A DNA stretch of 64,000 nt, taken from the NCBI GenBank assembly GCA_964372755.1, contig CAYJQX010000001.1, positions 6,563 through 70,562 of the forward strand. Reading direction: 5' to 3'. Under the pieces are notes generated by a model, which ran no database searches, was not told where the DNA came from, and worked only from the letters and a program-made list of their open reading frames with translations. Both the position numbers and the translations under genes were made by a program. This document shows positions 1 to 64,000 of the stretch, one piece after another (the first letter of the stretch is position 1; every line of letters starts with the position of its first letter). The stretch comes from an uncultured Candidatus Saccharibacteria bacterium (lineage in GTDB: Bacteria > Patescibacteriota > Minisyncoccia > UBA9983).

Positions 1-1241
1 CCTTGAGCTAATTTTTCTACCCGCCATCTATCTAGATTTTCAGCAACTTCAGTAAAATTTGGCTCTAAAATAACCAAGTAGCCATTTTTATCTACTGCCC
101 GTATCCTTCCCATGGAATCAAAATTTACTTGGGTGAGCCCAGACACTCTCTTTACTTCATCTAAGGTATCTTTTATTACTACAACCAGATCTTCTTTGGA
201 GTAAAAAAGGAAGAAATTTCCGGTCGGATCCAATTGGAGATTACGAACACTTTCATATTTTTTTGGAAATTCTGTTACTACTGATTTCCACGTATTTGGC
301 TCTTCACTTAAATCAAGTCGTGCGACACTTCTAGGATTACTGCTCTGACAGTAATAAATGACATTCGGGTTTGAAGGATCTATCGCTATATTTCTCTCCA
401 CAGAGGGTATGCTTTCAGAAAATATTGGTGAACCTTGAGCATCTCCGGTATCAAAGATATTTATACCAACATCAGTGATAAGTGCGTAATGGGATGCATT
501 AAGTTGTTTGTAACCCTCATTTTCTCCAAGTAATTTCTCTACTTCTTTTTTTAGTTCTTGTGGTATTGGATCAGATGGATTTAGTCTTTTCCAATCTTTT
601 GGGGCAAGAGTGACTCCTTTTTCATTTTTTGTTACAAAAGCAAAGAAAGCACCTTCCTTTGTGGTTAATAACACATATTTATCTGACAGAACAGTAAGCT
701 CGGAGGCAGAAAGCTTTACGGGTTTTTGACCGGAACTTCTTAGTTCAAAATATGTATTTCGATAATTACCGAGAGACTTTTGTGCAAACGCTTTCAACTC
801 AAGTGGAACTTGGTCAATCATCATGATTAAATTACTACTCACATGATCACGGCTGTTACCTATATAAGGTTTACCGATTTTATGTCCTATATCAGATTCT
901 GCCCAATTTACTGTTATTTCTTTAGTACTCAAAGGGGGCTTGAAGTCGTCAATAGGTTCAGCATTTTCATCAAGAATTATTATTTCAGGAGATTCCTCTA
1001 ATGTAATAATTGTATAGTTATTCCAAGGTCGAATTATTTCAATTTTCTTTTTTTCACCGCCTTCTTGATTGATAGGTTGTGCTGATCTTTGTATTTCTTT
1101 CAACTCCAATTCTGGCAAAGCCCGCCCTTCTTCTATGGGTGGCTGTAGTGGTTTACCCGAAGCATCTAATTGAGATTCTGAAAATTCCATATACAAGAAT
1201 AGTAATAAAATTTTCGTCAATGGTAAAGCGCCCGCATTCAT
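1..1241 (-). CDS. hypothetical protein, C-terminus cut by window edge (start at 1241 or alternative ATG at 1190)
   Basis: Hand-translated minus-strand frame is open from ATG 1239-1241 (MNAGALPLTKILLLFLYMEFSESQLDASGKPLQPPIEEGRALPELELKEIQ...) down to coordinate 1 with no stop. It is absent from the ORF track only because it has no stop inside the window. A GGGGA SD-like element sits about 6 nt upstream of 1241. No family recognised. Confidence 0.5.
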   Translation of the reverse strand, partial: MNAGALPLTKILLLFLYMEFSESQLDASGKPLQPPIEEGRALPELELKEIQRSAQPINQEGGEKKKIEIIRPWNNYTIITLEESPEIIILDENAEPIDDFKPPLSTKEITVNWAESDIGHKIGKPYIGNSRDHVSSNLIMMIDQVPLELKAFAQKSLGNYRNTYFELRSSGQKPVKLSASELTVLSDKYVLLTTKEGAFFAFVTKNEKGVTLAPKDWKRLNPSDPIPQELKKEVEKLLGENEGYKQLNASHYALITDVGINIFDTGDAQGSPIFSESIPSVERNIAIDPSNPNVIYYCQSSNPRSVARLDLSEEPNTWKSVVTEFPKKYESVRNLQLDPTGNFFLFYSKEDLVVVIKDTLDEVKRVSGLTQVNFDSMGRIRAVDKNGYLVILEPNFTEVAENLDRWRVEKLAQ

Positions 1242-1697
1242 TCCCCAGACCCCTTTCTGCGGGTGGGAAATCAACCGAGGCAAAACGAAAAATCCTTTTT
1301 CCCAGAAAAAAGATTTTCGCTTTGCCGAGTCCGTATTGAAGCCCCACGCACCCGGCGCGTGCCACATTACCAATTTTGGAAATAGGTTCTAACTTGGTAC
1401 AATAAATACACAATATAATCGAGTCAGGCGGGCGGGTAAGCCGTTAATGTAGGTTCGATTCCAACGTGGTGCAGAATACTTGAATTAGTCCGAACGCATT
1501 TTTCCGAAAAAATCCCCCCGAAAAAATTCGGAAAGGCGGCCGAGTCGCACCGCTCAAAACCGCAAAAGAACCCGGAGAAAAACATCGGCTCGAACCATGT
1601 TTTAGAAAATCGCCAATTCGTTTTTGCCCCGAAAATTCAATACCAACTGGCCGCCGAGCGAAGCGAGGCGGCTTCCTCTGGCTTGCTATTTCCGAAA

Positions 1698-1774
1698 TGG
1701 TGCGGGATGGAGGATTCGAACCCCCGGCATCGTCAGTGTAAATGACGCGCTCTAACCAACTGAGCTAATCCCGC
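1698..1774 (-). tRNA. tRNA-Val (anticodon TAC), CCA encoded
   Basis: Reverse complement is GCGGGAT TA GCTC AGTTGGTTA GAGC G CGTCA TTTACAC TGACG ATGCC GGGGG TTCGAAT CCTCC ATCCCGC ACCA. This gives a canonical cloverleaf with 7-bp acceptor stem, D arm, anticodon loop TTTACAC (anticodon TAC) and a TTCGAAT T-loop. Confidence 0.85.
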
Positions 1775-1865
1775 GATTATTTTAATCTATACGAAAAACA
1801 ACCTGAGGACAAGATGTGTATAAGTAGACTGGTAATATGTATTCTACATACAGTATACTTTACTT

Positions 1866-2540
1866 GTGAAAATAATTGAAAAACAAAAGGCTAGGGAGTT
1901 ACGAAAACAAGGTAAGTCGATTAACCAGATTGTAAAGGAAGCTGGATTATCAAAGTCTAGTGTTAGCGATTGGGTTAGAGATATTGTTTTAACAAAAGCC
2001 CAGAGAAATAAAATTTCTCAAAGAGGTAGGAGTGTTGAATCTATAGAGAGAAGAAGATCAAGTCGTCTTGCAAATGAATATAAAAAGAAAAGAGCCATAA
2101 TTGATTTAGCGAAAGAGGATTTTGATAATATTACTGCAGAGCAGTTAAAGCTAATCGGAATTATTTTATATTTAGGCGAGGGGGCAAAAACTAATAAGGG
2201 AGTGGTTTCTGTGGCAAACAGTGATCCGATAGTTATTAAAATTGTGGCTAAATTCTTAAGAGAAACCTGTAAGGTTTCTGAGGATAAATTTCGTGGACAT
2301 ATACATACATTTGCTCATGCCGATGTAAACAAAACAGAAAGATTTTGGTCAAAAATTTCAGGAATTCCCAGAAATCAGTTTTATAAAACATATATTAAGT
2401 CTAGTTCTGCTAGCTTGCAAAAAAGACAAACACTTCCTTTTGGAACATTTAGTATTTCTACCAATGACACAAAACTTTTTCTGACTATAATGGGTTGGAT
2501 TGAAAGGATTAAGGAATTAACTGTTGGATTTATTAAATAG
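1866..2540 (+). CDS. HTH (resolvase/sigma-r4-like) + LAGLIDADG-like endonuclease family protein
   Basis: GTG start. N-terminal HTH KSINQIVKEAGLSKSSVSDWVRD. LAGLIDADG-like block LIGIILYLGEGAKTNK. Paralog of ORF 61792-62457, aligning over LYLGEG / LFLYWGEGG and the C-terminal part. Lies directly beside tRNA-Val. Confidence 0.5.
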   Translation: MKIIEKQKARELRKQGKSINQIVKEAGLSKSSVSDWVRDIVLTKAQRNKISQRGRSVESIERRRSSRLANEYKKKRAIIDLAKEDFDNITAEQLKLIGIILYLGEGAKTNKGVVSVANSDPIVIKIVAKFLRETCKVSEDKFRGHIHTFAHADVNKTERFWSKISGIPRNQFYKTYIKSSSASLQKRQTLPFGTFSISTNDTKLFLTIMGWIERIKELTVGFIK

Positions 2541-2548
2541 ACTTTTTT

Positions 2549-3256
2549 ATGCAAATTACCTCTATTTACGAAGACGAAGATGTTTTGGTTTTGAATAAAC
2601 CCGCCGGATTACAGGTGCATCCTGCGCCGAATGGGGACACAACACAAAAAACATTGGTTGATTGGATTAAAGAAAACCGACCGGAAATTTTGGGGGTAGG
2701 CGATGACCCTCTTTTGCGCCCGGGGATTGTTCATCGTTTAGACAAAGACACCTCCGGTGTTTTAGTCGTCGCCAAAAATCAGTCCACGTTTGAGTTTTTA
2801 AAAAAACAATTCCAAGAAAAAGTTTTACAAAAAACATATATGGCCCTTGTTTACGGCAATATTAAAAACAACGAAGGAATTATTAATCGGCCGATTGGCA
2901 AGAGCAGGAGCGATTTCCGCAAGAGGTCTTCTTTTGATAACTTGCGTGGGAAAATAAGGGAGGCAATAACCGAGTACAAAGTTCTTCAAAGATTTAAGGA
3001 TTTCACATTTATTGAATGCTATCCAAAAACGGGTCGAACCCACCAGATAAGAGTCCATATGAAGTTTATCGGCCATCCGATAGTCGGGGATATTCTCTAT
3101 GGGGGAAGGAAGAAAATTCCGCCCGAAGGTCTTGCAAGGCAATTTCTGCACGCCAATTCCATAGAAATTACTCTTCCAAACGGAACAAAAGCCCTCTTTG
3201 AGGCTGATTTACCTGCTGATCTTGAGGGCGTTCTCAAAACCTTGCAAAAACTCTGA
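2549..3256 (+). CDS. RluA-family pseudouridine synthase
   Basis: Catalytic motif HRLDKDTSGVLVVAK and downstream THQIRVH are typical of RluA/RluD-class 23S rRNA/tRNA pseudouridine synthases. Confidence 0.85.
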   Translation: MQITSIYEDEDVLVLNKPAGLQVHPAPNGDTTQKTLVDWIKENRPEILGVGDDPLLRPGIVHRLDKDTSGVLVVAKNQSTFEFLKKQFQEKVLQKTYMALVYGNIKNNEGIINRPIGKSRSDFRKRSSFDNLRGKIREAITEYKVLQRFKDFTFIECYPKTGRTHQIRVHMKFIGHPIVGDILYGGRKKIPPEGLARQFLHANSIEITLPNGTKALFEADLPADLEGVLKTLQKL

Positions 3257-3281
3257 TTTCTGTGCTATTGTTACGAGCGTT

Positions 3282-3680
3282 ATGGCATACTCAATAAAGG
3301 AGGAAAGAAAAAGCTGGGCGCCTGTTATCAGAGCCGGCAACACCGTAAAGGTGTGGCAAAAAATCAAGGAAGGCGATAAATTCCGCCTTCAGGCTTTTGA
3401 AGGACTGGTAATCGCCCATAAACATGGCACTGAAGCCGGAGCGACTTTTACCGTGAGAAAAGTGTCAGAAGGTATTGGCATTGAAAGAATTTTTCCTCTT
3501 TATTCTCCGAATGTGGAAAAAATCGATCTTGTAAAAAGCTCTCAAGTGCGTCGCGCCAAACTTTACTATGTTCGCGAAAAAGCCGCTAAAGAGATAAAAA
3601 AGAAAATGCGTCGCTTAAACACTCTTCCCAAAAAAGAGGCGGTAATGGAGGATGTCATCGAAACTTTTAAAGAAGAATAA
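3282..3680 (+). CDS. rplS: 50S ribosomal protein L19
   Basis: MAYSIKEERKSWAPVIRAGNTVKVWQKIKEGDKFRLQAFEGLVIAHKHG...RAKLYYVR matches the L19 signature. The internal ATG at 3282 was chosen over the upstream GTG of the track ORF. Confidence 0.85.
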   Translation: MAYSIKEERKSWAPVIRAGNTVKVWQKIKEGDKFRLQAFEGLVIAHKHGTEAGATFTVRKVSEGIGIERIFPLYSPNVEKIDLVKSSQVRRAKLYYVREKAAKEIKKKMRRLNTLPKKEAVMEDVIETFKEE

Positions 3681-3733
3681 TCTTTTTTACTATAATCCTC
3701 AGGATTTGTTATTTTAAATAATTAATTAAAATT

Positions 3734-3816
3734 GCGCGGGTGCTGTAACGGTAGCCAGGCTGGCTTGAGGTGCCAGTGTCCGCAAGGACGTGGAGGTTCA
3801 AGTCCTCTCCCGCGCA
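3734..3816 (+). tRNA. tRNA-Leu (anticodon GAG), type II with long variable arm
   Basis: GCGCGGG TG CTG TAACGGTAGC CAG G CTGGC TTGAGGT GCCAG TGTCCGCAAGGACGT GGAGG TTCAAGT CCTCT CCCGCGC A. It has a 3-bp D stem, anticodon loop TTGAGGT and a variable-arm hairpin GTCC/GGAC. CCA is not encoded. Confidence 0.85.
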
Positions 3817-3967
3817 TAGTGAGCGAAGCGAACAAAGCGCGGAGCGAGCCAACTGCTTGGCTCGCGAGAGAGGGCTTGAATGCCGGAGTCATATCAAGTC
3901 AGCAGACGAGATGGCGAGGCGGGGGCGAGAAAATTTGTGAGTGACTGACGAACAAATTATTCGTGCC

Positions 3968-3995
3968 CAAGTCCTGATGTCTCTCCCGCGCACCA
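3968..3995 (+). repeat. direct degenerate copy of the tRNA-Leu 3' end (CAAGTCCT..TCTCCCGCGCA + CCA)
   Basis: CAAGTCCTgatgtCTCTCCCGCGCACCA matches the tRNA-Leu 3' region CAAGTCCTCTCCCGCGCA apart from a 5-nt insertion. The intervening 3817-3967 is GC-rich with the hairpin GAGCGAGCC aactgctt GGCTCGCGAG. Confidence 0.5.
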
Positions 3996-4072
3996 GAACA
4001 GAACTCAAAGGTTTCCTTCAACTTCGCTCAGGACAGGTTTCGGAGGTCGAATAAATGTGGCTTTGATAAAAT

Positions 4073-5149
4073 TTAATTGAAAATCTCAAACGAGCAGTTG
4101 TTTTTGTTTGGAATACTTCCTAGGTACTCGTCACAAAAAATCGCAGTTTCCTCGGGGGATAAAAGTTTTGGCTGGGTGCTTATTATTTTGTAGGGGATAA
4201 TATGAACCTCTGTTTTGTTTTGTCCCAAAATCACTCCACCCGCGATTCCTTGATTGGTCTCTGCTTCAAGCTGGTCAAAAACAAAATTTCCGAGAGAGTA
4301 AAAGATCGCTTTTCCTTTATATACTTCAACTGACTCTATGACATGAGGATGGTGGCCGAAAATTATATCGGCGCCACTGTCTATAAGGCTATGAGCTATT
4401 TGCTCCTGATTTTTTGAATGTTGCTTTTGATATTCTATTCCCCAGTGGATATTTACAACGACGTAATCGTTTTCTTCTTTTAATTTCCCAACGAGAGGGT
4501 AAAAATCATGTAGAGGAATCGGTTGGACGGTTTCGTCTATTCCCAAAAAGGCGATATTTTTCTCTCCGATCTGCTTTGAGATGTGGCTTTTCTCGATTGT
4601 TCGTCCGCCAAAATATTCTATGCCAAAGTCATCCAAATTATTTTCTGTGGCGCGGACACCCTCTAGGTAGCAATCAAAGATATGATTATTGGCTAAGTTT
4701 ACCAGACTTACCCCCGCTTTTTTTAGTCTTTCACCCGTACTTTTGGAAAATTGGAAATTATATGCTTTCTTTTGGCAGTTTTCTCTTTCTGTTTCAATAA
4801 TTGGTCCTTCCAGATTACCCACAACAAAGTCTATTTTTTCTTCCAGAAAAGCGTTTTTTATTTCCTCAATATGCTCAAAAGGTTCGCGTCCTTTTGTGAT
4901 GGCATTTCTTACTCCGCGATCCAGCATTATGTCTCCAAAATTTAGGATGGAAATACCCCCCGTCAATTCTTTATATGGGTCTTTCGGTGGGTTTGGTATT
5001 TCTGGATAATTTTCTTGGGAGGTTTGAATTGACTCGTTTTCTTTTGTCTTAAAATAAATCAAGGTTGCCAAGAGAAAAAATATGGCGCCCATGAATACAA
5101 GAAAATGCAACGATTTTTTACCTTTTACCTTTTCCGAGTAATTTTCCAT
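4073..5149 (-). CDS. CapA/PgsA-family metallophosphoesterase (poly-gamma-glutamate synthesis-like), N-terminal membrane anchor
   Basis: Motifs LANNH and GHHPH and a calcineurin-like fold signature. Start placed at internal Met (MENYSEKVKGKKSLHFLVFMGAIFFLL, a TM anchor) so it does not overlap the divergent ORF at 5282. Confidence 0.65.
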   Translation of the reverse strand: MENYSEKVKGKKSLHFLVFMGAIFFLLATLIYFKTKENESIQTSQENYPEIPNPPKDPYKELTGGISILNFGDIMLDRGVRNAITKGREPFEHIEEIKNAFLEEKIDFVVGNLEGPIIETERENCQKKAYNFQFSKSTGERLKKAGVSLVNLANNHIFDCYLEGVRATENNLDDFGIEYFGGRTIEKSHISKQIGEKNIAFLGIDETVQPIPLHDFYPLVGKLKEENDYVVVNIHWGIEYQKQHSKNQEQIAHSLIDSGADIIFGHHPHVIESVEVYKGKAIFYSLGNFVFDQLEAETNQGIAGGVILGQNKTEVHIIPYKIISTQPKLLSPEETAIFCDEYLGSIPNKNNCSFEIFN

Positions 5150-5281
5150 ATTCACCAATGATGTGATTCTACCACTTTCCAAAATTTTTACGCTTTCTCC
5201 CGGGGAGAGAAGGACTGGATTGTTTATGGTATTTGTGGTATCGTCGGAGACGGTATAAGACTTAATCAAAAATATAAAAAT

Positions 5282-6304
5282 ATGGAAAATGTAGAAACAG
5301 CTATAGGGGGCGCGGGGGAGAAAGGCTTTCAAGATCATGGAGAGATAAAATTTCCTAAGGTTTTTTCTTTAATTGAATCTTCTTGGAATATTTACAAAGC
5401 AAATTGGCGGACCTTTTTCGGAGTCATCATTATTCCTCTTGCTGTCTCTGCTTTGTTTAATATTACGAGTCAGTTTATTGGAAATAGTAACAGTTTTTTT
5501 GGTTTTGCTTCATTCTCTGTTTTTTATTTACTTGCCCTATTTTTCCAAGTTTGGGGATATGTGGCTCTTTTGGTTGTGATAACAAACAACGAAGAGAAAA
5601 TCAGCTTCAGAGAAGCTTTCAAAAGAAGTTTACGGAAAATCCATTCTTATCTCTGGGTGACTATTTTATATGTCGCTCTTTTTTTGGGAGGACTGATTTT
5701 TTTTGTAGTTCCTGCCGTTCTTTTTGCCCTGTGGTTTATTTTTAGTTTCTTTATTCTTGTTGCAGAAAACGAGAAAGGAATGAATGCGTTGCTGAAGAGC
5801 CGTGAATACGTAAGAGGTCATTGGTGGCGGATTTTCGGAAAAATATTTTCTTTTGTTTTCTTGGCAATTGTCTCTTGTGTCATATTTCTTTTGCCTGCGG
5901 GTTTGGCTTTTAAGTTTAGTGATTTTTCTTTTCCTCTTATCGCTTTCTTGATTTTTTACTTTTCTATTTTTATGGCATTGGTAACTTTTATTCTTGTCCC
6001 GACGGGCCAAATTTATGCTTTCCTGATATACAAACATCTCAAGGAAATAAAAAAAGATTTTGAATTCAAACCGACAAAGAAAAGAAAAGCCCTTTTCTTT
6101 TCCGTGGCAATCATTGGCCCAGTTGTCGCTCTTGCTTTAACGGCATATTTTATACTCACTGTTTTGGGCTCAATTTTTAAAGCTTTTGGAACACCAAGAC
6201 AGTTTCCTTATGAAAACACCTCCGTTTCTTCGGGGAATGATTTGCAGATTAAAGATCTGGATGCTTTTTTGAATCTCCCAAAAACGATTCCTCCAAAAAA
6301 TTGA
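5282..6304 (+). CDS. polytopic membrane protein, function unknown
   Basis: Multiple hydrophobic helices (FFGVIIIPLAVSALF, LIFFVVPAVLFALWFIFSFFILV and others). No catalytic motif recognised. Confidence 0.45.
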   Translation: MENVETAIGGAGEKGFQDHGEIKFPKVFSLIESSWNIYKANWRTFFGVIIIPLAVSALFNITSQFIGNSNSFFGFASFSVFYLLALFFQVWGYVALLVVITNNEEKISFREAFKRSLRKIHSYLWVTILYVALFLGGLIFFVVPAVLFALWFIFSFFILVAENEKGMNALLKSREYVRGHWWRIFGKIFSFVFLAIVSCVIFLLPAGLAFKFSDFSFPLIAFLIFYFSIFMALVTFILVPTGQIYAFLIYKHLKEIKKDFEFKPTKKRKALFFSVAIIGPVVALALTAYFILTVLGSIFKAFGTPRQFPYENTSVSSGNDLQIKDLDAFLNLPKTIPPKN

Positions 6305-6329
6305 CACATAATCTACGTTGTGATACAAT
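6301..6329 (+). promoter_or_regulatory. sigma70-like promoter: TTGACA-N17-TGaTACAAT, 6 nt before the GTG start of the MscS gene
   Basis: TTGACA at 6301-6306 and an extended -10 TGATACAAT at 6321-6329. Start codon GTG at 6336 implies a leaderless or near-leaderless transcript. Confidence 0.5.
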
Positions 6330-6335
6330 ATAGGG

Positions 6336-7214
6336 GTGGAGTTATTCTCTTTTATAGACGGTTTTTGGAACAAAAATACTTTAGCTGGAGCTACGGCTAT
6401 TTTTGTTCTTGTTATTATCTATCGGCTACTTAGCAAAACTCTTCTTAAACATTTTGAAGAAAAAGGCGTAAAACAAGACGAAAGAAAAAACTTCTTTCTT
6501 TTCTGGCGCTATGGCTGGTATACCTTGGGTATTGTTTTGCTTTTAGTGAGTTTTTCTGGTTCTATCGCGGGCTTGGGTATTTCCGCCGCGTTTCTCGGTC
6601 TTATTATGGGTTGGTCGCTTCAAGCGCCGGTAACGGGCCTTGCGGGCTGGCTTATGATTATTTTGAAACGTCCGTTTAAAATCGGGGACAGAATAATTAT
6701 TGCCGGCATTACCGGAGACGTAACGGATATTAATCTAACCCACATAGTTTTGAATCAGGTGGGTGGCACTATTGGCGGAGAGGAGAGATCGGGCCGGGCG
6801 GTTTTGATTCCAAACGCCACTTTGTTCGGGCAAATAATTTACAACTACACTTCAGAAAGTCATTATTTGCTTGATGAAGTGGTAATTAATGTTACTTTTG
6901 AATCAGATATGGAAGAAGCCAATAAAATTCTTCTTTTGTCAGCCGAAGAGGTGACAGGGGATGTAATGAGGAAAACAAATGAAAAGCCATTTATCCGAAC
7001 GGAAATCATGGAATATGGCGTGCGTCTTCGCTTGCGCTACAAAGCTTTCGCCAAAGACAGGCAGAGAACAACCAGCGAAATATCGGTGCGGATTTTAAAA
7101 GGTTTTAGGGCGTCAGACAAGGTGGCTTTTGCTTATCCTCATACGGAGATAGTTTATAAACCCGACACCAATACGCGAATTGATGCGAATGGCACGAATA
7201 GTATTAAATCCTAA
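6336..7214 (+). CDS. mechanosensitive ion channel, MscS family
   Basis: Three N-terminal TM helices followed by the MscS beta-domain pattern LKRPFKIGDRIIIAGITGDVTDINLTHIVLNQVGG. Confidence 0.8.
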   Translation: MELFSFIDGFWNKNTLAGATAIFVLVIIYRLLSKTLLKHFEEKGVKQDERKNFFLFWRYGWYTLGIVLLLVSFSGSIAGLGISAAFLGLIMGWSLQAPVTGLAGWLMIILKRPFKIGDRIIIAGITGDVTDINLTHIVLNQVGGTIGGEERSGRAVLIPNATLFGQIIYNYTSESHYLLDEVVINVTFESDMEEANKILLLSAEEVTGDVMRKTNEKPFIRTEIMEYGVRLRLRYKAFAKDRQRTTSEISVRILKGFRASDKVAFAYPHTEIVYKPDTNTRIDANGTNSIKS

Positions 7215-7262
7215 CTTCCTTCATTCGCGATATTCGTGGGTATTATTCGTGTATTGGTGTCG
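7163..7262 (+). repeat. about 100-nt imperfect-palindromic MITE-like repeat, copy 1 (terminal inverted repeats CGACACCAATACGCGAAT / ATTCGTGTATTGGTGTCG)
   Basis: Related copies at 27469-27602, 34733-34773 and 39161-39263. This copy contains the last codons and the TAA stop of the MscS gene. Confidence 0.55.
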
Positions 7263-7284
7263 TTACTAAAATTTCATTTTAACT

Positions 7285-7842
7285 ATGACTAATCTTTACA
7301 CAGGCAAAGGAGATGGCGGAGATACGGGATTTTTTGATACCAAAAAAAGAGTATCCAAAGGCTCTTTGCGCGTGGAAGCTCTTGGCGCTCTCGACGAGAT
7401 AAATTCCCTTTTGGGAGTTTTGAAAGTCAAAGCCAGAAAAGATAATTTTAAAAATGTAAGCGAAGTTTTGTTTATCGTGCAAAACGACCTTTTCACCATT
7501 CAAGCGGAAACGGCGGCTATTTATGCGGGGGAAAACACACCCACAAAAACAATGCCAAAAGAAAGAGTGGAGTGGCTCGAGGACATCATCCAAAAAATCG
7601 GCGAGCAGATGAACCCGATAAAAAGTTTTACTGTCGCTGGAGGAAGCGAGCTTTCCGCTACTTTTGATTATGCCAGAGCCATTTCAAGAAGAGTGGAAAG
7701 AGTGGTCGTGCGTCTCAAAGACGAAGAAGGTTTTGGAGTAGAGTCGCTTCGATATTTGAACAGGCTTTCTTCTCTTCTTTTTGCTTTAGCTAGATTTGTA
7801 AACCATAAGCGTGGTATAAGAGAGGAAGCTCCGAAGTATTAG
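7285..7842 (+). CDS. PduO-type ATP:cob(I)alamin adenosyltransferase
   Basis: N-terminus MTNLYTGKGDGGDTGFFD...RVSKGSLRVEALGALDEINSLLG matches the PduO/MMAB family signature. Confidence 0.75.
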   Translation: MTNLYTGKGDGGDTGFFDTKKRVSKGSLRVEALGALDEINSLLGVLKVKARKDNFKNVSEVLFIVQNDLFTIQAETAAIYAGENTPTKTMPKERVEWLEDIIQKIGEQMNPIKSFTVAGGSELSATFDYARAISRRVERVVVRLKDEEGFGVESLRYLNRLSSLLFALARFVNHKRGIREEAPKY

Positions 7843-7918
7843 AGAGGAGGGATTGTATGTGGGATGTAGAGTATAGTGTGTAACTAGTCAGTATTTTAGC
7901 GTATCATTGTAAACTAAT

Positions 7919-7995
7919 GGTGGTCGTAGCTCAATTGGTAGAGCTCCGGTTTGTGGTACCGGCGGTTGCGGGTTCAAGCCCCGTCGATCACCCCA
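7919..7995 (+). tRNA. tRNA-His (anticodon GTG) with extra 5' G(-1), CCA encoded
   Basis: G GTGGTCG TA GCTC AATTGGTA GAGC T CCGGT TTGTGGT ACCGG CGGTT GCGGG TTCAAGC CCCGT CGATCAC C CCA. The G-1:C73 pair is characteristic of tRNA-His. Confidence 0.85.
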
Positions 7996-8101
7996 GACGT
8001 TTCAACTAAAAATGTTTGTTTTAGGTTCTAAATAAGATTTCCTTTTCGCTTCGGCATCATAGATTAAAGCCCTTCTTTTTTCTCTGATACAATAGGCTGT
8101 G

Positions 8102-9814
8102 ATGACTCAAAATCAAGCGCTTGAGATAATGAAAACAGGCGCTAATGTTTTTTTGACCGGCGAGCCCGGATCAGGGAAGACGCATACCATAAACGAGTAT
8201 GTGGCTTATTTGCTCTCTTGTGGCATTGAACCTTCTATTACGGCTTCAACCGGCATTGCCGCGACCCATATTGGCGGAATGACTATTCACTCGTGGAGTG
8301 GTATCGGGATTAGATCCAGATTGACTGAATACGATTTAGATAAAATTACTTCAACAGAATATATTGTAAAACGGGTGCGAAAAGCCAAGGTTCTCATCAT
8401 CGACGAAATTTCCATGCTCTCCGGAGAAACTCTTAATATGGTGGACGCCGTGTGCAAAGAAATAAAAAGAAATTCACTCTCTTTTGGCGGAATGCAAGTG
8501 ATTTTGGTGGGGGATTTTTTCCAACTTCCGCCTGTAAATAAAATTGAAAGAGAGGATGAGCCGGCGCAAATTTCTTTTCTTTTGGAAAATAAATCACATT
8601 TCGCTTACGAATCAGCCTCGTGGAAACAGGCTAATTTTATTGTTTGTTATTTAACCGAACAGCACAGGCAGGACGACCCTGATTTTCTCTCGCTCCTTTC
8701 TTCAATAAGGCGGAAGAATTTTAACCTTAGCCAGATCAAACATATGGAAAATCGCAAGATTTTAATACAAAACGCACCGCCACATGCGCCAAAACTTTTT
8801 TCGCACAATATAGACGTGGATGATGTTAATAAAAAAGCCCTGGAAGATATTTCGGGGAGCCCAAAAGTTTTCGAGATGTCCTCAAAAGGGAATGAAATTT
8901 TGATAAATGCCCTAAAAAAAGGATGCTTGTCTCCAGAGAAACTTTCTCTTAAAATCGGAGCCTCGGTAATGTTTACGAAAAATAGCCCAAGAGAGGGATT
9001 TGTAAACGGGACGCTTGGAGAAGTGACAGGCTTTGACAAAGAAAACGGCTATCCGCTTGTTAAGATTCGCAGTGGAAGGACAATTATGGTTCAACCTATG
9101 GATTGGACGATTGAGGAAGGAGGCACTATTCGCGCGCGAATCACGCAGATGCCTTTGAGGTTGGCTTGGGCGATCACGGTGCACAAGAGCCAAGGAATGA
9201 GCTTGGATCAAGCCGTGGTAGATTTATCACAAGTTTTTGAATTCGGGCAGGGATACGTGGCTCTCTCCAGAGTGCGGAGATTTTCCGGTCTTTATCTGTT
9301 GGGTTGGAACAAGCGGGCTTTTGAGGTTCATCCGGAAGTCTTAGAAAAAGATCAGTATTTTCAAAGTATTTCCCAAGAGATGGCAAGCGCTTTTTCTAAA
9401 ATGGATTCTGGCGAGATTGCAAAATTGCACAAAAATTTTATTGTTGCTTGCGGAGGAAAGAAAACTCAATTGCGAAAGAAAGCGCTAACTCGAATCGGGA
9501 CAAAGGATAAGAAAAAAACGACCTTTGAAACAACCTTGGAAATTTTTAAAAAAGGGAATAATGTTTCGGAAATTGCCAAAGAAAGAAATTTGGCTGAAAC
9601 GACCATCGTTTCCCACTTGGAAAAATTATATATGAAAGATTTGATTGATCAGAAAGAAATTTTGCGTATTATTCCCGCGCGGACAAGGGTGGATTTGGAA
9701 AAGATACAAAGAGCTTTTGGAGAAAGTGAGGACAATAAGCTCCTGCCCGTTTTTGAGAAGTTTAAAGGTAAGTATTCGTTCGAAGATTTGAGACTCGTGA
9801 GGTTGCTTGTTTGA
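8102..9814 (+). CDS. Pif1/RecD-family ATP-dependent DNA helicase with C-terminal HTH domain
   Basis: Walker A GEPGSGKTH, Walker B VLIIDEISM, the Pif1 signature DFFQLPPV, and a C-terminal HTH region (NVSEIAKERNLAETTIVSHLEKL). The extended -10 TGATACAAT at 8085-8093 lies 8 nt before the ATG. Confidence 0.8.
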   Translation: MTQNQALEIMKTGANVFLTGEPGSGKTHTINEYVAYLLSCGIEPSITASTGIAATHIGGMTIHSWSGIGIRSRLTEYDLDKITSTEYIVKRVRKAKVLIIDEISMLSGETLNMVDAVCKEIKRNSLSFGGMQVILVGDFFQLPPVNKIEREDEPAQISFLLENKSHFAYESASWKQANFIVCYLTEQHRQDDPDFLSLLSSIRRKNFNLSQIKHMENRKILIQNAPPHAPKLFSHNIDVDDVNKKALEDISGSPKVFEMSSKGNEILINALKKGCLSPEKLSLKIGASVMFTKNSPREGFVNGTLGEVTGFDKENGYPLVKIRSGRTIMVQPMDWTIEEGGTIRARITQMPLRLAWAITVHKSQGMSLDQAVVDLSQVFEFGQGYVALSRVRRFSGLYLLGWNKRAFEVHPEVLEKDQYFQSISQEMASAFSKMDSGEIAKLHKNFIVACGGKKTQLRKKALTRIGTKDKKKTTFETTLEIFKKGNNVSEIAKERNLAETTIVSHLEKLYMKDLIDQKEILRIIPARTRVDLEKIQRAFGESEDNKLLPVFEKFKGKYSFEDLRLVRLLV

Positions 9815-9901
9815 CAAGACCTGTCGTGGAAAGCTAAAATTCCCTTTGGTTTTGTTTTTTAACTATATTTATCTTCTTAAAATAACGCGAGGGGGTTCGT
9901 T

Positions 9902-10708
9902 ATGTTTGTGGTTAAAGTAGGCGGGAGTCGAGGGATTAATTTGGAATATGTAATCAAAGATTTGGCTGACTTATCAGCAGGAGGAGAGAAATTTGTTTTG
10001 GTGCATGGCGTTTCCGAAGAGATGAACGAGATGTCGTCTAGACTCGGAAAGCCTGTGCGCACGATAACTTCGCCGTCCGGCTATGTTAGTCGGTACACAG
10101 ACAAGGAGACTATGGATATTTTTGGGATGGTCTCTGCGAAAATAAGGAACAAGATAGTTGAAGCGTTCCAGCAAAGAAAAGTTAACGCCCTCGGTTTAAG
10201 CGGAGTGGACGGACGGTTGTTGGAGGGCAAAAGAAAAGACTACATTCGCTCCATGGATGAGAAGGGGAGAATCTTGGTTATCCGCGACGATTACACAGGA
10301 AGAGTTGAAGAAGTGAATGTACCCTTACTCAACTCCCTGTTAAGGCAGGGATATGTTCCCATCGTCAGTCCCATGGCTGTGAGCCATGAAAGCGAGGCTA
10401 TCAATGTGGATGGCGATCGTGCCGCCGCGATAATTGCCGGAGCTCTTGGATTTTGTCGGCTGATTATTATTTCAAACACAGCCGGGTTGTTAAGGGACCC
10501 CGAAGACGAGTCATCACTCATTCAGACTCTTACTGAGGCCAAGATTGACGAGACCATAGAAAAATTTGCCCGTGGAAGAATGAAGAAAAAACTCTTGGGC
10601 GCTAAGGAGGCCTTTAGTCTGGGTGTCAAAGAGGTCATCTTGGCCGATGGGCGGATAGAGTTTCCAGTCTCCATCGCCCTTTCCGGCAGGGGAACTGTAA
10701 TAAGATAG
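9902..10708 (+). CDS. amino-acid kinase family protein, LysZ/ArgB-like ([LysW]-aminoadipate/acetylglutamate kinase-like)
   Basis: MFVVKVGGSRGINLEY...VLVHGVSEEMNEMSSRLGKPVRTITSPSGYVSRYTDKETMDIF...GLSGVDGRLL...INVDGDRAAAIIAGAL is nearly collinear with Thermus LysZ. A GAGGGGG SD sits 6 nt upstream. Confidence 0.65.
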   Translation: MFVVKVGGSRGINLEYVIKDLADLSAGGEKFVLVHGVSEEMNEMSSRLGKPVRTITSPSGYVSRYTDKETMDIFGMVSAKIRNKIVEAFQQRKVNALGLSGVDGRLLEGKRKDYIRSMDEKGRILVIRDDYTGRVEEVNVPLLNSLLRQGYVPIVSPMAVSHESEAINVDGDRAAAIIAGALGFCRLIIISNTAGLLRDPEDESSLIQTLTEAKIDETIEKFARGRMKKKLLGAKEAFSLGVKEVILADGRIEFPVSIALSGRGTVIR

Positions 10709-10720
10709 AGTTTGTGTTCG

Positions 10721-10757
10721 GCCCGAGACAAGTGCTGTCTCGGGCTTTTTTTATTTT
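10721..10757 (+). terminator. rho-independent terminator
   Basis: GCCCGAGACA agtgc TGTCTCGGGC is a perfect 10-bp stem, followed by TTTTTTTATTTT. Confidence 0.75.
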
Positions 10758-10771
10758 CGTGATGAGATAGT

Positions 10772-11371
10772 ATGGAAAGTGTGAAAAGAGAGGAAAAACT
10801 GGCCGATTTTCTTTTTGAGATCGGAACATTGAGAAAAACGGCTCGGGCGCACAGGCAGGTGCTTTTTTCGGATGATTTGTCCGACAATATCGCCTCGCAT
10901 TCTTTTCGAGTGGCTGTTATCGGCTGGGTTTTGGCGAAAATGGAAAAAGCGGATGAAAATAAAGTTCTTAAAATGTGTCTTCTCCACGATACAGGGGAAA
11001 CCAGAAGCAATGACCATAATTGGATTCATAAAAAATACACTAAAGTTTTCGATAAAGAAATTATAGAAGATCAGCTCTCCGGTTTGCCTTACAAAGATTT
11101 TTTGTCTGCGGCCCAAGAATATGAAGAGAGAAAAACCAAAGAGTCTATAATTGCCAAAGACGCCGATATTCTTGATCAGATTTTGCTTTTGCGGGAATAT
11201 GAATGGGGAGGAAACAAAGAAGCATCCCTTTGGCTTTATGGAAATGGCAAGAAAGGGAAAAGCCAGCTCAAAAAATTAAAGCTGAAATCTTCTATTAGGC
11301 TCGGAGAGGCAATCTATAATCAAAACCCTTCCGATTGGTGGGATAATATCTGGACGCCAAAAAACAGATAG
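10772..11371 (+). CDS. HD-domain phosphohydrolase (YfbR-like 5'-deoxynucleotidase family)
   Basis: HD motif HSFRVAVIGW...LLHDTGETRSND and the downstream AKDADILDQ. Confidence 0.7.
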   Translation: MESVKREEKLADFLFEIGTLRKTARAHRQVLFSDDLSDNIASHSFRVAVIGWVLAKMEKADENKVLKMCLLHDTGETRSNDHNWIHKKYTKVFDKEIIEDQLSGLPYKDFLSAAQEYEERKTKESIIAKDADILDQILLLREYEWGGNKEASLWLYGNGKKGKSQLKKLKLKSSIRLGEAIYNQNPSDWWDNIWTPKNR

Positions 11372-11422
11372 GTCCTTAATTATTTTTCCCAGAGAAAATA
11401 TAAATAAAACTTTAAATATTTT

Positions 11423-11866
11423 ATGGAAAGAAGTTTGGATGTAATGCTCATACATTTTTTCAGAAAAATTTCCGTGCCGATGGCGCGCCTTGGGCTTTTT
11501 GTGATTTTTTTCTGGTTCGGCGCGCTTAAAGTTTTTGGATTGAGTCCCGCCAGCGGATTAGTGGAATCTCTTTTTGAAAAAACAATCAGTTTTATGGCTT
11601 TCAACCACTTTATAATTTTATTTGGGTTATTTGAATGTTTCATCGGAGCATTATTTTTAATTAAAGGTATGGAAAGATTGGCGATGCTGTTACTTATCTT
11701 TCACATGGCAACAACTTCCATGCCTTTGTTTTTAGTAAAAGAGGCTGTCTGGAGCGGATTTTTAGTGCCGACTTTGGAGGGGCAATATATAATCAAAAAC
11801 CTCGTGGTGATTGCCTCGGCTATCGGCATTGTTTCGCACCTGCACCCTGTTGGTAGAAAAAAATAA
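11423..11866 (+). CDS. small polytopic membrane protein, unknown function
   Basis: Four predicted TM helices. No motif recognised. Confidence 0.4.
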   Translation: MERSLDVMLIHFFRKISVPMARLGLFVIFFWFGALKVFGLSPASGLVESLFEKTISFMAFNHFIILFGLFECFIGALFLIKGMERLAMLLLIFHMATTSMPLFLVKEAVWSGFLVPTLEGQYIIKNLVVIASAIGIVSHLHPVGRKK

Positions 11867-11903
11867 TATCCCGTTTTTCAAAAAAGAAAAACGGGATATT
11901 TTA
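11866..11903. terminator. bidirectional terminator hairpin between convergent genes
   Basis: ATATCCCGTTTTT caaaaaag AAAAACGGGATAT is a 13-bp stem flanked by A/T runs on both strands. Confidence 0.65.
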
Positions 11904-11921
11904 AGACCACCTAAACCCCTT

Positions 11922-12380
11922 CTAAACCCCTTTTACTATAAATTTTTTTATCAGTTCCCGATGAGTTTTAAAAAATCTCTCTTCGGGAAAGAAAATGTCA
12001 TCAAATTCTTTGAGCTTGATGGTGAAAATCGTTCCTTCTGTCATTATGGTTTTTGGCAGAGAGGATATTTCTTCTTCGGATGCTTGCAACCAAAAAAGGA
12101 TAAGTTCATGGCCGGGTTTTTGCAGGCGCCCGACTTCTCTTAGAGGCTTCTCCGTGATGTCAAAACCTGCTTTATTTTTCACCACTCTTCTGGCGGTTTC
12201 CTCGGGTGTTTCTTTCAAGATTTTTCTTCCAACAGGAAGTTTCCAGAAAGTCTGCTTGTGGACATCTTCTTCTCGGATGCATAGTACATGAAGAACAGAG
12301 CCCTTTCTTTTCGGTTTTTTGATTGGGCAGTGAATAAAAACTGCTGAAGCATGATCTTTTTCTGGGTTGAACTCGGACAA
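11922..12380 (-). CDS. NUDIX hydrolase
   Basis: NUDIX-box-like FWKLPVGRKILKETPEETARRVVKNKAGFD, matching the GX5EX7REUXEEXGU pattern. Confidence 0.55.
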   Translation of the reverse strand: MSEFNPEKDHASAVFIHCPIKKPKRKGSVLHVLCIREEDVHKQTFWKLPVGRKILKETPEETARRVVKNKAGFDITEKPLREVGRLQKPGHELILFWLQASEEEISSLPKTIMTEGTIFTIKLKEFDDIFFPEERFFKTHRELIKKFIVKGV

Positions 12381-12530
12381 AACAATTCACCTCCTTTTTC
12401 GATTCTCCTCTGAATTATAATTTAGGGTAAACAAATTCTGGCTCTATTATAACAGAAACAAAAATAAGTTATAATCAATGGATTCTCGGGTTCTGAAAAT
12501 AAGAGTAGAATCTAGGTATTTTTCATATAA

Positions 12531-13082
12531 ATGTTTGCAGAAATAGTCTACCTTACGCTGAATATTTTTCTGATTGCGCTTATTGTTGTTTTTACCTATG
12601 GGCTTATTTGGTCTCGGCGCGCTCCGCCTTTTATACCCGTGCCGAAAGATGTTGTTCCCCTTGTTATGGAAACTCTTGGGTTGAAGTCCGGAGAAATTTT
12701 TTACGATTTGGGCTCCGGCGATGGCAGGATTGTTTTTGGCGCCAAACAGAATCAGCCGAATGCCGACTGCAGGGGAGTAGAATATAACCGTATGGTCTAT
12801 TGGTTTAGCTTATGGAAAAGAAAAAAATTAAAATTAGACGGAGTGAAATTGATGAGAAAAAGTTTTTACAAAATTTCTGTTTCCGATGCGGACGCTATTT
12901 TCACTTACTTATATCCAAAAACCATGGATCTGCTTCTGCCGAAGCTTGAAGAAGAACTAAAACCGGGCGGAAGAGTGGTCTCCGTTGATTTTGAATTCTC
13001 AAAAAAAGCACCAAGCGAGGTGATTGAAATTAAAGGCAGAGATAGAAAACTCGGGAGGAGAATACTTGTTTATAGATTTTAA
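12531..13082 (+). CDS. membrane-anchored class I SAM-dependent methyltransferase
   Basis: N-terminal TM helix, then motif I EIFYDLGSGDGRIVF. Confidence 0.5.
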   Translation: MFAEIVYLTLNIFLIALIVVFTYGLIWSRRAPPFIPVPKDVVPLVMETLGLKSGEIFYDLGSGDGRIVFGAKQNQPNADCRGVEYNRMVYWFSLWKRKKLKLDGVKLMRKSFYKISVSDADAIFTYLYPKTMDLLLPKLEEELKPGGRVVSVDFEFSKKAPSEVIEIKGRDRKLGRRILVYRF

Positions 13083-13120
13083 CCGCTTAAATTCTCTGGA
13101 TTTAAGTTATACTCAAAGAT

Positions 13121-13993
13121 ATGGAAATTCTTACAACAGAGCCTTCAAAAGACTACGAGTTGGTAGATTCTGGCGACGGGGAAAAACTGGAGAGATACGG
13201 AAATTTTGTGCTTGCCCGTCCTGATCCTCAAGCCATTTGGGAAAAAAGATTGTCAAAAAAAATCTGGGACTCTGCCCACGGGGTTTTTTTAAATGCGAGC
13301 AAAACCCGCTCTGGCTGGAAGCTACTTTCAAAATTGCCGGAGAGATGGCCTGTGCAAATGAATGATCTAAAGTTCTGGGTTCGACCAAGCCCTTTTAAAC
13401 ATACTGGGATTTTTCCTGAACAGTTGGGAAATTGGCAGTGGATTGAGGAGAAAATAAAAACTTCTGGTCGTGCGCCTGCGGTCCTCAATCTTTTTGGCTA
13501 CACGGGAGGGGCAACCCTAGCCAGTCTTCATAGCGGAGCCTCGGTTGTTCATGTTGACAGTTCTAAAACAGCGATTGGCTGGGCCAAAGACAACACGGAA
13601 CTTTCTGGACTTTCCGATAGGCCTGTTCGATGGATATTGGAAGACACCCTTTCTTTTGTAAGAAGAGAAGTTCGTCGCGGAAACAGATATGACGGAATTA
13701 TTCTAGATCCGCCTTCTTTCGGCAGGGGTGTTAAAGGAGAGGTTTGGAAAATAGAAAAAAACTTGCCGGAGCTAATGGAGCTCGTCTTAGAGCTTTTACC
13801 GGGAACTCCTCTTTTTATTTTGTTAAATGGTTACGCTTCCGGTTATTCATCTTTGGCTTATAAAAATAATTTATTACCCCTTATGAACCGTTATGGAGGA
13901 AAATTGTCTTTCGGCGAGCTTTCAATCAAAGAATCTGGAAATGGTTACAGACTTCTGCCGGCCGGTATTTTTGCCAGATGGAGCCTGCAGTAA
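13121..13993 (+). CDS. SAM-dependent RNA methyltransferase, RlmI/RlmK (Methyltrans_SAM) family
   Basis: VLNLFGYTGGATLASL (motif I) and GIILDPPSFGRG (motif IV, DPPxF) are typical of RlmI-type 23S rRNA methyltransferases. TATACT sits 7 nt before the ATG. Confidence 0.6.
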   Translation: MEILTTEPSKDYELVDSGDGEKLERYGNFVLARPDPQAIWEKRLSKKIWDSAHGVFLNASKTRSGWKLLSKLPERWPVQMNDLKFWVRPSPFKHTGIFPEQLGNWQWIEEKIKTSGRAPAVLNLFGYTGGATLASLHSGASVVHVDSSKTAIGWAKDNTELSGLSDRPVRWILEDTLSFVRREVRRGNRYDGIILDPPSFGRGVKGEVWKIEKNLPELMELVLELLPGTPLFILLNGYASGYSSLAYKNNLLPLMNRYGGKLSFGELSIKESGNGYRLLPAGIFARWSLQ

Positions 13994-14078
13994 TCGACTT
14001 GATCCTATCAATTGTTCCTCTTAAGATTTTTCCATCCAGTAATAGATAAAAATTATTATTTTCTGATACAATAAAAAA

Positions 14079-14462
14079 GTGGAGTACGGAATAAACAAAA
14101 ATATAACGCCTGCCGAGGAATTGGAAATTTTACGCAACAGAGTAAAGGAGCTTGAAGCCGTAAACCCAAACTCTGAAAAGAAAGAAATTATAAAAGAGGT
14201 GTTAGCAAAACACCTTGAAGAAACACCTTCCCCAATTTTGCCTCCACAAGAGGGCTCCCCAAAAATACAGGAATCTGTGAATGAGGATGGCGTGGAGATT
14301 ATTGTGGATGAACACGGCGTGGATATGCACAAGTTTCTTTCCTTAATTCACGAAAAAGGCGTCTGGTATGCGCTGGATCTGGCTCGCCGGACATCTCCCC
14401 ACTTGCTGGACGATTTTCACAGTGTGACAATTCAATATTTACAATCAAATCATGGGTTTTGA
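14079..14462 (+). CDS. hypothetical protein
   Basis: GTG start 6 nt after TGATACAAT (14064-14072). Acidic, helical composition. No family recognised. Confidence 0.4.
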   Translation: MEYGINKNITPAEELEILRNRVKELEAVNPNSEKKEIIKEVLAKHLEETPSPILPPQEGSPKIQESVNEDGVEIIVDEHGVDMHKFLSLIHEKGVWYALDLARRTSPHLLDDFHSVTIQYLQSNHGF

Positions 14463-14593
14463 AAGGAAAATGTTGCTCTCGGGGTGAGTGCTCATGGTGA
14501 AATATAGAAAGCATCTTTTTCTTGAAACAGTCGGTTTTTTATTTGATTTATTTTACTGCATACCATATAAAATAAGTTCTCTCTTTTTAAAAA

Positions 14594-16978
14594 ATGCCTT
14601 TCCTTGCCTACATTTTTATGATTATCCCTCTTGCCGGATTAGCTTATACGGCTATTTATTTCTCTCATCGCCATTTGGAGAGAAAAAAATTACTGGAGAG
14701 TTTGAATTATGTCTTGTATGAAATAACCCTGCCGCAAGATAAATTAAAGGAAGGAGAAACATTCAAAGAAAGTGTGGCTTCAATGGCCAAACTCTATGTG
14801 GGACTCTCTGGCGAAAATACCCCGTTTTCTTTTGAAGTGGGATTGCCTGAAAAGGGGAGTGAAATAGTTTTTTTTGCCTCCGTATTGAAATCAAAAAGCG
14901 ACCTTTTTGAAAAACAACTGCAGGGCGTTTTTCCAAACGCGCAAACCAAGCTTAGAAAGGCCGACTACAATGTGTTTAAACCGGAAGGAGTGTCAGTGGC
15001 GACGGAGGCCACTCTCAAAGAACCTTATTTCTTACCTATAAAAACTTTTGACAAGTTTGAAGCCGATCCATTGACTCTGGTTTTAAACACTTTTTCTAAA
15101 ATAAAAAAAGAAGGTGAAGGCGCGGTCATTCAAGTTGTTTTAGCTCATGCCAACGAGTCAAAAATTAAACATATTCTCCATGCCGGAAATTCTATGAGGA
15201 ATGGCAAATCTTTCAAAAAGGCCATTAAAGGGGAAGAGACAATAATCTGGGCAGTTTTGAGAGGTTTTTGGCATCTTATCGCCGGATTTCCGAAGGAGCC
15301 AGAAAAACCAGAAAATACCGATTCCGTAAAGCTTAAATTACTGGAAGAAAAAGCTCTTTATCCTATTCTTGTGGCGAATATTCGTCTTATCGCCTCAGCC
15401 GAAAATGAGACAAGAGCCGAAGGAATTTTAAGCGAGTTGAAAAGCGCTTTCCAGCAATTTACAGATACCGCGGGAAACAGCTTGGTTTTTAAAAAACTTT
15501 CCTTTGTAGATACAAGAGATTTGTTCTTTAGATTTTCTTTCCGATTGCCGAATGATAAAAAGGCTATTTTTTTAAACGCTGGAGAAGTGGCCACAATTTT
15601 TCATATGCCAAAAGGCATTTTAGGAGCTTCTGCTCCACAGCTGAAATACACAAAAACCAGAGAATCGGCTCCGCCACTCAATCTTGCGAAAAATGGCGTT
15701 TTGCTCGGAGAAAATATCTACAGAGGAGAATCTTTGCCGGTGTATTTGTCCGATGATGACAGACGCAGGCATTTATATGTCATCGGTCAAACAGGCACAG
15801 GAAAATCTACGATGATAAAAAACATGGCGGTACAAGACATTGAAGCAGGCAAGGGTGTTTGTTTTATAGATCCGCATGGCTCCGATCTGCAGGATATTTT
15901 GGCTCGCGTGCCCGATAATCGCATAGAAGACGTTGTTTATTTCAATCCGAGCGACGTGGAACGGCCGATGGGGCTCAATATGCTGGAATACGATCCCCGT
16001 TATCCGGAACAAAAAACGTTTGTGGTCAACGAGCTTTTGGGGATTTTTAACAAACTTTTTGATATGAAAACGGCCGGAGGACCGATGTTTGAACAATATT
16101 TTAGGAATGCCACTCTTTTGGTTATGGATGATCCGGCTTCCGGAAACACTCTTTTTGAAATTTCTCGAGTTTTAAGCGATAAGACTTTTCGCGATTATAA
16201 ACTTTCTAAAACCACCAACCCGATCGCCCTTTCTTTTTGGAGAGATGTGGCGGAAAAAGCGGGAGGAGAAGGAGCGCTTCAAAACATTGTGCCTTATATC
16301 ACTTCCAAGTTTGATAATTTTCTCTCAAACGATATTATGCGTCCGATAATCGGGCAAGAAAGATCTTCCCTTAATTTTCGGGAAATAATGGATAGCCAGA
16401 AGATTTTACTGGTCAATCTCTCCAAAGGAAGATTGGGAGATTTAAACTCTTCGCTTTTGGGTCTAATTTTGGTGGGCAAACTTTTAATGGCTTCATTGTC
16501 GCGAGTGGATATGCCGGAGGCGGAGCGAAAAGATTTTTATCTATACATTGATGAATTTCAAAATGTTACCACCAATTCTATAGCCACTATTCTTTCGGAG
16601 GCAAGAAAATATCGTCTAGATCTCACCATCGCTCATCAATTTATCGGCCAACTGCAGGAAGATATCAAGAAAGCCGTTTTCGGCAATGTGGGTTCAATGG
16701 CTATTTTTCGTGTCGGCGCCGAGGATTCTGAGTTTTTGGAAAAACAACTCGCTCCTTTATACACGGCTCAAGACCTAATGAATATAGACAATTATAACGC
16801 TTATGTCAGGTTGCTTATTGCCGGAGAAACAGCCCGGCCTTTTAATATTATCGCGAGACCTTTTACCAAGGGAAGCGAGGAGGTCAAAGAAAAAGTTGCG
16901 GCCTTCTCTTCCTTAAAATATGGGAGGCCAAGGGATGAGATAGAGGCGGAGATAAGAAAGAAGTATTTACAAGATTAA
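14594..16978 (+). CDS. type IV secretion coupling-protein-like ATPase (VirD4/TraG/TrwB-like), N-terminal TM anchor
   Basis: N-terminal TM MPFLAYIFMIIPLAGLAYTAIYF. Walker A HLYVIGQTGTGKST, Walker B FYLYIDEFQNV, plus the downstream LTIAHQFIGQL and MAIFRVG blocks typical of the T4SS-DNA_transf/TraG family. Confidence 0.6.
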   Translation: MPFLAYIFMIIPLAGLAYTAIYFSHRHLERKKLLESLNYVLYEITLPQDKLKEGETFKESVASMAKLYVGLSGENTPFSFEVGLPEKGSEIVFFASVLKSKSDLFEKQLQGVFPNAQTKLRKADYNVFKPEGVSVATEATLKEPYFLPIKTFDKFEADPLTLVLNTFSKIKKEGEGAVIQVVLAHANESKIKHILHAGNSMRNGKSFKKAIKGEETIIWAVLRGFWHLIAGFPKEPEKPENTDSVKLKLLEEKALYPILVANIRLIASAENETRAEGILSELKSAFQQFTDTAGNSLVFKKLSFVDTRDLFFRFSFRLPNDKKAIFLNAGEVATIFHMPKGILGASAPQLKYTKTRESAPPLNLAKNGVLLGENIYRGESLPVYLSDDDRRRHLYVIGQTGTGKSTMIKNMAVQDIEAGKGVCFIDPHGSDLQDILARVPDNRIEDVVYFNPSDVERPMGLNMLEYDPRYPEQKTFVVNELLGIFNKLFDMKTAGGPMFEQYFRNATLLVMDDPASGNTLFEISRVLSDKTFRDYKLSKTTNPIALSFWRDVAEKAGGEGALQNIVPYITSKFDNFLSNDIMRPIIGQERSSLNFREIMDSQKILLVNLSKGRLGDLNSSLLGLILVGKLLMASLSRVDMPEAERKDFYLYIDEFQNVTTNSIATILSEARKYRLDLTIAHQFIGQLQEDIKKAVFGNVGSMAIFRVGAEDSEFLEKQLAPLYTAQDLMNIDNYNAYVRLLIAGETARPFNIIARPFTKGSEEVKEKVAAFSSLKYGRPRDEIEAEIRKKYLQD

Positions 16979-17042
16979 AATGACAACTTTTTATTGTTCT
17001 GGTATTATTAAGATATAATTTATTAATAGAAAAATAATTTTT

Positions 17043-17369
17043 ATGCCCCCAAAAACACAAACGCTTCAAAACGACATTGTTACGGCTCTCGGCCTTAACG
17101 ATTTGCCGGAGGAGACTCGTGACGAGCTCATTGCCAAAATGACGGAAGTAGTGATCAAAAGACTGCTTCTCAATATTTTTGAAAAATTATCGGAGGATTC
17201 GGTTGAGGAGTTCGGCAAGCTTCAGACTTCCGGAGATGCGGAAGCTATGGAAGCTTTCTTGAAGGAAAAAATAGAAGATTACGATGGACTAGTGCAGAAA
17301 ACGGTTTCCGATTTTATTACCGAGGTGAAAGGAACAATAGAGACATTAAAAAGTTCCATAAATTCTTAA
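17043..17369 (+). CDS. small acidic hypothetical protein
   Basis: 108 aa, helical and acidic. Sits immediately downstream of the VirD4-like gene. Confidence 0.4.
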   Translation: MPPKTQTLQNDIVTALGLNDLPEETRDELIAKMTEVVIKRLLLNIFEKLSEDSVEEFGKLQTSGDAEAMEAFLKEKIEDYDGLVQKTVSDFITEVKGTIETLKSSINS

Positions 17370-17378
17370 TGATAAAAC

Positions 17379-20009
17379 ATGAGCTTAGAAAATCCCATCA
17401 ATCCACTGAATAACCCTGTCATCAGGAAAGGAGTTCTTGATGCTTTGGAGGGTAGGAATGATTTACCTACCTCTTTAGAGGTGGCGACCGCGAGAGCTTC
17501 AAGATTAAATGGACACGAAGAAGACGGGAACTCTTCTGGTAGTACGAAAAGTGAGAAGAAAGAGGAGGCTAATTTGGTGGACGCCGAGACGCAAATGGTT
17601 TTGGATGAAATGAAAGCCAAGGAAGAGCGTGAGAAAATGGAAAAACTTATGAGCGGAGGAGACAAAGAGCCGGAAATTCCGGGCGTGGTTGTTTTTGATT
17701 CCCCTAATGCTGAAATTCAAATGTCTTCTAATAAAAATCCAACTGATGCTGAGAGTATGCGCGGAGAAGCTGAAATTGTTCCGAAAATCCAAAAAGAAAC
17801 AGCCCCTGTTCCTCCTCAAGAATCTCCCCAAGAAGAAAAAATAGAAGCGAAAGAAGAGAAAAAAGAAATGCCTCAAATTTCCATAGAGGAAGCCAAAAAG
17901 AATCTTGATTCTTTTAGAAAAGCTTACGCTGTCTCAAGAGAAGCTAACGAAACAGCCATGAAAAAAGGAATGACTTCCGGAGAAATGCTAGCGATGGGAA
18001 AAGAAGCGGCCGATAAAGAAAGAGAATATTTTGAAGCTGTGGCAATGTATCGAGCCTCCTTGTTTAACGAGGCGCAAGGCAAGGGAGAGGCAAATGAAAA
18101 CATATTAAAAAATATTTTACTTGAGACAGTCACAAAGGAAGCCATTAACCTTCATGGAGAAAAAGTGCAGGCGGGATATGAGTCTCGCGGAGGCGATCCG
18201 AAATGGATAAAAGCCGGAAAAGTGGTGGCTAAAATAGGGGAGTGGTATACCAAACAGCCTTTAAAATATAAACTGGCCGCTGGTATTGGGCTAGGCCTTC
18301 TGGGAGGGTTGGCTGGAGGAGTAGTTGCTAGCGGTGTTTTTGCCGGACAGGCTGTTTTGCGGGGTGTAGGAGGAGCGGCTTCTGGAGTAGCGGTTGAAAG
18401 AGGTTTGGGAAAATGGCAGGAGAAAAGTTCCCAGAAAGAAGTATTAAAGGATTTTGGCGGCAACTTGATGGAGCATCTCGTTCAAATCGGAGGAGAAGCC
18501 GACAAAAAAATCTTAGCTTTGGAGAAAACGGAAAAATGGAATAGATTTAAACGTTTTGCCACAGCTGGTACCGTGGCGACTTTAATTGGTTCAGGTGCTT
18601 TTGCTGAAACTTTAAAATATGGTATCGGGAAAGTATCTTCTTTTTTTGGAGGAGGCAGTGTTTCAGCCCAGGAAACAGTTACTGGCAAAGTATTACCATC
18701 TTCCGAAAATATTCCAAGAAAATTTGACATGGGCGCGTTTGGAGAAGGAAGCAAAGCAGGGGAAATTGCAAAAGATTCCTTAAAATATGCTTCTCAAGAA
18801 GAAGCAAGGTTGAGAATGGGACTTCCTGAGGGAACGGTAATGCCGGAAATACCAAAATCGGTCGAAGATGTTTCGTTGGCTGGCTCGGCTGAAACAGCTA
18901 GCCTTTCAGCCGTAGCTGAGGGGGCAGTAAAAACAGCGGAAAGCATAGGAAGCGGCGAGTATGTCGTTAAAACAGGAGATAATCTTTGGCATATAGTCAG
19001 AGACAAAATAAATGAGGGAAGTTATTTCAAGGGCTTGACGGGGTCGTCCGAGGAATTAGCGGCCAAGAAAGCCAATGTGATCGCCAATCTTTTGAGGGAA
19101 GTGGAGAAAGATCCGAAAGCGTACGGAATCAATTCGCCCAAGGGCATAAATTTTGTTTATCCGGGAGACCATATCCAAATGCCAAAAGGTTTGTCTGATG
19201 CAAAAATAATGCAAGGTCTGATTGAACGAGCCAATAATCTTAGCTCTGATCAGATGAAAGTTATCACAGAGTCAATGAAAAAAATAGCCGGGGGAAAAGT
19301 GCTGGAAGATTTGGTTGATAATCAGACGGGGATAAAATTGCCATCAATGGGATTGCCCTATGAAGCCCACACAGCTTTAGAAGATAAATTAAATACGATG
19401 TCTTCTGTTACCCCAGAAGCTCCGGTAAGTGAAGTGCCGGAAAGACTTGGGTATACCGGCCTGCCATACGAGATGCATGCTGGGTTAGAGGATCAGATGA
19501 ATACGGGCGGAACAGAAAATCTTCCAAAGACAGAAATTCCAAGTAATCCACCGGTTAATGAAATGCAGGGCACTGTTTTGCCGGAAGAGCAGGGGCTTAC
19601 AGATGCCGAGAAGACTCTCTCGGCGGTCAATGAAGGAACAGCGAAGGCTTTGGCGAGAGAATCTTATAATATCAATGCGTTGGGGATTTTCGGACCCAAT
19701 TCCCCGATTTCTTATCGAGACATAAAAGAAATCCCTGTAAAGAAATTTCTTGACGCCTTGCCTCTTTCTGCCGAGGAAACAGAGAAAAATTTCAGTAATA
19801 GCACGCAATATATAAAAATACCCGGCCACAGTGGGGTATTAAATAATGTACAACTCGCTAAATATTTGAATCTTCGCGATTTTTTGAACAGTCCGGAAGT
19901 TTTTGGAAAAGGGTTTGATGCAAAACAGCTGGCTAACATAAAAATCGGAGATGCGATGAAAAATATTCCAAAGGAGTTGGTTGATAAATGGACTAGCTCT
20001 CATAAATAA
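17379..20009 (+). CDS. large (876 aa) membrane-associated protein with Gly-rich TM region, LysM-like motif and C-terminal tandem repeats
   Basis: AAGIGLGLLGGLAGGVVASGVFAGQAVLRGVGGAASGVAV is a Gly-zipper TM. YVVKTGDNLWHIVRDKI is LysM-like. Tandem repeat about 30 aa long, x2: GLPYEAHTALEDKLNTM / GLPYEMHAGLEDQMNTG. Confidence 0.45.
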   Translation: MSLENPINPLNNPVIRKGVLDALEGRNDLPTSLEVATARASRLNGHEEDGNSSGSTKSEKKEEANLVDAETQMVLDEMKAKEEREKMEKLMSGGDKEPEIPGVVVFDSPNAEIQMSSNKNPTDAESMRGEAEIVPKIQKETAPVPPQESPQEEKIEAKEEKKEMPQISIEEAKKNLDSFRKAYAVSREANETAMKKGMTSGEMLAMGKEAADKEREYFEAVAMYRASLFNEAQGKGEANENILKNILLETVTKEAINLHGEKVQAGYESRGGDPKWIKAGKVVAKIGEWYTKQPLKYKLAAGIGLGLLGGLAGGVVASGVFAGQAVLRGVGGAASGVAVERGLGKWQEKSSQKEVLKDFGGNLMEHLVQIGGEADKKILALEKTEKWNRFKRFATAGTVATLIGSGAFAETLKYGIGKVSSFFGGGSVSAQETVTGKVLPSSENIPRKFDMGAFGEGSKAGEIAKDSLKYASQEEARLRMGLPEGTVMPEIPKSVEDVSLAGSAETASLSAVAEGAVKTAESIGSGEYVVKTGDNLWHIVRDKINEGSYFKGLTGSSEELAAKKANVIANLLREVEKDPKAYGINSPKGINFVYPGDHIQMPKGLSDAKIMQGLIERANNLSSDQMKVITESMKKIAGGKVLEDLVDNQTGIKLPSMGLPYEAHTALEDKLNTMSSVTPEAPVSEVPERLGYTGLPYEMHAGLEDQMNTGGTENLPKTEIPSNPPVNEMQGTVLPEEQGLTDAEKTLSAVNEGTAKALARESYNINALGIFGPNSPISYRDIKEIPVKKFLDALPLSAEETEKNFSNSTQYIKIPGHSGVLNNVQLAKYLNLRDFLNSPEVFGKGFDAKQLANIKIGDAMKNIPKELVDKWTSSHK

Positions 20010-20012
20010 AGA

Positions 20013-20828
20013 ATGAAAGAAGTTGGGGGCGGACCGAAAAAAAAATTAGGTCAGAATTTTCTGACATCGGGCAAGATAGCGGGGGATATTGTATCCTCCG
20101 CTGGTCTTATTTCAAGCGATGTTGTTTTGGAAATCGGTCCGGGCAAGGGATTTTTGACGAAAGAAATTCTTAAAACCGGCGCGAAAATTATCGCTATTGA
20201 AAAAGATAAGGCGCTTGTGTCGATATTAAATTCACTTTTCGCCAGTGAAATTAAAAAAGGCTCTTTGGAGATTATCAGTGGAGATATTCGGGAATTTTTG
20301 AACAACAAGACCCGCGCTCCAAACCGCATTTTACTTACTACGCGCTACAAACTCATTGCTAATATTCCCTACTATCTCACTTCCTACCTCATCACTTCAT
20401 TTTTGAGGCTGTCTAATCCTCCGACAGAGATGATTTTGATGGTTCAAAAAGAAGTGGCGGAGAGGATTATCGCCAAAGACGGCAAAGAAAACCTTTTGTC
20501 TCTTTCAGTCAAATATTATGGCGAGCCGAAAATAGAGAGGCTGGTTAAAGCCGGAAGTTTTTTTCCAAAACCGAAAGTGGACTCCGCCGTTCTTTCCATA
20601 AAGAATATTCGCAAAGAAAATTCAAGGAGGTCAAAAACTTTTTTTAATTTAATAGAAAAAAGTTTTAACCAGAAAAGGAAAAAAATGTTTTCTGTTTTGA
20701 GTCAAAGCATAAAGAAAGAAACCCTTGCGAAAGCTTTTGAAAAGGGCGGTTTTAGCCAGAACATCCGCGCCGAAGATCTCTCGCTGGGTCAATGGAGGCT
20801 TTTGGCCGATTTTATCCCCATTGAATAA
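20013..20828 (+). CDS. rsmA: 16S rRNA (adenine1518/1519-N6)-dimethyltransferase
   Basis: KsgA signature LGQNFL, motif I LEIGPGKGFLT and NIPYYLTS. Confidence 0.85.
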   Translation: MKEVGGGPKKKLGQNFLTSGKIAGDIVSSAGLISSDVVLEIGPGKGFLTKEILKTGAKIIAIEKDKALVSILNSLFASEIKKGSLEIISGDIREFLNNKTRAPNRILLTTRYKLIANIPYYLTSYLITSFLRLSNPPTEMILMVQKEVAERIIAKDGKENLLSLSVKYYGEPKIERLVKAGSFFPKPKVDSAVLSIKNIRKENSRRSKTFFNLIEKSFNQKRKKMFSVLSQSIKKETLAKAFEKGGFSQNIRAEDLSLGQWRLLADFIPIE

Positions 20829-20889
20829 GTTTCTTTTGACGGAAAACAAGGCTGACGCGTGATACAATAATAAGCGGTATCAATATAAA

Positions 20890-21873
20890 ATGAGGATTAC
20901 CGCGTACCTTCCAACCAAAAGAAATGCTTATTGGATTTTGGCCGTTTTGATAATCTCTATCGGCCTTTTGGTGGTGTATCCGAGAAAGAAGATTCCAAAT
21001 TATTCTTATTCTAAAAATCTTTCTGGAATTCTTTCTCAACAAGCCGGAGGAGCAGACGATATAGACGGCGATGGCCTGAAAGATTGGGAAGAGGTTCTTT
21101 GGAAAACGGATCCGAATAGTCCAGATTCGGACAATGACGGCACTTCGGATGGAGAAGAGGTGGCTCTGGGCCGTGATCCGTTAAAACCCGGCCCAGACGA
21201 TATTTTCAACAATCCTCTCGCTTCAAATGTTTTTGTAAACAAATACGATACCGAGACGGAAGGTCTCTCCAGAAGGCTTTTTGCCGAATACTTAACGCTC
21301 AAGAAAGACGGGAGCTTGGATGACGAAACAAAAACGCAAATTATAGAAAGATTCATTAATGATTTGCCGGGACAAGACGGAGCGAAAGACCCTTTCACCT
21401 TGGCTGATTTGAAAATATCAAAAGATAATTCCGCCAGTGCTTACAGGAGGTATGGGAATATTTTAGGGCTTCTTGTGGCGGAAATGACCAAACCGGTAAA
21501 CGAGGAAGAATTGGAAATATTTTCTCGAGCCGTTGAAACAAATAATAATGAAATTTTGAAAAAATTGGATCCGGCCAAAGAAACTTTCAGAGGAATCGCT
21601 TCCACAATATCTCTGATGGAGGTTCCTTCGGGTTTGGCGGAAAATCATTTGACGTTGCTTAATTCTTTAGTTGGCGCCTATTATTCTCTCTCCGCCATGC
21701 AGGAAGTAAATAACGATCCCGCTCTCGCCTTGGGAGGCTTAAACGCTTATCAGTATGAGGTGGAGGTTATTACCGGTTCTTTTAAAGTGATCAGCCAAGC
21801 TGTCAAAAATAAAGGCGTGGTTTATTCTCCCAAAGAAGCGGGCGCTCTTATTTTTGAACTGGGCTCCGTTTAA
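20890..21873 (+). CDS. membrane-anchored hypothetical protein with Asp-rich calcium-binding-like repeats
   Basis: N-terminal TM. DIDGDGLKDWEE and DPNSPDSDNDGTSDGEE resemble thrombospondin type 3 or EF-hand-like D-x-D-x-D-G loops. Confidence 0.4.
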   Translation: MRITAYLPTKRNAYWILAVLIISIGLLVVYPRKKIPNYSYSKNLSGILSQQAGGADDIDGDGLKDWEEVLWKTDPNSPDSDNDGTSDGEEVALGRDPLKPGPDDIFNNPLASNVFVNKYDTETEGLSRRLFAEYLTLKKDGSLDDETKTQIIERFINDLPGQDGAKDPFTLADLKISKDNSASAYRRYGNILGLLVAEMTKPVNEEELEIFSRAVETNNNEILKKLDPAKETFRGIASTISLMEVPSGLAENHLTLLNSLVGAYYSLSAMQEVNNDPALALGGLNAYQYEVEVITGSFKVISQAVKNKGVVYSPKEAGALIFELGSV

Positions 21874-21887
21874 TTTTTGATATTTAA

Positions 21888-23945
21888 ATGAAAATTTTCA
21901 GTAAAAAAATTATTTCCCTTTTTATCGTCTCCTCCATTTTTTTGCAGATGCTTTTGCCTGTTGTTGTTTTGGCGGTGGAAGATGGAGCAAGCTTGGGAGG
22001 AGGAGAAAGCTCGTCCGGTTCCGGAGGAGCTGGCAGTTTGATACCGGGGAATGGTTGCTTCAGCGGAAAGGGCATCATGGGGAGAATAAGAAGTTTTGGC
22101 GAAAGAGTTTTTGGGGGCAAAGAGAAAGAGCAGGGAGCCAAAAATGTTTCCGATTTAGAGTTTAATGTAAGCGAGCTTGAAGCGGCGGCTGAAGAAGAAA
22201 ATGCGGCCAATCTCATTAAAGAGCAGGCTTCTCTTGAGAGGTTTCAAAAAGTTTTTGGCGACAAATTGAAACTCGGCTCGGCGGCTTCCGCTGTTTCCGA
22301 TGCCACCGGAATTTCCGGTTCAAGCGCATCCAGCGCGGCCAAAAGGGGTTTAAGTAGCGCGACTGAATTCGGAGCCAAACTTATTCCTATCCCCGGCGCC
22401 GGGGATGCAATAAGGGGAGCTCTTGGCAAGATTCCCGGTATTGGTGCCGTCTTTGGCGGAGGTCCGCAAGAAACAAAAGAAGTGGACGGCCCTCTTCTTG
22501 ACGCCACCAAGAACCTTTATGAAGTCCAGAAGGAGATGCTAAAAAAACAGGAGGAGACAAGAAAAATTGTTCAGACGGAGTGCGTCAAAAGCCATATTTA
22601 TGATTCCATCGCGTGGTTTGTGGCCAAGCGCATCATCCATAGTTTTACCACTAGCATTGTCGGATGGATAAGCGGGGAAGGCAAATCCGATCCGAAATTT
22701 ATCGTCAATACTCCAGAGTTTTGGAAAGATGTGGCAAACGAAGCCTCCGGTTTGGTCATAGAAGAGTTGGGGGTGGGGGATCTTCTTTGCAAGCCTTTTA
22801 AATTTCAACTCCAGTTTGATTTGAAGTTTAGGCAAAAAAGATTGGATACGAGACTGAAATGTACGGCTGACGACGTGGTGGATAATTTCAGGGATAGTTT
22901 TTCCTACGGCGGGTGGGATAGCTGGCTGAAACTTACAGCCAATCCGCAAAATTATTATTCCGGCGCCTATCTTTCTTCTTTGGACGAAATAGCAAGAAGG
23001 AGACAGGAAGCCGTTGAGGCGGCAAAGACGGATCAGGAAGCGGGGGGAAATTTTATGGGAGTAAGAGTGTGTGTAAACCAAACAGCAAACGGTTTGTGCG
23101 CGCGCTGGGAAACTAGGACTCCCGGAAAAACGGTGAGCGATCTTTTATCCCGTGCTTTAGGGAGCGATATTGCCCAGCTTGAACTGGCCGATGAGTTTAA
23201 CGAAATTGCCGTCGCTTTGGTTAATCGAATGAGAGGCTGGATTGTAACAGGCGGAGGAGGAAACAAAGGACTCCTAAAATTTGACGGGAAAATAGAAGAG
23301 GTGGCTGATTCTTCGGGAACGGGAGGAGGCGGATCCGGACAAACAGGGGGAGGGAACACTTCTTCCGATAATCAAGTAGAGACAAAAAGAGCGGAAATTA
23401 TCTCTCGCTTGGATGCTTATCTTTCAAGAGAGATTGCCTACAGGGACGCAAAACAAAAAATCTTAGACTTTATTTTAGAGAACGAGGGAAGTTACACGGA
23501 CTTAAAATTATGTTATCAGGGACAATTTTTTGTTAATCGCCAGAAGTTTTCCGGTAAAACAAACCCGACAGAAGCTGAAAAGGCGGAATTTGAGAAGGAA
23601 GACGAAAGACTCTCTGGCCTCATTGCCGGAGTGGGCGCCACCACTACCTCAATCTTTGGTCCTCTTGCAAGCGGTGTTCAGACAGAAATAGACCGCTCGC
23701 AAGCAATCATTGATGAGTTTTTTGACGGCAAATCCATCGCCAGAAATGTCACTATACTTGAGGCTTTAAATAGCGTGGAGGCAAATTATTTAAGCGGAGA
23801 GGCGATTAGGAATGTTCATGATGGTCTGGACGTGAAAAACGCGGAAGACGAGCTGGAGAGTTTGAAGAAAACTTTGAGTGAGAAAAGCGTTGAAACAGAA
23901 TTTAACAAATGTTTGGCCGATCTGGAAATCTTAAACAAAAAATGA
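21888..23945 (+). CDS. secreted hypothetical protein (685 aa)
   Basis: Signal peptide MKIFSKKIISLFIVSSIFLQMLLPVVVLA and Gly/Ser-rich linkers. Its stop overlaps the start of the next gene (ATGA). Confidence 0.4.
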   Translation: MKIFSKKIISLFIVSSIFLQMLLPVVVLAVEDGASLGGGESSSGSGGAGSLIPGNGCFSGKGIMGRIRSFGERVFGGKEKEQGAKNVSDLEFNVSELEAAAEEENAANLIKEQASLERFQKVFGDKLKLGSAASAVSDATGISGSSASSAAKRGLSSATEFGAKLIPIPGAGDAIRGALGKIPGIGAVFGGGPQETKEVDGPLLDATKNLYEVQKEMLKKQEETRKIVQTECVKSHIYDSIAWFVAKRIIHSFTTSIVGWISGEGKSDPKFIVNTPEFWKDVANEASGLVIEELGVGDLLCKPFKFQLQFDLKFRQKRLDTRLKCTADDVVDNFRDSFSYGGWDSWLKLTANPQNYYSGAYLSSLDEIARRRQEAVEAAKTDQEAGGNFMGVRVCVNQTANGLCARWETRTPGKTVSDLLSRALGSDIAQLELADEFNEIAVALVNRMRGWIVTGGGGNKGLLKFDGKIEEVADSSGTGGGGSGQTGGGNTSSDNQVETKRAEIISRLDAYLSREIAYRDAKQKILDFILENEGSYTDLKLCYQGQFFVNRQKFSGKTNPTEAEKAEFEKEDERLSGLIAGVGATTTSIFGPLASGVQTEIDRSQAIIDEFFDGKSIARNVTILEALNSVEANYLSGEAIRNVHDGLDVKNAEDELESLKKTLSEKSVETEFNKCLADLEILNKK

Positions 23946-26224
23946 GAAGAAAAATTTTAAAATCCGACATTTTTGTTTTTACCGGTTTTTTTGTCCTGAT
24001 TTTATTTTTCTTTTACGGGCCGTTTTCGGCGCATACCACTTACGCAGCATTTGAATTTATTGATATTGGGGCAGGGGTTTTAAAAAAATTAGTTGCCGGC
24101 ATCGGCGGAATAGTCATCCATATCGCCTCTTGGTTTTTAGCCCTTTCGGGATGGATTTTTGATTACACGATACAATTTTCCATTCTTAATTATTTCGGCG
24201 AGGGCGGATTTGTAGAAAAAGGGTGGACGACGGTGAGAGATCTCTCCAATGTGGTTTTTATATTCATTCTTTTGTACGCGGCTTTCATGACTGTCTTGGG
24301 GATGGGCGGAGTGGATATTAAAAAAGTGGTGGCCAATGTGGTCTTGATTGCCCTACTGGTTAATTTCAGTTTGGTTATCACAAAGGTGGTCATAGACGCC
24401 AACAACATCTTGGCGGTGGAGTTTTACAACAAACTTAACAACATTGAGGATGCCAGCAACCCCGGAAAAAAACTCACTCTTTCTGAAGGAATATCAAATG
24501 CTCTAAGCCCGCAGAATTTTTTTAAGCAACCAGAAGACAATTCTTCGTTTTGGGGAGAAATATTTTCCCGCGGGGCAGAAGCTGACGAGGAATCAACCCT
24601 GATGCAGATAGCCATAAGCACCATTTTTGGCTCAATATTCATTTTGGCTCTGGCTTTCGTGCTTTTGGCCGGAGGGCTAATGTTTATTCTCCGCACCGCC
24701 GCTCTGTGGCTTGTTATGATTCTCTCTCCCGCCGCTTTTGTTTGCTACGCTGTTCCGGGAGCGGAAAAATTTTTCACCAAATGGAAAGGGCATTTGATCA
24801 ACCACGCCCTTTTTGCGCCGGCCTATATGTTTTATCTCTATGTGGTCGTCAAAATTGTTTCCGAGTCCAATCTTCTCTCTTCAACGGGCAGGGAAAACGT
24901 TCATTTGAGTGCGGACGCCAAAGACCTGGACACGGCCTCCATGGGTCTGATTTTCAAATACCTAATCGTTCTTTTTCTCCTCACAATGGCTTTAAAACTC
25001 GCGAGTGATATGGGCGCTTATGGCGCTTCGGCGGCCAATAAATATTTTGATAAAGGCAAGGGTTGGCTGACCGGTAAGGCGAAAAGAATCAGTCAAAAAG
25101 TTCCCGGAGGCGCCTCTAGAGTTTTGTTGAGCAACCAAAAAACAAGACAAGCTCTGCAGAGTTTTGCGGCCAGCAGTCCGAGGGTCGGGGGGGCTATTTC
25201 AAGAACAGTTCGCTCTGGCGCCAAGCTCGGCTTAAACGAAGAGCTTATCAAAGCGAGAGCAGAGACAGCGAAATCCCTGACACCGGAACAGCAAGCAAAA
25301 TATTTCGCAAAGCTTGGCAGAGTGCCTTTTGCCGGCCGTTTGCAAGGGGCAAGTTCTAATGTTCCAGGCCTTAAGCAAGCGGCTTTTGTCCTAAGTCCTG
25401 TTGCAGCAATTATGAATTTTCTTGGCGGGGATAACCAGTCTCAAAAGAGAATGCTTGAAGAAATGTCCTCAAGCCAGAGAAGAAAATTTGTTGCTGAAGC
25501 TGACAAGGATACTGGCGCCAGAGCGCTCGTTAATAAATATTTGTTGGAGAAAGAAATCTTGGACAAACTCTCTTCAGAGGAGAAAATGGAATTTTATGCC
25601 AGAGGAGAAAATGATCCCACTATTGCCAAGGATCCGAGCAATGTAGAGTTCAGAAAAGGAATGGAAAAGAAAATTCTTGAAAACACGGAAGAATTCCAGA
25701 AACTTTCTATCCGTGACAGGGTGGAATTTGGAAAAATGATCGATAAAATGGGTGGAGATGTTGCTTTATTCAATAAGGCTGTCGATAAAATGTCAAAAGA
25801 AGACAAAGAGAATTATACTAAAACAAAAAACGAGGTTGGCAGGAAGGAAAAAATCGGAGATTTTCTTCTTAAGACAGATCCCATTTCTGGTAATCCCATT
25901 TCTGTGCCGGATCTTTCGGATAAAAGCGTCTTGGGTCGTTTCAACAACATAAAACCGGATGAGATTCAAACTTTAAGAGACGATCTGTTTACAGACAGCA
26001 ACGTTGATTACATGTTGGATAATCTTAGAACCGAACATTTCAATAAAATCATGGCTCGTGGCGATGAATCTTCCGATAAATTTATTGAAAGAGTTATCGC
26101 TAAAGCCCCCGGAGCCAAAAGTCCGGATGATGTCAGCAAGGCTTGGAAAACAATTTCTCCGTCTGTATCCGCTTGGGCTATCAGTCCGGCCGGACGATAT
26201 GCGCTAGAATCAAGATTGCCATAA
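23942..26224 (+). CDS. polytopic membrane protein, VirB6/TrbL-like candidate
   Basis: ATG overlaps the upstream TGA (translational coupling). At least six hydrophobic helices in the N-terminal 400 aa, then a long hydrophilic C-terminal domain, which is the VirB6-type architecture. Confidence 0.45.
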   Translation: MRRKILKSDIFVFTGFFVLILFFFYGPFSAHTTYAAFEFIDIGAGVLKKLVAGIGGIVIHIASWFLALSGWIFDYTIQFSILNYFGEGGFVEKGWTTVRDLSNVVFIFILLYAAFMTVLGMGGVDIKKVVANVVLIALLVNFSLVITKVVIDANNILAVEFYNKLNNIEDASNPGKKLTLSEGISNALSPQNFFKQPEDNSSFWGEIFSRGAEADEESTLMQIAISTIFGSIFILALAFVLLAGGLMFILRTAALWLVMILSPAAFVCYAVPGAEKFFTKWKGHLINHALFAPAYMFYLYVVVKIVSESNLLSSTGRENVHLSADAKDLDTASMGLIFKYLIVLFLLTMALKLASDMGAYGASAANKYFDKGKGWLTGKAKRISQKVPGGASRVLLSNQKTRQALQSFAASSPRVGGAISRTVRSGAKLGLNEELIKARAETAKSLTPEQQAKYFAKLGRVPFAGRLQGASSNVPGLKQAAFVLSPVAAIMNFLGGDNQSQKRMLEEMSSSQRRKFVAEADKDTGARALVNKYLLEKEILDKLSSEEKMEFYARGENDPTIAKDPSNVEFRKGMEKKILENTEEFQKLSIRDRVEFGKMIDKMGGDVALFNKAVDKMSKEDKENYTKTKNEVGRKEKIGDFLLKTDPISGNPISVPDLSDKSVLGRFNNIKPDEIQTLRDDLFTDSNVDYMLDNLRTEHFNKIMARGDESSDKFIERVIAKAPGAKSPDDVSKAWKTISPSVSAWAISPAGRYALESRLP

Positions 26225-26254
26225 TAATATAGTAGAGAATAATTATTTTTAAAG

Positions 26255-27010
26255 ATGAAAAAACATTCTTTTGAAGACATAAAAAAAGCTTACGCTTCTT
26301 TGCCGGAAGATTTGATTGAAGCGGGGTCTTCTGTTCAAACCACAGAAGCTTTAAGGGACATAGGCAAAAAATATGGGCTGATGATGGATCAGGCCGGGGA
26401 AATGGCGAGCGAAGCCGGTTCCGTCATCCTCGGCCTTACGCCTGTCCAGGAATTTGTTCCCAATCTTCAGGAAAGACTTGGAGTTTCTAAAGACATTGCC
26501 ACAAAGATAGCGGAAGACATCAGCGCTCAAGTTTTTTCCAAAGTAAGGGAGTCGATGAAAAAGATTCATTCAACTCACGGCGGAGATCAAGCTCTTTTAG
26601 AGGTGAAAGAAAATGCTCCCGCGGAAAAAAAGGATGATGTGCTAAAACATTTGGATGAAGACGCGGAAATAGAAAAGGATTTGAAAACAATGGTTGTTTC
26701 CAAAAACACGGAAGAAGAAAAAAAGAGATTTCCTGTGAGTGATTTAATTAATGCTTCTTTAGGTCTGGAGAGCAGGGAAAGAGAAGAATCTTTTCCCATA
26801 AACGACCTTATTAATGCATCCCTTCCTCCAGAGAATTTGCCGATCAATGGCTCTTCGAATTTACCACGACAGGAAAAAACTTCATCTACGCCTGTCCCTA
26901 AACCTCCGGTAAAACCAGCCGTTCCTCAAATAACCAGAATGCCGAAAGAAGAAAAAACACTGAATGTTCCCCTAAAGACAAAAGATCCCTACAGAGAACC
27001 AATAAGTTAG
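26255..27010 (+). CDS. hypothetical protein with tandem FP(V/I)SDLINASL repeats
   Basis: RFPVSDLINASLGLESREREESFPINDLINASLPPE. Pro-rich C-terminus. Confidence 0.4.
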   Translation: MKKHSFEDIKKAYASLPEDLIEAGSSVQTTEALRDIGKKYGLMMDQAGEMASEAGSVILGLTPVQEFVPNLQERLGVSKDIATKIAEDISAQVFSKVRESMKKIHSTHGGDQALLEVKENAPAEKKDDVLKHLDEDAEIEKDLKTMVVSKNTEEEKKRFPVSDLINASLGLESREREESFPINDLINASLPPENLPINGSSNLPRQEKTSSTPVPKPPVKPAVPQITRMPKEEKTLNVPLKTKDPYREPIS

Positions 27011-27034
27011 AAATAACAACTAAATCTAAAAGCG

Positions 27035-27466
27035 ATGAAATTTCAAGTTCCGCAATTCATAGAAGTTGAGACAAAAATATTCGGGCCGCTGACTTTGAAG
27101 CAGTTTTTGTATTTAGCCGGAGGCGCCGGCGCTTCTATCGTGCTCTACAGTTTGCTCCCTTTCTTTTTGATGATTATTTTCGCTGCGCCGATTGTCGCCC
27201 TCGCCCTCGCCCTCGCTTTTTACAAGCTAAATAATCAGCCTTTTGTGAGGGTGCTTGAAAATGCCATTAAGTTTTATCTGTCAGGCAGGCTTTTTTTGTG
27301 GAAGAAGACGCCAAATGAGGACAATAAATCAGTTTCTGTTGATAAAGAAGGAATATTGAAAACTGCGGGAATACAAACAAGCGGAACAACAGGTTATGTG
27401 CCGAAATTAACGCAAAGCAAATTAAAAGATTTATCCTGGAGTTTGGATATTAATAAAGAAACATAA
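27035..27466 (+). CDS. PrgI-family (VirB3-like) small membrane protein of Gram-positive-type T4SS
   Basis: MKFQVPQFIEVETKIFGPLTLKQFLYLAGGAGASIVLYSL matches the PrgI family N-terminal consensus (K.P.D.E...IFG.LT.RQF.YL) followed by a TM hairpin. Confidence 0.6.
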   Translation: MKFQVPQFIEVETKIFGPLTLKQFLYLAGGAGASIVLYSLLPFFLMIIFAAPIVALALALAFYKLNNQPFVRVLENAIKFYLSGRLFLWKKTPNEDNKSVSVDKEGILKTAGIQTSGTTGYVPKLTQSKLKDLSWSLDINKET

Positions 27467-27468
27467 CT

Positions 27469-27602
27469 CGACTCCAATACGCGAATTGACTCGAATGACA
27501 CTAATAGTATTAAAGCCTAACTTCTTTCATCCGCGTCATTCGTGCGCATTATTCCCTCCTTTGCTAGGAAGCTACGGGCGGGCAAGCGTGTATTAGCGTC
27601 GG
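27469..27602 (+). repeat. MITE-like repeat copy 2 (with an internal insertion of about 35 nt)
   Basis: CGACTCCAATACGCGAATTGACTCGAATGACACTAATAGTATTAAAGCCTAACTTCTTTCATCCGCGTCATTCGTGCGCATTATTC ... CGTGTATTAGCGTCGG is collinear with copy 1 at 7163-7262. Confidence 0.55.
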
Positions 27603-27608
27603 GTAAAA

Positions 27609-27624
27609 TGTTATAATTAAATCG
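27609..27624 (+). promoter_or_regulatory. extended -10 TGTTATAAT positioned 7 nt before the ATG (leaderless-type promoter)
   Basis: TGTTATAAT taaatcg ATG. The same layout recurs at many genes in this window. Confidence 0.45.
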
Positions 27625-28284
27625 ATGGCTATAAGTTCACAAGCAACACAAGTATTTGTTCCCATAAAAGAAATTCGTGAAGGAGTGGTTATTTTAAAAG
27701 ACGAATCGTTCAGAATGATTTTAATGTGCTCCACTCTGAATTTTGCTCTTAAATCTGAAGACGAGCAGAGCGCCATTGTCATGCAATATCAAAATTTTTT
27801 AAACTCCCTTGATTTTTCGGTGCAATTTTTTATCCAGTCGAGAAAATTAAACATTAATCCATACCTTACTACCCTTGAAGAGGCAAGAGTTCAACAGCCG
27901 AACGAGCTTTTGAAAATCCAAACAAAAGAATACATAGATTTTATTAGAAATTTTGTTACAACGACCAATATAGTGGAGAAAACTTTTTATGTGGTTGTGC
28001 CTTATGCTTCCTCCATTGCCATGCCCACAAAATCTTCGAACCCCATAAGCGGAATTCTTTCTATTTTTTCTCGGAACAAAGATAATCTGGGGCAGGCTGA
28101 GGCAATGCGTTTTGCCGAAGCAAGACTGCAAATTCAGCAAAGAGCAGACGTGGTTTCTCAAGGCTTGGCTGGAGCCGGCATTCGTTCCAAACAGCTTGGA
28201 ACGGAGGAGTTGATCGAGCTCTATTACAAACTTTTCAATCCGGGCGAGCTGGAAAAAGAATCTCTTAAAAGCATAAAATCATAA
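27625..28284 (+). CDS. virB4: VirB4/TrbE/CagE-family T4SS ATPase, N-terminal domain fragment
   Basis: VFVPIKEIREGVVILKDESFRMILMCSTLNFALKSEDEQSAIVMQYQNFLNSLDFSVQFFIQSRKLNINPYL matches the conserved VirB4 N-terminal domain. It ends with TAA one nt before the next ATG. Confidence 0.65.
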   Translation: MAISSQATQVFVPIKEIREGVVILKDESFRMILMCSTLNFALKSEDEQSAIVMQYQNFLNSLDFSVQFFIQSRKLNINPYLTTLEEARVQQPNELLKIQTKEYIDFIRNFVTTTNIVEKTFYVVVPYASSIAMPTKSSNPISGILSIFSRNKDNLGQAEAMRFAEARLQIQQRADVVSQGLAGAGIRSKQLGTEELIELYYKLFNPGELEKESLKSIKS

Positions 28285-28285
28285 C

Positions 28286-30154
28286 ATGAGCATATTAGAT
28301 TCCTTAAAAAATAATTCTGTCACCCCAGCTCCTCAGACGCCGCAACCTTCTTTGCAAAATCCTTCTGTGGCAAGCGGAGAAATATTGCCGGTCATACCTC
28401 AAAATATTTATGAATATGGCGTTTTAAAATTGCAGGACGTTATTGCTCCGTCGGCCCTGGAAGTAGCTTCAAACCACATAAAAATCGGCGAGAAGGTAGC
28501 AAGGGTGATTTTTGCCATGTCTTATCCGAGATTTTTATCATCGGATTGGTTTTCTCCGATAGTTAATCTCGATAAAGTTTTTGATGTTTCTATTTTTGTT
28601 CATCCGATAGATACCGCTTCAGTTTTGCATCAAATGCAGAGAAGGGTGGCGGAAGTGCAATCTCAAATTAACGAGAGAGAATCCAAAGGATTGGTGCGCG
28701 ACCCGATGCTCGATACCGCTTATCAAGATCTGGAGAATTTACGCGATGACCTCCAACAGGCCACTGAAAAATTATTTAATCTAGGGCTTTATGTTACGGT
28801 TTATGCCGACTCACTGGACGAATTGGATAAAATAGAAACGGAAGTGCGCCAGATTATGGAATCCAAGCTTATTTATGTAAAACCGGCTCTTTTCCAACAG
28901 CTTGACGGGCTCTACACGGTCTTTCCTTTTGAGACGGATAAATTGGACATTCATAATCAGATGAATTCGTCTCCTCTCTCTTCTCTTTTTCCTTTTGTCT
29001 CTTTTGATCTTTCTTCCGACAGAGGAATTCTTTATGGAGTAAACAGACACAATAACGGCCTTGTTCTTTTTGATCGATATTCTCTGGAAAATTACAACTC
29101 GGTAGTTTTTGCCAAGTCTGGTTCGGGAAAATCTTACGCGACCAAATTGGAAATTTTGCGTACCCTTATGTTTGATACGGACGTGATCGTGATAGATCCG
29201 GAGAGGGAATATGAATATCTGGCGGAATCGGTAGACGGACAATATTTCAGCATCTCTCTTTCATCCAAACATCATATTAATCCTTTTGATCTGCCTCCTG
29301 TGGGCGAAGGAGAATCCCCCTCGGATGTTTTGAGAAGCAACATCATTTCCCTCGTGGGACTCTTTCGTTTGATGTTGGGCGGTCTTACGCCGGAGGAAGA
29401 CTCTGTTATTGACAGAGCGATTACCGAAACTTACGCTTCTCGCGATATCACGCCGGACACGGATTTTTCTACTCTTCCTCCACCGACTTTGTCGGACTTA
29501 GAAATTATTTTAGCCAGTATGGAGGGAGCGGAGTCTTTGGCCCAGCGCTTGGCCAAGTTTACTCGCGGGACTTGGGCCGGCTTTATCAACCAGCCGACCA
29601 ATGTTGACGTGAACCGAAAGTTTGTCGTTTTTTCCGTTCGCGACATGGAAGACGAGCTTCGTCCGATCGCGATGTATATAGTTATGCACTATATCTGGAA
29701 CATGGTCAGGAAAAATATCAGGAAAAGACTTTTGGTGGTGGATGAGGCTTGGTGGATGATGAAATCCGAAGACACGGCTTCTTTTCTTTTTGGCATCGCC
29801 AAACGAGGCAGAAAATATTTTTTGGGATTGCTCACTATCACTCAAAACGTGGAAGACTTTTTAAGTTCTCCTTACGGAGTGCCAATCATAACAAACTCTT
29901 CTATGCAGTTGCTGTTGAAGCAATCGCCTGCTTCCATAGAGATAGTGAAAAAGACTTTCAATCTTACAGAGGAGGAGAAATTTCTGCTTTTGGAATCAGA
30001 CGTGGGGGAGGGTATCTTTTTTGCGGGAGCCAAACATGTGGCCATAAAAGTCATTGCTTCATATACAGAAGATCAGATTATTACTTCCGATCCGGCCCAG
30101 CTTTTGGCCATAAAAAAAGCGCGAGAGGAAATTGGCAACCCCGTTACCGCTTGA
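28286..30154 (+). CDS. virB4: VirB4/TrbE/CagE-family T4SS ATPase, central and C-terminal ATPase domain
   Basis: Walker A VVFAKSGSGKSYAT and Walker B RLLVVDEAWWMM. The LTITQNVEDF motif is typical of VirB4. Confidence 0.75.
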   Translation: MSILDSLKNNSVTPAPQTPQPSLQNPSVASGEILPVIPQNIYEYGVLKLQDVIAPSALEVASNHIKIGEKVARVIFAMSYPRFLSSDWFSPIVNLDKVFDVSIFVHPIDTASVLHQMQRRVAEVQSQINERESKGLVRDPMLDTAYQDLENLRDDLQQATEKLFNLGLYVTVYADSLDELDKIETEVRQIMESKLIYVKPALFQQLDGLYTVFPFETDKLDIHNQMNSSPLSSLFPFVSFDLSSDRGILYGVNRHNNGLVLFDRYSLENYNSVVFAKSGSGKSYATKLEILRTLMFDTDVIVIDPEREYEYLAESVDGQYFSISLSSKHHINPFDLPPVGEGESPSDVLRSNIISLVGLFRLMLGGLTPEEDSVIDRAITETYASRDITPDTDFSTLPPPTLSDLEIILASMEGAESLAQRLAKFTRGTWAGFINQPTNVDVNRKFVVFSVRDMEDELRPIAMYIVMHYIWNMVRKNIRKRLLVVDEAWWMMKSEDTASFLFGIAKRGRKYFLGLLTITQNVEDFLSSPYGVPIITNSSMQLLLKQSPASIEIVKKTFNLTEEEKFLLLESDVGEGIFFAGAKHVAIKVIASYTEDQIITSDPAQLLAIKKAREEIGNPVTA

Positions 30155-30198
30155 TTGAGATAAGGGATTAGAGGATTTGTTTTAAGTTTTTTAAAAAA

Positions 30199-30744
30199 AT
30201 GGCCGTTACACGTTATTCAGAAGAAGAGTTGCTGGAGGAAGAGAGGCGAACCACCTTGGAGAAAGCTCGTATGGAGGAAGATTCAGAAGAAGAGTCAGAG
30301 GAAGAAGAAACCTCTCGCCCTATGTATTCAGACAGAGAAGAAGAAAATGAAGAAAAAAAAGAGCCGAGAATTTCTACTTTCACGGCAATCCTGATGCTTG
30401 TTTTTGTTTCAACCGTAGAACTTGCGCAGTTCGGCCTTACCTTTCTTGTTGTGGGAGTCGTGGTGAGCCCGATAATCGCTTTCTGCGCGCAAATGATTGT
30501 GACTTTTTGGTTTTGGATGAAAGGCGTCAGCTTCAGGAGCGCTAAAAAAATTATCACAATCGGGGTTTCCATGCTCATAGAATTTATTCCCGGTTTGGAT
30601 GTCTTGCCAGGATTCTTGCTTCAAGTTATTGCTATTATATTAATGACAAAAGCCGAAGATGGCGCGCTGGGTAAAATTGCCTCGACAGTGCCAGGCGGAA
30701 AAAAATTAACGGAAGCCGTCGAGAAGACCTTGAAGAAAGCTTAA
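30199..30744 (+). CDS. small membrane protein with highly acidic N-terminal region (possible pilin/VirB2-like subunit, speculative)
   Basis: EEELLEEERR...DSEEESEEEETS is followed by two or three TM helices (AILMLVFVSTVELAQFGLTFLVVGVVVSPIIAF, ITIGVSMLIEFIPGLDVLPGFLLQVIAIILM). Confidence 0.4.
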   Translation: MAVTRYSEEELLEEERRTTLEKARMEEDSEEESEEEETSRPMYSDREEENEEKKEPRISTFTAILMLVFVSTVELAQFGLTFLVVGVVVSPIIAFCAQMIVTFWFWMKGVSFRSAKKIITIGVSMLIEFIPGLDVLPGFLLQVIAIILMTKAEDGALGKIASTVPGGKKLTEAVEKTLKKA

Positions 30745-30747
30745 AAA

Positions 30748-31731
30748 ATGAAGAAAAATTTTTATCTGATACTAACATTGATAATTATCTTTACGGCGAC
30801 CTTTTTAGCGCCAAGATTTTTTGTTTTAGCCTTCGGAGATGATTTATCTCTTTCAGTTTTTCCGGAAAATCCCGAGGCCGGAGAGGAAATAAAAATCACC
30901 GCTTCAGGTTTTACTTTCAATGTAGATGATTCCGATTTTATTTGGGCGATAAACGGCAAGGTGGCGCTCAAGGGACGCGGAGAAAAGTCTTTGACTTTCA
31001 CAAATGGCGAAGCTGGCAAGGTAACGGAAGTCGTTGTAACGGTAATAGGAGAAAACGGGGAAAGTGTGGTAAGGAAAATCTCCTTTGCTCCGCAAGATCT
31101 GGATATTTTATGGGAAGCCGAAACCTACACTCCTCCTTTTTACAGGGGGAAAGCTCTGCCGAGCTCTGAAGCCTATATCACCTTTTTTGCCCTGCCACAT
31201 TTTTTTGTGAGCGGAAAAAAACTCGCGCCAACGGAACTTACTTACACTTGGAAAATCAACAACAAAATTCTAAGCGATTTTTCAGGGCTGGGGAAAACCA
31301 GTATCCGCATAAAAGGCCCGGAACTTTTTTCCAAGATGGAGGTGGAAGTTGCCGTTTCAAACAGGACCGGCTCCACATCGCAAAATAAAAAATTGACCAT
31401 AGAACCTATTTTTCCGGAACTTATTTTTTATCGCGAGGATGCTCTGGAGGGGACAAATTATGCCAAAGTTTTGGAAAATCCGGCTAAATTTGGCGAAGGA
31501 GAAGTTGGGGTAAGGGTCGAGCCGTATTTCTTTTCTCTTTCAGAGATTAATTTTCTTGATTACGCGTGGAGAGTGAACGGATTTTTATCAAAGCAATACG
31601 AGAAATCCAGAGTGGTTGTTTTCAGAAACAGAGAAGGCCAGGAGAAGGGGCGAGTAAGTGTCTCCCTTGAAGTGCAGAATCAAAAAAATGTGGGGCAAAT
31701 TAGTAAAGCCAGCGCCATGTTAGAATTTTAG
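30748..31731 (+). CDS. secreted hypothetical protein
   Basis: Signal peptide MKKNFYLILTLIIIFTATFLAPRFFVLA. Beta-rich. Confidence 0.4.
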   Translation: MKKNFYLILTLIIIFTATFLAPRFFVLAFGDDLSLSVFPENPEAGEEIKITASGFTFNVDDSDFIWAINGKVALKGRGEKSLTFTNGEAGKVTEVVVTVIGENGESVVRKISFAPQDLDILWEAETYTPPFYRGKALPSSEAYITFFALPHFFVSGKKLAPTELTYTWKINNKILSDFSGLGKTSIRIKGPELFSKMEVEVAVSNRTGSTSQNKKLTIEPIFPELIFYREDALEGTNYAKVLENPAKFGEGEVGVRVEPYFFSLSEINFLDYAWRVNGFLSKQYEKSRVVVFRNREGQEKGRVSVSLEVQNQKNVGQISKASAMLEF

Positions 31732-31734
31732 AAT

Positions 31735-32754
31735 ATGAAAAAGATAGCGTATATTTTTCTTTTTATTTTTATATTTTTTCCGACAGCTTTGTTGGCTGTG
31801 GATTTTATAGATCCGAATTCATCCAATCCTTGCGGGGGAGGCGGTATAACGGAAGATATCCAGAGAGGCAACGAATTCAGGCCGTGTCTTTTGGCTCCTT
31901 TGCCGACAGGGGCGGCCAATGAAGCAAGCCCCACCTTCACCGAGTATCTTACTTTTGTTTACAGGTTTTTGATTGCTGGGACGGCTTTGGTTGCCACCGG
32001 CCAGATAGTTTACGCGGGAATTTTGCGTATTTGGGGCGGAGTGAGCCAGTCAAGTATCACCAAATCAAGAGAGATCATAGAACGATCTCTCTGGGGTCTT
32101 GGCCTTGCTCTATCTTCTTACTTAATTCTCTACACCATCAATCCCAGTCTGGCGGAGATTAAACTGGAAATTCCGCCGATAGTATGGAAGGTGCAGAAGT
32201 TTGAGCCGGTTGAAAAGGGTCCCACCCAAGGTTCTGTTCTAAGTGGCGAAAATATTTCCTCTTCAGAGGAGGCAACAAGAAAATATATACTCAGTAAAGG
32301 TGTAACTATTGTGAGTTCTGGAAATAATTCTGGTGTTGTGGATGCCTGTCCTGATGGGGAAAAATTCTTTGATTATAAAGAAAGAACAGGCAGGAGTTGT
32401 ACCTCAGTAAGAGGTTTAGCTACAAGTACCATAGACAAGATTGGTAATTTAAAAAAGGATTGTAATTGCTCCGTTGCTATTAGTGGAGGGACTGAAGAAG
32501 GACATCAAACTCATGGCCCGAATCATCCAAGTACCTTAGATCTGGAAAAGGGTTTGAATTTTGATAATTTAGAAAAATATATTAAGGAAAATTCTAGTGC
32601 TATTTGCACCAAAAAAATCAAGAAAAAAATAAAACAAGAAGATGGAACAGAGAAGGAAGTAGAAGTGGAAATTAAATCATACGTAACAGATGGTATTAAG
32701 TTTACGGATGAAGATAACCACTGGCACGTGCTGGTCGGAGGTAGATGTTATTAA
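31735..32754 (+). CDS. secreted/membrane hypothetical protein with Cys-rich C-terminal domain
   Basis: Signal peptide plus two hydrophobic helices (FLIAGTALVATGQIVYAGIL, LGLALSSYLILYTI), reminiscent of VirB2/TrbC pilin topology. The C-terminal domain has 8 Cys. Confidence 0.4.
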   Translation: MKKIAYIFLFIFIFFPTALLAVDFIDPNSSNPCGGGGITEDIQRGNEFRPCLLAPLPTGAANEASPTFTEYLTFVYRFLIAGTALVATGQIVYAGILRIWGGVSQSSITKSREIIERSLWGLGLALSSYLILYTINPSLAEIKLEIPPIVWKVQKFEPVEKGPTQGSVLSGENISSSEEATRKYILSKGVTIVSSGNNSGVVDACPDGEKFFDYKERTGRSCTSVRGLATSTIDKIGNLKKDCNCSVAISGGTEEGHQTHGPNHPSTLDLEKGLNFDNLEKYIKENSSAICTKKIKKKIKQEDGTEKEVEVEIKSYVTDGIKFTDEDNHWHVLVGGRCY

Positions 32755-32757
32755 TTT

Positions 32758-34002
32758 ATGTCAAAAAGAAAAATTATCATTTTAGTCCTGGCTGTAATTT
32801 TGATCGGTTTTTCCGCTTATTCCTATTTCTTTTTTGAAAAAAAAGATCTCAACAATAATACTGGAAATGATAACAGAGAGGGAACCTTAGAAAACCTTTT
32901 TCCTTCTTCTGGAGATGCGGAAAATGAAAAACAAAACGAGGGTGGAGTTTCTAGAGAAGAAAGTCAGCTTCCACAAGAAGGTTCAGAAAATAGAGAGGAA
33001 ATATTTGGTCAGGAGATAGAGGCGCCAAAGCAATTAACTATCAATCCAATCTCTGGTTATACCATTGTTTCCACAACTTCGGTCCGTTATGTAGAGACTT
33101 CAACGGGTCATATTTATGAAGTTGATTTTTCCGGAGAAAACTACAATAGATTATCTAATACTACTATTCTAAAAACAGAAGAGTCTTATTGGTCGCCCAA
33201 AGGAGACAAGGTTATCATTAGATATTTAAACGGCGTAAATGACTCTATGATTTTAAAAAATTATTCAGCTGTTTTGCCAAAATCGGCCTCTTCCACCGAG
33301 CTTACGGGATCATTCTTTAATGACTTTAAGGAAATAGCAGTTTCTTCTTCGGAGGAAAGTGTCGCTCTTCTCCAAAAAAATAGCGCAAAATACGATTTAA
33401 TTTTAACTAGCTTTGAGAATACCAAAAGAAAACTTCTTGCCAGTTTCCCCATAGGCCAGTTCAATATCTCTTGGGCCGGTAAAAATACTTTGTCTCTTTT
33501 AACAAAACCAACGAGGGGAATACAAGGAATCTTTTATGGGCTAGACATTAAAACAGGCTCACTAAGAAAAATAGTAGAAGGAAATTCCGGTTTGACGGCC
33601 AAACTTTCGCCGCTCAACAACTTTGTTTTTTATTCAGAAACTGACAAAACCGGAAAAGTCATAGGATATTTTTATGATGTTAAGAAAAACCAAAGACTTA
33701 TCCTTGGCACCAACACTTTTGCGGATAAATGTATCTGGAGCAACAAAACAGAGGGAATTATTTATTGCGCGGTTCCAAAGGAATATTCTTCCGGTGTTTA
33801 TCCGGATGATTGGTATAAAGGAGTAAAGAGTACGGAAGACAAACTATGGCTAGTAGATGCGCAAACAGGAGAGGTTCAAATTTTAAGTGAAAATATGGGC
33901 GGAAATATTGATGCCGTGGATTTGAAATTTACCTCTGACGAGAGTTATTTTTTCTACACAAACAAAAAAGATGGCACTCTATGGACGGTGAAAATAAGAT
34001 AA
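32758..34002 (+). CDS. membrane-anchored hypothetical protein, beta-propeller-like
   Basis: N-terminal TM anchor. Repeated Trp/Tyr-containing beta strands, TolB/WD40-like. Confidence 0.4.
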   Translation: MSKRKIIILVLAVILIGFSAYSYFFFEKKDLNNNTGNDNREGTLENLFPSSGDAENEKQNEGGVSREESQLPQEGSENREEIFGQEIEAPKQLTINPISGYTIVSTTSVRYVETSTGHIYEVDFSGENYNRLSNTTILKTEESYWSPKGDKVIIRYLNGVNDSMILKNYSAVLPKSASSTELTGSFFNDFKEIAVSSSEESVALLQKNSAKYDLILTSFENTKRKLLASFPIGQFNISWAGKNTLSLLTKPTRGIQGIFYGLDIKTGSLRKIVEGNSGLTAKLSPLNNFVFYSETDKTGKVIGYFYDVKKNQRLILGTNTFADKCIWSNKTEGIIYCAVPKEYSSGVYPDDWYKGVKSTEDKLWLVDAQTGEVQILSENMGGNIDAVDLKFTSDESYFFYTNKKDGTLWTVKIR

Positions 34003-34075
34003 GGTGTTTTTTTGACGGGAAACAAAAAACCAGCTAATTAAATATTGGCTGATTTTTTGTTTTGTTTATAAAATA

Positions 34076-34600
34076 TTATTTCTTTCTTTTCTCCTCTCTT
34101 TTTACCGCTTCTTTAATTTCTTTCTTGGCGGAAGTTGCGTTGCCCCAGCCTTTAATCTGAACCTTCTTACCTTCAAGCTCTTTGTAGGCCTGGAAGAAAT
34201 GGGAAATTTCTTTTAGAGAATGGCCGTGAATATCTTTTAAATCTTTCACATTTTCAAAACGGGGATTATCCGCTTGCACGCCGAGAATTTTAAAATCTTC
34301 TTCGCCTCCATCTATCATTTTTAAAATCCCAATCGGGCGCATTCGGACGACGCATCCGGGGAAAGAAGGATCGCTTCCTAAGACAAGGGCGTCTAAATGA
34401 TCTCCGTCTTCTGATCTGGTTTCGGGGATAAAGCCATAGTCGGCGGGATAATGCATGGGAGAAAAAAGAACACGATCGAGATGGATAGCGCCGGTTGTCT
34501 CATCAAATTCGTATTTATTTTGGCTGTTCTTGGGAATTTCTACTACGACATTTACTACTTCGGGATTTTTATCTCCAATTTTTATATTGTGTAAAGACAT
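34076..34600 (-). CDS. ppa: inorganic pyrophosphatase (family I)
   Basis: VVEIPKNSQNKYEFD...DGDHLDALVL...DGGEEDFKIL is the family I PPase signature, including the active-site Asp cluster. Confidence 0.9.
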   Translation of the reverse strand: MSLHNIKIGDKNPEVVNVVVEIPKNSQNKYEFDETTGAIHLDRVLFSPMHYPADYGFIPETRSEDGDHLDALVLGSDPSFPGCVVRMRPIGILKMIDGGEEDFKILGVQADNPRFENVKDLKDIHGHSLKEISHFFQAYKELEGKKVQIKGWGNATSAKKEIKEAVKREEKRKK

Positions 34601-34732
34601 GCTTGATAATTTAATTATTAGTAATTGTTTATTAATTCAAAAGGCAAGGGTCAAAATTTTCAGAGTTTTATACTTTACATTTTTTACTTTTAATTTTGCC
34701 TTTTGAGTTTTAACTTTTGATTTAAGTTTTTA

Positions 34733-34773
34733 ATTCGCGTCATTCGTGCGTATTATTCGTGTATTAGCGTCGG
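34733..34773 (+). repeat. MITE-like repeat, partial copy 3 (right half)
   Basis: TAATTCGCGTCATTCGTGCGTATTATTCGTGTATTAGCGTCGG. Overlaps the last codons and stop of nusA on the minus strand. Confidence 0.5.
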
Positions 34774-35931
34774 ATCTACGACTACTTCTTCCTCATCGGC
34801 GTTGGCCAAAGATTTCCCGTCTCTTGAAGAAATGTCTATCCTCCAACCTGTCAGACGGGCGGCTAGGCGCACATTCTGTCCGCCTTTTCCGATAGCCAGA
34901 GAAAGCTGGTCTTCGTCTACAATCACTTTGGCTTCGCGCATTTCTTTGTCGGTAATTTCCACGTCTACCACTTTGGCTGGTGAAAGAGAATTGCCTATAA
35001 ATTTTTCAGGATCGTCCGACCACTCTATCAAATCTATTTTTTCTCCTCCCAATTCCGAAATAATGGTGCCGACACGAACGCCTTTTTGTCCTACGCAAGC
35101 TCCCACAGGGTCTACTCCGGTTTCCTTGGAAAGGACAGCCACCTTGGAGCGGGAGCCGGCTTCCCGGACAATCGCTTTAATTTCTACAACACCGTTTGTG
35201 ATTTCAGGCACTTCCAACTCAAAAAGTTTCCCTAAAAATTTTGGGTGGGAGCGGGAGAGATAAAGATTGATACCACGCGGAGTATCTTCTATAAGATAGA
35301 GAAGCGCGCGAGTGCGTTCTCCCACACGATATCTTTCGCCGGCCATCTGTTCTTCCCGAGGGAGGATAGCCGTGGTTTTTTCCAAATTGATAAAAACATT
35401 ATTTGGCTCCACTCTTTGGACAATTCCGCTCACGATGGTATTTTCTCTGGACTTGAATTCTGCGTAAACGGAGCGTCTTTCTGCTTCTCTGATTCTTTGA
35501 GTGATAACTTGTTTGGCTGTTTGAGCGGCGATTCTGCCGTAATCCGTCTTTGACTCAAGCGGAAAAACAATCTCTTCTTCCGGATTCACATCTTTTTTTA
35601 TTTTTCTAGCTTCCTCGAGCATTATATGGTGTTCGGGATTGAAGCGCACTTTTTTCACGCCATTTTCATCTATCGTGACCTCTTCATAGTTGTCGCCCTC
35701 TTCGTTTTCGGGCTTAATCATGGATTCGTCTACCACTACTTTAATTTGGGAAAATTCAGTCTTCCCAGTTTCAAAATCAAAATTAGCGCGAATGATTTGT
35801 CCGCGTTTCCCGTAGTCTTTTTTATAAGCGGCCGCAAGAGCCATTTCTATGGCTTCTTTAACCTCTTCTTTTTTAATTCCTCGCTCGGCCTCAAGTTGCT
35901 CTAGAGCCACCTGCATCATCTTTAAATCCAT
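34753..35931 (-). CDS. nusA: transcription termination/antitermination factor NusA
   Basis: Has the N-terminal domain, S1 domain and two KH domains (GQNVRLAARLTGWRIDI). Lacks the C-terminal AR repeats, as in many small genomes. Confidence 0.9.
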   Translation of the reverse strand: MDLKMMQVALEQLEAERGIKKEEVKEAIEMALAAAYKKDYGKRGQIIRANFDFETGKTEFSQIKVVVDESMIKPENEEGDNYEEVTIDENGVKKVRFNPEHHIMLEEARKIKKDVNPEEEIVFPLESKTDYGRIAAQTAKQVITQRIREAERRSVYAEFKSRENTIVSGIVQRVEPNNVFINLEKTTAILPREEQMAGERYRVGERTRALLYLIEDTPRGINLYLSRSHPKFLGKLFELEVPEITNGVVEIKAIVREAGSRSKVAVLSKETGVDPVGACVGQKGVRVGTIISELGGEKIDLIEWSDDPEKFIGNSLSPAKVVDVEITDKEMREAKVIVDEDQLSLAIGKGGQNVRLAARLTGWRIDISSRDGKSLANADEEEVVVDPTLIHE

Positions 35932-36069
35932 ATTTTTTATTTAAACTTTTTTGTTAAAAAAGCCCGTTTCTCGAAATTTGAGAACGGACCATAAGTGCCT
36001 TTTATTATAGTTTATCCACATAGGGTTTGTCAATGTGGGCTTATTCTTGTGTGCTATAATGAGTCTATT

Positions 36070-36480
36070 ATGGATATGGACATAAAAAGCTTCATTTCTG
36101 CCAGTATTCCTCCCGAATCCTCTCAATCTTCAGAAGGAGGGAAGTCTCCCTCCGGAGGGATTAAACTTCTAGTAATCGTAGCTATAGTTGTCCTTATTGT
36201 GGGCGTTGTCTGGTATTATCCCACTATTTCTAGAAAAAATATCACGAGAGAAGAAGAAGCGATAAATAAACAAGTGGAAGAATTGGATAATTTGCGCAAG
36301 CAAGCAGGTGTTAAAACTTACTCAGAAAAAGAGCTTCAGGCTCAATCAAAGGAGCTTGATGCTATGAGACAAACTATTATAGGTTCAGATGGAAAGCCTG
36401 TCAAAGTAGAATCCAAACCGCTCACAGAAGCCGAAATTAAACAGCAGATTGACGAATTAGACGCATTAAGGAAAAGATAA
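36070..36480 (+). CDS. small membrane-anchored coiled-coil protein
   Basis: Internal ATG preceded by TGCTATAAT and a 9-nt spacer. One TM (LLVIVAIVVLIVGVVWYY), then a coiled-coil tail. Confidence 0.4.
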   Translation: MDMDIKSFISASIPPESSQSSEGGKSPSGGIKLLVIVAIVVLIVGVVWYYPTISRKNITREEEAINKQVEELDNLRKQAGVKTYSEKELQAQSKELDAMRQTIIGSDGKPVKVESKPLTEAEIKQQIDELDALRKR

Positions 36481-36520
36481 AATCTTCTAGTTTTTTAAGT
36501 TATTTTAAATTTTATTTTTA

Positions 36521-37927
36521 ATGAACAAAAAAATTCTCTTGCTTGCGATACTTGCTTTCGTTTTAGGAATGGGATTTTCCAAAGCTTTGGCTAATTGGTC
36601 TCCTCCTACCACTAATCCTACGGCGGGAAATGCCCCCACTCCTATTAGTGTTTCTGATTTGTCTCAATATAAAGGAGGGGCGCTTGGTGTGGGCGGTCTT
36701 TTTCGCGCTTTCAGTAATGTTTTGATAGACGGAAACCTTAATTTTTCTGCCAGCTCTACCGGAGCAATCAGAGTAAATGTTCCCGGCAAGCTCAATGCCA
36801 CCCAAGTTTGTATTAATGGAGATTGCAGAGGTAGTTGGGTCTCCGGAGGGGGTGGAGGTACAACAGTCAGCAACAATGGCTCCACTCTTGTGGCTGGAGA
36901 GGGCTTGAGTCTTTCTGATGGGACTCTTTCTTTGAATATAAATAACGGCACTGTCCAAACTTGTCCATCCGGTCAAAAGGCAGATGGCTTATCCCCGCTA
37001 GGAATTATTTCTTGTTCTGCCGATGCTGCTGGAGGTGTAGGGGGTTCGAACGTTTCTGGAGGGACAATAGGGAATCTAGCTTATTTCACCAGCCCAACTA
37101 CTTTGGGTAACTCTGCTCTTACACAGAACAACAAGGGAGCTCTTTACACTGGAGGCGCTTTGGGTGTGGGCGGACGTCTTGTTACTTGGGGGGGTTTTAA
37201 TGTGGGTTTGCCGGGTTTGGTGAATACGGCTCAAGTTTTTGTAAGACGCCCGAATCTTGGTGGCCAAGGAGTTTATGTTGGTAACCTCGATCCGGCTGGC
37301 TCTACTGATGGTTTTTCCACTAATTTTTCCGCAAACGCTACTCATTTCTCGGCGTTGATTAATGGCCAACCAGTTTTTAGTGTCGTCGGGAACGGGGACG
37401 GAAGTTTTAAAGGTAACCTTACGGTGGGTGGTACGGCTACTTTTGATAATGTCGTCACTTTCAAAAATAAATTAGAATTGTGGCCTCTGGATTTGCAATC
37501 TAATTCAGTGTCGGGTGGAGTTTCTCTTTCAAGTTCTGCAAGCGGTCGTTTTGATATCATGTTCGGAAACAAAGTAGGGGCTTTGTTCAACGCAAATGGA
37601 AACCTGACTCTTCCGGGCATAAATGATGTAAATGGTGGCCACATTAGAGCCGGACGACTGGAAATTGTGGACGGAAATTTTGTAACCACTATAGACGATA
37701 GTGTTTTGACAACCCAAGACGTGAATTTGCAGGATCCAAAATGGTCTATCACTAAACCAGAGCAAACAGCTCCCACAGTTAATACCACTAGGACAATCGG
37801 CGCTGTTTTTTACGATGAATGGAATAGGTGTCCAACAGGATATTTTATAAGCGGAATAAGGTTCGGCAAGAAAACGGCCGTGGGCGCAACCGCGGCAACC
37901 ACTGTCATAGAATGCAGCAAGCTCTAA
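36521..37927 (+). CDS. secreted Gly/Ser/Thr-rich fibre/adhesin-like protein (paralog family A)
   Basis: Signal peptide, then ANWSPPTTNPTAGNAPTPISVSDLSQYKGGALGVGGLF and a Cys-x-G-D-C-x-x-x-W motif (VCINGDCRGSWVS). Shares an N-terminal module with ORF 39280-40692. Confidence 0.5.
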   Translation: MNKKILLLAILAFVLGMGFSKALANWSPPTTNPTAGNAPTPISVSDLSQYKGGALGVGGLFRAFSNVLIDGNLNFSASSTGAIRVNVPGKLNATQVCINGDCRGSWVSGGGGGTTVSNNGSTLVAGEGLSLSDGTLSLNINNGTVQTCPSGQKADGLSPLGIISCSADAAGGVGGSNVSGGTIGNLAYFTSPTTLGNSALTQNNKGALYTGGALGVGGRLVTWGGFNVGLPGLVNTAQVFVRRPNLGGQGVYVGNLDPAGSTDGFSTNFSANATHFSALINGQPVFSVVGNGDGSFKGNLTVGGTATFDNVVTFKNKLELWPLDLQSNSVSGGVSLSSSASGRFDIMFGNKVGALFNANGNLTLPGINDVNGGHIRAGRLEIVDGNFVTTIDDSVLTTQDVNLQDPKWSITKPEQTAPTVNTTRTIGAVFYDEWNRCPTGYFISGIRFGKKTAVGATAATTVIECSKL

Positions 37928-39150
37928 AAAGAATTATATTGGCGGGTGTTTTGCTTTTGGTTTTTTCTTTTTTACCTGTCGTTCGCGCGGCTGGCACGGA
38001 AGTTTCTATAAACGGGCAAGCTTGGTCTTCCAATATCGGTTGGATAGATTTTCAGCCCGCCTTCGGCGGAGTTAAGTATGACACTTCAAACGGTAACCTT
38101 TCCGGATACGGCTGGTCTTCCAATGTCGGCTGGATAAGTTTTGAAAATAACGACACTAATAATTGTCCGGCCGGTTCTTGCAGGCCGAAAGTAATTCAAG
38201 ATAGCGACAATCCGAGTGATCCGACAAAGGGCATGGTTACCGGTTGGGCGAGAGTGGTTTCCGCTTGCGCGACAGACAAGTGGAACGGGAGTAATTGCAC
38301 AGGCAACGGAAGCGCGGGAAATTTAGCTGGAGGCTGGGACGGCTGGATAAGTTTTAATTGCACCAATAGTAACGGATGCGGAACTTCTAACTATAAAACA
38401 AAAATCAATCACGTAACGGGGGATTTTTCTGGTTATGCCTGGGGTTCGGACGTTGTGGGTTGGATAAGCTTCAATTGCACCAATCACAGCGGATGCGCCC
38501 AATCAAATTATAAAGTAACAAAAACCCCGGTAGTGGCTCCGACAGTGGATCTTACAGCCACTCCTTCTTCTGTAAATCAAGGCGGGTCTTCCACTCTTTC
38601 TTGGACTTCAACGGATGCAACCTCTTGTGATGCTTCGGGCGATTGGTCTGGCAGCAAAACAACAAGCGGATCTTCTGGAACAGGGACGCTAAATTCGCCA
38701 CCGGCTTCTCGCTCATACACGCTCACCTGTACTGGTCCGGGTGGAAGCTCTTTTGATACTGTGGCAGTTTCGATTCTTTATGATTTTGGAATAACTTCCA
38801 CTCCGGCAAATACGCAGGCGACATTTATAAGCGGTGCGTCTGCTTCAACGACGCCGGTAGATATCACCATTTCTCCCCTTGGCGGGTTCGCTCAACCTGT
38901 TTCCCTTTCTGTTTCTTCTATCACCAAAGATACGGACGGATCTCCGGTTACTGGTTTTACCTATAATATGAACCCAGCAACACAAAGTTCCCCCTACAGC
39001 TCTGGTTCTACTCTAGTGATTACTCTTCCTGGCACCACTCCGGCTGGAAGTTATACTGCCACGATTCAAGGCACAGGCGGGGGCTTGGTACGCACAACTT
39101 CTTTGAGAATCAACAGTGGCGGGGTGACGCCGGAGGTAAGGGAAAGATAG
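37912..39150 (+). CDS. secreted Cys-rich repeat protein
   Basis: Signal peptide MQQALKRIILAGVLLLVFSFLPVVRAAG. Repeats GWI(D/S)F...N..GC...NYK, x3 or more. Thr/Ser-rich C-terminus. Confidence 0.45.
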   Translation: MQQALKRIILAGVLLLVFSFLPVVRAAGTEVSINGQAWSSNIGWIDFQPAFGGVKYDTSNGNLSGYGWSSNVGWISFENNDTNNCPAGSCRPKVIQDSDNPSDPTKGMVTGWARVVSACATDKWNGSNCTGNGSAGNLAGGWDGWISFNCTNSNGCGTSNYKTKINHVTGDFSGYAWGSDVVGWISFNCTNHSGCAQSNYKVTKTPVVAPTVDLTATPSSVNQGGSSTLSWTSTDATSCDASGDWSGSKTTSGSSGTGTLNSPPASRSYTLTCTGPGGSSFDTVAVSILYDFGITSTPANTQATFISGASASTTPVDITISPLGGFAQPVSLSVSSITKDTDGSPVTGFTYNMNPATQSSPYSSGSTLVITLPGTTPAGSYTATIQGTGGGLVRTTSLRINSGGVTPEVRER

Positions 39151-39160
39151 TAGGTAGTAT

Positions 39161-39263
39161 AATGCGAACCCACGAATGTATGCGAATAATAAGAATTACA
39201 AGATTAAACCAGTGGTAAATTATTATTTTAACCTTAATTTGCGTCACTCGGGCGCATTTATAG
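39161..39263 (+). repeat. MITE-like repeat copy 4 (inverted left half + direct right half)
   Basis: AATGCGAACCCACGAATGTATGCGAATAATAAGAAT ... GCGTCACTCGGGCGCATTTATAG is related to the core GCGTCATTCGTGCGCATTATTC of copies 1 to 3. Confidence 0.5.
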
Positions 39264-39279
39264 ATTCACATTACGCTTT

Positions 39280-40692
39280 ATGAAAACAACCAAAACAATT
39301 TTAATTAGCGCTACGATCTTTACGGCTATTTTTATTGGCCAAGTTGTTTTTGCCTCTTGGACTGCCCCAACAGCTGATCCGACAGCCAACAACACGGAAG
39401 CGCCGATTAATGTAAGTGGTATAACTCAAAGCAAAGCGGGCGCTCTGGGGTCGGGAATTTTCAAAGCTTATGGGGATGTTGTGGGTTTGATTGACAACAT
39501 GCAGATTGTCGCAAGCGGTAATTCAAATACAAACAAAGGAATTACTATCGGCTATGACACTTCCGGCAACGTCGGGCACATATATTCCAGAGAAGTCGGA
39601 GCGGGCTCAAGGCCTTTGTCCTTGAACGGAAATAGTTTATACAGCACTGGTCTAAACGGTTCTGTGGGTATTGGCAATAATTCGCCGACTCAAAAATTAG
39701 ATGTCACAGGCAATGTCAAAGCCACTCAATTCTGTTTGGGTGCAAGTTGTATAAGCGACTGGACTTCAACCGGCAATAGCCAATGGACAAACGTAACGGG
39801 AGGCATTAATTATAGCGGTGGCAACGTAGGAGTGGGGGCCTCGACACCCGGAGCAAAATTCCATGTTTCAGGCACTTCTCTTTTTGACGGCAATATTACC
39901 CTAGATATTGCCGGTTCCGGCAATGATAGTCCTTCTCTCACTTTTGTAAGGTCTCCAAACGCCAACTGGTCTTTTCAAGACAGAAGCGGAAATTTTTATT
40001 TGGACACGAACTCTGAGGCCGACCAAACATTTTTTGTTTCAAACACGAATTCATCAAGAGTAGCTTCTCTTGATGTTGAAGGGAATGTAAAAGGAAGCCA
40101 ATTATGTATTGGCGGTGATTGCCGTACTGCTTGGCCAAGCACGGGGACATCATATGTTGGTAGCGCAAACATAGGCATCAGTGGCAGTACAATAAGTTTG
40201 GTCAGTTCGCCGACAGTTTCAAGTCTTACTTCTCAAGGTGCTATTTCTGCGAACTCGTTAAATCAATCGACTTATGGTTTACTTGTTCCCAATGGTAACG
40301 TCGGGATTGGCACGGCAGCTCCAAGTTCTAAGCTTGAAGTTGTGGGGAATATAATTGCCAACAGTCCGATTGCTAGTAATCATGTGGCCACGAAAGGATA
40401 TGTTGACGCTCAAGCTGGCGGAGCGCAATCGGTCATGGTTAAATCTCAATCCTCCTCCGTCAGTTGTCCGTCGGGATATGTGATTGCTAAATGCGGTTTT
40501 GGGAGTGGAAACAACGCTCAAGTCCAGAGTGAGGTCAACAACGGCGCAGCGCAATCATTTCAGGACGGGATAGAGACGGGCAGTACTCTTACGCGGACGT
40601 ATTGTCGTTATAACGATCTCGGTAGCCAAACGGCCACAAATCCGTATCCCAACCAAAAGAACGCTGCTGTAGCGCTTTGTGTCAAGCAATAG
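39280..40692 (+). CDS. secreted Gly/Ser/Thr-rich fibre/adhesin-like protein (paralog family A)
   Basis: Signal peptide, then ASWTAPTADPTANNTEAPINVSGITQSKAGALGSGIF. Two copies of the C-x-G-x-x-C-x-x-x-W motif (FCLGASCISDWTS, LCIGGDCRTAWPS). Confidence 0.5.
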   Translation: MKTTKTILISATIFTAIFIGQVVFASWTAPTADPTANNTEAPINVSGITQSKAGALGSGIFKAYGDVVGLIDNMQIVASGNSNTNKGITIGYDTSGNVGHIYSREVGAGSRPLSLNGNSLYSTGLNGSVGIGNNSPTQKLDVTGNVKATQFCLGASCISDWTSTGNSQWTNVTGGINYSGGNVGVGASTPGAKFHVSGTSLFDGNITLDIAGSGNDSPSLTFVRSPNANWSFQDRSGNFYLDTNSEADQTFFVSNTNSSRVASLDVEGNVKGSQLCIGGDCRTAWPSTGTSYVGSANIGISGSTISLVSSPTVSSLTSQGAISANSLNQSTYGLLVPNGNVGIGTAAPSSKLEVVGNIIANSPIASNHVATKGYVDAQAGGAQSVMVKSQSSSVSCPSGYVIAKCGFGSGNNAQVQSEVNNGAAQSFQDGIETGSTLTRTYCRYNDLGSQTATNPYPNQKNAAVALCVKQ

Positions 40693-40695
40693 ATT

Positions 40696-41229
40696 ATGAA
40701 GGTTGTCACTAGCTTTGTTGTGGTTGCCGCAATTGCCGTTCTTGCTTATTTCTACGGTGATTTTAAAAGTGGTAAAATCGTCGAAACAGATAAAACATGT
40801 CCTGTTTCAGAGACGATGCACGAAGTGCGCGGACAATCACTTGTGGGTGTCGTTGAAGAAGGAACAACGATTCTAATTGAGGAGGGATACTATAAATGCC
40901 ATAAAGCAAAAAAGAATGAAATTGTCGCTTATCGGTATGCCGGGAATCCGAACTTGATTATAAAAATTATTAAAGGTGTTCCCGGAGATTCTCTAAAGAT
41001 AAATCCAGAAGGTCAGATCGTCGTCAATAATGAAATTCTTGCAACAACTATGAATGAGCCTTATATCACAAGAGTTGATCCGCCAAGCGCCCTTAAACTT
41101 TATGAAGGTGCAATTCCGGAAGACGCCTATCTTATTTTAGGCAATATTCCAAGTGGGGGAGTGGACAGCACTCGTTTCGGCCTTGTCCACATTTCTGATG
41201 TGGTAGGGAAAGTTAAAATAGCCCCGTAA
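40696..41229 (+). CDS. signal peptidase I-like (S26 family) membrane peptidase
   Basis: N-terminal TM. Ser block RGQSLVGVV, Lys box IIKIIKGVPGDSL and the C-terminal GNIPSGGVDSTRFGLV match S26 boxes B, D and E. Confidence 0.6.
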   Translation: MKVVTSFVVVAAIAVLAYFYGDFKSGKIVETDKTCPVSETMHEVRGQSLVGVVEEGTTILIEEGYYKCHKAKKNEIVAYRYAGNPNLIIKIIKGVPGDSLKINPEGQIVVNNEILATTMNEPYITRVDPPSALKLYEGAIPEDAYLILGNIPSGGVDSTRFGLVHISDVVGKVKIAP

Positions 41230-41388
41230 AGGCTCCTAAAAAGATATCCACAGCTTTTTTAGGGTTTTTGTTTTACCCCCTTGCGTTTTTGTGCTATAGG
41301 AGTACCCTCTGAAGTAGAAGGAACCTTCAAAATCCGAAAAAAGTCAAATCTTCATCCACGAAATATTTTCTAGCATAGGAGGTGTCTT

Positions 41389-42582
41389 ATGAAAAAGACA
41401 CTAGCAATGCTTATTATGGCCATGTTTTGCCTTGTTTTAACGGCAAATTGTGGCGGAGGAAAGAATCCGGTCGGAGGACCAAATCCGACACCCACACCGA
41501 CCCCAACACCAACGCCGACTCCGACACCAGATCCTACTCCAACTCCTACCCCGACTCCAACCCCCGCAAATTGGCCGATTATTGATTTCCCCGTGGATTT
41601 TTATCCGCGAGGAGTCGCCGTGACCGGCAATGTTTTAACGGTTGTAGGAGTAAGAACGAGTCCTGGAATTTCCAATGCCATAGCTGGCTTCGTTTTTGGC
41701 TACAACAAAGAGACAGGAGAGAAAATCTGGCAGGCCGTTGTTCCCGAAATGAAAGAAACGGGATACACGAGAGGGATCGGAGCCAGAGACAACAATATTT
41801 ATTTCCCATGGAACCAAACAAACCTGGCCGGCAAGGTGTATGTCAGCGCATATACCAACACCGGTTTGAAGGTGGATCCATGGCCGGTGAAGCTGGCGGA
41901 TTCTGATTATCAGACAGGTTTGGTGGCCAATGGACAGATCTTCGCTTCCACGCTGGAGAAAGTAACATCCTTTTCTCTGAATGGGGACATGATTTGGTCC
42001 AGCACTCTTGGACTTAGCCATGTTTACGAAGCGATATCAAGTATTGCTTCTGCCGGAGGCGATATTCTGGTGGTTGGCAGTACCACGCGGAGTTTGTACA
42101 AAACATCCCTCGGAGACTGGGATATTTTCTTGACCCGCAGAGATTCTATGGGGAATAAAGTGTGGAATATCCAGTGGGGGGATGACACCAGAAATACCTC
42201 CACATGGGGAGTGGCGACCAATAATTCCCATATCTTTTTGGGAATTATGACTGGGGCTAAGACCGGGGAACCTGGGACCACCACACGGGTTATAAGTTTT
42301 TCTTTGGGTGGTCCGGATAATGCCGACCCAGTCTGGATCTCATCTGATCTTGATGGTGGTGGTGCATACGGCATACGAGCTCTTTCGGCTGAAGGCAACG
42401 ATATCTACGTGCTATTAAAGCACGGCCTTCAGAGGGTTGATGCCACAACCGGCATCCTGGGATGGAAAATCCCAGAGGTCAGTTCAGACCAATTCGGAGG
42501 CATTGTCGTTGACGGCGGGTATCTGTATGTTGTGAACGGAGAGAAGCTCTACCGAGTATCTCGCGGTGGAGCCGTCTCCTAA
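41389..42582 (+). CDS. lipoprotein with (Pro-Thr)n linker and beta-propeller-like domain; compositionally atypical
   Basis: Lipobox LTANC. PTPTPTPTPTPTPTPDPTPTPTPTPTP linker. Clear GGAGG SD 7 nt upstream. Local GC visibly higher than flanks. Confidence 0.5.
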   Translation: MKKTLAMLIMAMFCLVLTANCGGGKNPVGGPNPTPTPTPTPTPTPTPDPTPTPTPTPTPANWPIIDFPVDFYPRGVAVTGNVLTVVGVRTSPGISNAIAGFVFGYNKETGEKIWQAVVPEMKETGYTRGIGARDNNIYFPWNQTNLAGKVYVSAYTNTGLKVDPWPVKLADSDYQTGLVANGQIFASTLEKVTSFSLNGDMIWSSTLGLSHVYEAISSIASAGGDILVVGSTTRSLYKTSLGDWDIFLTRRDSMGNKVWNIQWGDDTRNTSTWGVATNNSHIFLGIMTGAKTGEPGTTTRVISFSLGGPDNADPVWISSDLDGGGAYGIRALSAEGNDIYVLLKHGLQRVDATTGILGWKIPEVSSDQFGGIVVDGGYLYVVNGEKLYRVSRGGAVS

Positions 42583-42724
42583 AATGGTTTTTGATTTTGA
42601 AGCAAAAAAACAACAAGGCGCGTTTGTGCGATCCACGGCGCGTCTTTTTTCTTGCAAAACACTTCTTCCACAAAGAGGTGTTTTTTGCTGTCTAAAAATT
42701 CATTTTCCGTTTATAATTAAATCA

Positions 42725-43681
42725 ATGGCAGAAGAAAGAATATCTCCTTTCAGTTTTCTTTTTCGCGGATGCAGAGAATACAGCTTGAGCCCTTGGCAGT
42801 GCCCGCAGTTTTTGTTTTTGTTGATGGGTACGATTATCATTGCTTCTATTTTGGTGACTAATTTTGTGGCTCGCCGTTATGTAGAACCGGAAGTGGTGGC
42901 TCTCATAGTTCTTTTTGTGACAGGCGTTCTTTTTATAATCAGCTATGTCATAGTTTCTTCCTTTGAGCGAATCGCCGAATCTTCGCGCTCCAAATCCGAA
43001 TTTATCAGTATCATGTCTCACAGGCTAAGGGCTCCTCTTTCGGGCATAAAATGGAAAGTGGATGCCATGATGAGCGATAAGTTTTCCGGGAAAGTCGAAC
43101 TCGTGGAAGAATCTATTCACGAAATAAGAAATTATAATGAGAGGATGATTTCGTTGGTAAACGATCTCCTTGACCTAAACAGAATAGAGGATCACACCGT
43201 AAAATTAAATCCTTCTTCTTTTTCTTTGAGAGCGTTGGTGGATGAGGAGGCCGATATTTTAAAGAAAGAAGCAAAAACCAAAGATCTTGTTTTTGAAATA
43301 AAATCCAGTGAAAACCTCTTGCCTGTTTTTGCCGACAGGGGAAGAATAAAAAATATCGTTCTGCATCTTTTAGACAACGCGGTAAAGTATTCAACTCACG
43401 GAGGAGTGATACAAGTTTCTCTGGAATCTTGGCAAAACGGCAAACAAATCAGATTTTCGGTAAGAGACCAAGGGATTGGAGTGTCTGAAGAAGATCAAAA
43501 AAAGGTTTTTTCAAAGTTTTTCCGCGCGCGCAACAGCTTGCAATACCAAACGGAAGGAACTGGAGTGGGCATTTATCTGGCCAAAAAAATCGTGGAGTTA
43601 TCTCAAGGAGAGATTGGCTTTACTTCCGTAGAAGGGAAAGGTTCAACATTTTGGTTTACCTTGCCGTCGCAGGGCGTTTAA
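42725..43681 (+). CDS. sensor histidine kinase (HisKA + HATPase_c)
   Basis: Two TM helices. H-box ISIMSHRLRAPLSGI, N-box LLDNAVKYS, G-boxes DQGIGV and GTGVGIYLAK. TATAAT sits 7 nt before the ATG. Confidence 0.75.
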   Translation: MAEERISPFSFLFRGCREYSLSPWQCPQFLFLLMGTIIIASILVTNFVARRYVEPEVVALIVLFVTGVLFIISYVIVSSFERIAESSRSKSEFISIMSHRLRAPLSGIKWKVDAMMSDKFSGKVELVEESIHEIRNYNERMISLVNDLLDLNRIEDHTVKLNPSSFSLRALVDEEADILKKEAKTKDLVFEIKSSENLLPVFADRGRIKNIVLHLLDNAVKYSTHGGVIQVSLESWQNGKQIRFSVRDQGIGVSEEDQKKVFSKFFRARNSLQYQTEGTGVGIYLAKKIVELSQGEIGFTSVEGKGSTFWFTLPSQGV

Positions 43682-43703
43682 GTTTAACAGGTTTATATAT
43701 TAC

Positions 43704-44081
43704 ATGGCTAAAATTCTTTTTATAGAAGACGAAGTAAAATTCCAAAAGTCCTTTATGGAATTTTTTAGCAGGGAAGGCTTAGAGGTGATTCCTGCTTACG
43801 ACGGTGTCTCCGGATTGAAAATGGCGGAGGAAAATATGCCGGATTTAATAATTTTGGATCTTGTTTTGCCTAAAAAAGACGGTTTCGAAGTTTTGAAAGA
43901 AATAAAAACCAACGCTCTTCTTCAAAAAATCCCGATCATCGTACTCACAAACTTGGAAGGAGCGGAGGACATAGAAAGGGTAATGAAATACAAGGTGCAA
44001 GATTACCTTGTCAAAGCCAATTATTCTCTGCAGGAAATTTTGGGAGTAGTAAAAAAATATGTTCCGAATTCTAACTCATGA
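43704..44081 (+). CDS. stand-alone response regulator receiver domain (CheY-like)
   Basis: Receiver motifs ILFIEDE, the phospho-acceptor region IILDLVLP, IIVLT and the conserved K. Confidence 0.8.
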   Translation: MAKILFIEDEVKFQKSFMEFFSREGLEVIPAYDGVSGLKMAEENMPDLIILDLVLPKKDGFEVLKEIKTNALLQKIPIIVLTNLEGAEDIERVMKYKVQDYLVKANYSLQEILGVVKKYVPNSNS

Positions 44082-45838
44082 AAATAACTAATAATCAAAT
44101 TAAGCTTTTTCTTCTGGACTCTGATTTAGTTTCAGCCAAAGATGTTGCGGAAGCGGAGGAAAAAGCTAAGAAAGAAAACAAATCCCTAGGAGAAGTTTTG
44201 GTCTCGTCTGGAAAAATTTCAGAAGATCAGATGAGTCGTCTCTACGCCTATATAATGGGAATTCCTTTTTTAAGCCTTGAACACGAAAAGATAGACAGCA
44301 AAGTTCTCTCCATCATACCCGAACCGATTGCGCGGAGCCATAACATTGTGGCATACAAGCTCACAGGAGAAGAACTTGAAGTGGCTATGCTTGATCCCGA
44401 CGATCTGGAGACCATCGAATTTATCAGAAAGGCTAATAAATACAAGATAAAACCTCGTCTTACGGATCAAAAATCCATCAAGCAAGCGCTTTCCCAGTAT
44501 CAGAAAAGTTTGGGCGCGGAATTCGGAGAAATTATAGACACTGAAGCTAAACTTGTAACGGTAAAAGACAAAGAGGGCGAAGACGTTTCGCAAGAAGATT
44601 TAAAAAAACTTGCCGAAGATTTGCCGGTGGTAAAAATTGTCGATACTCTCTTGAGGCACGCGATTTTGCAAAGAGCCAGTGATATTCATATAGAGCCGAT
44701 GGATAACCAGGTTATTGCTCGCTATCGGATAGACGGGATTTTGCACGATGCTATGAATTTACCTAAGGAAACGGCTTCCGGTATTATCGCGAGAATCAAA
44801 GTGTTGGCGAGTTTAAAGCTGGACGAAAAAAGATTGCCTCAAGACGGGCGTTTTAAAATTGAAAGCCAAGAAGATAAAGTTTCCCTGCGTGTTTCTATTT
44901 TGCCGGTCTACAATGGCGAAAAAGTGGTTATGCGTATTCTGAGGGAAAATGCTAAAGGGTATACTCTTGAAGGCTTAGGTATTTCCCCAGATCAAATAGA
45001 AAGAATTCAAAATGCAATGAGAAGACCTCATGGCATGCTTCTTGTAACCGGTCCGACAGGCTCGGGTAAAACTACCACTCTCTACACCATTTTGGATATT
45101 TTAAATACTCCCGCAGTGAATATTTCCACGATTGAAGATCCGATAGAGTATCAAATGCCGCGTATCAATCAAAGCCAAGTCAAGCCAGAAATTGGATTTT
45201 CTTTCGCCAACGGCTTGCGTTCCCTGTTACGGCAAGATCCGGATATTATTATGGTGGGGGAAATCAGAGACAACGAAACGGCCGCGCTGGCTATAAACGC
45301 GGCTCTTACCGGACATTTGGTGCTCTCCACTTTGCATACAAACTCTTCAGCAGGAGCGATTCCAAGATTGATTGATATGAAAGTGGAACCTTTTCTTTTG
45401 TCTTCTACTTTGAATCTTATTGTCGCCCAGAGGCTTGTGCGCAAACTTTCTAAAGACAAGGAAAAATATTTTTTGAGCAAAGACCAATACGAAAGTTTAT
45501 CCAAAGAAGTCGATCTAAATCTTATTTTAGATTATTTGAAAAAATGGAAGATAATTCCAGTTAATGATAAAGAAAAAAATCCGTGGGAAAAAATTCCCTT
45601 TTATTTGCCGAAAGCGGGAGAGGATTCTGCCGATGGCTACTCGGGCAGGGTAGGGATCCACGAATCTATCCTTGTAACAGAAACGATAAGAGCCATGATT
45701 ATCGGAAATGCTTCTTCCGATGAAATAGAGAAACAAGCGAAAAAAGAAGGGCTGATGACAATGTTAGAAGATGGCATTGTAAAGGCAGTGCAGGGGATTA
45801 CTTCCATTGAAGAAGTGTTAAGAGTGACAAGAGAATGA
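44078..45838 (+). CDS. pilB: type IV pilus assembly ATPase PilB (GspE family)
   Basis: N-terminal GSPII-like domain, Walker A LVTGPTGSGKTTT and the His box LVLSTLHTNS. Overlaps the RR stop and the pilC start (ATGA). Confidence 0.9.
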   Translation: MKITNNQIKLFLLDSDLVSAKDVAEAEEKAKKENKSLGEVLVSSGKISEDQMSRLYAYIMGIPFLSLEHEKIDSKVLSIIPEPIARSHNIVAYKLTGEELEVAMLDPDDLETIEFIRKANKYKIKPRLTDQKSIKQALSQYQKSLGAEFGEIIDTEAKLVTVKDKEGEDVSQEDLKKLAEDLPVVKIVDTLLRHAILQRASDIHIEPMDNQVIARYRIDGILHDAMNLPKETASGIIARIKVLASLKLDEKRLPQDGRFKIESQEDKVSLRVSILPVYNGEKVVMRILRENAKGYTLEGLGISPDQIERIQNAMRRPHGMLLVTGPTGSGKTTTLYTILDILNTPAVNISTIEDPIEYQMPRINQSQVKPEIGFSFANGLRSLLRQDPDIIMVGEIRDNETAALAINAALTGHLVLSTLHTNSSAGAIPRLIDMKVEPFLLSSTLNLIVAQRLVRKLSKDKEKYFLSKDQYESLSKEVDLNLILDYLKKWKIIPVNDKEKNPWEKIPFYLPKAGEDSADGYSGRVGIHESILVTETIRAMIIGNASSDEIEKQAKKEGLMTMLEDGIVKAVQGITSIEEVLRVTRE

Positions 45839-47052
45839 TCTTTGCTTACAAAGCTAAAAAAATATCCGGCGAAAAAACAGAGGGCGCGTTGGAAGCTCGT
45901 GACCGTTTTGAACTGGCTCGCAATCTGCGGTCTAGCGGGTTCATTCTGACCGAATGGGAAGAAGCAAACAAAGAAAAGGGAAATGTTCTTAACATAAATT
46001 TTTCATTTCTTCAAAAAGTGTCTCTTTCCGATAAAATGATTTTCAGTAAAAATCTTTCAGCCATGGTTTCAGCGGGCATGCCAGTCGTAAGAGGGATAGA
46101 GACGTTAGCACGGGAGACAAGCAATAAAAATTTTCAAAAGATTTTAAAAGATATTGCCGACAATATCAAACGAGGAAAAAGCCTGAGTGAAAGCTTGAAA
46201 GAACATGAGAAAATCTTCTCTCCGCTTTTTGTCGCCATGGTCAAGGTAGGCGAGGAGGGCGGTAAACTTTCGGAATCTCTTTTACTTATCGGTTCTCAAC
46301 TGGAAAGAGACAACACGCTAAGAAGGAGAATCAAGGGAGCTTTGATGTATCCCCTTATAATATTGCTTGCTATGTTCGGGATCGGCGCGCTGATGATGAT
46401 TTACGTGGTGCCAACCTTGGTGGGTACTTTTACAGAGCTTGGAGTGGAACTTCCTAGCTCCACCAAGCTGATAATTTTTTTCAGCAATTCCCTCTCGCAT
46501 AATCCCATAATTACCTTCTCTATAATTTTTGCTTTAGCGGGGAGTCTTTTTTGGTTTTTAAAAACGGAAACAGGCAAAAGAATGATTGTGGAAATCATGC
46601 TTAAAATGCCGGTGCTTTCTGTTTTGGTCAAAAAGATTAACTCTGCCAGAACAGCCAGAGCCTTATCTTCTCTCATCGGTTCGGGTGTTAATTTGGTGGA
46701 AGGTTTGAATATTACTAAAAATGTTTTACAGAATTATCGTTACAGGGCAATTTTAGAAGAAGCTAGCAGTCGAATCCAAAAAGGAGGCACCTTATCGGAA
46801 ACTTTTCTCCGTTACGAAAATCTTTATCCCTCTTTGGTTGGAGAAATGGTTTCGGCGGGAGAAGAAACCGGCAAGCTCGGAGAAATGCTCAATCGCTTGG
46901 CTGACTTTTATGAAGAGGAAGTGGCTGATTCCACAAAAGACTTGTCCTCCATCATTGAGCCGATTATATTAATTTTTATCGGCATAGCAGTAGGCTTTTT
47001 TACAGTTTCCATGGTAAAACCTCTTTATTCGGTGTTAGACACCATTCAATAA
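45835..47052 (+). CDS. pilC: type IV pilus inner-membrane platform protein PilC (GspF family)
   Basis: Two GspF repeats with three TM helices. Confidence 0.85.
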   Translation: MIFAYKAKKISGEKTEGALEARDRFELARNLRSSGFILTEWEEANKEKGNVLNINFSFLQKVSLSDKMIFSKNLSAMVSAGMPVVRGIETLARETSNKNFQKILKDIADNIKRGKSLSESLKEHEKIFSPLFVAMVKVGEEGGKLSESLLLIGSQLERDNTLRRRIKGALMYPLIILLAMFGIGALMMIYVVPTLVGTFTELGVELPSSTKLIIFFSNSLSHNPIITFSIIFALAGSLFWFLKTETGKRMIVEIMLKMPVLSVLVKKINSARTARALSSLIGSGVNLVEGLNITKNVLQNYRYRAILEEASSRIQKGGTLSETFLRYENLYPSLVGEMVSAGEETGKLGEMLNRLADFYEEEVADSTKDLSSIIEPIILIFIGIAVGFFTVSMVKPLYSVLDTIQ

Positions 47053-47856
47053 ATGAACAAAAATTTTTACATTATTGGTAATTGGAAGATGAATCCCGTC
47101 AGCTTACTACAGGCAAGAAAATTAGCTTCTGAGTTGAAGAGGGGCGCTGTTAATTTAAAGAAAATAAAGCTTGTTATTTGCCCGCCTTATGTATATTTAA
47201 ATGTGATAAAACCCAGCCATAGTCTTTCTCTCGGAGCTCAAGATGTCTCCGTGGATGGCCCCGCGGGATCTTTTACGGGAGAAATTTCCTTAGAAATGCT
47301 AGGAGATTCTTCCGTGGATTGGATTATTGTGGGTCATTCCGAAAGAAGAGCAAAAGGAGAAACAAATATTCTAATAAATAAAAAAATTAAATTGGCTTTA
47401 AAGTCAGGTTTTAAAACTATTCTGTGTGTCGGGGAGCTAGAAAGAGGAGAAGAGGAAAGTAATTTTTTTGAAAACAAAAAAGAAAACGCCTTTGCATATG
47501 TCAGGAGGGAATTAAAAGAAGGCTTGTCTGGCATAGACAAAAAAAATTTAGCGAACCTCTTTATTGCTTACGAGCCGGTCTGGGCTCTCTCCTCTAATTC
47601 TAGAGGTCTTTCTGCTCCGCCTGAACATGCTTTTAAGATGGCTTTATATATAAGAAAAATCCTTTTGTCGGTAGTTGGCGAAAAAATTGCCAAATCAGTC
47701 CCCATTCTCTATGGAGGTTCAGTTTCAAAAGAAAACATTGCAGATTTTTTAAAGGATGGCTGGCTACAAGGCGCTCTTGTGGGATCAAAGAGTTTGAATG
47801 CCAAAGAATTTTTGGCGATTGCAAAAATTGCTTCCGCTACCGCGTACTTTAAGTAG
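47053..47856 (+). CDS. tpiA: triosephosphate isomerase
   Basis: GNWKMN, the catalytic GHSERR, and YGGS. Confidence 0.9.
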   Translation: MNKNFYIIGNWKMNPVSLLQARKLASELKRGAVNLKKIKLVICPPYVYLNVIKPSHSLSLGAQDVSVDGPAGSFTGEISLEMLGDSSVDWIIVGHSERRAKGETNILINKKIKLALKSGFKTILCVGELERGEEESNFFENKKENAFAYVRRELKEGLSGIDKKNLANLFIAYEPVWALSSNSRGLSAPPEHAFKMALYIRKILLSVVGEKIAKSVPILYGGSVSKENIADFLKDGWLQGALVGSKSLNAKEFLAIAKIASATAYFK

Positions 47857-47901
47857 GTTCAATTCCTGCTCTGCGCATTTCTTGCTACAATTAGGACCAA
47901 G

Positions 47902-48999
47902 ATGGATTTTAGAACCATTCGGAATTTTGACCCCAGAGACAAGCGAGTAATTGTTCGTGTTGATTTTAATGTCCCATTCAGAAATGGCAGGATTGAAGAT
48001 GACCACAGAATAAAGAAGTCTTTGCCGACGCTGAAATACTTGATCGATAAAGACGCTCAGATAATTCTCATTACTCATCTCTCTGATAATATTCCAGGAG
48101 CCTTAGTGGCGGTGTCTGATTATCTCAAGAAGATTTTTGAAACGGTTGTTTTTATTCCCGGTAACGATTTAAGTATTGCCAAAGAGACTCTGAAAATAAC
48201 GGTTCCCGGAGAAATTATTCTTCTTGATAACATACGACTTTTTGAGGGCGAAGAAAAAAACGATCCGGATTTTGCCAAGGAGTTGGCTTCTTTGGGGGAT
48301 TATTACGTGAATGATGCTTTTAGCGTAAGCCACAGATCGCATGCGTCCATCGTGGAGATGCCTAAAATAATGCCGGGGTTTGCGGGATTTCTTTTTGAAG
48401 AAGAATATAAAAATCTTAGCTTGGCTTTTAAGCCGGAACATCCCTTTTTGTTGATATTAGGAGGAGTGAAGTTTGAGAGCAAACTTGGGGTTTTAAATAA
48501 ATTTATAAAAATTGCCGATAAAATTTTCATCGGCGGAGGATTGGCTAATAATTTTTTTAAAGCGTTGGGAGAGGATATAGGAGAATCCGTGATGGATGAG
48601 ACGGTTAATGTTATGCCCTATATTGGCAACCCTAAAATATTTTTACCCATAGACAAAAGGATTAAAAATGGAAAAATCCTAGATCTAGGGCCTGAAAGTA
48701 TAAAATTTTTATCAGGTTTGATAGAAAGAGCAAAATTTATCTTGTGGAATGGGCCTCTGGGTAGTTACGAAACAGAAGACTTTGATTGGGGAACCAAAGA
48801 GTTAGCTAAAATTATTTCTCATTCAAAGGCTAAAATAGTGATTGGAGGGGGAAATACTTTAGATGTCCTAAAGCACCTAGTTGATGAAAGTGATTTAGAA
48901 AAACATGCTTTTCTCTCCACCGCCGGCGGAGCGATGCTGGAATTTTTAGCCAACGAAACCCTCGTCGGCCTAGAGGCTCTTAAAACAAAAAGAGATTAA
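47902..48999 (+). CDS. pgk: phosphoglycerate kinase (short form)
   Basis: RVDFNVP N-terminal signature and the C-terminal GGGLANNFFKALG, GGGNTL and STAGGAMLEFL. Confidence 0.8.
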   Translation: MDFRTIRNFDPRDKRVIVRVDFNVPFRNGRIEDDHRIKKSLPTLKYLIDKDAQIILITHLSDNIPGALVAVSDYLKKIFETVVFIPGNDLSIAKETLKITVPGEIILLDNIRLFEGEEKNDPDFAKELASLGDYYVNDAFSVSHRSHASIVEMPKIMPGFAGFLFEEEYKNLSLAFKPEHPFLLILGGVKFESKLGVLNKFIKIADKIFIGGGLANNFFKALGEDIGESVMDETVNVMPYIGNPKIFLPIDKRIKNGKILDLGPESIKFLSGLIERAKFILWNGPLGSYETEDFDWGTKELAKIISHSKAKIVIGGGNTLDVLKHLVDESDLEKHAFLSTAGGAMLEFLANETLVGLEALKTKRD

Positions 49000-49000
49000 G

Positions 49001-49016
49001 TGATATAATATTTTCT
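49001..49016 (+). promoter_or_regulatory. extended -10 TGATATAAT, 7 nt before the GTG start of recJ (leaderless-type)
   Basis: TGATATAAT attttct GTG. Confidence 0.45.
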
Positions 49017-50696
49017 GTGCTTAAGCAGTGGAGAATTATAGAAAAGCTTCATCCTCAGCTGGTTCAACATCTTCTTGAAACTCGAGGTCTCAAAGAGACA
49101 AAAGAAAAAGAAAGGTTTCTTTTCCCTGATTATGAAAATCATTTAATTGATCCATTTGAGATAAAGGGAATGGAGGAGCTTGTTGGCCGGTTTGTACAAG
49201 CGATCGATAAGAAGGAGATGATTGGCATATTAAGCGATTACGATGCCGATGGTGTGTGCTCGGCGGCGCTCTTTTCTGATTTTTTTCGTGCGATTGGCTA
49301 TAAAAAATATTTCATACATATTCCAGACAGAAACAAAGATGGTTATGGCCTTTCTTTGGATTTTGTCCTTGAAGCAAAAGAGAAAGGGGTGAGCTTGCTT
49401 TTTACTTTGGACTCGGGCGTCTCAAATTTCGAGGAGATAAAAAAAGCTTCCGAAATGGGAATAGATGTTATTGTGGTGGACCATCATGAACCGCCACCCA
49501 TACTTCCTTCCGCGCTTGTTATTGTGGATCCAAAACAAAAAGACGAGACATCTCCTTTTATCTATTTTTGTACGGCGGGATTATTATTTAAAATAATCTG
49601 TGCCCTTCTTAAAAAAAGGAATTTTGGTTTGCCTATCGGTTGGGAAAAATGGCTTTTGGATTTGGTGGCCGTGGCAACTATCGCCGACATGGTTCCCATG
49701 GTAAATGAAAACAGGATTCTTGTTCATTACGGTCTTAAAGTTTTACGCAGGAATCGTCGCCCCGGTTTAAATGCCTTGCTTCAGAGTAAAAGATTATGGG
49801 CGAGTAATTTATCCGAAGACGATGTTTCTTTTAGTATTGCTCCAAGTATCAATTTGGCTGGACGGATGACTCACGCTAAGGAAAGCCTAGACCTACTTCT
49901 TTCTCCGTCCGTAGAAGAGGCAAAGGAGATTATTTCAAGATTGAACACGCTCTCTCTCGATCGGAAAAAAGCTGTTTCTACGATCATAGATAGTTTGGAT
50001 AAAGAGCTTGGAGAAGGTAACAAAAAAAATTTGATTGTTTCGGGACATCCCGATTGGCATCCGGGAGTGCTGGGTTTGGCTGCAAACAAGATGGTGGAAA
50101 AATATGGGGGAATAGTTTTTCTTTGGGGGCAAGGAGCGGGAGACAACGCCAAAGGTTCTTGTCGGAGTGATGGCGGAGTGGATTTGGTAAGCTTAATGCA
50201 AGCTATGCCAGAAAATTTCTTGAGTGAATTCGGAGGACACAAATTAGCGGGCGGTTTTTCCTTGTCTTTGGAGAAAACAAAAAATTTGAAAAAAGTTATA
50301 GAAAAAACTTATAAAGCTTTTAAAAATCAGGAATCCGAAAAATCAATTTTTGCCGATGCGGAATTGGTTTTGGACGATGTAAATTGGCTTAATTATGAAA
50401 AAATAAGGAAACTTTCCCCGTTTGGCAAAGAGAATGTAAAGCCAATGTTTGTTTTTAGAGATATTATTATTGAAGAAATAAAAATCTTTGGCGTGGGAAG
50501 GGAACATATAAAACTCGTTTTGAACAATTCAAAAGGCGAAGAAATAACGGCCGTCAGTTTTTTTTCGGGATCTCATTTATGGGGAGTAAAAGAAAAGATT
50601 AAAAAAGGAGAAAAAATCGATCTTCTTGCTTCATTTGATATTGAGAATTATCGAGGCGCAAAAAATTTAATATTAAGGATAGTTGATGTAAAGTAA
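49017..50696 (+). CDS. recJ: single-stranded-DNA-specific exonuclease RecJ
   Basis: DHH motifs ILSDYDADGVCS, DHH (VVDHHEPP) and the DHHA1 GGGHKLAGGFSL. Confidence 0.8.
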   Translation: MLKQWRIIEKLHPQLVQHLLETRGLKETKEKERFLFPDYENHLIDPFEIKGMEELVGRFVQAIDKKEMIGILSDYDADGVCSAALFSDFFRAIGYKKYFIHIPDRNKDGYGLSLDFVLEAKEKGVSLLFTLDSGVSNFEEIKKASEMGIDVIVVDHHEPPPILPSALVIVDPKQKDETSPFIYFCTAGLLFKIICALLKKRNFGLPIGWEKWLLDLVAVATIADMVPMVNENRILVHYGLKVLRRNRRPGLNALLQSKRLWASNLSEDDVSFSIAPSINLAGRMTHAKESLDLLLSPSVEEAKEIISRLNTLSLDRKKAVSTIIDSLDKELGEGNKKNLIVSGHPDWHPGVLGLAANKMVEKYGGIVFLWGQGAGDNAKGSCRSDGGVDLVSLMQAMPENFLSEFGGHKLAGGFSLSLEKTKNLKKVIEKTYKAFKNQESEKSIFADAELVLDDVNWLNYEKIRKLSPFGKENVKPMFVFRDIIIEEIKIFGVGREHIKLVLNNSKGEEITAVSFFSGSHLWGVKEKIKKGEKIDLLASFDIENYRGAKNLILRIVDVK

Positions 50697-50706
50697 GAGC
50701 AGTATT

Positions 50707-51150
50707 ATGAATGAGCAAAAAATAGTCATTTATACCGATGGCGGAGCGAGAGGGAATCCGGGACCTTCAGGTATTGGAATTGTCATAAAAAATGAAAAAG
50801 AGGAAGCAATTAAGGTGTTTTCCGAGAGTATTGGTTTTAGAACTAACAACGAAGCGGAATATGAAGCCGTAATTATCGCCCTCATGAAATTAAAAGAAAT
50901 GACTTTGGAAGATGCTAAAAAAATTTCTGTTGAAATAAGAATGGACAGCCAGTTGGTAGCGAGACAGTTGAAGGGTGAATGGAAAATTAAAGAGAGTCGC
51001 TTAAAGGCCTTATCTTTGAGATTTAGCCAACTCGCTTCAAATTTTAAAGCCGTGAATTTTGTGGAAATTCCGAGAGAAAAAAACATTGAGGCGGACTTAT
51101 TGGCCAACAAGGCGATGGATTTGGCCGAAGAATCAAATTCGGAAATGTAA
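50707..51150 (+). CDS. rnhA: ribonuclease HI
   Basis: IYTDGGARGNPGPSGIG and the downstream E and D catalytic residues (NNEAEYEA, EIRMDSQLV). Confidence 0.8.
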   Translation: MNEQKIVIYTDGGARGNPGPSGIGIVIKNEKEEAIKVFSESIGFRTNNEAEYEAVIIALMKLKEMTLEDAKKISVEIRMDSQLVARQLKGEWKIKESRLKALSLRFSQLASNFKAVNFVEIPREKNIEADLLANKAMDLAEESNSEM

Positions 51151-51160
51151 GCCTTTTGAA

Positions 51161-52627
51161 ATGGATGTTTTTCTAAAAACAATTGTCGCCGGGTTCACCC
51201 TCGGTGTCTTTGTTTCTTCCGTATTTCCGCTCGACGACATTCTTATCCCTATCGTTTTTAGCTTCTTCTCTTTTTTTATTTTAGTTATTAGTTTTTTTCT
51301 GAGAAAGAAAACTTTCTTCCTGTTTTGCGGTCTTTTTGGTTTTTCTTTAGCCTTAGGAACTTTTTATTTTATTTCCTCAAGTCCGAAAATTATAAATTTT
51401 ATCCCGCAGAAGATTATTTTCGATGGCTATGTCAGCGAAGAACCAGACGAGAGGGAAAATAACGTAAGGCTGGTTATTGAATCGGAAGAATATGGGCGAA
51501 CGATGGTATATGCAAAAAAATACCCCTCCTTTTTTTATGGAGATAGGGTGGTTATCGAAGGGCTTTTAAAAAAACCAAAAGGTTTCCTTGATGACCGAGG
51601 GGAGTTTTTTGATTGGCCGGCATATCTTGCTAAAGACGGAATAAACAGCGAGATGATTTATCCAAAAATAGAGAAAGCGGAGGGGTTTTCAGGAAGTTTT
51701 TTTATCCGGAAGCTTCTTGAATTCAAAAATCTTTTCGTAAGATCTTTAAGGGCAAATATTCCGGAGCCGGAAGCCTCACTTTCCTCTGGAGTAACCATAG
51801 GAGCAAGAGGTTCTTTGCCTTACGAGATGGAGAATGATTTTAGAATATCCGGACTTAGTCATATTGTGGTTGTCTCCGGATACAATGTTTCCTTGGTGGC
51901 TGATTATATTTCCAGACTGGTTAATTTTTTCTCGGTCAGAGCCAGTTTTCTTTTTGGATTCTTGGGAGTTGTGGCATTTACTTTTATAACTGGGGCCTCA
52001 GCCACGGTTGTAAGGGCTTCTATTATGGCTTCTTTGATTCTTGTGGCAAGAAAAACTGGCCGGATGTATGCCGCTCCTCGGGCTCTGTGCATTGCTGGAT
52101 TTCTGATGATTTTAGAAAATCCCCGGCTTCTTGTTTTTGACCTCTCGTTTCAGCTTTCTTTCTTGGCTACGCTGGGTATTATGCTTTGTTCCAAACCATT
52201 GGAGGAAAGATTTTACAAATTGCCGAATTTTTTGGGCATCAGAGAAATAGCCTCGTCTACTCTTTCGGCGCAAATTTTTGTTTCGCCTCTTCTTGCCTAT
52301 AAAATAGGCATGGTTTCTTTTTCTGGAATTATTGCCAATCTTCTTGTTTTGATCACGGTGCCATTTCTAATGTTCTCTTCCGCGCTCACGGGGTTGCTTG
52401 GCATATTTTCTGAAATTCTGTCTTTGCCCTTTGCTTATGTTTCCTATATGGTTTCTCATTATATTATCGCTGTTTCCCATTACACGGCACTGATCCCGTA
52501 TGGATCGACAATCTTAGAAGATTTTTCCTTATCTCTTATGGTGTTGATTTACATAATAATTTTATCGGGTTTATTTTTCCTTATAAAATTAAATAAAAAA
52601 CAAGGATCTCAGCAAGATGAACAATAA
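51161..52627 (+). CDS. comEC: competence protein ComEC/Rec2 (DUF4131 + competence channel domains)
   Basis: Polytopic membrane protein with the competence-domain motif ISGLSHIVVVSGYNVSLVA. Start placed at the internal Met after rnhA. Confidence 0.7.
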   Translation: MDVFLKTIVAGFTLGVFVSSVFPLDDILIPIVFSFFSFFILVISFFLRKKTFFLFCGLFGFSLALGTFYFISSSPKIINFIPQKIIFDGYVSEEPDERENNVRLVIESEEYGRTMVYAKKYPSFFYGDRVVIEGLLKKPKGFLDDRGEFFDWPAYLAKDGINSEMIYPKIEKAEGFSGSFFIRKLLEFKNLFVRSLRANIPEPEASLSSGVTIGARGSLPYEMENDFRISGLSHIVVVSGYNVSLVADYISRLVNFFSVRASFLFGFLGVVAFTFITGASATVVRASIMASLILVARKTGRMYAAPRALCIAGFLMILENPRLLVFDLSFQLSFLATLGIMLCSKPLEERFYKLPNFLGIREIASSTLSAQIFVSPLLAYKIGMVSFSGIIANLLVLITVPFLMFSSALTGLLGIFSEILSLPFAYVSYMVSHYIIAVSHYTALIPYGSTILEDFSLSLMVLIYIIILSGLFFLIKLNKKQGSQQDEQ

Positions 52628-53480
52628 AAGAGTTTTTACCATTTCAATTTTTGGCCTGCTTTTGGCAAGTTGTCTGGTTGCTTGGTTCCTTGTTCTAAAG
52701 GAGTCTCCTCATTCTCTCAAGGTTTATTTTCTTGATGTCGGCCAAGGTGACGCTGTCTTTATTGAGACTCCAAATGGAAATCAAATTTTAGTTGACGGAG
52801 GCCCGTCCAACGGAAAAGCAGTAAAAGAGCTTTCCAAGATAATGCCTTTTTATGACAGGACTATCGATATGGTTTTAGCCAGCCATCCGCATGCCGATCA
52901 TATCGGCGGTTTAAACGAGGTTTTTGAGAGATACAAAGTTTCTTTGGTTGTTGATTCTGGGGTGGCGCATAAAACATCAGAGTACGAGGCTTATCAAAAA
53001 AATGTTAAAAACGAGAAAGCGAAATATATGAGTGGAGAAAGAGGCATGGCCATAAAGATAGACAATGAGGTTTATTTGGATATCTTATTGCCGATTCAAA
53101 CCAATGCTAATCTCGCTCCGCATGACGGCATGTTGGTTTTGAAGCTCCGTTCCCCTTATGGCAGTGTTTTTTTCTCTGGGGACATGGAGATGCCCTTGGA
53201 AAAATATTTGGCCAGTCTTCACGGCAATATCAAAAGTGCAATCCTGAAAGTCGGACACCACGGATCAAAAACATCCACCTCGGATGAGATTTTAGAAAAA
53301 GTGCAACCTGAATATGCCGTTATTCCAGTGGGAAAAGATAATAAATATGGACACCCGAATCTTGAGGTTTTGAAGAGACTGCGTGATTTAAACATAAAAA
53401 CTTTTCGCACGGATGAAGATGGCACTGTTGAAATTATTTTTGATGAAAAAGGCTTGAAAATTCCAAAAAATAATTTATAA
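52617..53480 (+). CDS. ComEC-associated metallo-beta-lactamase-fold hydrolase, encoded as a separate ORF
   Basis: N-terminal TM. MBL motif HPHADHIGG and the KVGHHGS block. Overlaps the comEC stop by 11 nt. In many bacteria this is the C-terminal domain of ComEC. Confidence 0.7.
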   Translation: MNNKRVFTISIFGLLLASCLVAWFLVLKESPHSLKVYFLDVGQGDAVFIETPNGNQILVDGGPSNGKAVKELSKIMPFYDRTIDMVLASHPHADHIGGLNEVFERYKVSLVVDSGVAHKTSEYEAYQKNVKNEKAKYMSGERGMAIKIDNEVYLDILLPIQTNANLAPHDGMLVLKLRSPYGSVFFSGDMEMPLEKYLASLHGNIKSAILKVGHHGSKTSTSDEILEKVQPEYAVIPVGKDNKYGHPNLEVLKRLRDLNIKTFRTDEDGTVEIIFDEKGLKIPKNNL

Positions 53481-53490
53481 TGACAGGCAT

Positions 53491-53964
53491 ATGAAAAATT
53501 TTGAAGAGACTCTTGTCATTATCAAACCGGAAGGACTACAAAGGAATTTACTCGGGGAAATTATTTCACGTTTTGAAAGGAAGGGTTTAAAAATAATCGG
53601 ACTAAAAATGGTCCATTTGGGCGACGTTATTTTAAACGATCACTATTTTCATCACAAAGACAAACCCTTCTTTGATTCCTTAAAAGAGTATATGAAGTCC
53701 TCGCCGGTTATAGTAATGGTTCTCTCCGGTCTCAAGGCGGTTTCGGCGGTAAGATTGATTGTTGGACCCACGAAGAGCTATGAAGCTGATGCGGGGACGA
53801 TCAGGGGAGACCTTTCTTTGAGTACTCAAACAAATATTGTTCATGCTTCCGACTCTGTCGAAAATGCCCAGATTGAAATAAAAAGGTTTTTTGGCGAGGA
53901 AGAACTTTTTGAATACAGAAAAATAGATATGGAATATGTTTATGGCGAAGACGAAAGAGGCTAA
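53491..53964 (+). CDS. ndk: nucleoside diphosphate kinase
   Basis: ETLVIIKPEG and the active-site NIVHASD (His). Confidence 0.85.
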   Translation: MKNFEETLVIIKPEGLQRNLLGEIISRFERKGLKIIGLKMVHLGDVILNDHYFHHKDKPFFDSLKEYMKSSPVIVMVLSGLKAVSAVRLIVGPTKSYEADAGTIRGDLSLSTQTNIVHASDSVENAQIEIKRFFGEEELFEYRKIDMEYVYGEDERG

Positions 53965-54003
53965 TTTCTTTAGATTTTATACGTTATTTGATATAATAAA
54001 TGT

Positions 54004-54132
54004 GGGTCATCGGGATATAACTTCCTAACAAAAATCACAAGGGAGCCTCATATTGTTCCGAAAGCTTAGCTTTCGGAATTGCGGGCACCCACCTGGCATT
54101 TAGCTAGGAGTGATTATATCCCTTCATGGCCC
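54004..54132 (+). ncRNA. candidate structured 5' leader / small RNA (unclassified)
   Basis: TATAAT at 53994-53999, then GGGTCATCGGGATATAA (54004-54020), which is complementary to TTATATCCCTTCATGGCCC (54114-54132). A perfect internal hairpin CCGAAAGC tta GCTTTCGG sits inside. The region lies upstream of the membrane-protein gene at 54210. Confidence 0.25.
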
Positions 54133-54209
54133 CCAGAAAAAATCTTTCCGAAAACTTTAAAAATAAGTGTTCTGGAAAGATTTTTTCTTTTGTTTTACTC
54201 TAATAAGAT

Positions 54210-54722
54210 ATGGAACCAAAGGCTAGACGAAGTCTTGTGAAATTTTTTCCGTTCATTACCTCGATAGCAATCTTTTTTGTGCTGTCTCTTATAAATTATC
54301 TGGCGGTTAGATCTTATCTATATTGGAAAATCTATTGGTTGGATATGGTCATGCATTCTTTAGGCGGACTAGCTCTCGGACTTTTATTTTTCTCGCTTCT
54401 TTTTTATTTGAAAGAAAATAACAAACTCTTTTCTCCGAAATATTTTATTTTTCTCTCTGTAGTATCTTTTGCAGTTTTTGGAGGAGTAATGTGGGAAATG
54501 TTTGAATATGTTATCAGAGAATTTTTTTCTCCTCTTATAGACTTAAGACGAAATTTGGTTTTTGGGGAGATAGGTTACCAAGATACAATTTCAGATTTAG
54601 GATTTGATTTTTTGGGAGGCTTGTTTGCTGGCCTTTTTTCTGTTCTCTATATCAGATATAATGAATCCCATGCGAGAAAAAGAAACATTGGAGAAAATGA
54701 TGCATCCGGACTGGAGTCATAA
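54210..54722 (+). CDS. small polytopic membrane protein, unknown function
   Basis: Four TM helices. Confidence 0.4.
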   Translation: MEPKARRSLVKFFPFITSIAIFFVLSLINYLAVRSYLYWKIYWLDMVMHSLGGLALGLLFFSLLFYLKENNKLFSPKYFIFLSVVSFAVFGGVMWEMFEYVIREFFSPLIDLRRNLVFGEIGYQDTISDLGFDFLGGLFAGLFSVLYIRYNESHARKRNIGENDASGLES

Positions 54723-55275
54723 ATACAAAATTTGTGTTTCTGGTAGCGCTTCGATGGCCGTTTGCGGAGAAGGAGCTAAAAATAAAGCAATTCTTGTTGG
54801 AGAGGAAATCGCTAAACAGGGTGGGGTTATCACGACCGGAGCAACGACCGGATTTCCTTACTGGTCTTCCTTCGGGGCAAAAAAGGCAGGCGGAATCTCT
54901 ATCGGCATTTCTCCGGCTATTACGGAGATTGAACACGTAAAAAAATATCATTTACCCACGGATACTTTCGATCTGATCATCTATACCGGCGCGGGATATT
55001 CAGCGAGAAATTTGCTTCTTACTCGTTCGTCTGATGCTGTTATTTTAGGCTGTGGAAGAATAGGCACCATAAATGAATTTACGGTCGCTTTTGAAGATAA
55101 AAAACCAATCGGGGTTTTAGAAGGGGATTGGACACTAGACGAAACTTTAAAAAATATTATCGAAAAAGCCAAAAGAGGAACTTCGGCTGGAATAATTTTT
55201 GACAGTGATCCCGTATCTTTAGTTTCAAAAGTCATTACCCTGATAGAAAAGAAAAAAAATCGTTTAAGACAATAA
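54697..55275 (+). CDS. TIGR00725-family Rossmann-fold protein (LOG/DprA-like SLOG family)
   Basis: KICVSGSAS...GEGAKNKAILVGEEIAKQGGVITTGATTGFPYW matches the TIGR00725 pattern. Start is uncertain (the ORF overlaps the upstream gene). Confidence 0.5.
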   Translation: MMHPDWSHKYKICVSGSASMAVCGEGAKNKAILVGEEIAKQGGVITTGATTGFPYWSSFGAKKAGGISIGISPAITEIEHVKKYHLPTDTFDLIIYTGAGYSARNLLLTRSSDAVILGCGRIGTINEFTVAFEDKKPIGVLEGDWTLDETLKNIIEKAKRGTSAGIIFDSDPVSLVSKVITLIEKKKNRLRQ

Positions 55276-55306
55276 TAATTTTTACTTATCTTCTATTTCC
55301 CGTGAA

Positions 55307-56473
55307 ATGATTTCAAAATATATTCAAGGTGTTGCTCTTTTGGTTGGAATGATTTTTGGGGCTGGTATTTTTGGCTTGCCTTATGTTTTTAGCGAAGCTG
55401 GCTTGGCTTGGAGCTTGCTGTTTTTTTTCTTGGCGCTTTTTATTGTCCTTATCTCACATATTCTCTATGCGGAGATAGTTTTTTTTCTAAAAGGAAACCA
55501 CCGTTTTGTTGGATATACAGAAATCTTGCTTGGTAAAAACGCCAGGATTTGGGGTCTTTTGAGCACTGTTTTTTCATACTATGGTTCACTTCTTATTTAT
55601 GGTCTTTTGGGAGGGATTTTTGTCAAGAATATCTTTAGCAATTTAGAGGTTGATATACTGACTTATTTATTTTTTTTGCTGGCTGGTATGCTCACCCTTT
55701 TGAAATTAAAAGATTTTGCCAAGGTTAATCTGTATCTGACCATTCCCTTACTGGGATTTGTAATATATCTTTTTTTCTCCTCTCTGCCTTTTATCAATAC
55801 AGAATATTTTTTATCTTCAGGTAATCACAGCTTCTCTTTTTCTTGGTTTTTGCCTTTTGGAGTATGGCTATTTGCTCTGGGAGGATATTCGTCCCTTCCG
55901 GAGGTAAGAGATATTTTTCGAAAAAGCAGTTTTCATCACTTTAGAAGAGTTATCCTTTTGAGTTTTGGGACTATTGTTTTTTCGTACCTTCTTTTTATTT
56001 TTGGCATATGGGGAGTAAGCGGTCCTCTTACAACGGAAGACGCTCTTTTAGGACTTCTTCCCGTTCTGGGATCGGGAGTTTTGTTGATTGGTTCTTTAAT
56101 AGGTATTTTAGCGGTTTTGACTTCTTATTTAGCCTTATCGGAAGATATGCGCTTTATTTTTAAGTTTGATTACAAGATTTCATCAACTTATGCTTGGCTT
56201 CTGACGGTGGCTCCACCGGTACTTTTTTTTGCCATGGGCGCCCAAAATTTTACAAGAGCCCTTAGTTTTATTGGCACCGTAGGATTGGGTATCTTTGCTT
56301 TGTTTATTGTTTTAATGTCAAAAGCTTTGAGAAAAGCAAACGAGACACGCCCTGAAATTTTTCAAGTCCTGCCCCGAAATGGAGAGTTACTGAAGTATTC
56401 AAAATTTTATGAGATTACAATTTTACTTGGCGTAGGCCTAGCTTCTATTCACGAGATCTGGAGAATTTTTTGA
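55307..56473 (+). CDS. amino-acid permease-family transporter
   Basis: Eleven or twelve TM helices. N-terminal GAGIFGLPYVFSEAG is typical of the aromatic/hydroxy amino-acid permease family. Confidence 0.55.
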   Translation: MISKYIQGVALLVGMIFGAGIFGLPYVFSEAGLAWSLLFFFLALFIVLISHILYAEIVFFLKGNHRFVGYTEILLGKNARIWGLLSTVFSYYGSLLIYGLLGGIFVKNIFSNLEVDILTYLFFLLAGMLTLLKLKDFAKVNLYLTIPLLGFVIYLFFSSLPFINTEYFLSSGNHSFSFSWFLPFGVWLFALGGYSSLPEVRDIFRKSSFHHFRRVILLSFGTIVFSYLLFIFGIWGVSGPLTTEDALLGLLPVLGSGVLLIGSLIGILAVLTSYLALSEDMRFIFKFDYKISSTYAWLLTVAPPVLFFAMGAQNFTRALSFIGTVGLGIFALFIVLMSKALRKANETRPEIFQVLPRNGELLKYSKFYEITILLGVGLASIHEIWRIF

Positions 56474-56522
56474 GATATTTTTGATCGCGATTGCGATGAT
56501 TTAAACTTTTTTATAAGACAAG

Positions 56523-56569
56523 AGTCAGTCAGCCTTAAGCAGTTTGCTTTACCTGACTGACTATTTTTT
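56523..56569. terminator. bidirectional terminator between the permease gene and rplT
   Basis: AGTCAGTCAG ...20-nt loop... CTGACTGACT is a perfect 10-bp stem, followed by ATTTTTT. The rplT stop codon lies in the loop. Confidence 0.7.
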
Positions 56570-56888
56570 CAAAGACAGCAGGATTGTTCTCGGCCAAAAA
56601 GGCAAGAACTTTTCGATCCAAAATAATGTTTCGTTTCTTAAGCTTGTCGATAAATTTACTGAAGGAAACTCCCAGTTTTCTTGAGGAAGCATTGATTTTC
56701 ACTTGTTGAAGCTCTCTCATTACGCCTTTTTTCTTTCTTCTGGCTTGAAAACTGTTGACACCCGCATGGAAAATGGCTACTTTAGCCGCTTTTTCTTTTG
56801 ATTTTATGCCAAAACGAAAACCTTTAGTTTTTTTCAAAACATTCCGTCTTCTTTTCGTTGCGATCATCCCACGTTTAACTCGAGCCAT
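56535..56888 (-). CDS. rplT: 50S ribosomal protein L20
   Basis: MARVKRGMIATKRRRNVLKKTKGFRF matches the L20 signature. Confidence 0.9.
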   Translation of the reverse strand: MARVKRGMIATKRRRNVLKKTKGFRFGIKSKEKAAKVAIFHAGVNSFQARRKKKGVMRELQQVKINASSRKLGVSFSKFIDKLKKRNIILDRKVLAFLAENNPAVFEKIVSQVKQTA

Positions 56889-56922
56889 ATTTTTAGATTA
56901 AGCAGGTCTTATTAATTAATGA

Positions 56923-57117
56923 TTATTTATGTGGCATAAAACGAGCCAACGACTTGTTTTTGATATTAACGCTAATCCTCCTTTTTTTATCTAATTGATT
57001 AGATCGATTTGCTTTGGCATTGAAATGATTCAAGCCGGCTCGGCGCCCCAAAACCTTGCCATTTTTGGTGATGGTCAGTCTCTTACTGAAAGATTTGTTT
57101 GTTTTGTTGGATGCCAT
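56923..57117 (-). CDS. rpmI: 50S ribosomal protein L35
   Basis: 64 aa, basic, between infC and rplT in the conserved infC-rpmI-rplT operon. Confidence 0.85.
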   Translation of the reverse strand: MASNKTNKSFSKRLTITKNGKVLGRRAGLNHFNAKANRSNQLDKKRRISVNIKNKSLARFMPHK

Positions 57118-57118
57118 A

Positions 57119-57628
57119 TTATTTCTTTTTTTCTATGATTATGTTTATGCCTCGGGGACCCTTTTTAGGTTCCTGGGCTACTTTATACTCTTCTGTCACA
57201 AATTTCAAGATGCGACTCATTCTTTCATTCAAAAAACTTGGTTCCAGATATTTTTCCCTTCCTCTCAACACCATGTCTATCTTGACCCTGTCCCCATCCT
57301 TTAAAAACTCAGAGATCTTCTTGGCCTTCATTTGGAGGTCATGTTCACCAGTACCTAGGTTTACTCTCACCCCCCGGATCTCCGTTTCTTTTACCTTACT
57401 CATAGCTTTTCGCACTTTCTTTTGTTCTTCATATTGCCACTTGCCATAGTCCATGATTTTTACAACTGGCGGAGTGGCACTTGAAACCAATTCAATCAAA
57501 TCAAACTCCAAAGACTTGGCTCTTTCTAAAGCTTCTGAAGTTTTCATCACACCCAAATTCTCTCCGCCGGGGCCAATGACACGAACTTCTTCGGAATCTA
57601 TTTGATTATTGATGCGAATTTTCTTCAA
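57119..57628 (-). CDS. infC: translation initiation factor IF-3 (TTG start)
   Basis: KKIRINNQIDSEEVRVIGPGGENLGVM matches IF-3. The start codon read by hand is TTG (revcomp of CAA at 57626-57628). Confidence 0.9.
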   Translation of the reverse strand: MKKIRINNQIDSEEVRVIGPGGENLGVMKTSEALERAKSLEFDLIELVSSATPPVVKIMDYGKWQYEEQKKVRKAMSKVKETEIRGVRVNLGTGEHDLQMKAKKISEFLKDGDRVKIDMVLRGREKYLEPSFLNERMSRILKFVTEEYKVAQEPKKGPRGINIIIEKKK

Positions 57629-57717
57629 TCAAGTTCTTATTTACAAGGTACATTGTAACACAGGATAGGTTTATAAGTCCAACCCTGTTTCTAGCAATTT
57701 TCTGGTATAATGAACAT

Positions 57718-58164
57718 ATGCCAGTTTTAGCCGAAAATCGTAAAGCCAGATTTGATTATGAAATCATTGAAGTTTTTGAATCGGGCTTAAAACTTACAGG
57801 TAGCGAAGTGAAAGCTGTTCGGGATGGAAAGGCCTCTATTGCGGGCGCTCATGTCATTATTCGCGGCGGGGAAGCTTATATTGTGGGGGTATCCATACAG
57901 CCATACCAGCCTTCAAATAAGTCTTCTTTGGTGGAAAAAGAAAGAACCATCACTCTTCTTCTAAACAAAAAGGAAATAGAATATCTTTTTGGGAAAACGG
58001 AAAAAACTGGTTTGACAATTGTGCCTATACGTGTTTATACTAAAGGGCCGAGAATAAAGCTGGAAATAGCTCTTTCTCGAGGCAAGAAAAAGAGCGATAA
58101 GAGGGAAACCATAAAAAAAAGAGACGATGAAAGGATTTCCGCTCGCGCTCTAGTACGGGAGTGA
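57718..58164 (+). CDS. smpB: SsrA-binding protein SmpB
   Basis: ENRKARFDYEIIEVFESGLKLTGSEVKAVRDGKASIAGAHV matches the SmpB signature. TGGTATAAT lies 6 nt before the ATG. Confidence 0.9.
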   Translation: MPVLAENRKARFDYEIIEVFESGLKLTGSEVKAVRDGKASIAGAHVIIRGGEAYIVGVSIQPYQPSNKSSLVEKERTITLLLNKKEIEYLFGKTEKTGLTIVPIRVYTKGPRIKLEIALSRGKKKSDKRETIKKRDDERISARALVRE

Positions 58165-58228
58165 CAATTGGTATCGACAAGAAATGTACTTTTATATGCG
58201 CATCGAGCAACATCTCAAATCTCGTAAA

Positions 58229-58516
58229 TCTGGGGGATAAAAACTCAAATGTAGCATCACCTTTTGCTACTCCGGCTCCCGCATACGCGTAAAGTCGGCG
58301 TTTCTTTCCGCAATTCTTGGTAGCGGAGAGAGGCGTTAATTGCCAAGATCGAAATATCACTTTGATTGATAGATGATGTTTCTAAACAAAAATCAATCAC
58401 GGCTTTAAAGATTTGGCCCACTTTCTACTTTAAGGTTTAAAAAATAAAGTGAAGCTACATGCGTAGAAATATTCAAGGAACCTTCTTGCACGTGGGTTCG
58501 AACCCCACCACTTCCA
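58229..58516 (+). ncRNA. ssrA: candidate tmRNA (ssrA) region; ends not resolved
   Basis: Immediately downstream of smpB. A tRNA-like T arm GTGGG TTCGAAC CCCAC (58492-58508) is followed by a 7-nt acceptor-like strand CACTTCC plus A (58509-58516). Upstream candidate 5' end GGGGGAT (58229), hairpin GTAGCA..TGCTAC and a short Ala-rich frame GCT ACT CCG GCT CCC GCA TAC GCG TAA (ATPAPAYA*). The intrinsic terminator at 58580-58607 closes the region. No clean 5' acceptor partner could be found by eye. Confidence 0.35.
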
Positions 58517-58579
58517 CTCGACTCGTTTTGCTTTGGAAAGCAAAACTCGCTCGTGGTAAACCACGTGAGCGATAAAAAT

Positions 58580-58607
58580 ACCCAACCGTAACGGTTGGGT
58601 ATTTTTG
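58580..58607 (+). terminator. rho-independent terminator
   Basis: ACCCAACCG taa CGGTTGGGT ATTTTTG. Confidence 0.7.
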
Positions 58608-58699
58608 AGTTGAGTGCCCCGAGGTTTTGTCGAGGGGCAGTATTCGACGAGTCGAGCGGGCTGTTTACCATGAAGTATCCGAGGGGATATAATTTATCT

Positions 58700-58966
58700 A
58701 TGTATTTTGTTTATATGATTATGAATTCTAGTAGAGATCTTTATGTCGGAGTTACTAAAAATCCAAATGAAAGAGTAAATTTTCATAACAAAAAACAAGG
58801 AGCGAATTTTACTAAAAATAGACTAGAATTCAAGATAGTTTTTCTTGAAGAGTATAAAAGTTTTAAAGAAGCAAGGCAAAGAGAAATCCAAATTAAAAAA
58901 TGGCGAAGAGACAAGAAAGAACGTTTAATAAGTCTTTACAAACAAGGATTAAACACAAAGAAATAA
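58700..58966 (+). CDS. small GIY-YIG nuclease-superfamily protein (YhbQ/UPF0213-like)
   Basis: MYFVYMIMNSSRDLYVGVTKNPNERVNFHN matches the GIY-x10-YIG...R...H...N pattern. TATAAT lies 6 nt before the ATG. Confidence 0.6.
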   Translation: MYFVYMIMNSSRDLYVGVTKNPNERVNFHNKKQGANFTKNRLEFKIVFLEEYKSFKEARQREIQIKKWRRDKKERLISLYKQGLNTKK

Positions 58967-59041
58967 TAGCGGTAATCAAGAGTGGGTTTCCGAGTCGTTC
59001 CAACCCTCGGAGTTACCTCTATTATTTGATAATATAGGCTT

Positions 59042-59671
59042 ATGAAAAATCTTGCTTCAATTTCAAAAACAAAAAGATTTGCTTTCATAGATGTTCAAAA
59101 CACAGCGAGTACAACTGCTAAATTGCTCGGATTTATTATTGATTGACATAAACTTAGTGTCTATCTGAAAGAAAAATGGAATTGTGAAAAAGTTTTCTTT
59201 TATTCTGGTATTGACGAAGGGGATACAGAGTCTGCAAAAGAATTCGATTCTCTGTCAAAAAGTGGCTGTATTGTAAAAGCTAAAACCGTTTTTTCTTACA
59301 AGAAACCGGACAAAACAATATCTATAAAATGTGTTGATTGCGGAAAAGATAATGTTGAAGTTGTCGACATGGGATATAATAGAAAATCAAATTGTGATGT
59401 TGATTTGACTGTTGATGCTATGGAAATAGCCAGCACTAAAACAGAATTTCTTATTTTTACCGGTGACGGTGATTTTGATTATCTTATTCGTAAAGTGGTG
59501 GAAAGAGGAACAAAAGTTTATATAGTTTCTTCCAATGCTGGAGTTCGAAAACCTGGAATAAATACAAAACGCCTTTCTACTAGGCTTAAAAGCCTAGTAG
59601 ATGGAAATAGGGGAAAAATTAACCTTATTGATATCAATAGTTGGAAAATGAGGATAAAGAAAGAGATATAA
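59042..59671 (+). pseudogene. NYN/LabA-like (PIN-related) domain gene interrupted by an in-frame TGA at 59144-59146
   Basis: A single frame reads MKNLASISKTKRFAFIDVQNTASTTAKLLGFIID * HKLSVYLKEKWNCEKVFFYSGIDEGD...NCDVDLTVDAMEIAS...EFLIFTGDGDFDYLIRKVVERGTKVYIVSS. The NYN/LabA conserved blocks span the stop. TGA is a genuine stop elsewhere in this window (for example pilB). Confidence 0.5.
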
Positions 59672-59855
59672 TACAAATCGCCACGAAGCGTGGCGATTTG
59701 CGAATGACATCAGCATACTATCAAAATCAGGGAAAAAGTCAAGGTTAGTGTAGATAAAACACCGGAAACACTCAATCTCGCCCAATTGAAAGTTTATCGT
59801 TTTCGTGACTTATTATTTGCCTTTCTGCCCCTAAAATCCTATACTCTTTAGGTAT

Positions 59856-61718
59856 ATGGAAAGCTTAAAATCCTTTTCCCGCCATATTGTGGCCGCCCTT
59901 TTGATTCTGATGATTATGGCCGGTTTGTATTCCATAATTGTCGGACGCGAAGCCAAAAAACCGGAGACTCTGACTCTTTCGGAGGTTGTTGGCGCTATCA
60001 AAGGAGGCAATATCAAAAATATAGAAATCAAAGGAAATGATTTAAAAATTGTTTTTGGTGATGACTCTGTAAAGGAAGCAAAGAAAGAAAGCGATGCGTC
60101 TTTGACTGATACTCTCGCCAACTACGGACTTTCTAAAGAGGAAATTTCCAAAGTGGGAATTTCCATAAAAGAACCCTCAGGTTTTCTTTTCTGGATTGGA
60201 AATATCTTGCCCTTTCTTGCTCCCATTATAATTATCCTTGTTTTTTTCTGGCTGGCTTCAAGGCAGGTCAAGGGGGCAAGCGGACAAGCTTTTTCTTTCG
60301 GGCAATCAAGAGCGAGGATTGCTCTGCCGGATGATCAAAAACCAAAAACTACTTTCAAAGATGTGGCGGGCGTGAAAGAAGCCAAAGAGGAACTTCTGGA
60401 AATCGTGGATTTTTTGAGAAGTCCGGAAAAATTTCTTTCAATCGGAGCAAAAATTCCCAAAGGCGTATTGTTGATGGGCGCGCCGGGGACAGGAAAAACT
60501 CTTTTGGCCCGCGCGGTAGCGGGCGAAGCAGAAGTGCCGTTTTTTCATATTTCCGGTTCGGAATTCGTGGAAATGTTTGTGGGGGTGGGCGCTTCTCGCG
60601 TGCGTGATCTGTTTAAGATGGCTAAACGCGCCGCTCCTGCCATAATTTTTATAGACGAGATAGACGCGGTGGGAAGACACAGGGGTTCTGGTATGGGAGG
60701 GGGACATGACGAAAGAGAGCAGACCCTAAATCAGATATTGGTGGAAATGGATGGATTTGAGCCGACGGAAAAGGTGATTGTAATGGCAGGGACAAACAGG
60801 CCGGATGTGTTGGATCCTGCTCTTCTTCGGCCGGGCAGGTTTGACAGAAGAGTAATTTTGGATTTGCCGGATATAAAAGAAAGAGAAGAGATATTGCAGA
60901 TTCATTCAGTCGGGAAACCGCTTGCGAAAGATATTGTTTTAAGAGTCATTGCCGAGCGCACTCCGGGGTTTTCCGGCGCTGATCTCATGAACTTAATGAA
61001 CGAAGCGGCAATTTTAACCGCTCGGCAAAACAGGAAAGAAGTGGAGCAAGATGATCTTATTCGTTCTATCGAAAAAGTAATGCTGGGGCCGGAGAGAAAA
61101 AGCCGGTTACTGACCGCGAAAGAAAAAAAGATTACCGCTTATCATGAAGCCGGGCACGCTCTCGTCTCTTCTGTTTTGCCCCACGCCGATCCGGTGCATA
61201 AAGTCTCAGTTGTCTCAAGAGGGAGAGCTGCCGGCTACACGCTAAAACTTCCTCTTGAAGAGAAACATCTTCATTCAAGAGCCCATTTTCTGGACGATTT
61301 GGCGGTTTCTATGGGCGGTTTTGTGGCGGAGAAATTAATTTTCGGAGATATGACTACGGGAGCTTCAAACGATATTCGCGTTTCGTCTGATTTAGCGCGT
61401 GCGGTAGTCACAAAATACGGCATGTCGGAAAAAATCGGGCCAGTCGCTTATGGTGAGGACGAGCCGGCTCTTTTTCTGGGAAAAGATTTTGGGCATGGTA
61501 AAAACTACTCCGAAGAAACAGCCAAAGAAATTGATGCCGAGGTGACCAAACTGATGAAAGACGCCGAAAGGCGGGCGCGGGATGTCATCACCAAACACAA
61601 AGACGCGCTGGAAGCCATTACAAAAACTCTGATGGAAAAAGAAACGATCGAACAGGCGGATTACGAAAAAATAATATCCTCTTTTGGAATTACGCCTAAG
61701 AGAGTAGAGATAGTATAG
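59856..61718 (+). CDS. ftsH: ATP-dependent zinc metalloprotease FtsH
   Basis: Walker A GAPGTGKT, the SRH, the zinc motif HEAGHAL, and an N-terminal TM pair. Confidence 0.9.
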
Positions 61719-61791
61719 CTGTTTAGATAGATATTTTTGTAAAAACGAACACACGCTGTATAATATACGCACCATTTAATGGTTCGTATAT

Positions 61792-62457
61792 ATGGCAAGA
61801 AAAGAAGATAAAATAAAAGCAATAAGTCTCCGGCTTAAAGGCCAAAGTTACAGCCAAATAAAATCTAAAATTAAAATAAGTAAAAGCACCTTGAGCAATT
61901 GGCTTCAAGATTATCCGCTTTCAGAAAAGAGAATAAGAGAACTTCGCGATTTAAATCCCCAAAGAATAGAGAGGTATAGGGCAACTAGAGCTTTGCAGAA
62001 AAAAACTCGCTTGGATGAGATTTATGCAAAAGAGAAGAAAGCGCTTCTGCCTTTTTCAAAACGAGACCTTTTTATCGCAGGTCTTTTCCTGTATTGGGGA
62101 GAGGGAGGGAAAACCGCCAATGCACAGTTGACTTTAACAAATACAAAACCAAGTATTATCAAGTTTTTTATTTTTTGGGCGGACAAAGTTTTAAAAATAA
62201 ATAAAAAAGATATTGTATTTCGTCTGCATATTTTTAAGGATATGAGTCCCGAGAAAGAGATATTTGCTTGGTCTAAAGAGTTAAAAGTTTCTAAAAATCA
62301 GTTTAGGAAATGTTTTGTAAAGAAAACTTTAAGTTCTAGCGTGACATACAAAAGAAGCTTTAGGCATGGGACATGTGACGCGATAATCAGGGGTGCTCGA
62401 TTAGCAGAAAAAGTTTTAATGTCACTTAAAGCGATTGAAGATAGTTTCCGAAATTGA
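61792..62457 (+). CDS. HTH + LAGLIDADG-like endonuclease family protein (paralog of 1866-2540)
   Basis: HTH QSYSQIKSKIKISKSTLSNWLQD. LAGLIDADG-like block FIAGLFLYWGEGGKTAN. The stop lies 18 nt before the tRNA at 62476. Confidence 0.5.
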   Translation: MARKEDKIKAISLRLKGQSYSQIKSKIKISKSTLSNWLQDYPLSEKRIRELRDLNPQRIERYRATRALQKKTRLDEIYAKEKKALLPFSKRDLFIAGLFLYWGEGGKTANAQLTLTNTKPSIIKFFIFWADKVLKINKKDIVFRLHIFKDMSPEKEIFAWSKELKVSKNQFRKCFVKKTLSSSVTYKRSFRHGTCDAIIRGARLAEKVLMSLKAIEDSFRN

Positions 62458-62475
62458 TATAGTCAGCAAATAAGC

Positions 62476-62547
62476 GCGTCCGTAGCTCAATGGTAGAGCA
62501 GTCGTCTTATACACGACTGGCTGGGGGTTCGAGTCCCTCCGGACGCA
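62476..62547 (+). tRNA. tRNA with anticodon TAT (UAU; would decode AUA = Ile); CCA not encoded
   Basis: GCGTCCG TA GCTC AATGGTA GAGC A GTCGT CTTATAC ACGAC TGGCT GGGGG TTCGAGT CCCTC CGGACGC A. The cloverleaf is regular. Anticodon stem GTCGT/ACGAC is perfect and the loop CTTATAC puts TAT at positions 34-36. Confidence 0.65.
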
Positions 62548-62563
62548 TAGCAAGTCTTCAGGC

Positions 62564-62585
62564 ATGCGTCTGGAGGGACTCGAAC
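62564..62585 (+). repeat. inverted copy of the tRNA 3' end, forming a 22-bp hairpin with the tRNA T-arm/acceptor 3' strand
   Basis: ATGCGTCTGGAGGGACTCGAAC is the reverse complement of the tRNA 3' end GTTCGAGTCCCTCCGGACGCAT (62528-62549). One G-U position. A 14-nt spacer separates them. Confidence 0.6.
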
Positions 62586-62716
62586 AGGAAAGGGGTCGGG
62601 CGATTTTTAAGCGTAAAAATCGGTTCAAAATCTGCTAATTTTAAACTTCCTTATTCTTCTATTTTTCCCGTGGAGGAAAAATACGAAACCGTGGGTTTAG
62701 TAGGAGCGAAGCGACG

Positions 62717-62739
62717 TTTGATTCCCTCCGGACTCATAT
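62717..62739 (+). repeat. direct degenerate copy of the tRNA(UAU) 3' end
   Basis: GTTTGATTCCCTCCGGACTCATA versus tRNA GTTCGAGTCCCTCCGGACGCATA gives 20 of 23 identical, about 170 nt downstream of the tRNA. Confidence 0.5.
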
Positions 62740-62805
62740 AATATTCTCTCCCTGCCCTTGACTTCACAACACCAGATATGATAGAAATTTTACTGGAAAT
62801 ACCAA

Positions 62806-62878
62806 AGCGGGTTCGTTCAAACGGTCCAGGACGCCTTTCTCCCCGGAAGGAAATAGGGTTCAAATCCCTACCCGCTTT
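62806..62878 (+). other. tRNA-like element / possible pseudo-tRNA (T arm and acceptor fold; D arm does not)
   Basis: AGCGGGT ... TAGGG TTCAAAT CCCTA CCCGCTT T. The acceptor (7 bp) and T arm are good. A candidate anticodon arm CCTTT CTCCCCG GAAGG exists, but no D arm could be folded. Followed by the terminator at 62881-62920. Confidence 0.3.
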
Positions 62879-62880
62879 TA

Positions 62881-62920
62881 CCCACAATCATTTTTTATAA
62901 TTGTGGGTTTTTTATTTTTT
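62881..62920 (+). terminator. rho-independent terminator
   Basis: CCCACAAT cattttttat AATTGTGGG TTTTTTATTTTTT. Confidence 0.7.
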
Positions 62921-62941
62921 AAATCGTATAATGGATAAGAA

Positions 62942-63766
62942 ATGGTAAATAAGGAGGTTTTAAATTATATCAGCGGGGAAATGGACAAAGGAACGTCGCG
63001 CGAAGCGATAGAAAAAAATCTTTTAAGCAATGGCTGGGACGCCAATGATTTAAAAGAAGCTTTTGCTTTAGTTTCTAGCGTCAATTCTTCATCTTCTTCT
63101 CCTGTCAACGCAAATAAAATTTCTGACATGAAGGAGGGAGTTTTAAAAACTGAACAGACCTTTCCCTCCGTGAAAACAATGCCAAATGAGGCAACCGACA
63201 ATAACTCTATAAATCCTGTTGCTAATTCTCCGTCTCCTAACCTTTCAAATAAAATTCCCGAAACTAAGCCTCTTTCTGGCTTTACGACGATGCAGAGCCA
63301 GCTTAGCCAATCGCCCTCGCCTCAAATGAATTCAGGAGAGACTAATTTATCGCAAAACTTTGCTAGTGTCAAAACCGTGACTCGCGAAACAAAAACAAGC
63401 GGTTTTATGGGATATGTTTGGACAGCTTTAATTTTCGTTTTAATTGGTCTGGGAGGAGGATTTTATATCTCAAATAAATTTTTTGGAATATCTGAACCGG
63501 TGGAGGAATACACCTCCTCAACACCACAGCCTGTTCTGCCCCCAACAAAAGATGTATCCGAAGATCCGGTATCAAATGAGATAGCAACCAGCACGAATGA
63601 TATTATATGTATTCAAGTGGTCACGAAAGCCAGAGATCCAAAGACGAAGATCGTAAAAGAATTTGGAACTCCTTGCGATGTTCCTGAAGGATGGGAGATA
63701 ATCTCTGCAACCAGTACGGATGTTTCTCCTTTGTCTAATTCAACATCTTCTGTTCCTAAAAGATAA
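62942..63766 (+). CDS. single-pass membrane protein, Ser/Pro-rich, unknown function
   Basis: TCGTATAAT lies 9 nt before the ATG. One TM helix (FMGYVWTALIFVLIGLGGGFYI) and low-complexity S/P/N-rich segments. Confidence 0.4.
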   Translation: MVNKEVLNYISGEMDKGTSREAIEKNLLSNGWDANDLKEAFALVSSVNSSSSSPVNANKISDMKEGVLKTEQTFPSVKTMPNEATDNNSINPVANSPSPNLSNKIPETKPLSGFTTMQSQLSQSPSPQMNSGETNLSQNFASVKTVTRETKTSGFMGYVWTALIFVLIGLGGGFYISNKFFGISEPVEEYTSSTPQPVLPPTKDVSEDPVSNEIATSTNDIICIQVVTKARDPKTKIVKEFGTPCDVPEGWEIISATSTDVSPLSNSTSSVPKR

Positions 63767-63767
63767 G

Positions 63768-63989
63768 CTACTCAAAATGAATTTCTTTGTGCCTCTTTTC
63801 TATAATCTGGAGAAGAGGTTTATTTTTTTCCAATTCAGGATCGTTTGATAAAATTAATTTCGCTTCCTCTCTGGCCGCTTCCACCATGCGAATATTTTTT
63901 ATCGCTTCCATGCCGACATCCGATATTCCCCACTGCTTTACCCCATCCAAATTTCCCGCGCCCCTAAATTTTAGGTCATATTCGGCCAA
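63768..63989 (-). CDS. small hypothetical protein (may extend beyond window end)
   Basis: 73-aa ORF at the window edge. No family recognised. Confidence 0.3.
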   Translation of the reverse strand: MAEYDLKFRGAGNLDGVKQWGISDVGMEAIKNIRMVEAAREEAKLILSNDPELEKNKPLLQIIEKRHKEIHFE

Positions 63990-64000
63990 TTCAAATCCAT

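Follow-up and report, generated by a model that had tools for sequence, protein, structure and literature searches.

A further chromosomal type IV secretion gene cluster of Patescibacteria, with conserved components of no assigned family

In Patescibacteria, VirB4 forms a monophyletic clade related to the MPF-FATA type, and TrsD/PrgI/VirB6/VirB2-like components make up a widespread set (PMC12102498). The same study counts a relaxase close to virB4 just 15 times; KsgA is abundant in that neighbourhood, and of 5,713 T4CP homologues only 148 lie there (PMC12102498). [quoted passage not shown] This organism belongs to the class Saccharimonadia, a different class from the lineage of the DNA studied here.

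We analysed a window of 64,000 nucleotides (the whole stretch of DNA, to which all positions refer), in which a preliminary description had proposed a T4SS-like locus at 14594-34002. With a probability of roughly 0.8, the segment 20013-34002 is a chromosomal T4SS gene cluster from a bacterium of the Patescibacteria (CPR; Parcubacteria/Paceibacteria-like) and, as part of the same explanation, probably descends from monoderm MPF-FATA conjugation machinery that has since lost its DNA-processing functions. With the published Patescibacteria systems it shares the MPF-FATA derivation, the chromosomal location without a relaxase, and the frequent vicinity of ksgA. The locus is real and conserved, and is a further example of the known T4SS of Patescibacteria, ultrasmall bacteria that depend on a host, not a new machine. 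The implied novelty fails: publications of 2023-2025 had already described systems of this type, their place on the chromosome without a relaxase, the pairing of TrsD with VirB4 and the VirB2-like pilins. The new elements are modest: six conserved components without family assignment, a seventh that matches a repeat family only, and pilin-enzyme fusions in orthologues. For comparison, at least 593 relatives were confirmed in species-representative genomes, and the 80 best loci, with 67-79% identity over the top tblastn segment, were retained; nearly all of these are metagenome-assembled genomes labelled as Patescibacteria/Parcubacteria lineages, and the rest bear generic labels ("bacterium", "uncultured bacterium").

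Table 1. Features in and around the cluster, by position in the window
Feature	Positions	Strand	Remarks
127-aa ORF	14079..14462	+	conserved upstream partner of VirD4-like gene; outside conserved T4SS cluster
VirD4/T4CP-like ATPase	14594..16978	+	N-terminal TM; Walker A GQTGTGKS, Walker B YIDEF
DUF5663 protein, no TM segment	17043..17369	+	PF18908 30.4 bits; lineage-specific here
876-aa protein, one internal Gly-rich TM segment	17379..20009	+	lineage-specific; candidate member of system only
rsmA/ksgA, 16S rRNA dimethyltransferase	20013..20828	+	PF00398 161.8 bits
Signal-anchored protein, TSP3-type Ca-binding repeats	20890..21873	+	PF18884 48 bits; plus unassigned ~220-aa domain
685-aa secreted protein	21888..23945	+	conserved ~250-aa core (window residues ~225-470); C-terminal helical-hairpin region
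VirB6-like polytopic membrane protein	23909..26224 (alternative start 23942)	+	~8 hydrophobic segments; hydrophilic C-terminal extension ~400 aa
251-aa protein, no TM segment	26255..27010	+	conserved N-terminal domain; C-terminal DPYRE motif (alignment)
PrgI/VirB3-like membrane protein	27035..27466	+	PF12666 47.2 bits (gathering score 27)
TrsD-like protein, VirB4 N-terminal domain as own ORF	27625..28284	+	PF11130 30.8 bits; 219 aa
VirB4 ATPase, monoderm CD1110/MPF-FATA type	28286..30154	+	NF045971 (conju_CD1110), Walker A/B
Small 3-TM membrane protein, acidic N-terminus	30199..30744	+	conserved family, directly after virB4
Signal-anchored protein, three tandem Ig-like repeats (3xIg)	30748..31731	+	weak PKD matches; Ig folds in PDB
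VirB2-like pilin module with Cys/His-rich C-terminal domain (~200 aa)	31735..32754	+	signal peptide, two TM, TINP motif
Membrane-anchored 7-bladed beta-propeller	32758..34002	+	TM helix 3-30, disordered linker 32-85, propeller 90-414
Terminator-like hairpin	34031..34051	+	consensus match only, after last gene

All of the ORFs listed in the preliminary description exist on the plus strand at their given positions (Table 1), and the T4SS-like character of the locus is supported by HMM matches for VirB4 and PrgI and by family-level matches for the VirB6-like and VirB2-like proteins. The cluster contains an intact CD1110-type VirB4 ATPase, a separate TrsD-like N-domain, PrgI/VirB3, a polytopic VirB6-like protein and a VirB2-like pilin module, beside which seven further proteins stand in fixed order across dozens of species. 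The spacing is operon-like: intergenic gaps measure 1-61 nt, with a single longer gap (158 nt) and a single overlap. Across the region, terminator-like sites are in sum no more numerous than expected by chance.

The ATPase matched NF045971 with 387 bits (cutoff 325), Pfam P-loop_TraG with 90.6 bits and PDB 4AG5 at E=1e-45, and carries the Walker motifs AKSGSGKS (A) and VVDEAW (B). VirB4 had been read as a single gene at 27625-30154; the HMM matches bear out the ATPase, but the gene is in fact two ORFs in different frames, the shorter of which stops at TAA and is followed, after one base, by the ATG of the longer. On the NF045971 profile, the short ORF covers positions 6-119 and the long ORF positions 185-734. 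This split recurs in all 79 of 79 relatives, with a separate TrsD-like ORF of 209-289 aa, mostly 209-230, and the orthologue in L162 is annotated as PF26593 TraC-like. The PrgI/VirB3 assignment was upheld by a PF12666 score above gathering, and this protein is present in 76/76 relatives.

The VirB6 assignment, in turn, stands as a polytopic protein with weak family-level matches among its orthologues, whereas the window protein itself gave no Pfam hit. Among 32 orthologues, matches were obtained to the CD3337/EF1877 mobilome membrane family (six, best 5.9e-6), the Mbov_0396 ICE TM family (three), the MMCAP2_0566 conjugal transfer family (two) and TrbL/VirB6 (one). An hhalign comparison with pCF10 PrgH was weak (probability 6.6%), and searching PDB sequences with a profile gave no match. 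The VirB6-like protein is present in 58/60 relatives, and its alternative start creates an ATGA overlap with the stop codon of the upstream 685-aa gene. No VirB8-like component was identified, with two candidates tested by sequence only.

The pilin reading of the two-TM protein was confirmed at the family level: 32 of 35 orthologues match PF18895 and five match TrbC/VirB2, while the window copy scores below threshold. In 26 of the 35 the C-terminal extension is at least 100 aa long, and a YkuD, VanY or SLT domain is found in single orthologues. The C-terminal domain of the window protein received no PDB, Pfam or hhalign assignment and matched no hydrolase family; its motif, CxVxITGGTE..H..H.PG..DL...HWHV, is common to most of eight orthologues. 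As for the protein directly after virB4, the acidic head and small membrane character hold, but, where a pilin-like topology had been proposed, hhalign shows it as not pilin-like. It has no Pfam family, and positional orthologues in at least 50 of 75 loci share the motif FD..Q..IP..G...F.WF..GV...K....E.IP...LP.WT.

The remaining accessory proteins are likewise conserved. The Asp-rich, Ca-binding-like loops noted earlier proved to be TSP3 repeats; a PDB profile search with this protein, present in 40/52 relatives, matched Ca-binding repeats only (Bap, lanmodulin). The 685-aa protein, found in 43/56 relatives, gave no Pfam, NCBIfam or PDB hit. Its core bears the motif VNWINSGF..P.FV...GGW..W...PQNNPYGAYL...TPG...ADEFNEI, its orthologues have variable tails (F5/8-type-C, Ig-like, CHB_HEX_C, Fn3_assoc), and an AlphaFold2 model reached pLDDT <50 in the core and 75-90 in the C-terminal helices. 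The 251-aa protein, detected by sequence in 42/69 relatives, has no Pfam or PDB match, and TM prediction contradicts its earlier listing among ORFs with a signal peptide or TM helix. The 3xIg protein occurs in 75/75 relatives; in the PDB its best profile matches were Ig folds, among them the Ig-like domains of Hoc from phage T4 (E=0.002), and it showed no match to PrgL. The last gene had been called beta-propeller-like, and an AlphaFold2 model from 63 sequences (pLDDT 88.6) confirmed this fold; Foldseek against the PDB returned generic WD40/TolB-like propellers, and the protein is present in 67/67 relatives.

We then compared the gene order. Up to 80 related genomes of Parcubacteria/Paceibacteria keep the genes on the same strand in the order rsmA, TSP3 Ca-binding, 685-aa, VirB6-like, 251-aa, PrgI/VirB3, TrsD-like, VirB4, small 3-TM, 3xIg-like, VirB2-like pilin with C-terminal extension and beta-propeller, the 3-TM and pilin genes being conserved by position. 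In GCA_035438625.1, genes called independently and labelled with Pfam show the same order. The placement of rsmA inside the string was confirmed: it is a housekeeping gene that is kept at the cluster's left end, with the same position and strand in 41/52 relatives and also in L162. Synteny of 20013-34002 is far beyond chance, whereas that of 14594-20009 is absent, and the claim of a single system therefore holds for the right two-thirds and not for the left third, which is unlinked in relatives.

These comparisons bear on the alternative readings. That the unannotated ORFs are merely unrelated neighbours of virB4, forming no system, is scarcely credible: for 20890-34002 it is refuted by order and strand kept in 40-80 related genomes despite only 20-50% protein identity, and these ORFs are syntenic virB4 partners, as had been proposed. 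It is true, however, of the left part, where the VirD4-like, DUF5663 and 876-aa ORFs are unlinked to the cluster in relatives. The VirD4-like gene, described as a member of the string, has, in relatives, rsmA downstream in 0/46 loci and any cluster gene downstream in 0/27-41, and usually lies among housekeeping genes resembling secY, adk, map and ndk (by eye, from translations). This also weighs against an integrative conjugative element (ICE), or its remnant, whose T4SS would send DNA to other cells by way of the VirD4-like coupling protein and an unrecognised relaxase. Such an element would fit the VirB4 family NF045971, typical of Firmicutes conjugative elements, the T4CP-like ATPase ten genes upstream and a PIF1-type helicase with an HTH domain at 8099-9814, and PMC12102498 leaves room for very different relaxases yet to be found. 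Yet no relaxase or integrase was detected among the ORFs scanned with HMMs (8.1-52.6 kb) or by eye (52.6-64 kb), a partition gene is likewise absent among the scanned ORFs, long flanking direct repeats were not found, and the GC content of the locus resembles its flanks. Furthermore, the same rsmA chromosomal context recurs in dozens of different species, which argues for vertical inheritance. An ICE is thus very improbable, and the earlier view of a chromosomal locus other than a classical conjugative element is borne out.

The T4SS-based ComB of Helicobacter imports DNA, and a comparable competence system could act here in concert with the type IV pilus genes and the ComEC encoded nearby. 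Indeed, pilB/pilC (44078-47052) and comEC (51059-53480, the second comEC ORF read by eye) were confirmed 10-19 kb downstream, these organisms generally cannot make nucleotides according to the literature, and the archaeal Ced system imports DNA by a T4SS, its CedB model partially matching the VirB4. However, the CedB matches cover the ATPase core only, and housekeeping genes on both strands (TIM, PGK and RecJ, besides ppa-like and nusA-like genes read by eye) separate the cluster from pilB/pilC and comEC. Natural transformation of Southlakia needs T4P and ComEC, while comEC is dispensable for growth and the T4SS essential; the only experimental data thus run contrary to the proposed DNA-uptake machine linked to comEC/pilBC, which we regard as improbable. 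Somewhat less doubtful, though still unlikely, is a conduit that imports material from the host cytoplasm, for instance RNA, in which a T4SS-derived tube would pierce the host envelope and feed the parasite. A preprint (bioRxiv 10.64898/2026.06.21.733656) describes tubes, possibly T4SS pili, that run to the host from a Patescibacteria parasite in culture, host RNA uptake, and monophyletic VirB4 in the phylum, and the pilin module and conserved extracellular accessory proteins are present here. The preprint itself leaves the uptake mechanism unresolved, transport direction is not readable from sequence, and such a conduit would be a particular case of the T4SS explanation, with no anatomy of its own.

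The cluster most likely encodes a machine for contact-dependent macromolecule transfer between epibiont and host cell; a role in conjugation or ComEC-dependent DNA uptake is unlikely. By analogy with known T4SS architecture, hexamers of VirB4, for which TrsD and PrgI would serve as adaptors in the membrane, would dock on a VirB6-like channel and power the building of a pilin-based conduit. Judging by topology, position and domain types, three proteins may make up the part that spans the envelope, or stabilise it: the Ca-binding protein, the signal-anchored 3xIg protein and the beta-propeller. The 685-aa protein, translationally coupled to the VirB6-like protein and with varied lectin/Ig-like tails in its orthologues, is a candidate distal or host-binding component. 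The pilin extensions, which include peptidoglycan enzymes in single orthologues, may open the cell wall locally in the manner of VirB1.

Finally, the VirD4-like ATPase, whose place beside the cluster is not conserved, may serve this machine or may not. Its VirD4/TraG-like identity holds, with Pfam scores just above gathering (T4SS-DNA_transf 22.1/20.1, TraG-D_C 22.4/22, TrwB_AAD_bind 21.6/20.5); NCBIfam TraD/CD1115 models match the P-loop region only (35-42 bits against cutoffs of 250-366), and the best PDB matches are TrwB (E=5.5e-5) and DotL (E=3.3e-4). The ORF that follows, first listed as family-less with a signal peptide or TM helix, belongs instead to PF18908, has no TM segment, and accompanies the VirD4-like gene in only 4/72 loci. 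For the 876-aa protein, found in 1/68 related loci, the Gly-rich TM segment stands, but Pfam and NCBIfam detected neither the suggested LysM-like motif nor any family. An 882-aa protein two genes upstream of rsmA in L162 was considered as its counterpart and rejected as not homologous. By tblastn, the 127-aa ORF, which has no Pfam family, immediately precedes the VirD4-like gene in 45/74 related loci from metagenomes.

We compared the window proteins by tblastn with the 80 best of at least 593 loci of VirB4 relatives in species-representative genomes (67-79% identity in the best tblastn segment), and expressed the recurrence of each gene relative to the loci with enough flanking sequence. The recurring genes keep the strand and the order that they have in the window (Table). 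The preliminary description had proposed that the unannotated ORFs are partners of virB4, and for those between 20890 and 34002 the gene order is indeed kept in these relatives. The low tblastn counts for the 3-TM and pilin-like genes reflect sequences too divergent in many loci; in most loci, both genes can still be recognised by their position, and their topology is unchanged. The 80 loci, nearly all from metagenome-assembled genomes, are mostly labelled as Patescibacteria, Parcubacteria, Paceibacterota or their candidate phyla (Kaiser-, Zambryski-, Nomura-, Taylor-, Campbell-, Wolfe- and Terrybacteria) or as generic 'Saccharibacteria', and some just as 'bacterium' or 'uncultured bacterium'. 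This places the window in a CPR/Patescibacteria genome of the Parcubacteria/Paceibacteria type. The relative GCA_035438625.1, which has independent gene calls, carries the same gene string, ending there beside an opposite-strand gene with a YidC-type Pfam match (PF02096, 60KD_IMP).

Table. Features of the window and recurrence of the cluster genes in the loci of VirB4 relatives that have enough flank
Feature	Position	Loci with gene	Remark
PIF1/RecD-type helicase	8099-9814		C-terminal HTH_40 domain
Small ORF	14079-14462		just 5' of the VirD4-like gene
VirD4-like ATPase	14594-16978		left part
876-aa protein	17379-20009		left part
rsmA		41/52
TSP3 protein	20890-21873	40/52	TSP3-type Ca-binding repeats
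685-aa protein	21888-23945	43/56
VirB6-like protein	23909 or 23942-26224	58/60	~8 hydrophobic segments, long hydrophilic tail
251-aa protein	26255-27010	42/69	DPYRE motif at 26984-27010
PrgI/VirB3	27035-27466	76/76	PF12666
TrsD	27625-28284	79/79	219 aa
VirB4	28286-30154		622 aa
3-TM protein	30199-30744	13/77
Ig-like protein	30748-31731	75/75	signal-anchored, three Ig-like repeats
Pilin-like protein	31735-32754	38/70	VirB2-like module
Beta-propeller protein	32758-34002	67/67	seven blades
Four + strand ORFs	36521-42582		starts 36521, 37828, 39280, 41389
PilB and PilC	44078-47052		PilB 414 bits; behind histidine kinase and response regulator
ComEC	51059-53480		two ORFs
tmRNA	58157-58519
GIY-YIG-like ORF	58595-58966		by eye
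ORF with LAGLIDADG-like motif	61792-62457		221 aa; by eye

The left third of the string (14594-20009) had also been counted as part of the system. In 80 metagenome loci centred on VirD4-like relatives, rsmA lay downstream in 0/46 loci with enough downstream sequence, and no cluster gene was found downstream in any of the 27-41 loci that could be scored. A DUF5663 gene occurred nearby in 4/72 loci, and only 1/68 had the 876-aa protein, which shows no similarity to an 882-aa protein found 5' of rsmA in a relative and was rejected as its orthologue. Since the left-part genes are thus unlinked from the cluster in VirD4-like relatives, the conserved system runs from 20013 (or 20890) as far as 34002. 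The constant partner of the VirD4-like gene is the small ORF just 5' of it (45/74 loci), and the usual neighbours are housekeeping genes whose translations resemble rplO, secY, adk and map on the 5' side and ndk on the 3' side. In most relatives this pair lies away from any T4SS genes, suggesting a role of its own; the VirD4-like ORF extends 5' in many relatives (median 914 aa), where the ATPase may be fused with the small ORF.

As for the VirD4-like protein itself, three Pfam T4CP models were passed, although only marginally (T4SS-DNA_transf over residues 375-690, 22.1 bits against a gathering score of 20.1), but the NCBIfam T4CP models cover only about 60-80 residues round the P-loop, far under their cutoffs, and the solved T4CPs TrwB and DotL (PDB) match at the P-loop region only. 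The T4CP-like gene of the window lies within 10 genes of virB4, as do only 148 of 5,713 Patescibacteria T4CP homologues in a published survey (PMC12102498), a count with which the unlinked state of the gene in its relatives agrees. The helicase gene 5 kb 5' of the VirD4-like gene has no relaxase domain.

We then examined the core components. VirB4 scored 387 bits against the NCBIfam model NF045971 ('VirB4-like conjugal transfer ATPase, CD1110 family'; cutoff 325), aligning to profile positions 185-734 of 752, and also matched Pfam P-loop_TraG (90.6 bits), in part TIGR00929 VirB4_CagE (121 bits), and PDB 4AG5, the C-terminal domain of Thermoanaerobacter VirB4 (E=1e-45); its translation shows both Walker motifs, A and B, intact. 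The VirB4 ATPase described at 27625-30154 was correct as to the family, but its span merges two ORFs in different frames, the upstream one ending in TAA one base before the ATG of virB4. This upstream ORF matches positions 6-119 of the NF045971 profile and Pfam TraC_F_IV (PF11130), and is labelled PF26593 TraC-like by the independent gene calls. In all 79 related loci scored it stands as an ORF on its own, 209-289 aa long and mostly 209-230. It is a TrsD protein, separate as in pGO1 and widely in Patescibacteria (PMC12102498), and the split is not a frameshift error. The neighbouring PrgI/VirB3-like assignment was confirmed, its 47 bits lying well above the gathering score (27).

The VirB6-like protein was less readily classified. 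Its gene occupies the position of prgH before prgI-prgJ in pCF10, and the protein is polytopic; it has no Pfam match, and its sole family match was NF046089 (E=0.0031). Among 32 orthologues, the three commonest NCBIfam families, all membrane proteins of monoderm conjugative elements, were CD3337/EF1877 (NF046089; 6/32, best 5.9e-6), Mbov_0396 (3/32) and MMCAP2_0566 (2/32), and one orthologue matches Pfam TrbL/VirB6. An hhalign comparison with pCF10 PrgH was weak (probability 6.6%), and a profile search of PDB sequences returned only low-complexity or coiled-coil matches from the C-terminal extension. The earlier VirB6-like call is likely, though short of proof.

The two-TM VirB2-like protein proposed in the preliminary description was borne out at the level of its orthologues, 32 of 35 of which match PF18895 T4SS_pilin and five TrbC/VirB2 (PF04956). 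The window copy has a signal peptide, two TM segments and a TINP motif, and aligns over the whole pilin module, although alone it misses E=0.01. In 26/35 orthologues the module is extended C-terminally by 100 aa or more, and single orthologues carry YkuD, VanY, SLT, SLT_2 or SLT_3 in this place. In the window and most of eight aligned orthologues, the extension is a Cys/His-rich domain with the pattern CxVxITGGTE..H..H.PG..DL...HWHV. Its H..D and HWH motifs, together with the VanY match of one orthologue, prompted a reading as a LAS/VanY-type peptidase. This was rejected: the PDB profile search gave chance matches only, hhalign against the VanY-bearing orthologue gave a probability of 0.3%, and Pfam at E<=5 gave a single CDI_toxin_EC869_like match in one member. 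PDB, Pfam and hhalign thus lend no support to a VirB1-like peptidoglycan hydrolase in the window copy, despite its H..D / HxH-like motif. In this lineage, it is common for pilin-like modules to be joined with cell-wall enzymes or with domains of other kinds, which bears on the question of whether such 'pilins' polymerise and build a pilus or merely anchor wall-remodelling domains.

The remaining proteins of the cluster are accessory. In the last protein of the string, a disordered linker connects a TM helix to a seven-bladed beta-propeller, the structure model of which (pLDDT 88.6) upholds the suggestion of a propeller-like fold; it has only generic WD40/TolB-like fold matches. Likewise, the loops described as Ca-binding-like proved to be TSP3-type repeats. 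The top PDB match of the Ig-like protein is phage T4 Hoc (E=0.002), and it was rejected as a VirB8/PrgL counterpart, having no similarity to PrgL. The 3-TM protein belongs to a conserved family with no Pfam model, and hhalign was negative for a second pilin, PrgF or PrgG. The 251-aa protein, for which no family was found, had been listed among the proteins with signal peptides or TM helices; it has no TM segment. It has a conserved N-domain, then a Pro/Lys-rich, poorly conserved linker, and at its C terminus, 5' of prgI, the DPYRE motif, in which D244, P245, Y246 and E248 are nearly invariant; this end may be a short docking motif. No PDB match to VirB8-like proteins was obtained for the Ig-like, 251-aa and TSP3 families.

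In the 685-aa protein, some 250 aa form a conserved core that matched nothing in Pfam, NCBIfam or the PDB, and one orthologue matches DUF4141. No VirB5-like or other known fold was recognised: the AlphaFold2 core had pLDDT <50 and Foldseek gave generic coiled coils only, none at E<=0.001; the poor model results from an alignment with only 9 usable homologues. The tails differ among the orthologues and are of discoidin, Ig-like and other carbohydrate-binding types, which fits a putative surface-exposed, host-facing role.

The anatomy of the locus matches that of the Patescibacteria T4SS, whose VirB4 proteins are monophyletic and have their relatives in the MPF-FATA class of monoderms (Quinonero-Coronel et al. 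2025, PMC12102498). In that survey, TrsD, PrgI/VirB3, VirB6 and VirB2-like pilins are encoded near virB4, VirB8 is mostly undetected, relaxases are rare and rarely linked, the systems are chromosomal with KsgA, DnaA/DnaN, RnpA and RpmH nearby, and genes without family homology are uncharacterised (PMC12102498). The window likewise has a Patescibacteria/MPF-FATA VirB4 preceded by separate TrsD and PrgI, a VirB6-like gene upstream, a PF18895 pilin, no relaxase, a chromosomal setting and ksgA nearby, and differs in its conserved beta-propeller, 3-TM protein and 685-aa core family. In Southlakia epibionticum, the T4SS cluster SEML1_0004-0019 is essential for growth on the host, and neither a relaxase nor a coupling protein could be recognised within it (Wang et al. 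2023, PMC10633639); the same genome has a t4cp homologue at another site, which is non-essential (PMC12102498). Both loci encode an exported Ig-like protein 3' of virB4 (SEML1_0005), whereas the window has one pilin-like gene with a C-terminal domain of ~200 aa instead of an array of six short pilins, and no recognisable counterpart of the lysozyme gene SEML1_0006.

Compared with monoderm conjugative MPF-FATA systems (pCF10 prgF-prgL, pGO1/pIP501 trs/tra, C. difficile CTn CD1110 family), the window shares the order VirB6-like, PrgI, VirB4 (prgH-prgI-prgJ in pCF10), the NF045971 VirB4 family and the absence of outer-membrane core components. In contrast, it lacks a relaxase, a linked coupling protein, a PrgK-type hydrolase and an LPXTG adhesin; a VirB8-like PrgL/PrgD is not detectable; a VirB2-like pilin, which the Gram-positive systems do without, is present; and the locus is chromosomal, with apparent vertical inheritance. 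A relaxase with a linked coupling protein, the criterion for Gram-positive conjugation, was not found, the T4CP-like gene being marginal and linked in none of the 46 relatives. The diderm VirB/D4 systems (Agrobacterium VirB, R388 Trw) share VirB2, VirB3, VirB4 and VirB6 homologues or analogues with the window, which lacks the VirB7/9/10 outer-membrane complex and VirB11. In the virB operon, virB5 lies upstream of virB6. The secreted-protein gene directly 5' of the VirB6-like gene recalls this arrangement, as an analogy of position only: Pfam, PDB and Foldseek gave no VirB5 homology for the 685-aa protein.

The flanks of the cluster are housekeeping genes, those downstream, on the opposite strand, being inorganic pyrophosphatase- and NusA-like by eye. 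No relaxase, integrase or partition family was detected in the ORFs scanned by HMM (8.1-52.6 kb), nor were such genes seen by eye at 52.6-64 kb, and we found no convincing att-like direct repeats flanking the locus and no paralogues of the cluster families in the rest of the window. The GC content (0.37-0.46) is that of the flanks, and no replication origin is visible in the window, as cumulative GC skew climbs steadily throughout. The 16 plus-strand ORFs at 14.6-34.0 kb are mostly tightly spaced, with gaps of 1-64 nt except for 158 nt before trsD and the overlap at 23909/23942-23945. Apart from the points corrected here, the preliminary description is largely borne out. Its reading as a non-conjugative chromosomal T4SS was right, although such systems are already published as a kind (PMC12102498).

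We infer that VirB4, with TrsD and PrgI, would energise a VirB6-like membrane channel and also the assembly of a pilin-based conduit. The Ig-like, propeller and Ca-binding proteins might build or brace its envelope-spanning part, the 685-aa protein would be a distal or host-binding component, and the domains appended to the pilin-like protein could remodel peptidoglycan locally. Such a machine would most likely mediate contact-dependent transfer of macromolecules with a host cell. A DNA-uptake function, proposed at first from the nearby pilB-pilC and comEC, is not favoured: in Southlakia, from a related class, transformation depends on type IV pili and ComEC, and the T4SS is essential, but comEC is dispensable (PMC12857230, PMC10633639), which argues against a ComEC-linked uptake role. 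Furthermore, PilB and PilC stand behind a histidine kinase and a response regulator and are separated from comEC by TIM, PGK and RecJ genes, and from this layout the T4SS cluster and the pilus/competence genes are separate units. A 2026 preprint on a cultivated relative describes possible T4SS pili at host contact and the entry of host RNA, and does not settle the mechanism (bioRxiv 10.64898/2026.06.21.733656). It is conceivable, if improbable, that the accessory set is a lineage-specific, host-penetrating T4SS extension that serves as an import conduit for host macromolecules such as RNA. This set would comprise a VirB6-coupled secreted core with interchangeable lectin/Ig tails, the 3-TM and 3xIg proteins, a membrane-tethered seven-bladed propeller, a protein that binds Ca, and a pilin module displaying enzymatic or Cys/His-rich domains. 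If true, this would be a secretion system working in reverse, and its new structural subunits would be without parallel among the T4SSs known so far.

A large part of bacterial diversity belongs to the Patescibacteria, which live on other cells, and few of their machines besides the T4SS have been shown to be indispensable to this epibiotic lifestyle. The locus is nothing new in kind, and its value lies in a clean Paceibacteria-type parts list, in which seven accessory genes conserved in many species are candidates for the extracellular part of the machine. New here are six conserved accessory families without family assignment and the pilin-enzyme fusions, the TSP3 protein having a repeat-family match only; these would hardly surprise a specialist, but merit structural follow-up.

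Several further observations concern the window. Four successive ORFs of 397-470 aa, with no Pfam family, lie directly 5' of the histidine kinase, response regulator and pilB-pilC, and could thus be part of the type IV pilus locus. ComEC is divided into overlapping ORFs with DUF4131 and Competence domains (51059-52627) and a metallo-beta-lactamase-like part (52617-53480, by eye), and may be either genuinely split or frameshifted. Within the 158-nt gap 5' of trsD, a TATAAT box lies 6 nt 5' of the ATG at 27625, and a structured RNA was rejected, as the fold was no better than those of shuffled sequences. The same gap contains a short repeat, TTYMATYCGCGTCATTCGTGCGYATTATTC then CGTGTATTAGCGTCGG (27525-27602), in which a 32-nt insert splits the two halves; the repeat also occurs between the ppa-like and nusA-like genes (34729-34773), with an imperfect copy at 7226-7248. 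All copies are on the plus strand, intergenic or at gene ends, with none expected by chance, and the repeat is absent from the 161 loci searched for it. Rfam at its gathering threshold found only tmRNA and tRNAs across the window. The tmRNA is followed by the small GIY-YIG-like ORF, and the ORF with a LAGLIDADG-like motif adjoins a tRNA, 3' of an FtsH-like ORF; these assignments were made by eye, and the genes in this stretch (58157-62547) could include selfish genes of the homing-endonuclease type.

Follow-up and report, generated by a model that had tools for sequence, protein, structure and literature searches.

VirB4 as a probable natural gene pair encoding a TrsD-like protein and a short ATPase in an uncultured Candidatus Saccharibacteria bacterium

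Introduction

Is a VirB4 ATPase that is spread over two reading frames a decaying gene, an assembly error, a recoding signal or simply a pair of genes? The question is raised by a 64,000-nucleotide stretch of DNA (hereafter the window) from an uncultured Candidatus Saccharibacteria bacterium. An earlier note on this DNA had placed VirB4 on two adjoining ORFs in different frames, and had offered a natural two-gene split, a frameshift pseudogene, a programmed frameshift and a sequencing or assembly indel as explanations. The layout is confirmed by both the ORF list and the sequence (Table 1). ORF1 and ORF2 lie in different frames (27625 mod 3 = 1; 28286 mod 3 = 2), and the junction reads ...AAA TCA TAA C ATG AGC..., with the TAA at 28282-28284, the ATG from 28286 and, as the note had counted, one nucleotide between them, the C at 28285. 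Among the four options, the natural two-gene split is the correct one, as the related loci that could be compared are all split. We conclude that VirB4 here is, very probably, a natural and conserved pair of genes, one for a TrsD-like protein and one for a short VirB4, and not a lesion, an error or a frameshift signal.

Table 1. Coordinates of the two virB4 reading frames, their junction and the neighboring genes in the window
Feature	Coordinates	Strand	Description
VirD4-like putative coupling-protein ATPase (T4CP-like)	14594..16978	+	794 aa; about 10 kb upstream
VirB6/TrbL-like polytopic membrane protein	23909..26224	+	771 aa; nine hydrophobic segments
Conserved syntenic gene	26255..27010	+	251 aa; orthologues in L082 and L083 occupy the corresponding position, 47-50% identity
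PrgI-family (VirB3-like) small membrane protein	27035..27466	+	143 aa; Pfam PrgI E 3.3e-12
ORF1	27625..28284	+	219 aa; TrsD-like / Pfam 'TraC-like' (PF26593) protein
Junction TAA-C-ATG	28282..28288	+	ORF1 stop, single spacer base, ORF2 start
ORF2	28286..30154	+	622 aa; N-terminally short VirB4/TrsE-type ATPase
ORF2 head, variable and low-complexity	28286..28420	+	residues 1-45; alignments of homologues begin at about residue 32-45
Walker A (AKSGSGKS)	29111..29134		ORF2 residues 276-283
Walker B (LLVVDEAW)	29729..29752		ORF2 residues 482-489
Four tightly packed genes	30199..34002	+	181, 327, 339 and 414 aa; downstream; 3-nt spacings

Domain content of the two halves

ORF1 had been read in the earlier note as the VirB4 N-terminal domain. 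The N-terminal match holds, but the domain is divided: roughly its first half lies on ORF1 and the second on ORF2. ORF1 aligns with positions 15-174 of 375 of Pfam TraC_F_IV and with the N-terminal ends of the NCBIfam VirB4 models (CD1110, 6-119 of 752; Mbov_0397, 101-241 of 894). ORF2 matches the CD1110 family model (NF045971) at positions 185-734 of 752 (E 1.4e-115), and its score of 387.3 bits, above the curated cut-off of 325, places it in the VirB4 family. It also covers positions 293-893 of Mbov_0397 and 287-373 of TraC_F_IV. The coverage of all three models by the two ORFs is complementary and without overlap, and ORF1 plus ORF2, minus the linker, is approximately as long as a full-length VirB4. 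A full N-terminal domain is not found on the ORF2 chain, from which CD1110 positions 1-184 are absent, with ORF1 supplying 6-119.

Within ORF2, residues ~47-243 correspond to the remaining half of the VirB4 N-terminal domain and are followed by the ATPase domain (residues 244-600), which matches the C-terminal domain of Thermoanaerobacter pseudethanolicus VirB4 (PDB 4AG5; E 1.3e-45). Both Walker motifs are located on ORF2, where the earlier note had put them. ORF2 also matches residues 446-734 of TrwK, as well as Pfam P-loop_TraG, AAA_10 and DUF87. Foldseek E-values to TrwK were only ~0.05. ORF1 is cytoplasmic and has no hydrophobic segments. Its membership of PF26593 is taken from the precomputed Pfam annotation of P0001, a protein 100% identical to ORF1, and the local Pfam search did not report this family; the precomputed annotation of a relative, P0003, names the family 'TraC-like'.

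ORF1 could instead be a duplicated N-terminal module that serves as an independent accessory protein beside a complete VirB4. In Quinonero-Coronel et al. 2025 (PMC12102498), TrsD is described only as having 'remote homology' to the VirB4 N-terminus, with its function unassigned, and the TrsD homologues of Gracilibacteria do not adjoin virB4; both points would suit such a protein. We nevertheless consider the accessory role improbable, given that the model positions covered by ORF1 are missing from ORF2 and that the two halves add up to one VirB4 in length. A natural fusion also argues against it. One fused protein was found among the best 150 representatives (50% clustering, down to 34% identity): P0362, of 797 aa, present in three Colwellbacteria MAGs. 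Its residues 1-214 align with ORF1 residues 1-211 and its residues 226-796 with ORF2 residues 45-614, so that it corresponds colinearly to ORF1 and then ORF2, shows no duplication, and has only 11 residues as the equivalent of the linker.

The junction and its surroundings

The low-complexity character that the earlier note had ascribed to the junction is borne out. The sequence is A-rich (AAAAGCATAAAATCATAAC), and it is also poorly conserved, the alignments of homologues to ORF2 beginning near residue 32. The modelled tail of ORF1 has pLDDT values below 50. Residues 1-45 of ORF2 appear, on the alignments, to be the remnant of a linker that is unconserved among homologues. The break is positioned in a disordered linker of variable length.

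Other genes of the window are often spaced 0-4 nt apart or overlap by 4 nt, and few genes there (6/41) have a Shine-Dalgarno-like motif. No terminator was found between ORF1 and ORF2 in a terminator scan, and promoter, terminator and Rfam scans around the junction gave nothing above chance, with no Rfam element. TAA-C-ATG is likely a site of translational coupling, at which termination would be followed by reinitiation.

Conservation of the split among relatives

The comparison with orthologues proposed in the earlier note returned the same two-ORF layout with conservation intact. We fetched 80 species-representative loci and counted the 75 with enough downstream DNA; in 75/75 of these species-level relatives the same two genes occur in the same order, the ORF1 homologue stopping at 207-225 aa and the ORF2 homologue following. 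An apparent fusion in L006 and an apparently startless ORF2 in L027 were rejected, because the tblastn alignments had overrun the stop or the true start; L006 and L027 each carry the two genes separately.

The junction itself varies. Spacers range from -83 nt (where starts are ambiguous; clear overlaps are of -4) to +460 nt, and the frame relations 0, +1 and +2 occur in 21, 37 and 16 of 74 loci, respectively. The 75th locus, L027, has the same TAA-C-ATG junction as the window and a +1 relation. A spacer of 1 nt is the commonest (13 of the 74 loci, plus L027). Tight coupling is not family-wide, because the two genes lie 100-460 nt apart in some relatives. In the nearest relatives, which come from other samples and assemblers, the junction is TAA-T-ATG (L083) or has a 4-nt spacer (L082).

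Programmed +1 ribosomal frameshifting, or bypass of the stop codon, would produce one full-length VirB4 from the two ORFs. The frame of ORF2 is +1 relative to that of ORF1 and a C follows the stop, a context that superficially resembles the prfB frameshift site. However, a TAA at 28274-28276 interrupts the ORF2 frame, and only two codons (28277-28282) are open before the ORF1 stop. A slippery motif is absent at the junction, since no re-pairing is possible for TCA in the +1 frame, and neither an Rfam element nor another notable signal is present there. With frame relations of 0, +1 and +2, spacers of up to 460 nt and overlaps among the relatives, no single recoding mechanism could therefore be conserved. 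Together, the in-frame TAA, the missing slippery motif and the varying frames and spacers refute the programmed frameshift, which we regard as very improbable.

Both halves are under strong purifying selection, with dN/dS values against the closest relative of 0.029 (ORF1) and 0.025 (ORF2). A frameshift pseudogene, that is, a single virB4 broken by a 1-nt indel and now decaying, would account for two ORFs that lie 1 nt apart in different frames and jointly cover one VirB4 model, but it is refuted by dN/dS values of ~0.03 in both halves and by homologues of split length: among the best 120 of ~8,000 significant matches per search, ORF1 homologues measure 207-230 aa and ORF2 homologues 581-628 aa. 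Also against it are the split in every counted relative, with spacers and frames that vary, and the ORF2 start, which has its own ATG followed by ~45 residues that form a variable head typical of the family. We give this explanation almost no credence. The same holds for a sequencing or assembly indel creating an artificial split in the metagenome-assembled contig, since, although indel errors are commoner in A-rich, low-complexity stretches such as this junction, the identical 219-aa protein occurs in both NCBI and Logan sources, the junctions of the closest relatives are alike (stop-N-ATG in L083) or similarly short (L082), and the split is family-wide.

Neighboring genes

The PrgI-family protein has two hydrophobic segments (residues 27-64), and its gene occupies the position of trsC in pSK41 and of the PrgI genes in L082 and L083. 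It is presumed to be the membrane anchor for the VirB4 unit. The 771-aa protein encoded further upstream weakly matches NCBIfam CD3337/EF1877 (E 0.003), and its syntenic orthologue in L083 carries Pfam TrbL_3. [quoted passage not shown] The 251-aa protein encoded between the VirB6-like and PrgI-family genes has no family match in Pfam or NCBIfam.

Downstream of ORF2, the 181-, 327-, 339- and 414-aa proteins each have N-terminal or internal hydrophobic segments, and their genes stand in the same order in L083. Weak PKD-like matches (Pfam) of the 327-aa protein are the sole family matches among the four, and searches with Pfam and NCBIfam profiles gave no pilin family match for the small genes at 30199-34002. 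These proteins probably belong to the envelope part of the same system. The 794-aa protein has weak Pfam matches to T4SS-DNA_transf, TraG-D_C, TrwB_AAD_bind and DUF87. The scanned ORFs of the window yielded no relaxase.

Comparison with known systems

The VirB4 split in the window is an ordinary, already known conserved arrangement in the ultrasmall Patescibacteria (PMC12102498; PF26593). PMC12102498 reports 2,272 TrsD homologues in Patescibacteria, of which 1,664 adjoin virB4. As described there, the TrsD homologue is a stand-alone relative of the VirB4 N-terminus of ~210-225 aa, encoded immediately upstream of virB4, and PrgI/VirB3-like and VirB6-like genes lie nearby, on the chromosome and among housekeeping genes. 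The window is alike in all these respects; it shows no substantive difference from the arrangement in that paper and adds one more instance of it. In Southlakia epibionticum, according to the same paper, the corresponding components, the TrsD homologue included, are listed as essential for epibiotic growth in a transposon screen. PMC12102498 cites Guglielmini et al. 2014 (PMC4027160) for the homology between TrsD and VirB4; TrsD is not mentioned in the main text of that paper. Three features described here do not appear to be stated in PMC12102498: the strictly complementary match of the two halves to VirB4 models, a break point in common with TrsE, and the rare fused form of Colwellbacteria.

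A similar arrangement occurs in the Staphylococcus aureus plasmids pSK41 and pGO1 (MPF-FATA class, pGO1 subclass), which encode, in the same order as the window, a small VirB3-like protein, a protein of ~220 aa and an N-terminally short VirB4, the last measuring 620-670 aa across the two systems. The PrgI-family protein, ORF1 and ORF2 of the window measure 143, 219 and 622 aa, and TrsC, TrsD and TrsE of pSK41 measure 135, 227 and 672 aa. On the CD1110 model ORF2 starts at position 185 and TrsE at 183 (TrsE spans 183-730), and BLASTP aligns ORF2 with pSK41 TrsE end to end (E 4e-32), colinear from residue 51 of ORF2 to residue 36 of TrsE. With gene order, sizes and break position on the model alike, the locus encodes a split VirB4 of the TrsD/TrsE type.

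The relationship of ORF1 to TrsD is more distant. BLASTP found no match between ORF1 and pSK41 TrsD, and hhalign gave a weak, colinear profile match between the ORF1 family and pSK41 TrsD (E 9e-5, 59% probability). ORF1 has no match at E <= 0.01 to the NCBIfam TrsD/TraD model NF041427 (cut-off 200 bits), on which the fused P0362 scores 32 bits (E 8.5e-8). 'TrsD-like' therefore denotes a remote relationship, and these profile and sequence comparisons point to ORF1 as a remote TrsD relative and not a member of the family in the NCBIfam sense. The systems also differ in setting, in that pSK41 is a conjugative plasmid with a relaxase, a coupling protein and a topoisomerase, whereas the window locus is chromosomal and has no relaxase among the scanned ORFs. 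Unlike the single-chain VirB4 proteins (the CD1110 family of Firmicutes ICEs, TrwK of R388 and TraC of F), which are single polypeptides of 750-830 aa, the VirB4 of the window is cut ~200 residues into the chain, at a point that lies within the N-terminal domain rather than where that domain meets the C-terminal one.

Expression, assembly and significance

The two genes are probably expressed via translational coupling, and their products probably reassemble as one VirB4 unit. ORF1 and ORF2 are probably co-transcribed with the upstream PrgI/VirB3-like gene. Ribosomes finishing at the ORF1 TAA would restart one base further on and translate ORF2, and in a genome that seldom uses Shine-Dalgarno sites such reinitiation would yield the two products in roughly equal amounts. 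The two polypeptides would then pair non-covalently into a complete VirB4 subunit, which would power the secretion machine, docked on the VirB3-like and VirB6-like membrane proteins. The arrangement could have originated by fission of a full-length gene, or the two genes could be ancestral and have been fused elsewhere.

More tentatively, and in our judgment rather unlikely, the split may be exploited, with ORF1 acting as a separately dosed adaptor, or the TrsD-TrsE-like break may go back to a single ancient fission. As an adaptor, the TrsD-like half could set the number of ATPase subunits docking on the VirB3/VirB6 platform, or alternatively could be exchanged between machines. A single fission, if real, would tie the essential secretion system of Patescibacteria to an origin in a pGO1-like conjugative element.

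For the conserved two-gene arrangement that we favor, the consequence for annotation is that no frameshift, pseudogene or assembly error should be recorded at the junction, and that ORF1 and ORF2 should not be merged. The locus is a further case of a Patescibacteria VirB4 machine composed of a TrsD-like part and a short ATPase part. The complementary halves, the break shared with TrsE, the variable disordered linker and the rare natural fusion could aid modelling or reconstitution of the ATPase.

The named homologues belong overwhelmingly to MAGs of Patescibacteria, Parcubacteria or Paceibacterota, and many labels are generic or read Saccharibacteria. One locus, L054, is labelled Burkholderiales.

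VirB4 is encoded by two adjacent genes

An earlier note had described the VirB4 ATPase of this window as two adjacent ORFs in different frames, and this is borne out by the sequence of the junction (...AAA TCA TAA C ATG AGC...) and by the mechanical ORF list. ORF1 matches only N-terminal parts of VirB4-type models in Pfam and NCBIfam (positions 15-174 of 375 in TraC_F_IV, 6-119 of 752 in the CD1110-family VirB4 model, and 101-241 of 894 in Mbov_0397, the model of Mycoplasma ICE VirB4). ORF2 covers positions 185-734 of CD1110 (E 1.4e-115, exceeding the curated cut-off), 293-893 of Mbov_0397 and 287-373 of TraC_F_IV, and also matches P-loop_TraG, AAA_10 and DUF87. Its residues 244-600 can be aligned to the C-terminal domain of Thermoanaerobacter pseudethanolicus VirB4, known as a crystal structure (4AG5, E 1.3e-45), and to residues 446-734 of TrwK. 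By this coverage and these alignments, the cut falls about halfway inside the VirB4 N-terminal domain, not at the boundary between the N- and C-terminal domains. ORF1 had been taken for the VirB4 N-terminal domain, which is right as to its position but not its extent; the Walker motifs are in ORF2, as proposed.

Features of the virB4 locus and its surroundings
Feature	Position	Strand	Remarks
VirD4-like ATPase, 794 aa	14594-16978	+	weak T4SS-DNA_transf, TraG-D_C and TrwB_AAD_bind matches
TSP3_bac protein, 327 aa	20890-21873	+	bacterial thrombospondin type 3 repeats, E 1e-12
VirB6-like polytopic membrane protein, 771 aa	farther upstream than PrgI gene	+	syntenic orthologue with TrbL_3
PrgI-family (VirB3-like) protein	directly upstream of ORF1	+	two hydrophobic segments
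ORF1	27625-28284	+	219 aa, TrsD-like
ORF1 stop TAA	28282-28284	+	
Single spacer base C	28285	+	
ORF2 start ATG	28286	+	
ORF2	28286-30154	+	622 aa, short VirB4 ATPase, frame unlike that of ORF1
Walker A	29111-29134	+	in ORF2
Walker B	29729-29752	+	in ORF2
Four tightly packed genes	downstream of ORF2	+	hydrophobic segments
Large ORFs (397-876 aa)	17379-20009, 21888-23945, 36521-37927, 37828-39150, 39280-40692, 41389-42582	+	no Pfam match
Type IV pilus genes	44078-47052	+	PilB-like T2SSE ATPase and PilC-like T2SSF, 4-nt overlap
ComEC competence channel gene	51059-52627	+	

The split is conserved among relatives

Among the best 120 of about 8,000 significant matches to each ORF, all ORF1 homologues are 207-230 aa and all ORF2 homologues 581-628 aa long; those with source-given names are Patescibacteria, Parcubacteria or Paceibacterota. 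Scanning relatives with one genome per species gave 80 loci, five of which were set aside because the contig ends 27-179 bases from the ORF1 stop. At all 75 remaining loci, the ORF1 homologue stops at 207-225 aa and is followed by an ORF2 homologue on the same strand. The comparison of orthologues that the earlier note had suggested thus returns the same two-ORF arrangement wherever enough downstream DNA is available, and upholds a natural two-gene split, one of the options listed there.

Spacers of -83 to +460 nt occur; the strongly negative ones hinge on ambiguous start choices, whereas two loci show a clear ATGA overlap (-4). The second gene lies in frame 0, +1 or +2 relative to the first at 21, 37 and 16 loci, respectively (74 loci; locus L027 was scored separately). 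The commonest junction, stop-N-ATG with a 1-nt spacer, is identical to that of the window and occurs at 13 loci and in L027. Of the closest relatives, L083 (ORF2 95% identical) reads TAA-T-ATG at this point and L082 has a 4-nt spacer. Values of dN/dS against L083 (0.029 for ORF1 and 0.025 for ORF2, rough because dS is near saturation) point to clear purifying selection on both halves. The identical 219-aa ORF1 protein is on record from both NCBI and Logan sources.

Programmed frameshifting, another of the earlier options, is excluded because a TAA at 28274-28276 closes the ORF2 frame and leaves only two codons open before the ORF1 stop, with no slippery motif in that stretch, and because relatives keep no fixed frame relation. 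Homologue lengths, gene order, varying junctions, close relatives, selection and the independent record together exclude a frameshift pseudogene and a sequencing or assembly indel; the split is not a lesion.

Two genes colinear with a single-chain VirB4

With ORF1 as query, a set of 1.84 billion cluster representatives yielded 2,369 matches; the 150 best, reaching down to 34% identity, are almost all short stand-alone proteins. Matches of 280-443 aa owe their extra length to long Pro/Gln/Ala/Thr-rich tails (eight examples inspected). In the stand-alone homologues P0283, P0348, P0361, P0305, P0352, P0297 and P0259 (350-443 aa) these C-terminal tails span 130-230 residues and look intrinsically disordered.

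The best 150 also include one 797-aa protein, P0362, from three Candidatus Colwellbacteria MAGs (cluster members MBI3088895.1 and MBI2506916.1). Its residues 1-214 align with ORF1 residues 1-211 and its residues 226-796 with ORF2 residues 45-614, with an 11-residue linker between the halves; by this alignment, ORF1 followed by ORF2 runs colinear with one natural protein chain. The unconserved parts are the ORF1 tail and the first ~45 residues of ORF2, and the break is located in a disordered, length-variable segment. P0362 may be a secondary re-fusion of an otherwise split VirB4. The ORF2 homologue of locus L003 (starting at 2197) has 824 aa, against the usual ~605, pointing to an extended C-terminus or to fusion with the next gene downstream.

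Comparison with published TrsD proteins

A two-gene VirB4 is the standard, already published state in Patescibacteria. TrsD homologues number 2,272 in 2,221 assemblies, 1,664 of them associated with virB4, and that of Southlakia epibionticum is listed as essential (PMC12102498). A Pfam family for such proteins already exists (PF26593, 'TraC-like').

In the pGO1-type Staphylococcus plasmid pSK41, trsC, trsD and trsE (135, 227 and 672 aa) are consecutive genes. Its TrsE aligns with ORF2 end to end (E 4e-32) and covers CD1110 from position 183, compared with 185 for ORF2, which places the break at the same point in both pairs. ORF1 and TrsD are only remotely related. BLASTP gave no match between them, a profile of 29 ORF1 homologues aligned with TrsD over 175 colinear columns (E 9e-5, only 59% probability), and ORF1 falls short of the NCBIfam TrsD model, which P0362 matches weakly (E 8.5e-8). 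The modest additions of the present analysis are the break point common to ORF2 and TrsE, the strict complementarity of the halves on VirB4 models, a linker that is disordered and varies in length, and the rare Colwellbacteria form, possibly a re-fusion.

Translation and assembly

Shine-Dalgarno-like motifs, even with a loose pattern, occur upstream of just 6 of 41 window genes, and it is common for genes to lie 0-4 nt apart or to overlap by 4 nt, which makes the 1-nt gap normal operon packing. Promoter, terminator and Rfam scans found nothing at the junction. Most likely, the gap would let a ribosome that terminates on ORF1 resume at ORF2, so that both halves are made in step. Their products presumably come together again as a VirB4-like subunit, which would sit on a platform of the VirB3-like and VirB6-like membrane proteins. 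Upstream regions of + strand window genes are A/T-rich, and a TATAAT at 27612-27617, ~8 nt before the ORF1 ATG, may point to mRNAs with a short leader or none.

Genomic setting

Gene order around the pair is kept in L082 and L083. The VirB6-like label of the 771-aa protein comes from the TrbL_3 domain of its syntenic orthologue. The VirD4-like ATPase lies ~10 kb upstream of the pair, with an rRNA adenine dimethylase gene and large genes without family match in between. Since housekeeping genes (rRNA adenine dimethylase, inorganic pyrophosphatase, nusA, tpiA, pgk, recJ and ftsH) flank the cluster, the locus is chromosomal; none of the scanned ORFs was recognised as a relaxase, and both points agree with the description in PMC12102498.

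The TSP3_bac gene is directly upstream of the T4SS gene block. Of the large ORFs without Pfam match, the one of 685 aa, which has an N-terminal hydrophobic segment and a conserved L082 orthologue upstream of the VirB6-like gene, may be an unrecognised secretion-system part. In the two closest relatives (L082:5073-5402, L083:2688-3074), a further small gene (109-128 aa) separates the PrgI gene from the homologue of the 251-aa gene; its precomputed Pfam matches are 23S_rRNA_IVP and bAvd (weak). It is missing from the window, which has just 24 nt between 27010 and 27035. A typical Patescibacteria split pair (L054, JAMPXW010000001.1) comes from a MAG labelled 'Burkholderiales bacterium', and 'uncultured Candidatus Saccharibacteria' is the label of many others; both names seem to be artefacts of binning or naming, not true taxonomy.

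Follow-up and report, generated by a model that had tools for sequence, protein, structure and literature searches.

The window is the whole stretch of DNA that we analysed, 64,000 nt long, and all positions given here are positions within it. A preliminary description had placed in it three ORFs for large secreted proteins followed by one for an S26 peptidase, and we found all four where it had put them. The extent it gave to the cluster is incomplete, since a small membrane protein encoded just upstream (its start placed by orthologs in loci L004-L006) also belongs to it. Table 1 lists these genes, their main features and the genes that follow.

Table 1. Genes and features of the locus (positions are those of the window; aa, residues of the protein).
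Feature	Position	Strand	Description
Small single-pass membrane protein	36070-36480	+	first cassette gene; three charged repeats (..ELDxLRK)
ORF1	36521-37927	+	Sec-exported N-module fibre-like protein, 468 aa
ORF1 signal peptide	36521-36592 (aa 1-24)	+	
ORF1 N-module	36593-36703 (aa 25-61)	+	
ORF1 C-x4-C-x3-W loop	36809-36838 (aa 97-106)	+	CINGDCRGSW
ORF1 C-terminal tail			CPTGYFISG...CSKL
ORF2	37912-39150	+	secreted GW-repeat protein, 412 aa
ORF2 repeats	about 37999-38511		four, G(Y/W)AWSxNIGWISF-type
ORF2 beyond repeats			Ig/PKD-like domains, then conserved C-terminal tail (..TPEVRER)
ORF3	39280-40692	+	Sec-exported N-module fibre protein, 470 aa
ORF3 signal peptide	39280-39354 (aa 1-25)	+	
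ORF3 N-module	39355-39465 (aa 26-62)	+	
ORF3 GxVGxG stalk repeats	aa 127, 181, 339		
ORF3 Cys loops	39733-39762 and 40105-40134		CLGASCISDW, CIGGDCRTAW
ORF3 neck	40378-40407 (aa 367-376)		NHVATKGYVD, then AQAGG
ORF3 Cys-rich head	after neck, up to 40692		
S26 type I signal peptidase	40696-41229	+	177 aa, N-terminal TM anchor
Probable lipoprotein	41389-42582	+	PT-rich linker and beta-propeller-like body; syntenic neighbour
Histidine kinase and response regulator	42566-44081	+	between cassette and PilB
PilB	44078-45838	+	type IV pilus assembly ATPase
PilC	45835-47052	+	platform protein

As read from the translations, the products of ORF1, ORF2 and ORF3 each have an n-region, an apolar stretch and an AxA-type site (predicted cleavage at ALA↓NW, VRA↓AG and VFA↓SW, respectively), in line with their earlier description as secreted proteins, and Gly, Ser, Thr, Ala and Asn make up about 50-53% of each. 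ORF2 is indeed a secreted GW-repeat protein, but it starts at the ATG at 37912 (MQQALKRIIL...) and not at the GTG at 37828 as first annotated; in L004 the ortholog likewise begins at this Met and overlaps ORF1 by the same 16 nt. None of the three proteins matches a Pfam model, has a C-terminal TM segment (again from the translations) or carries an LPXTG-type end (the C-termini are ...VIECSKL, ...TPEVRER and ...ALCVKQ for ORF1, ORF2 and ORF3). The GW part of ORF2 has no Pfam model; an alignment of its relatives (A5) shows invariant G/W/F columns, and their Pfam matches (PKD, Ig and fn3) are confined to the middle domains.

ORF1 and ORF3 had been called paralogs that share a nearly identical module directly behind the signal peptide. 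The module is present in both (BLASTP over the first ~78 residues: 42% identity, E=2e-11) and a second similar segment lies around the Cys loop (E=6e-6); because the similarity is confined to these segments, the paralogy extends to the N-terminal module and one stalk repeat and not to the full length. The Cys-Trp loops are likewise common to both proteins, with the pattern C-x4-C-x3-W instead of the CxGxxCxxxW proposed before, and the motif is repeated in ORF3 (two copies) but single in ORF1. ORF1 is nearly an orphan, with a single ortholog (P0135, 63% identity) in a syntenic locus (PPase-NusA-smallTM-ORF1-ORF2-ORF3), and ORF3 and P0002 run colinear as far as residue 355, beyond which neck and head diverge. 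Structure predictions were of low confidence (two models, pLDDT 59 and 44).

The N-module is a Pro-rich segment of ~37 residues (W-T-x-P-T-x-x-P-P-x-G-N-x-x-A-P-I-N-V-S-x-x-x-Q-x-K-x-G-x-L). It is not peculiar to this locus: a profile search at E<=1e-3 finds it at the head of at least 8,258 protein clusters (2,495 at E<=1e-10; clusters at 50% identity), with the matches always at residues ~22-75. Within the window it occurs in ORF1 and ORF3 and in no other ORF. The preliminary description could name no family for it and asked for homology searches; these gave no match in Pfam, NCBIfam or PDB, in agreement with that view. Among 169 family members, 145 (86%) have Ala at -1, 161 (95%) have Trp at +1 and 141 have V/A/I/L at -3, and the 18 residues before the module are 96% apolar or small. 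The junction residues fit the -3/-1 rule of signal peptidase I, which marks the position just before the N-module as a candidate cleavage site, so the module would begin at or beside the mature N-terminus. The heads of the members differ (Peptidase_S74, DUF1554, Kelch, Fib_succ_major and Cys-rich domains). The family comprises more than 8,000 clusters of secreted fibres, annotated so far only as 'hypothetical', in which a conserved, presumably docking end is paired with hypervariable lectin-like or Cys-rich heads.

The fibre-like character proposed for these proteins is borne out by their stalk repeats (GNVGIGT..P..KL.V.G), which are common to proteins with a Peptidase_S74 tail-fibre chaperone; GNVGIGT repeats are seen in 'tail fiber domain-containing' proteins that bear S74. 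Small disulfide loops accompany the repeats, and the C-terminal heads are highly variable. With phage tail fibres and tailspikes the family shares these repeats, a '..DAATKxYVD' neck (in P0108 it coincides with the end of Pfam Phage_T7_tail) and the combination of a conserved attachment end with a variable receptor-binding end, and some N-module paralogues carry S74 itself (P0047, P0079, P0086 and P0154). PHROG tail-fibre matches are weak. Unlike phage tail fibres, ORF1 and ORF3 are cellular genes whose products lack S74 and have Sec signal peptides. The repeats and the neck could suggest that the cluster is a prophage or tailocin remnant, i.e. a tail-fibre gene set, which we consider highly improbable: all three proteins have Sec signal peptides, the flanks hold no phage structural or replication genes, the N-module has no match among 2.9 million IMG/VR contigs, and related cellular genomes have the locus in synteny, beside NusA and PilB/PilC. 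For a sheath-like structure, which had also been suggested, we found nothing in favour.

In CPR genomes we observed a recurrent gene order, in which a small membrane protein is followed by one or more N-module fibre genes, a GW-repeat protein and sometimes an S26 peptidase; L004 repeats the order smallTM-ORF1-ORF2-ORF3. Among 61 evaluable loci, 16 have a GW-repeat gene no more than 400 bp from the N-module array, and in 23 of 65 the gene directly upstream of the N-module genes encodes a small TM protein whose tail is an acidic repeat ('..IIKSLTAPE'). The small TM protein of the window resembles these LTAP-type proteins in position and architecture only, and a weaker relative of it is found directly before S26 in L003.

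This cassette is often inside or beside type IV pilus (T4P) loci, with pilB, pilC, pilD and pilin genes as recurrent neighbours. It lies within T4P loci in L018, L097, L110, L117, L122 and L131; in L097 and L110 the order is PilM-(176 aa protein)-PilO-PilB-RR-second PilB-like ATPase-PilC-pilin-PilD, continued by smallTM-N-module genes(-S26)-GW-pilins. PilB/PilC are found in 12 of 28 N-module loci of at least 8 kb (43%) as compared to 3 of 39 control loci (Fisher p~1e-3), a nine-fold enrichment. In the window, PilB starts 3.4 kb downstream of ORF3 (the L001 orthologs of PilB and PilC carry Pfam MshEN/T2SSE and T2SSF). The earlier verdict 'not type IV pilin' stands for the proteins themselves, as ORF1-3 have no match to Pfam N_methyl and a G↓F-x-x-x-E prepilin motif is found nowhere in the 64 kb, but it missed the pilus context of many relatives. 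The association with pili is one of synteny, since PilB and PilC are the only pilus genes nearby, the window has no pilin gene, and PilB/PilC occur in just 43% of the large loci.

These observations also bear on the model of the preliminary description, in essence that of fibres which stand alone on the cell surface or are anchored in an S-layer, have a processing peptidase of their own and are unrelated to pili. The Sec-type (not prepilin) signal peptides of ORF1-3, the lack of a pilin gene in the window and the absence of PilB/PilC within 10 kb of over half of the large N-module loci agree with it. We nevertheless think it unlikely, because the cassette sits between pilD and minor-pilin genes in several complete loci, pilin-fibre fusions (N_methyl, GNVGIGT, neck and DUF1554) exist in L002, L009 and L011, PilB/PilC are enriched as above, and ORF1-3 have neither a C-terminal TM segment nor an LPXTG-type end by which to be anchored.

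We favour, at about even chances, the reading that genes 36070-41229 are one copy of a CPR cassette for Sec-exported tail-fibre-like adhesins with swappable heads, encoded in the neighbourhood of T4P genes together with a fibre-linked signal peptidase. As a widespread unnamed cassette in or beside type IV pilus genes, it probably makes interchangeable sticky tips for cell attachment. The five co-directional genes would form one copy of this recurrent Patescibacteria (CPR) unit. The N-module would be the docking end that fixes interchangeable fibres to a common partner, i.e. the pilus or its minor pilins, possibly via the co-encoded GW-repeat protein and small membrane protein, and the targets of the variable heads would lie on host cells or surfaces; PilY1 has such a role in other bacteria, and phage receptor-binding proteins follow the same logic.

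[quoted passage not shown] Like PilY1/PilC-type adhesins, the fibres are large, with a Sec signal peptide instead of a prepilin leader and a presumed distal binding domain, and in relatives' loci their genes lie among minor-pilin and pilus-assembly genes. Unlike them, ORF1-3 show no PilY1/Neisseria_PilC beta-propeller (no Pfam match) and have a tail-fibre-like stalk; the short N-terminal module is conserved here whereas the N-terminal region of PilY1 is variable; and there are several head-swapped paralogues with GW-repeat and small TM partners, linked to the pilus by synteny.

The prevailing view of the ultra-small CPR bacteria is that most of them live in attachment to other microbes. To our knowledge, type IV pili are the only CPR attachment device with experimental support, and we know of few host-recognition molecules of CPR outside a few Saccharibacteria. 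N-module fibres beside pilus genes, with their recurrent partners, are therefore concrete candidates for host-range determinants. In a stronger version, which we regard as doubtful, the small TM protein, N-module fibres, GW-repeat protein and S26 would form an undescribed T4P accessory system, with variants in archaeal-labelled MAGs and Omnitrophota: the N-module would load tail-fibre-like receptor-binding proteins onto the pilus, the heads would decide the host cells of the episymbiont, and the S26 step would be fibre-specific, tied to neck and head and distinct from generic signal peptidase work.

The gene at 40696-41229, 3 nt behind the ORF3 stop, encodes an S26-family peptidase as described before, and the enzyme is intact. 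Its product is, judging by its sequence, a bacterial P-type signal peptidase I (MEROPS S26A), with matches to Pfam Peptidase_S26 (PF10502; 51.8 bits, cut-off 22.9, E=1.2e-13), TIGR02227 (65.5 bits, cut-off 47) and, by profile, S. aureus SpsB (4wvh; 7.6e-17). It has a hydrophobic N-terminus (VVTSFVVVAAIAVLAYFY) and the boxes VRGQSL (Ser, box B), IIKIIKGVPGD (Lys, box D) and GN..GG.DSTRFGLV; S48, K90/K93, G97-D98 and D157-S158 are invariant in the subfamily alignment (A3), and box E is present too.

Three filament-linked members of the S26 family offer comparisons. In Bacillus subtilis, the dedicated signal peptidase SipW of the tapA-sipW-tasA operon removes the signal peptides of fibre proteins (PMC9245690). 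The window resembles that operon in that a signal peptidase gene is the operon partner of secreted fibre genes. SipW is an ER-type (Ser/His) S26B enzyme, unlike the P-type Ser/Lys, SpsB-like enzyme of the window; the conserved Lys box and the absence of any Pfam match of ORF1-3, including to the TasA/camelysin family (PF12389) of SipW substrates, speak against an ER-type enzyme with such substrates. Like the enzyme of the window, TraF of IncP/Ti systems is a small S26 peptidase anchored in the membrane, with its gene beside those of filament subunits, and the window does contain a T4SS-like cluster. This cluster lies more than 6 kb from the S26 gene, separated from it by NusA and pyrophosphatase genes on the opposite strand; no TrbC-like pilin is found beside the S26 gene, and we rejected a conjugative pilin peptidase, for which the score is 21 bits against cut-offs of 100.25 (TIGR02771) and 156 (NF010459). 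SipA/LepA are S26 homologues inside streptococcal sortase-pilus islands that are needed for fibre assembly; they lack the catalytic residues and act as chaperones. The window shares with them an S26 homologue in a pilus/adhesin locus, but has no sortase or LPXTG motif, and Ser and Lys are invariant in its subfamily.

The preliminary description called the peptidase 'dedicated' and proposed to ask whether it co-occurs with the fibre family across genomes. At the family level a link exists: a fibre-type gene is immediately adjacent in 28 of 66 S26-subfamily loci, compared with 15 of 495 genes at least three positions away (a background of 3%), and when GNVGIG and the N-module alone serve as criteria, adjacency has an odds ratio of 6.1 (p=2.4e-5). 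Of 23 loci with an adjacent neck-bearing gene, 18 have S26 behind the fibre gene on the same strand, the gap is usually a few bases, and the pair occurs in MAGs assigned to CPR, archaea, Omnitrophota and Bdellovibrionota (the 28 loci span CPR, archaeal-labelled and other MAGs). Seen from the N-module loci, S26 is present in 6 of 80, always immediately adjacent. What S26 tracks is the 'DAATKGYVD' neck and Cys-rich head (present in ORF3), not the shared N-module: of 106 ORFs near S26, 29 carry the neck, as against 7 of 130 representatives of the N-module family and 1 of 96 N-module genes that are not adjacent to S26. From the window to L001, the neck, the head and S26 change as a set; in L001 the closest relative of ORF3 has no neck and no S26 gene follows.

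On the other side, the neighbours are housekeeping genes (e.g. DnaJ, RecR and CofD) in about half of the S26 loci, so the enzyme could be the general LepB, placed after ORF3 by accident in a compact genome rich in genes for secreted proteins. It scores as an ordinary bacterial signal peptidase I, the 64 kb window has no second S26 gene, and the syntenic L001 locus has none. We see this explanation as a serious one but somewhat unlikely, given the fibre adjacency and the co-variation with L001 described above, two S26 copies in one Paceibacterota MAG (L029 and L060), and adjacency that also holds in MAGs of archaeal-labelled organisms, Proteobacteria, Bacteroidota and Omnitrophota, which are expected to have their own canonical signal peptidase.

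The adjacency is independent of the partner's N-terminus (Sec signal, pilin or other), and some partners are pilin fusions processed by PilD, for which signal peptidase I is not needed. Together with the dependence on the neck, the small residues behind it (AQAGG, AAGGSGGG...), which look like -3/-1 sites, and an S74 motif in just 1 of the 106 ORFs near S26, this would suit a maturation step other than signal peptide removal: S26 would cut at the Ala/Gly-rich hinge after the neck or serve as an assembly factor, as a trans-acting counterpart of the self-cleaving S74 chaperone or in parallel to TraF acting on the pilin TrbC. We hold such a role to be improbable, as the neck lies ~370 residues from the N-terminus and signal peptidase I cuts at the membrane surface, at sites beside a membrane-spanning h-region; moreover, TraF models score far below cut-off, and cutting off the head would lose the presumed binding domain. 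We see as most likely, at slightly less than even chances, the simpler role, in which S26 would remove the signal peptides of the fibre proteins encoded beside it, in the way that SipW acts on TasA; a further cut behind the neck, at the hinge of small residues (...YVDAQA↓GGA...), is possible, though unsupported by enzymology. If specific in function, the fibre-S26 pair would add a new example to the filament-linked signal peptidases.

Downstream of S26, the lipoprotein gene is probably outside the cassette; in L001 it directly follows the ORF3-like gene. The HK-RR-PilB-PilC order that comes after it in the window is also found in L001, L095, L125 and L154.

As seen in the table, the gene cluster consists of five co-directional genes that fill 36.0-41.2 kb of the window with short gaps between them. 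Based on comparative analysis, it represents a cassette that is widespread but unannotated in Patescibacteria (CPR), encodes putative tail-fibre-like adhesins, is associated with type IV pilus (T4P) loci and includes a fibre-linked signal peptidase; the cassette varies known kinds (PilY1-type pilus adhesins, and fibre operons with their own signal peptidase) and adds no new category. The cluster is confirmed, and it is more general than the preliminary description could tell. The genes it had listed (ORF1-ORF3 and a type I signal peptidase of family S26) are present, and comparison recovered the shared N-terminal part and the Cys loops, although the Cys motif has to be corrected to C-x4-C-x3-W, with one loop in ORF1 and two in ORF3. 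ORF2 was also retained as a gene, with its start moved to the ATG supported by an ortholog in the metagenomic locus L004.

Features of the window (coordinates are window positions)
Feature	Position	Remark
VirD4/TraG-like coupling protein	14594-16978	
Large secreted protein	17379-20009	no Pfam match
TSP3-repeat protein	20890-21873	
Large secreted protein	21888-23945	no Pfam match
Large secreted protein	23909-26224	no Pfam match
PrgI	27035-27466	
TraC/VirB4 ATPase	27625-28284 + 28286-30154	apparently split
Small membrane protein	36070-36480	start placed by orthologs
ORF1	36521-37927	
ORF2	37912-39150	ATG start; 16-nt overlap with ORF1 and N-terminus both as in L004 ortholog
ORF3	39280-40692	
S26 peptidase	40696-41229	start 3 nt past ORF3 stop
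RecJ	49017-50696	just upstream of ComEC
ComEC competence channel	51059-52627	
Separate metallo-beta-lactamase-fold gene	52617-53480	after ComEC

ORF1, ORF2 and ORF3 all start with an n-region with Lys, an apolar stretch and an AxA-type site, and Gly, Ser, Thr, Ala and Asn together make up 50-53% of each protein. ORF1 and ORF3 are similar in two parts only: ~78 residues at the N-terminus, with 42% identity (E=2e-11), and the surroundings of one Cys loop (E=6e-6). Searches of the three proteins against Pfam, NCBIfam and PHROGs gave nothing or marginal matches only, ORF3 had no match in a PDB sequence search, and a profile of the ORF2 family matched only PKD domains in PDB. Membership tests rejected LPXTG proteins and pilins. 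The predicted structures of ORF3 (AlphaFold2 with a 41-sequence alignment; pLDDT 59, pTM 0.26) and ORF2 (from single sequence; pLDDT 44) were too poor for use.

Many homologues of ORF3 have only the first ~45 mature residues in common, which contain a conserved Pro-rich segment (N-module). A profile of 48 positions, run against 1.84 billion representative proteins, matched 8,258 clusters with a cut-off of E<=1e-3 and 2,495 with E<=1e-10, nearly always at residues ~22-75. Among 169 members, Trp is found at +1 in 161, Ala at -1 in 145 and V/A/I/L at -3 in 141, and the 18 residues before the junction are 96% apolar or small; ORF1 and ORF3 have one additional residue (N or S) ahead of the Trp. Because these flanking residues form a textbook signal peptidase I site, the N-module most likely represents the mature N-terminus. 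The preliminary description could not assign this segment to a nameable family, and this holds for Pfam, NCBIfam and PDB, none of which gave a match; the module was not found in IMG/VR viral contigs either, and in literature searches on the repeat motif and on fibre or signal-peptidase systems of CPR we met no account of it. In archaeal-labelled (DPANN-type) and some other MAGs, fibre-like proteins adjoining S26 (L016, L041, L046, L065 and P0117) have a 'PNPGH' motif behind the signal peptide, where the bacterial proteins have the W-T-x-P module; this segment might be the archaeal equivalent.

The N-module is followed by GNVGIGT..P..KL.V.G repeats, frequently by a Cys loop, and then by widely differing C-terminal parts, including the Peptidase_S74 chaperone, DUF1554, a Kelch propeller, Fib_succ_major and assorted Cys-rich domains. 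Phage receptor-binding proteins follow the same plan, in which one end is conserved, a fibre stalk comes next and the head varies, and PHROG tail-fibre profiles match the fibre proteins weakly. A prophage origin of the cluster is very unlikely.

We recovered 80 metagenomic loci with the N-module, using a narrower alignment (A4) instead of the broad one (A1), which was too variable to find loci. Tandem arrays of N-module genes are common among them, and in the longer locus maps the cassette sits within complete T4P loci. The order in L097 and L110 is PilM, a 176-aa gene, PilO, PilB, a response regulator, a second PilB-like ATPase (PilT-like by size), PilC, pilin(s), PilD, a small TM protein, N-module genes, a GW-repeat protein (the ORF2 type) and three more pilins; the 176-aa gene has no Pfam match and occupies the usual place of PilN, and in L097 S26 accompanies the N-module genes. 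Four more loci (L018, L117, L122, L131) are arranged similarly, and a variant with N-module/GW genes and HK-RR-PilB-PilC is found in L095, L125, L154, L001 and the window, where we found no pilin genes within the 64 kb. Overall, PilB or PilC is present in 12 of 28 N-module loci of at least 8 kb; among the 39 control loci, 3 have either gene (odds ratio 9, p~1e-3). Three loci (L002, L009, L011) encode the same stalk, neck and head fused to a genuine prepilin N-terminus (Pfam N_methyl; the L011 head is DUF1554), and these fusions suggest that the fibres can be carried by pili. [quoted passage not shown] We propose that the N-module would dock the fibres to the pilus or a cell-surface partner, and that the heads would act as binding domains. 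Our confidence in the mechanism overall is moderate, since no usable structure could be predicted and the functional reading relies on comparative genomics.

The S26 peptidase clears the cut-offs of both Pfam S26 and TIGR02227, its catalytic boxes (Ser and Lys) are preserved, and its nearest solved relative is S. aureus SpsB; a TraF-type function was rejected by membership tests. Members of its subfamily (motifs VRGxSL, GYYxC, KIVKGxPGD and LILGN..GS.DS..FGLV) occur at 67 loci; the MAGs concerned are classified as CPR, DPANN-type archaea, Omnitrophota, Bdellovibrionota, Bacteroidota and Proteobacteria, among others. The peptidase co-occurs with fibre genes: an immediate neighbour has fibre features in 28 of 66 analysable loci, versus 15 of 495 genes at least 3 positions off, and the stricter criterion of GNVGIG plus N-module still gives an odds ratio of 6.1 (p=2.4e-5). 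By BLAST single-linkage clustering, 34 of 115 S26-adjacent genes form one group. The feature common to these S26 neighbours is not the N-module; they share a Cys-rich head and a neck that reads '(I/L)xN..P....DAATKxYVD' with Ala/Gly after it. Of 106 ORFs near S26, 29 have the neck motif, as do 7 of 130 representatives of the N-module family and 1 of 96 N-module genes that do not adjoin S26; S26 itself occurs in 6 of the 80 N-module loci, always immediately adjacent. In 18 of the 23 loci where S26 adjoins a neck-bearing gene, this fibre gene immediately precedes S26 and shares its strand, as in the window, where only ORF3 has the neck (residues 367-376). The closest relative of ORF3 (P0002) is colinear with it to residue 355 and then has a different, ORF1-like C-terminus without the neck, and its gene is directly followed by a lipoprotein gene with no S26; therefore neck, head and S26 differ together between the two loci.

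As the enzyme looks like any other signal peptidase I with a membrane anchor, and its neighbours have canonical sites, the likeliest role, tentatively, is that it would take the signal peptides off the fibres, as SipW does for TasA/TapA (PMC9245690). The S26 pairing tracks neck and head and also occurs with pilin-type N-termini, which leaves some room for other roles; a maturation role specific to the fibres appears improbable. In about half of its loci S26 stands beside unrelated housekeeping genes, as a purely housekeeping enzyme would, a reading we consider unlikely though better placed than fibre-specific maturation. A relaxed search for canonical motifs of LepB (general signal peptidase I) found none in the window and ~1.3 Mb of locus stretches (about 150), a negative that carries no information on this choice.

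In an Omnitrophota MAG (L054:1804-16040), S26 lies between giant proteins of 2,679 and 1,751 aa with 27 and 17 GNVGIG-type repeats. The S26-adjoining gene L026:757-2058 matches Pfam RVT_1 (reverse transcriptase) and clusters by BLAST with L049:3095-4342, which is also S26-adjacent; the other S26 neighbour in L049 is a GNVGIG fibre gene. The two genes may belong to diversity-generating retroelements acting on fibre heads. In L003:32-2412, a tandem array of three proteins that resemble type IV pilins and contain Laminin_G_3 domains comes before a small TM protein and S26.

Relatives of ORF2 contain G(Y/W)AWSxNIGWISF repeats (four), PKD/Ig/fn3 domains that vary, and a C-terminal tail conserved as P-x-W-K-E-I-x-P. 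Of 61 evaluable loci, 16 have such a gene no more than 400 bp from the N-module array, and its place is almost always directly downstream. The extreme C-terminal tail reads P-x-[WF]-[KQ]-E-[IV]-x-P (PEVRER in the window, 39100-39150) in the family alignment A5 (L084, L097, L101, L108, L110, L125, L137 and L138), and it might serve for sorting or recognition; in L084 it is followed by a short hydrophobic segment. Directly upstream of the N-module genes, 23 of 65 loci encode a small protein that crosses the membrane once and has a tail of acidic repeats. These proteins (L076-L142, e.g. L117:9547-9795 and L097:5738-6040) have 2-3 acidic repeats ending in (I/L)(I/L)K(S/N)LTAP, and we found no family name for them. 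Orthologs of the window's small membrane protein are present in L004-L006, which are syntenic, and L003 has a weaker relative immediately ahead of S26; the window's protein resembles the commoner '...IIKSLTAPE' type in position and architecture only.

Outside the cassette, the window resembles a CPR genome (GC ~41%, few biosynthetic genes), and the named relatives of the fibre proteins are from Parcubacteria-group MAGs. Besides PilB/PilC, it encodes ComEC, RecJ and a Gram-positive-type T4SS or conjugation-like cluster (14594-34002). ComEC appears to be split into two genes (51059-53480), since the metallo-beta-lactamase-fold gene stands separately after it.
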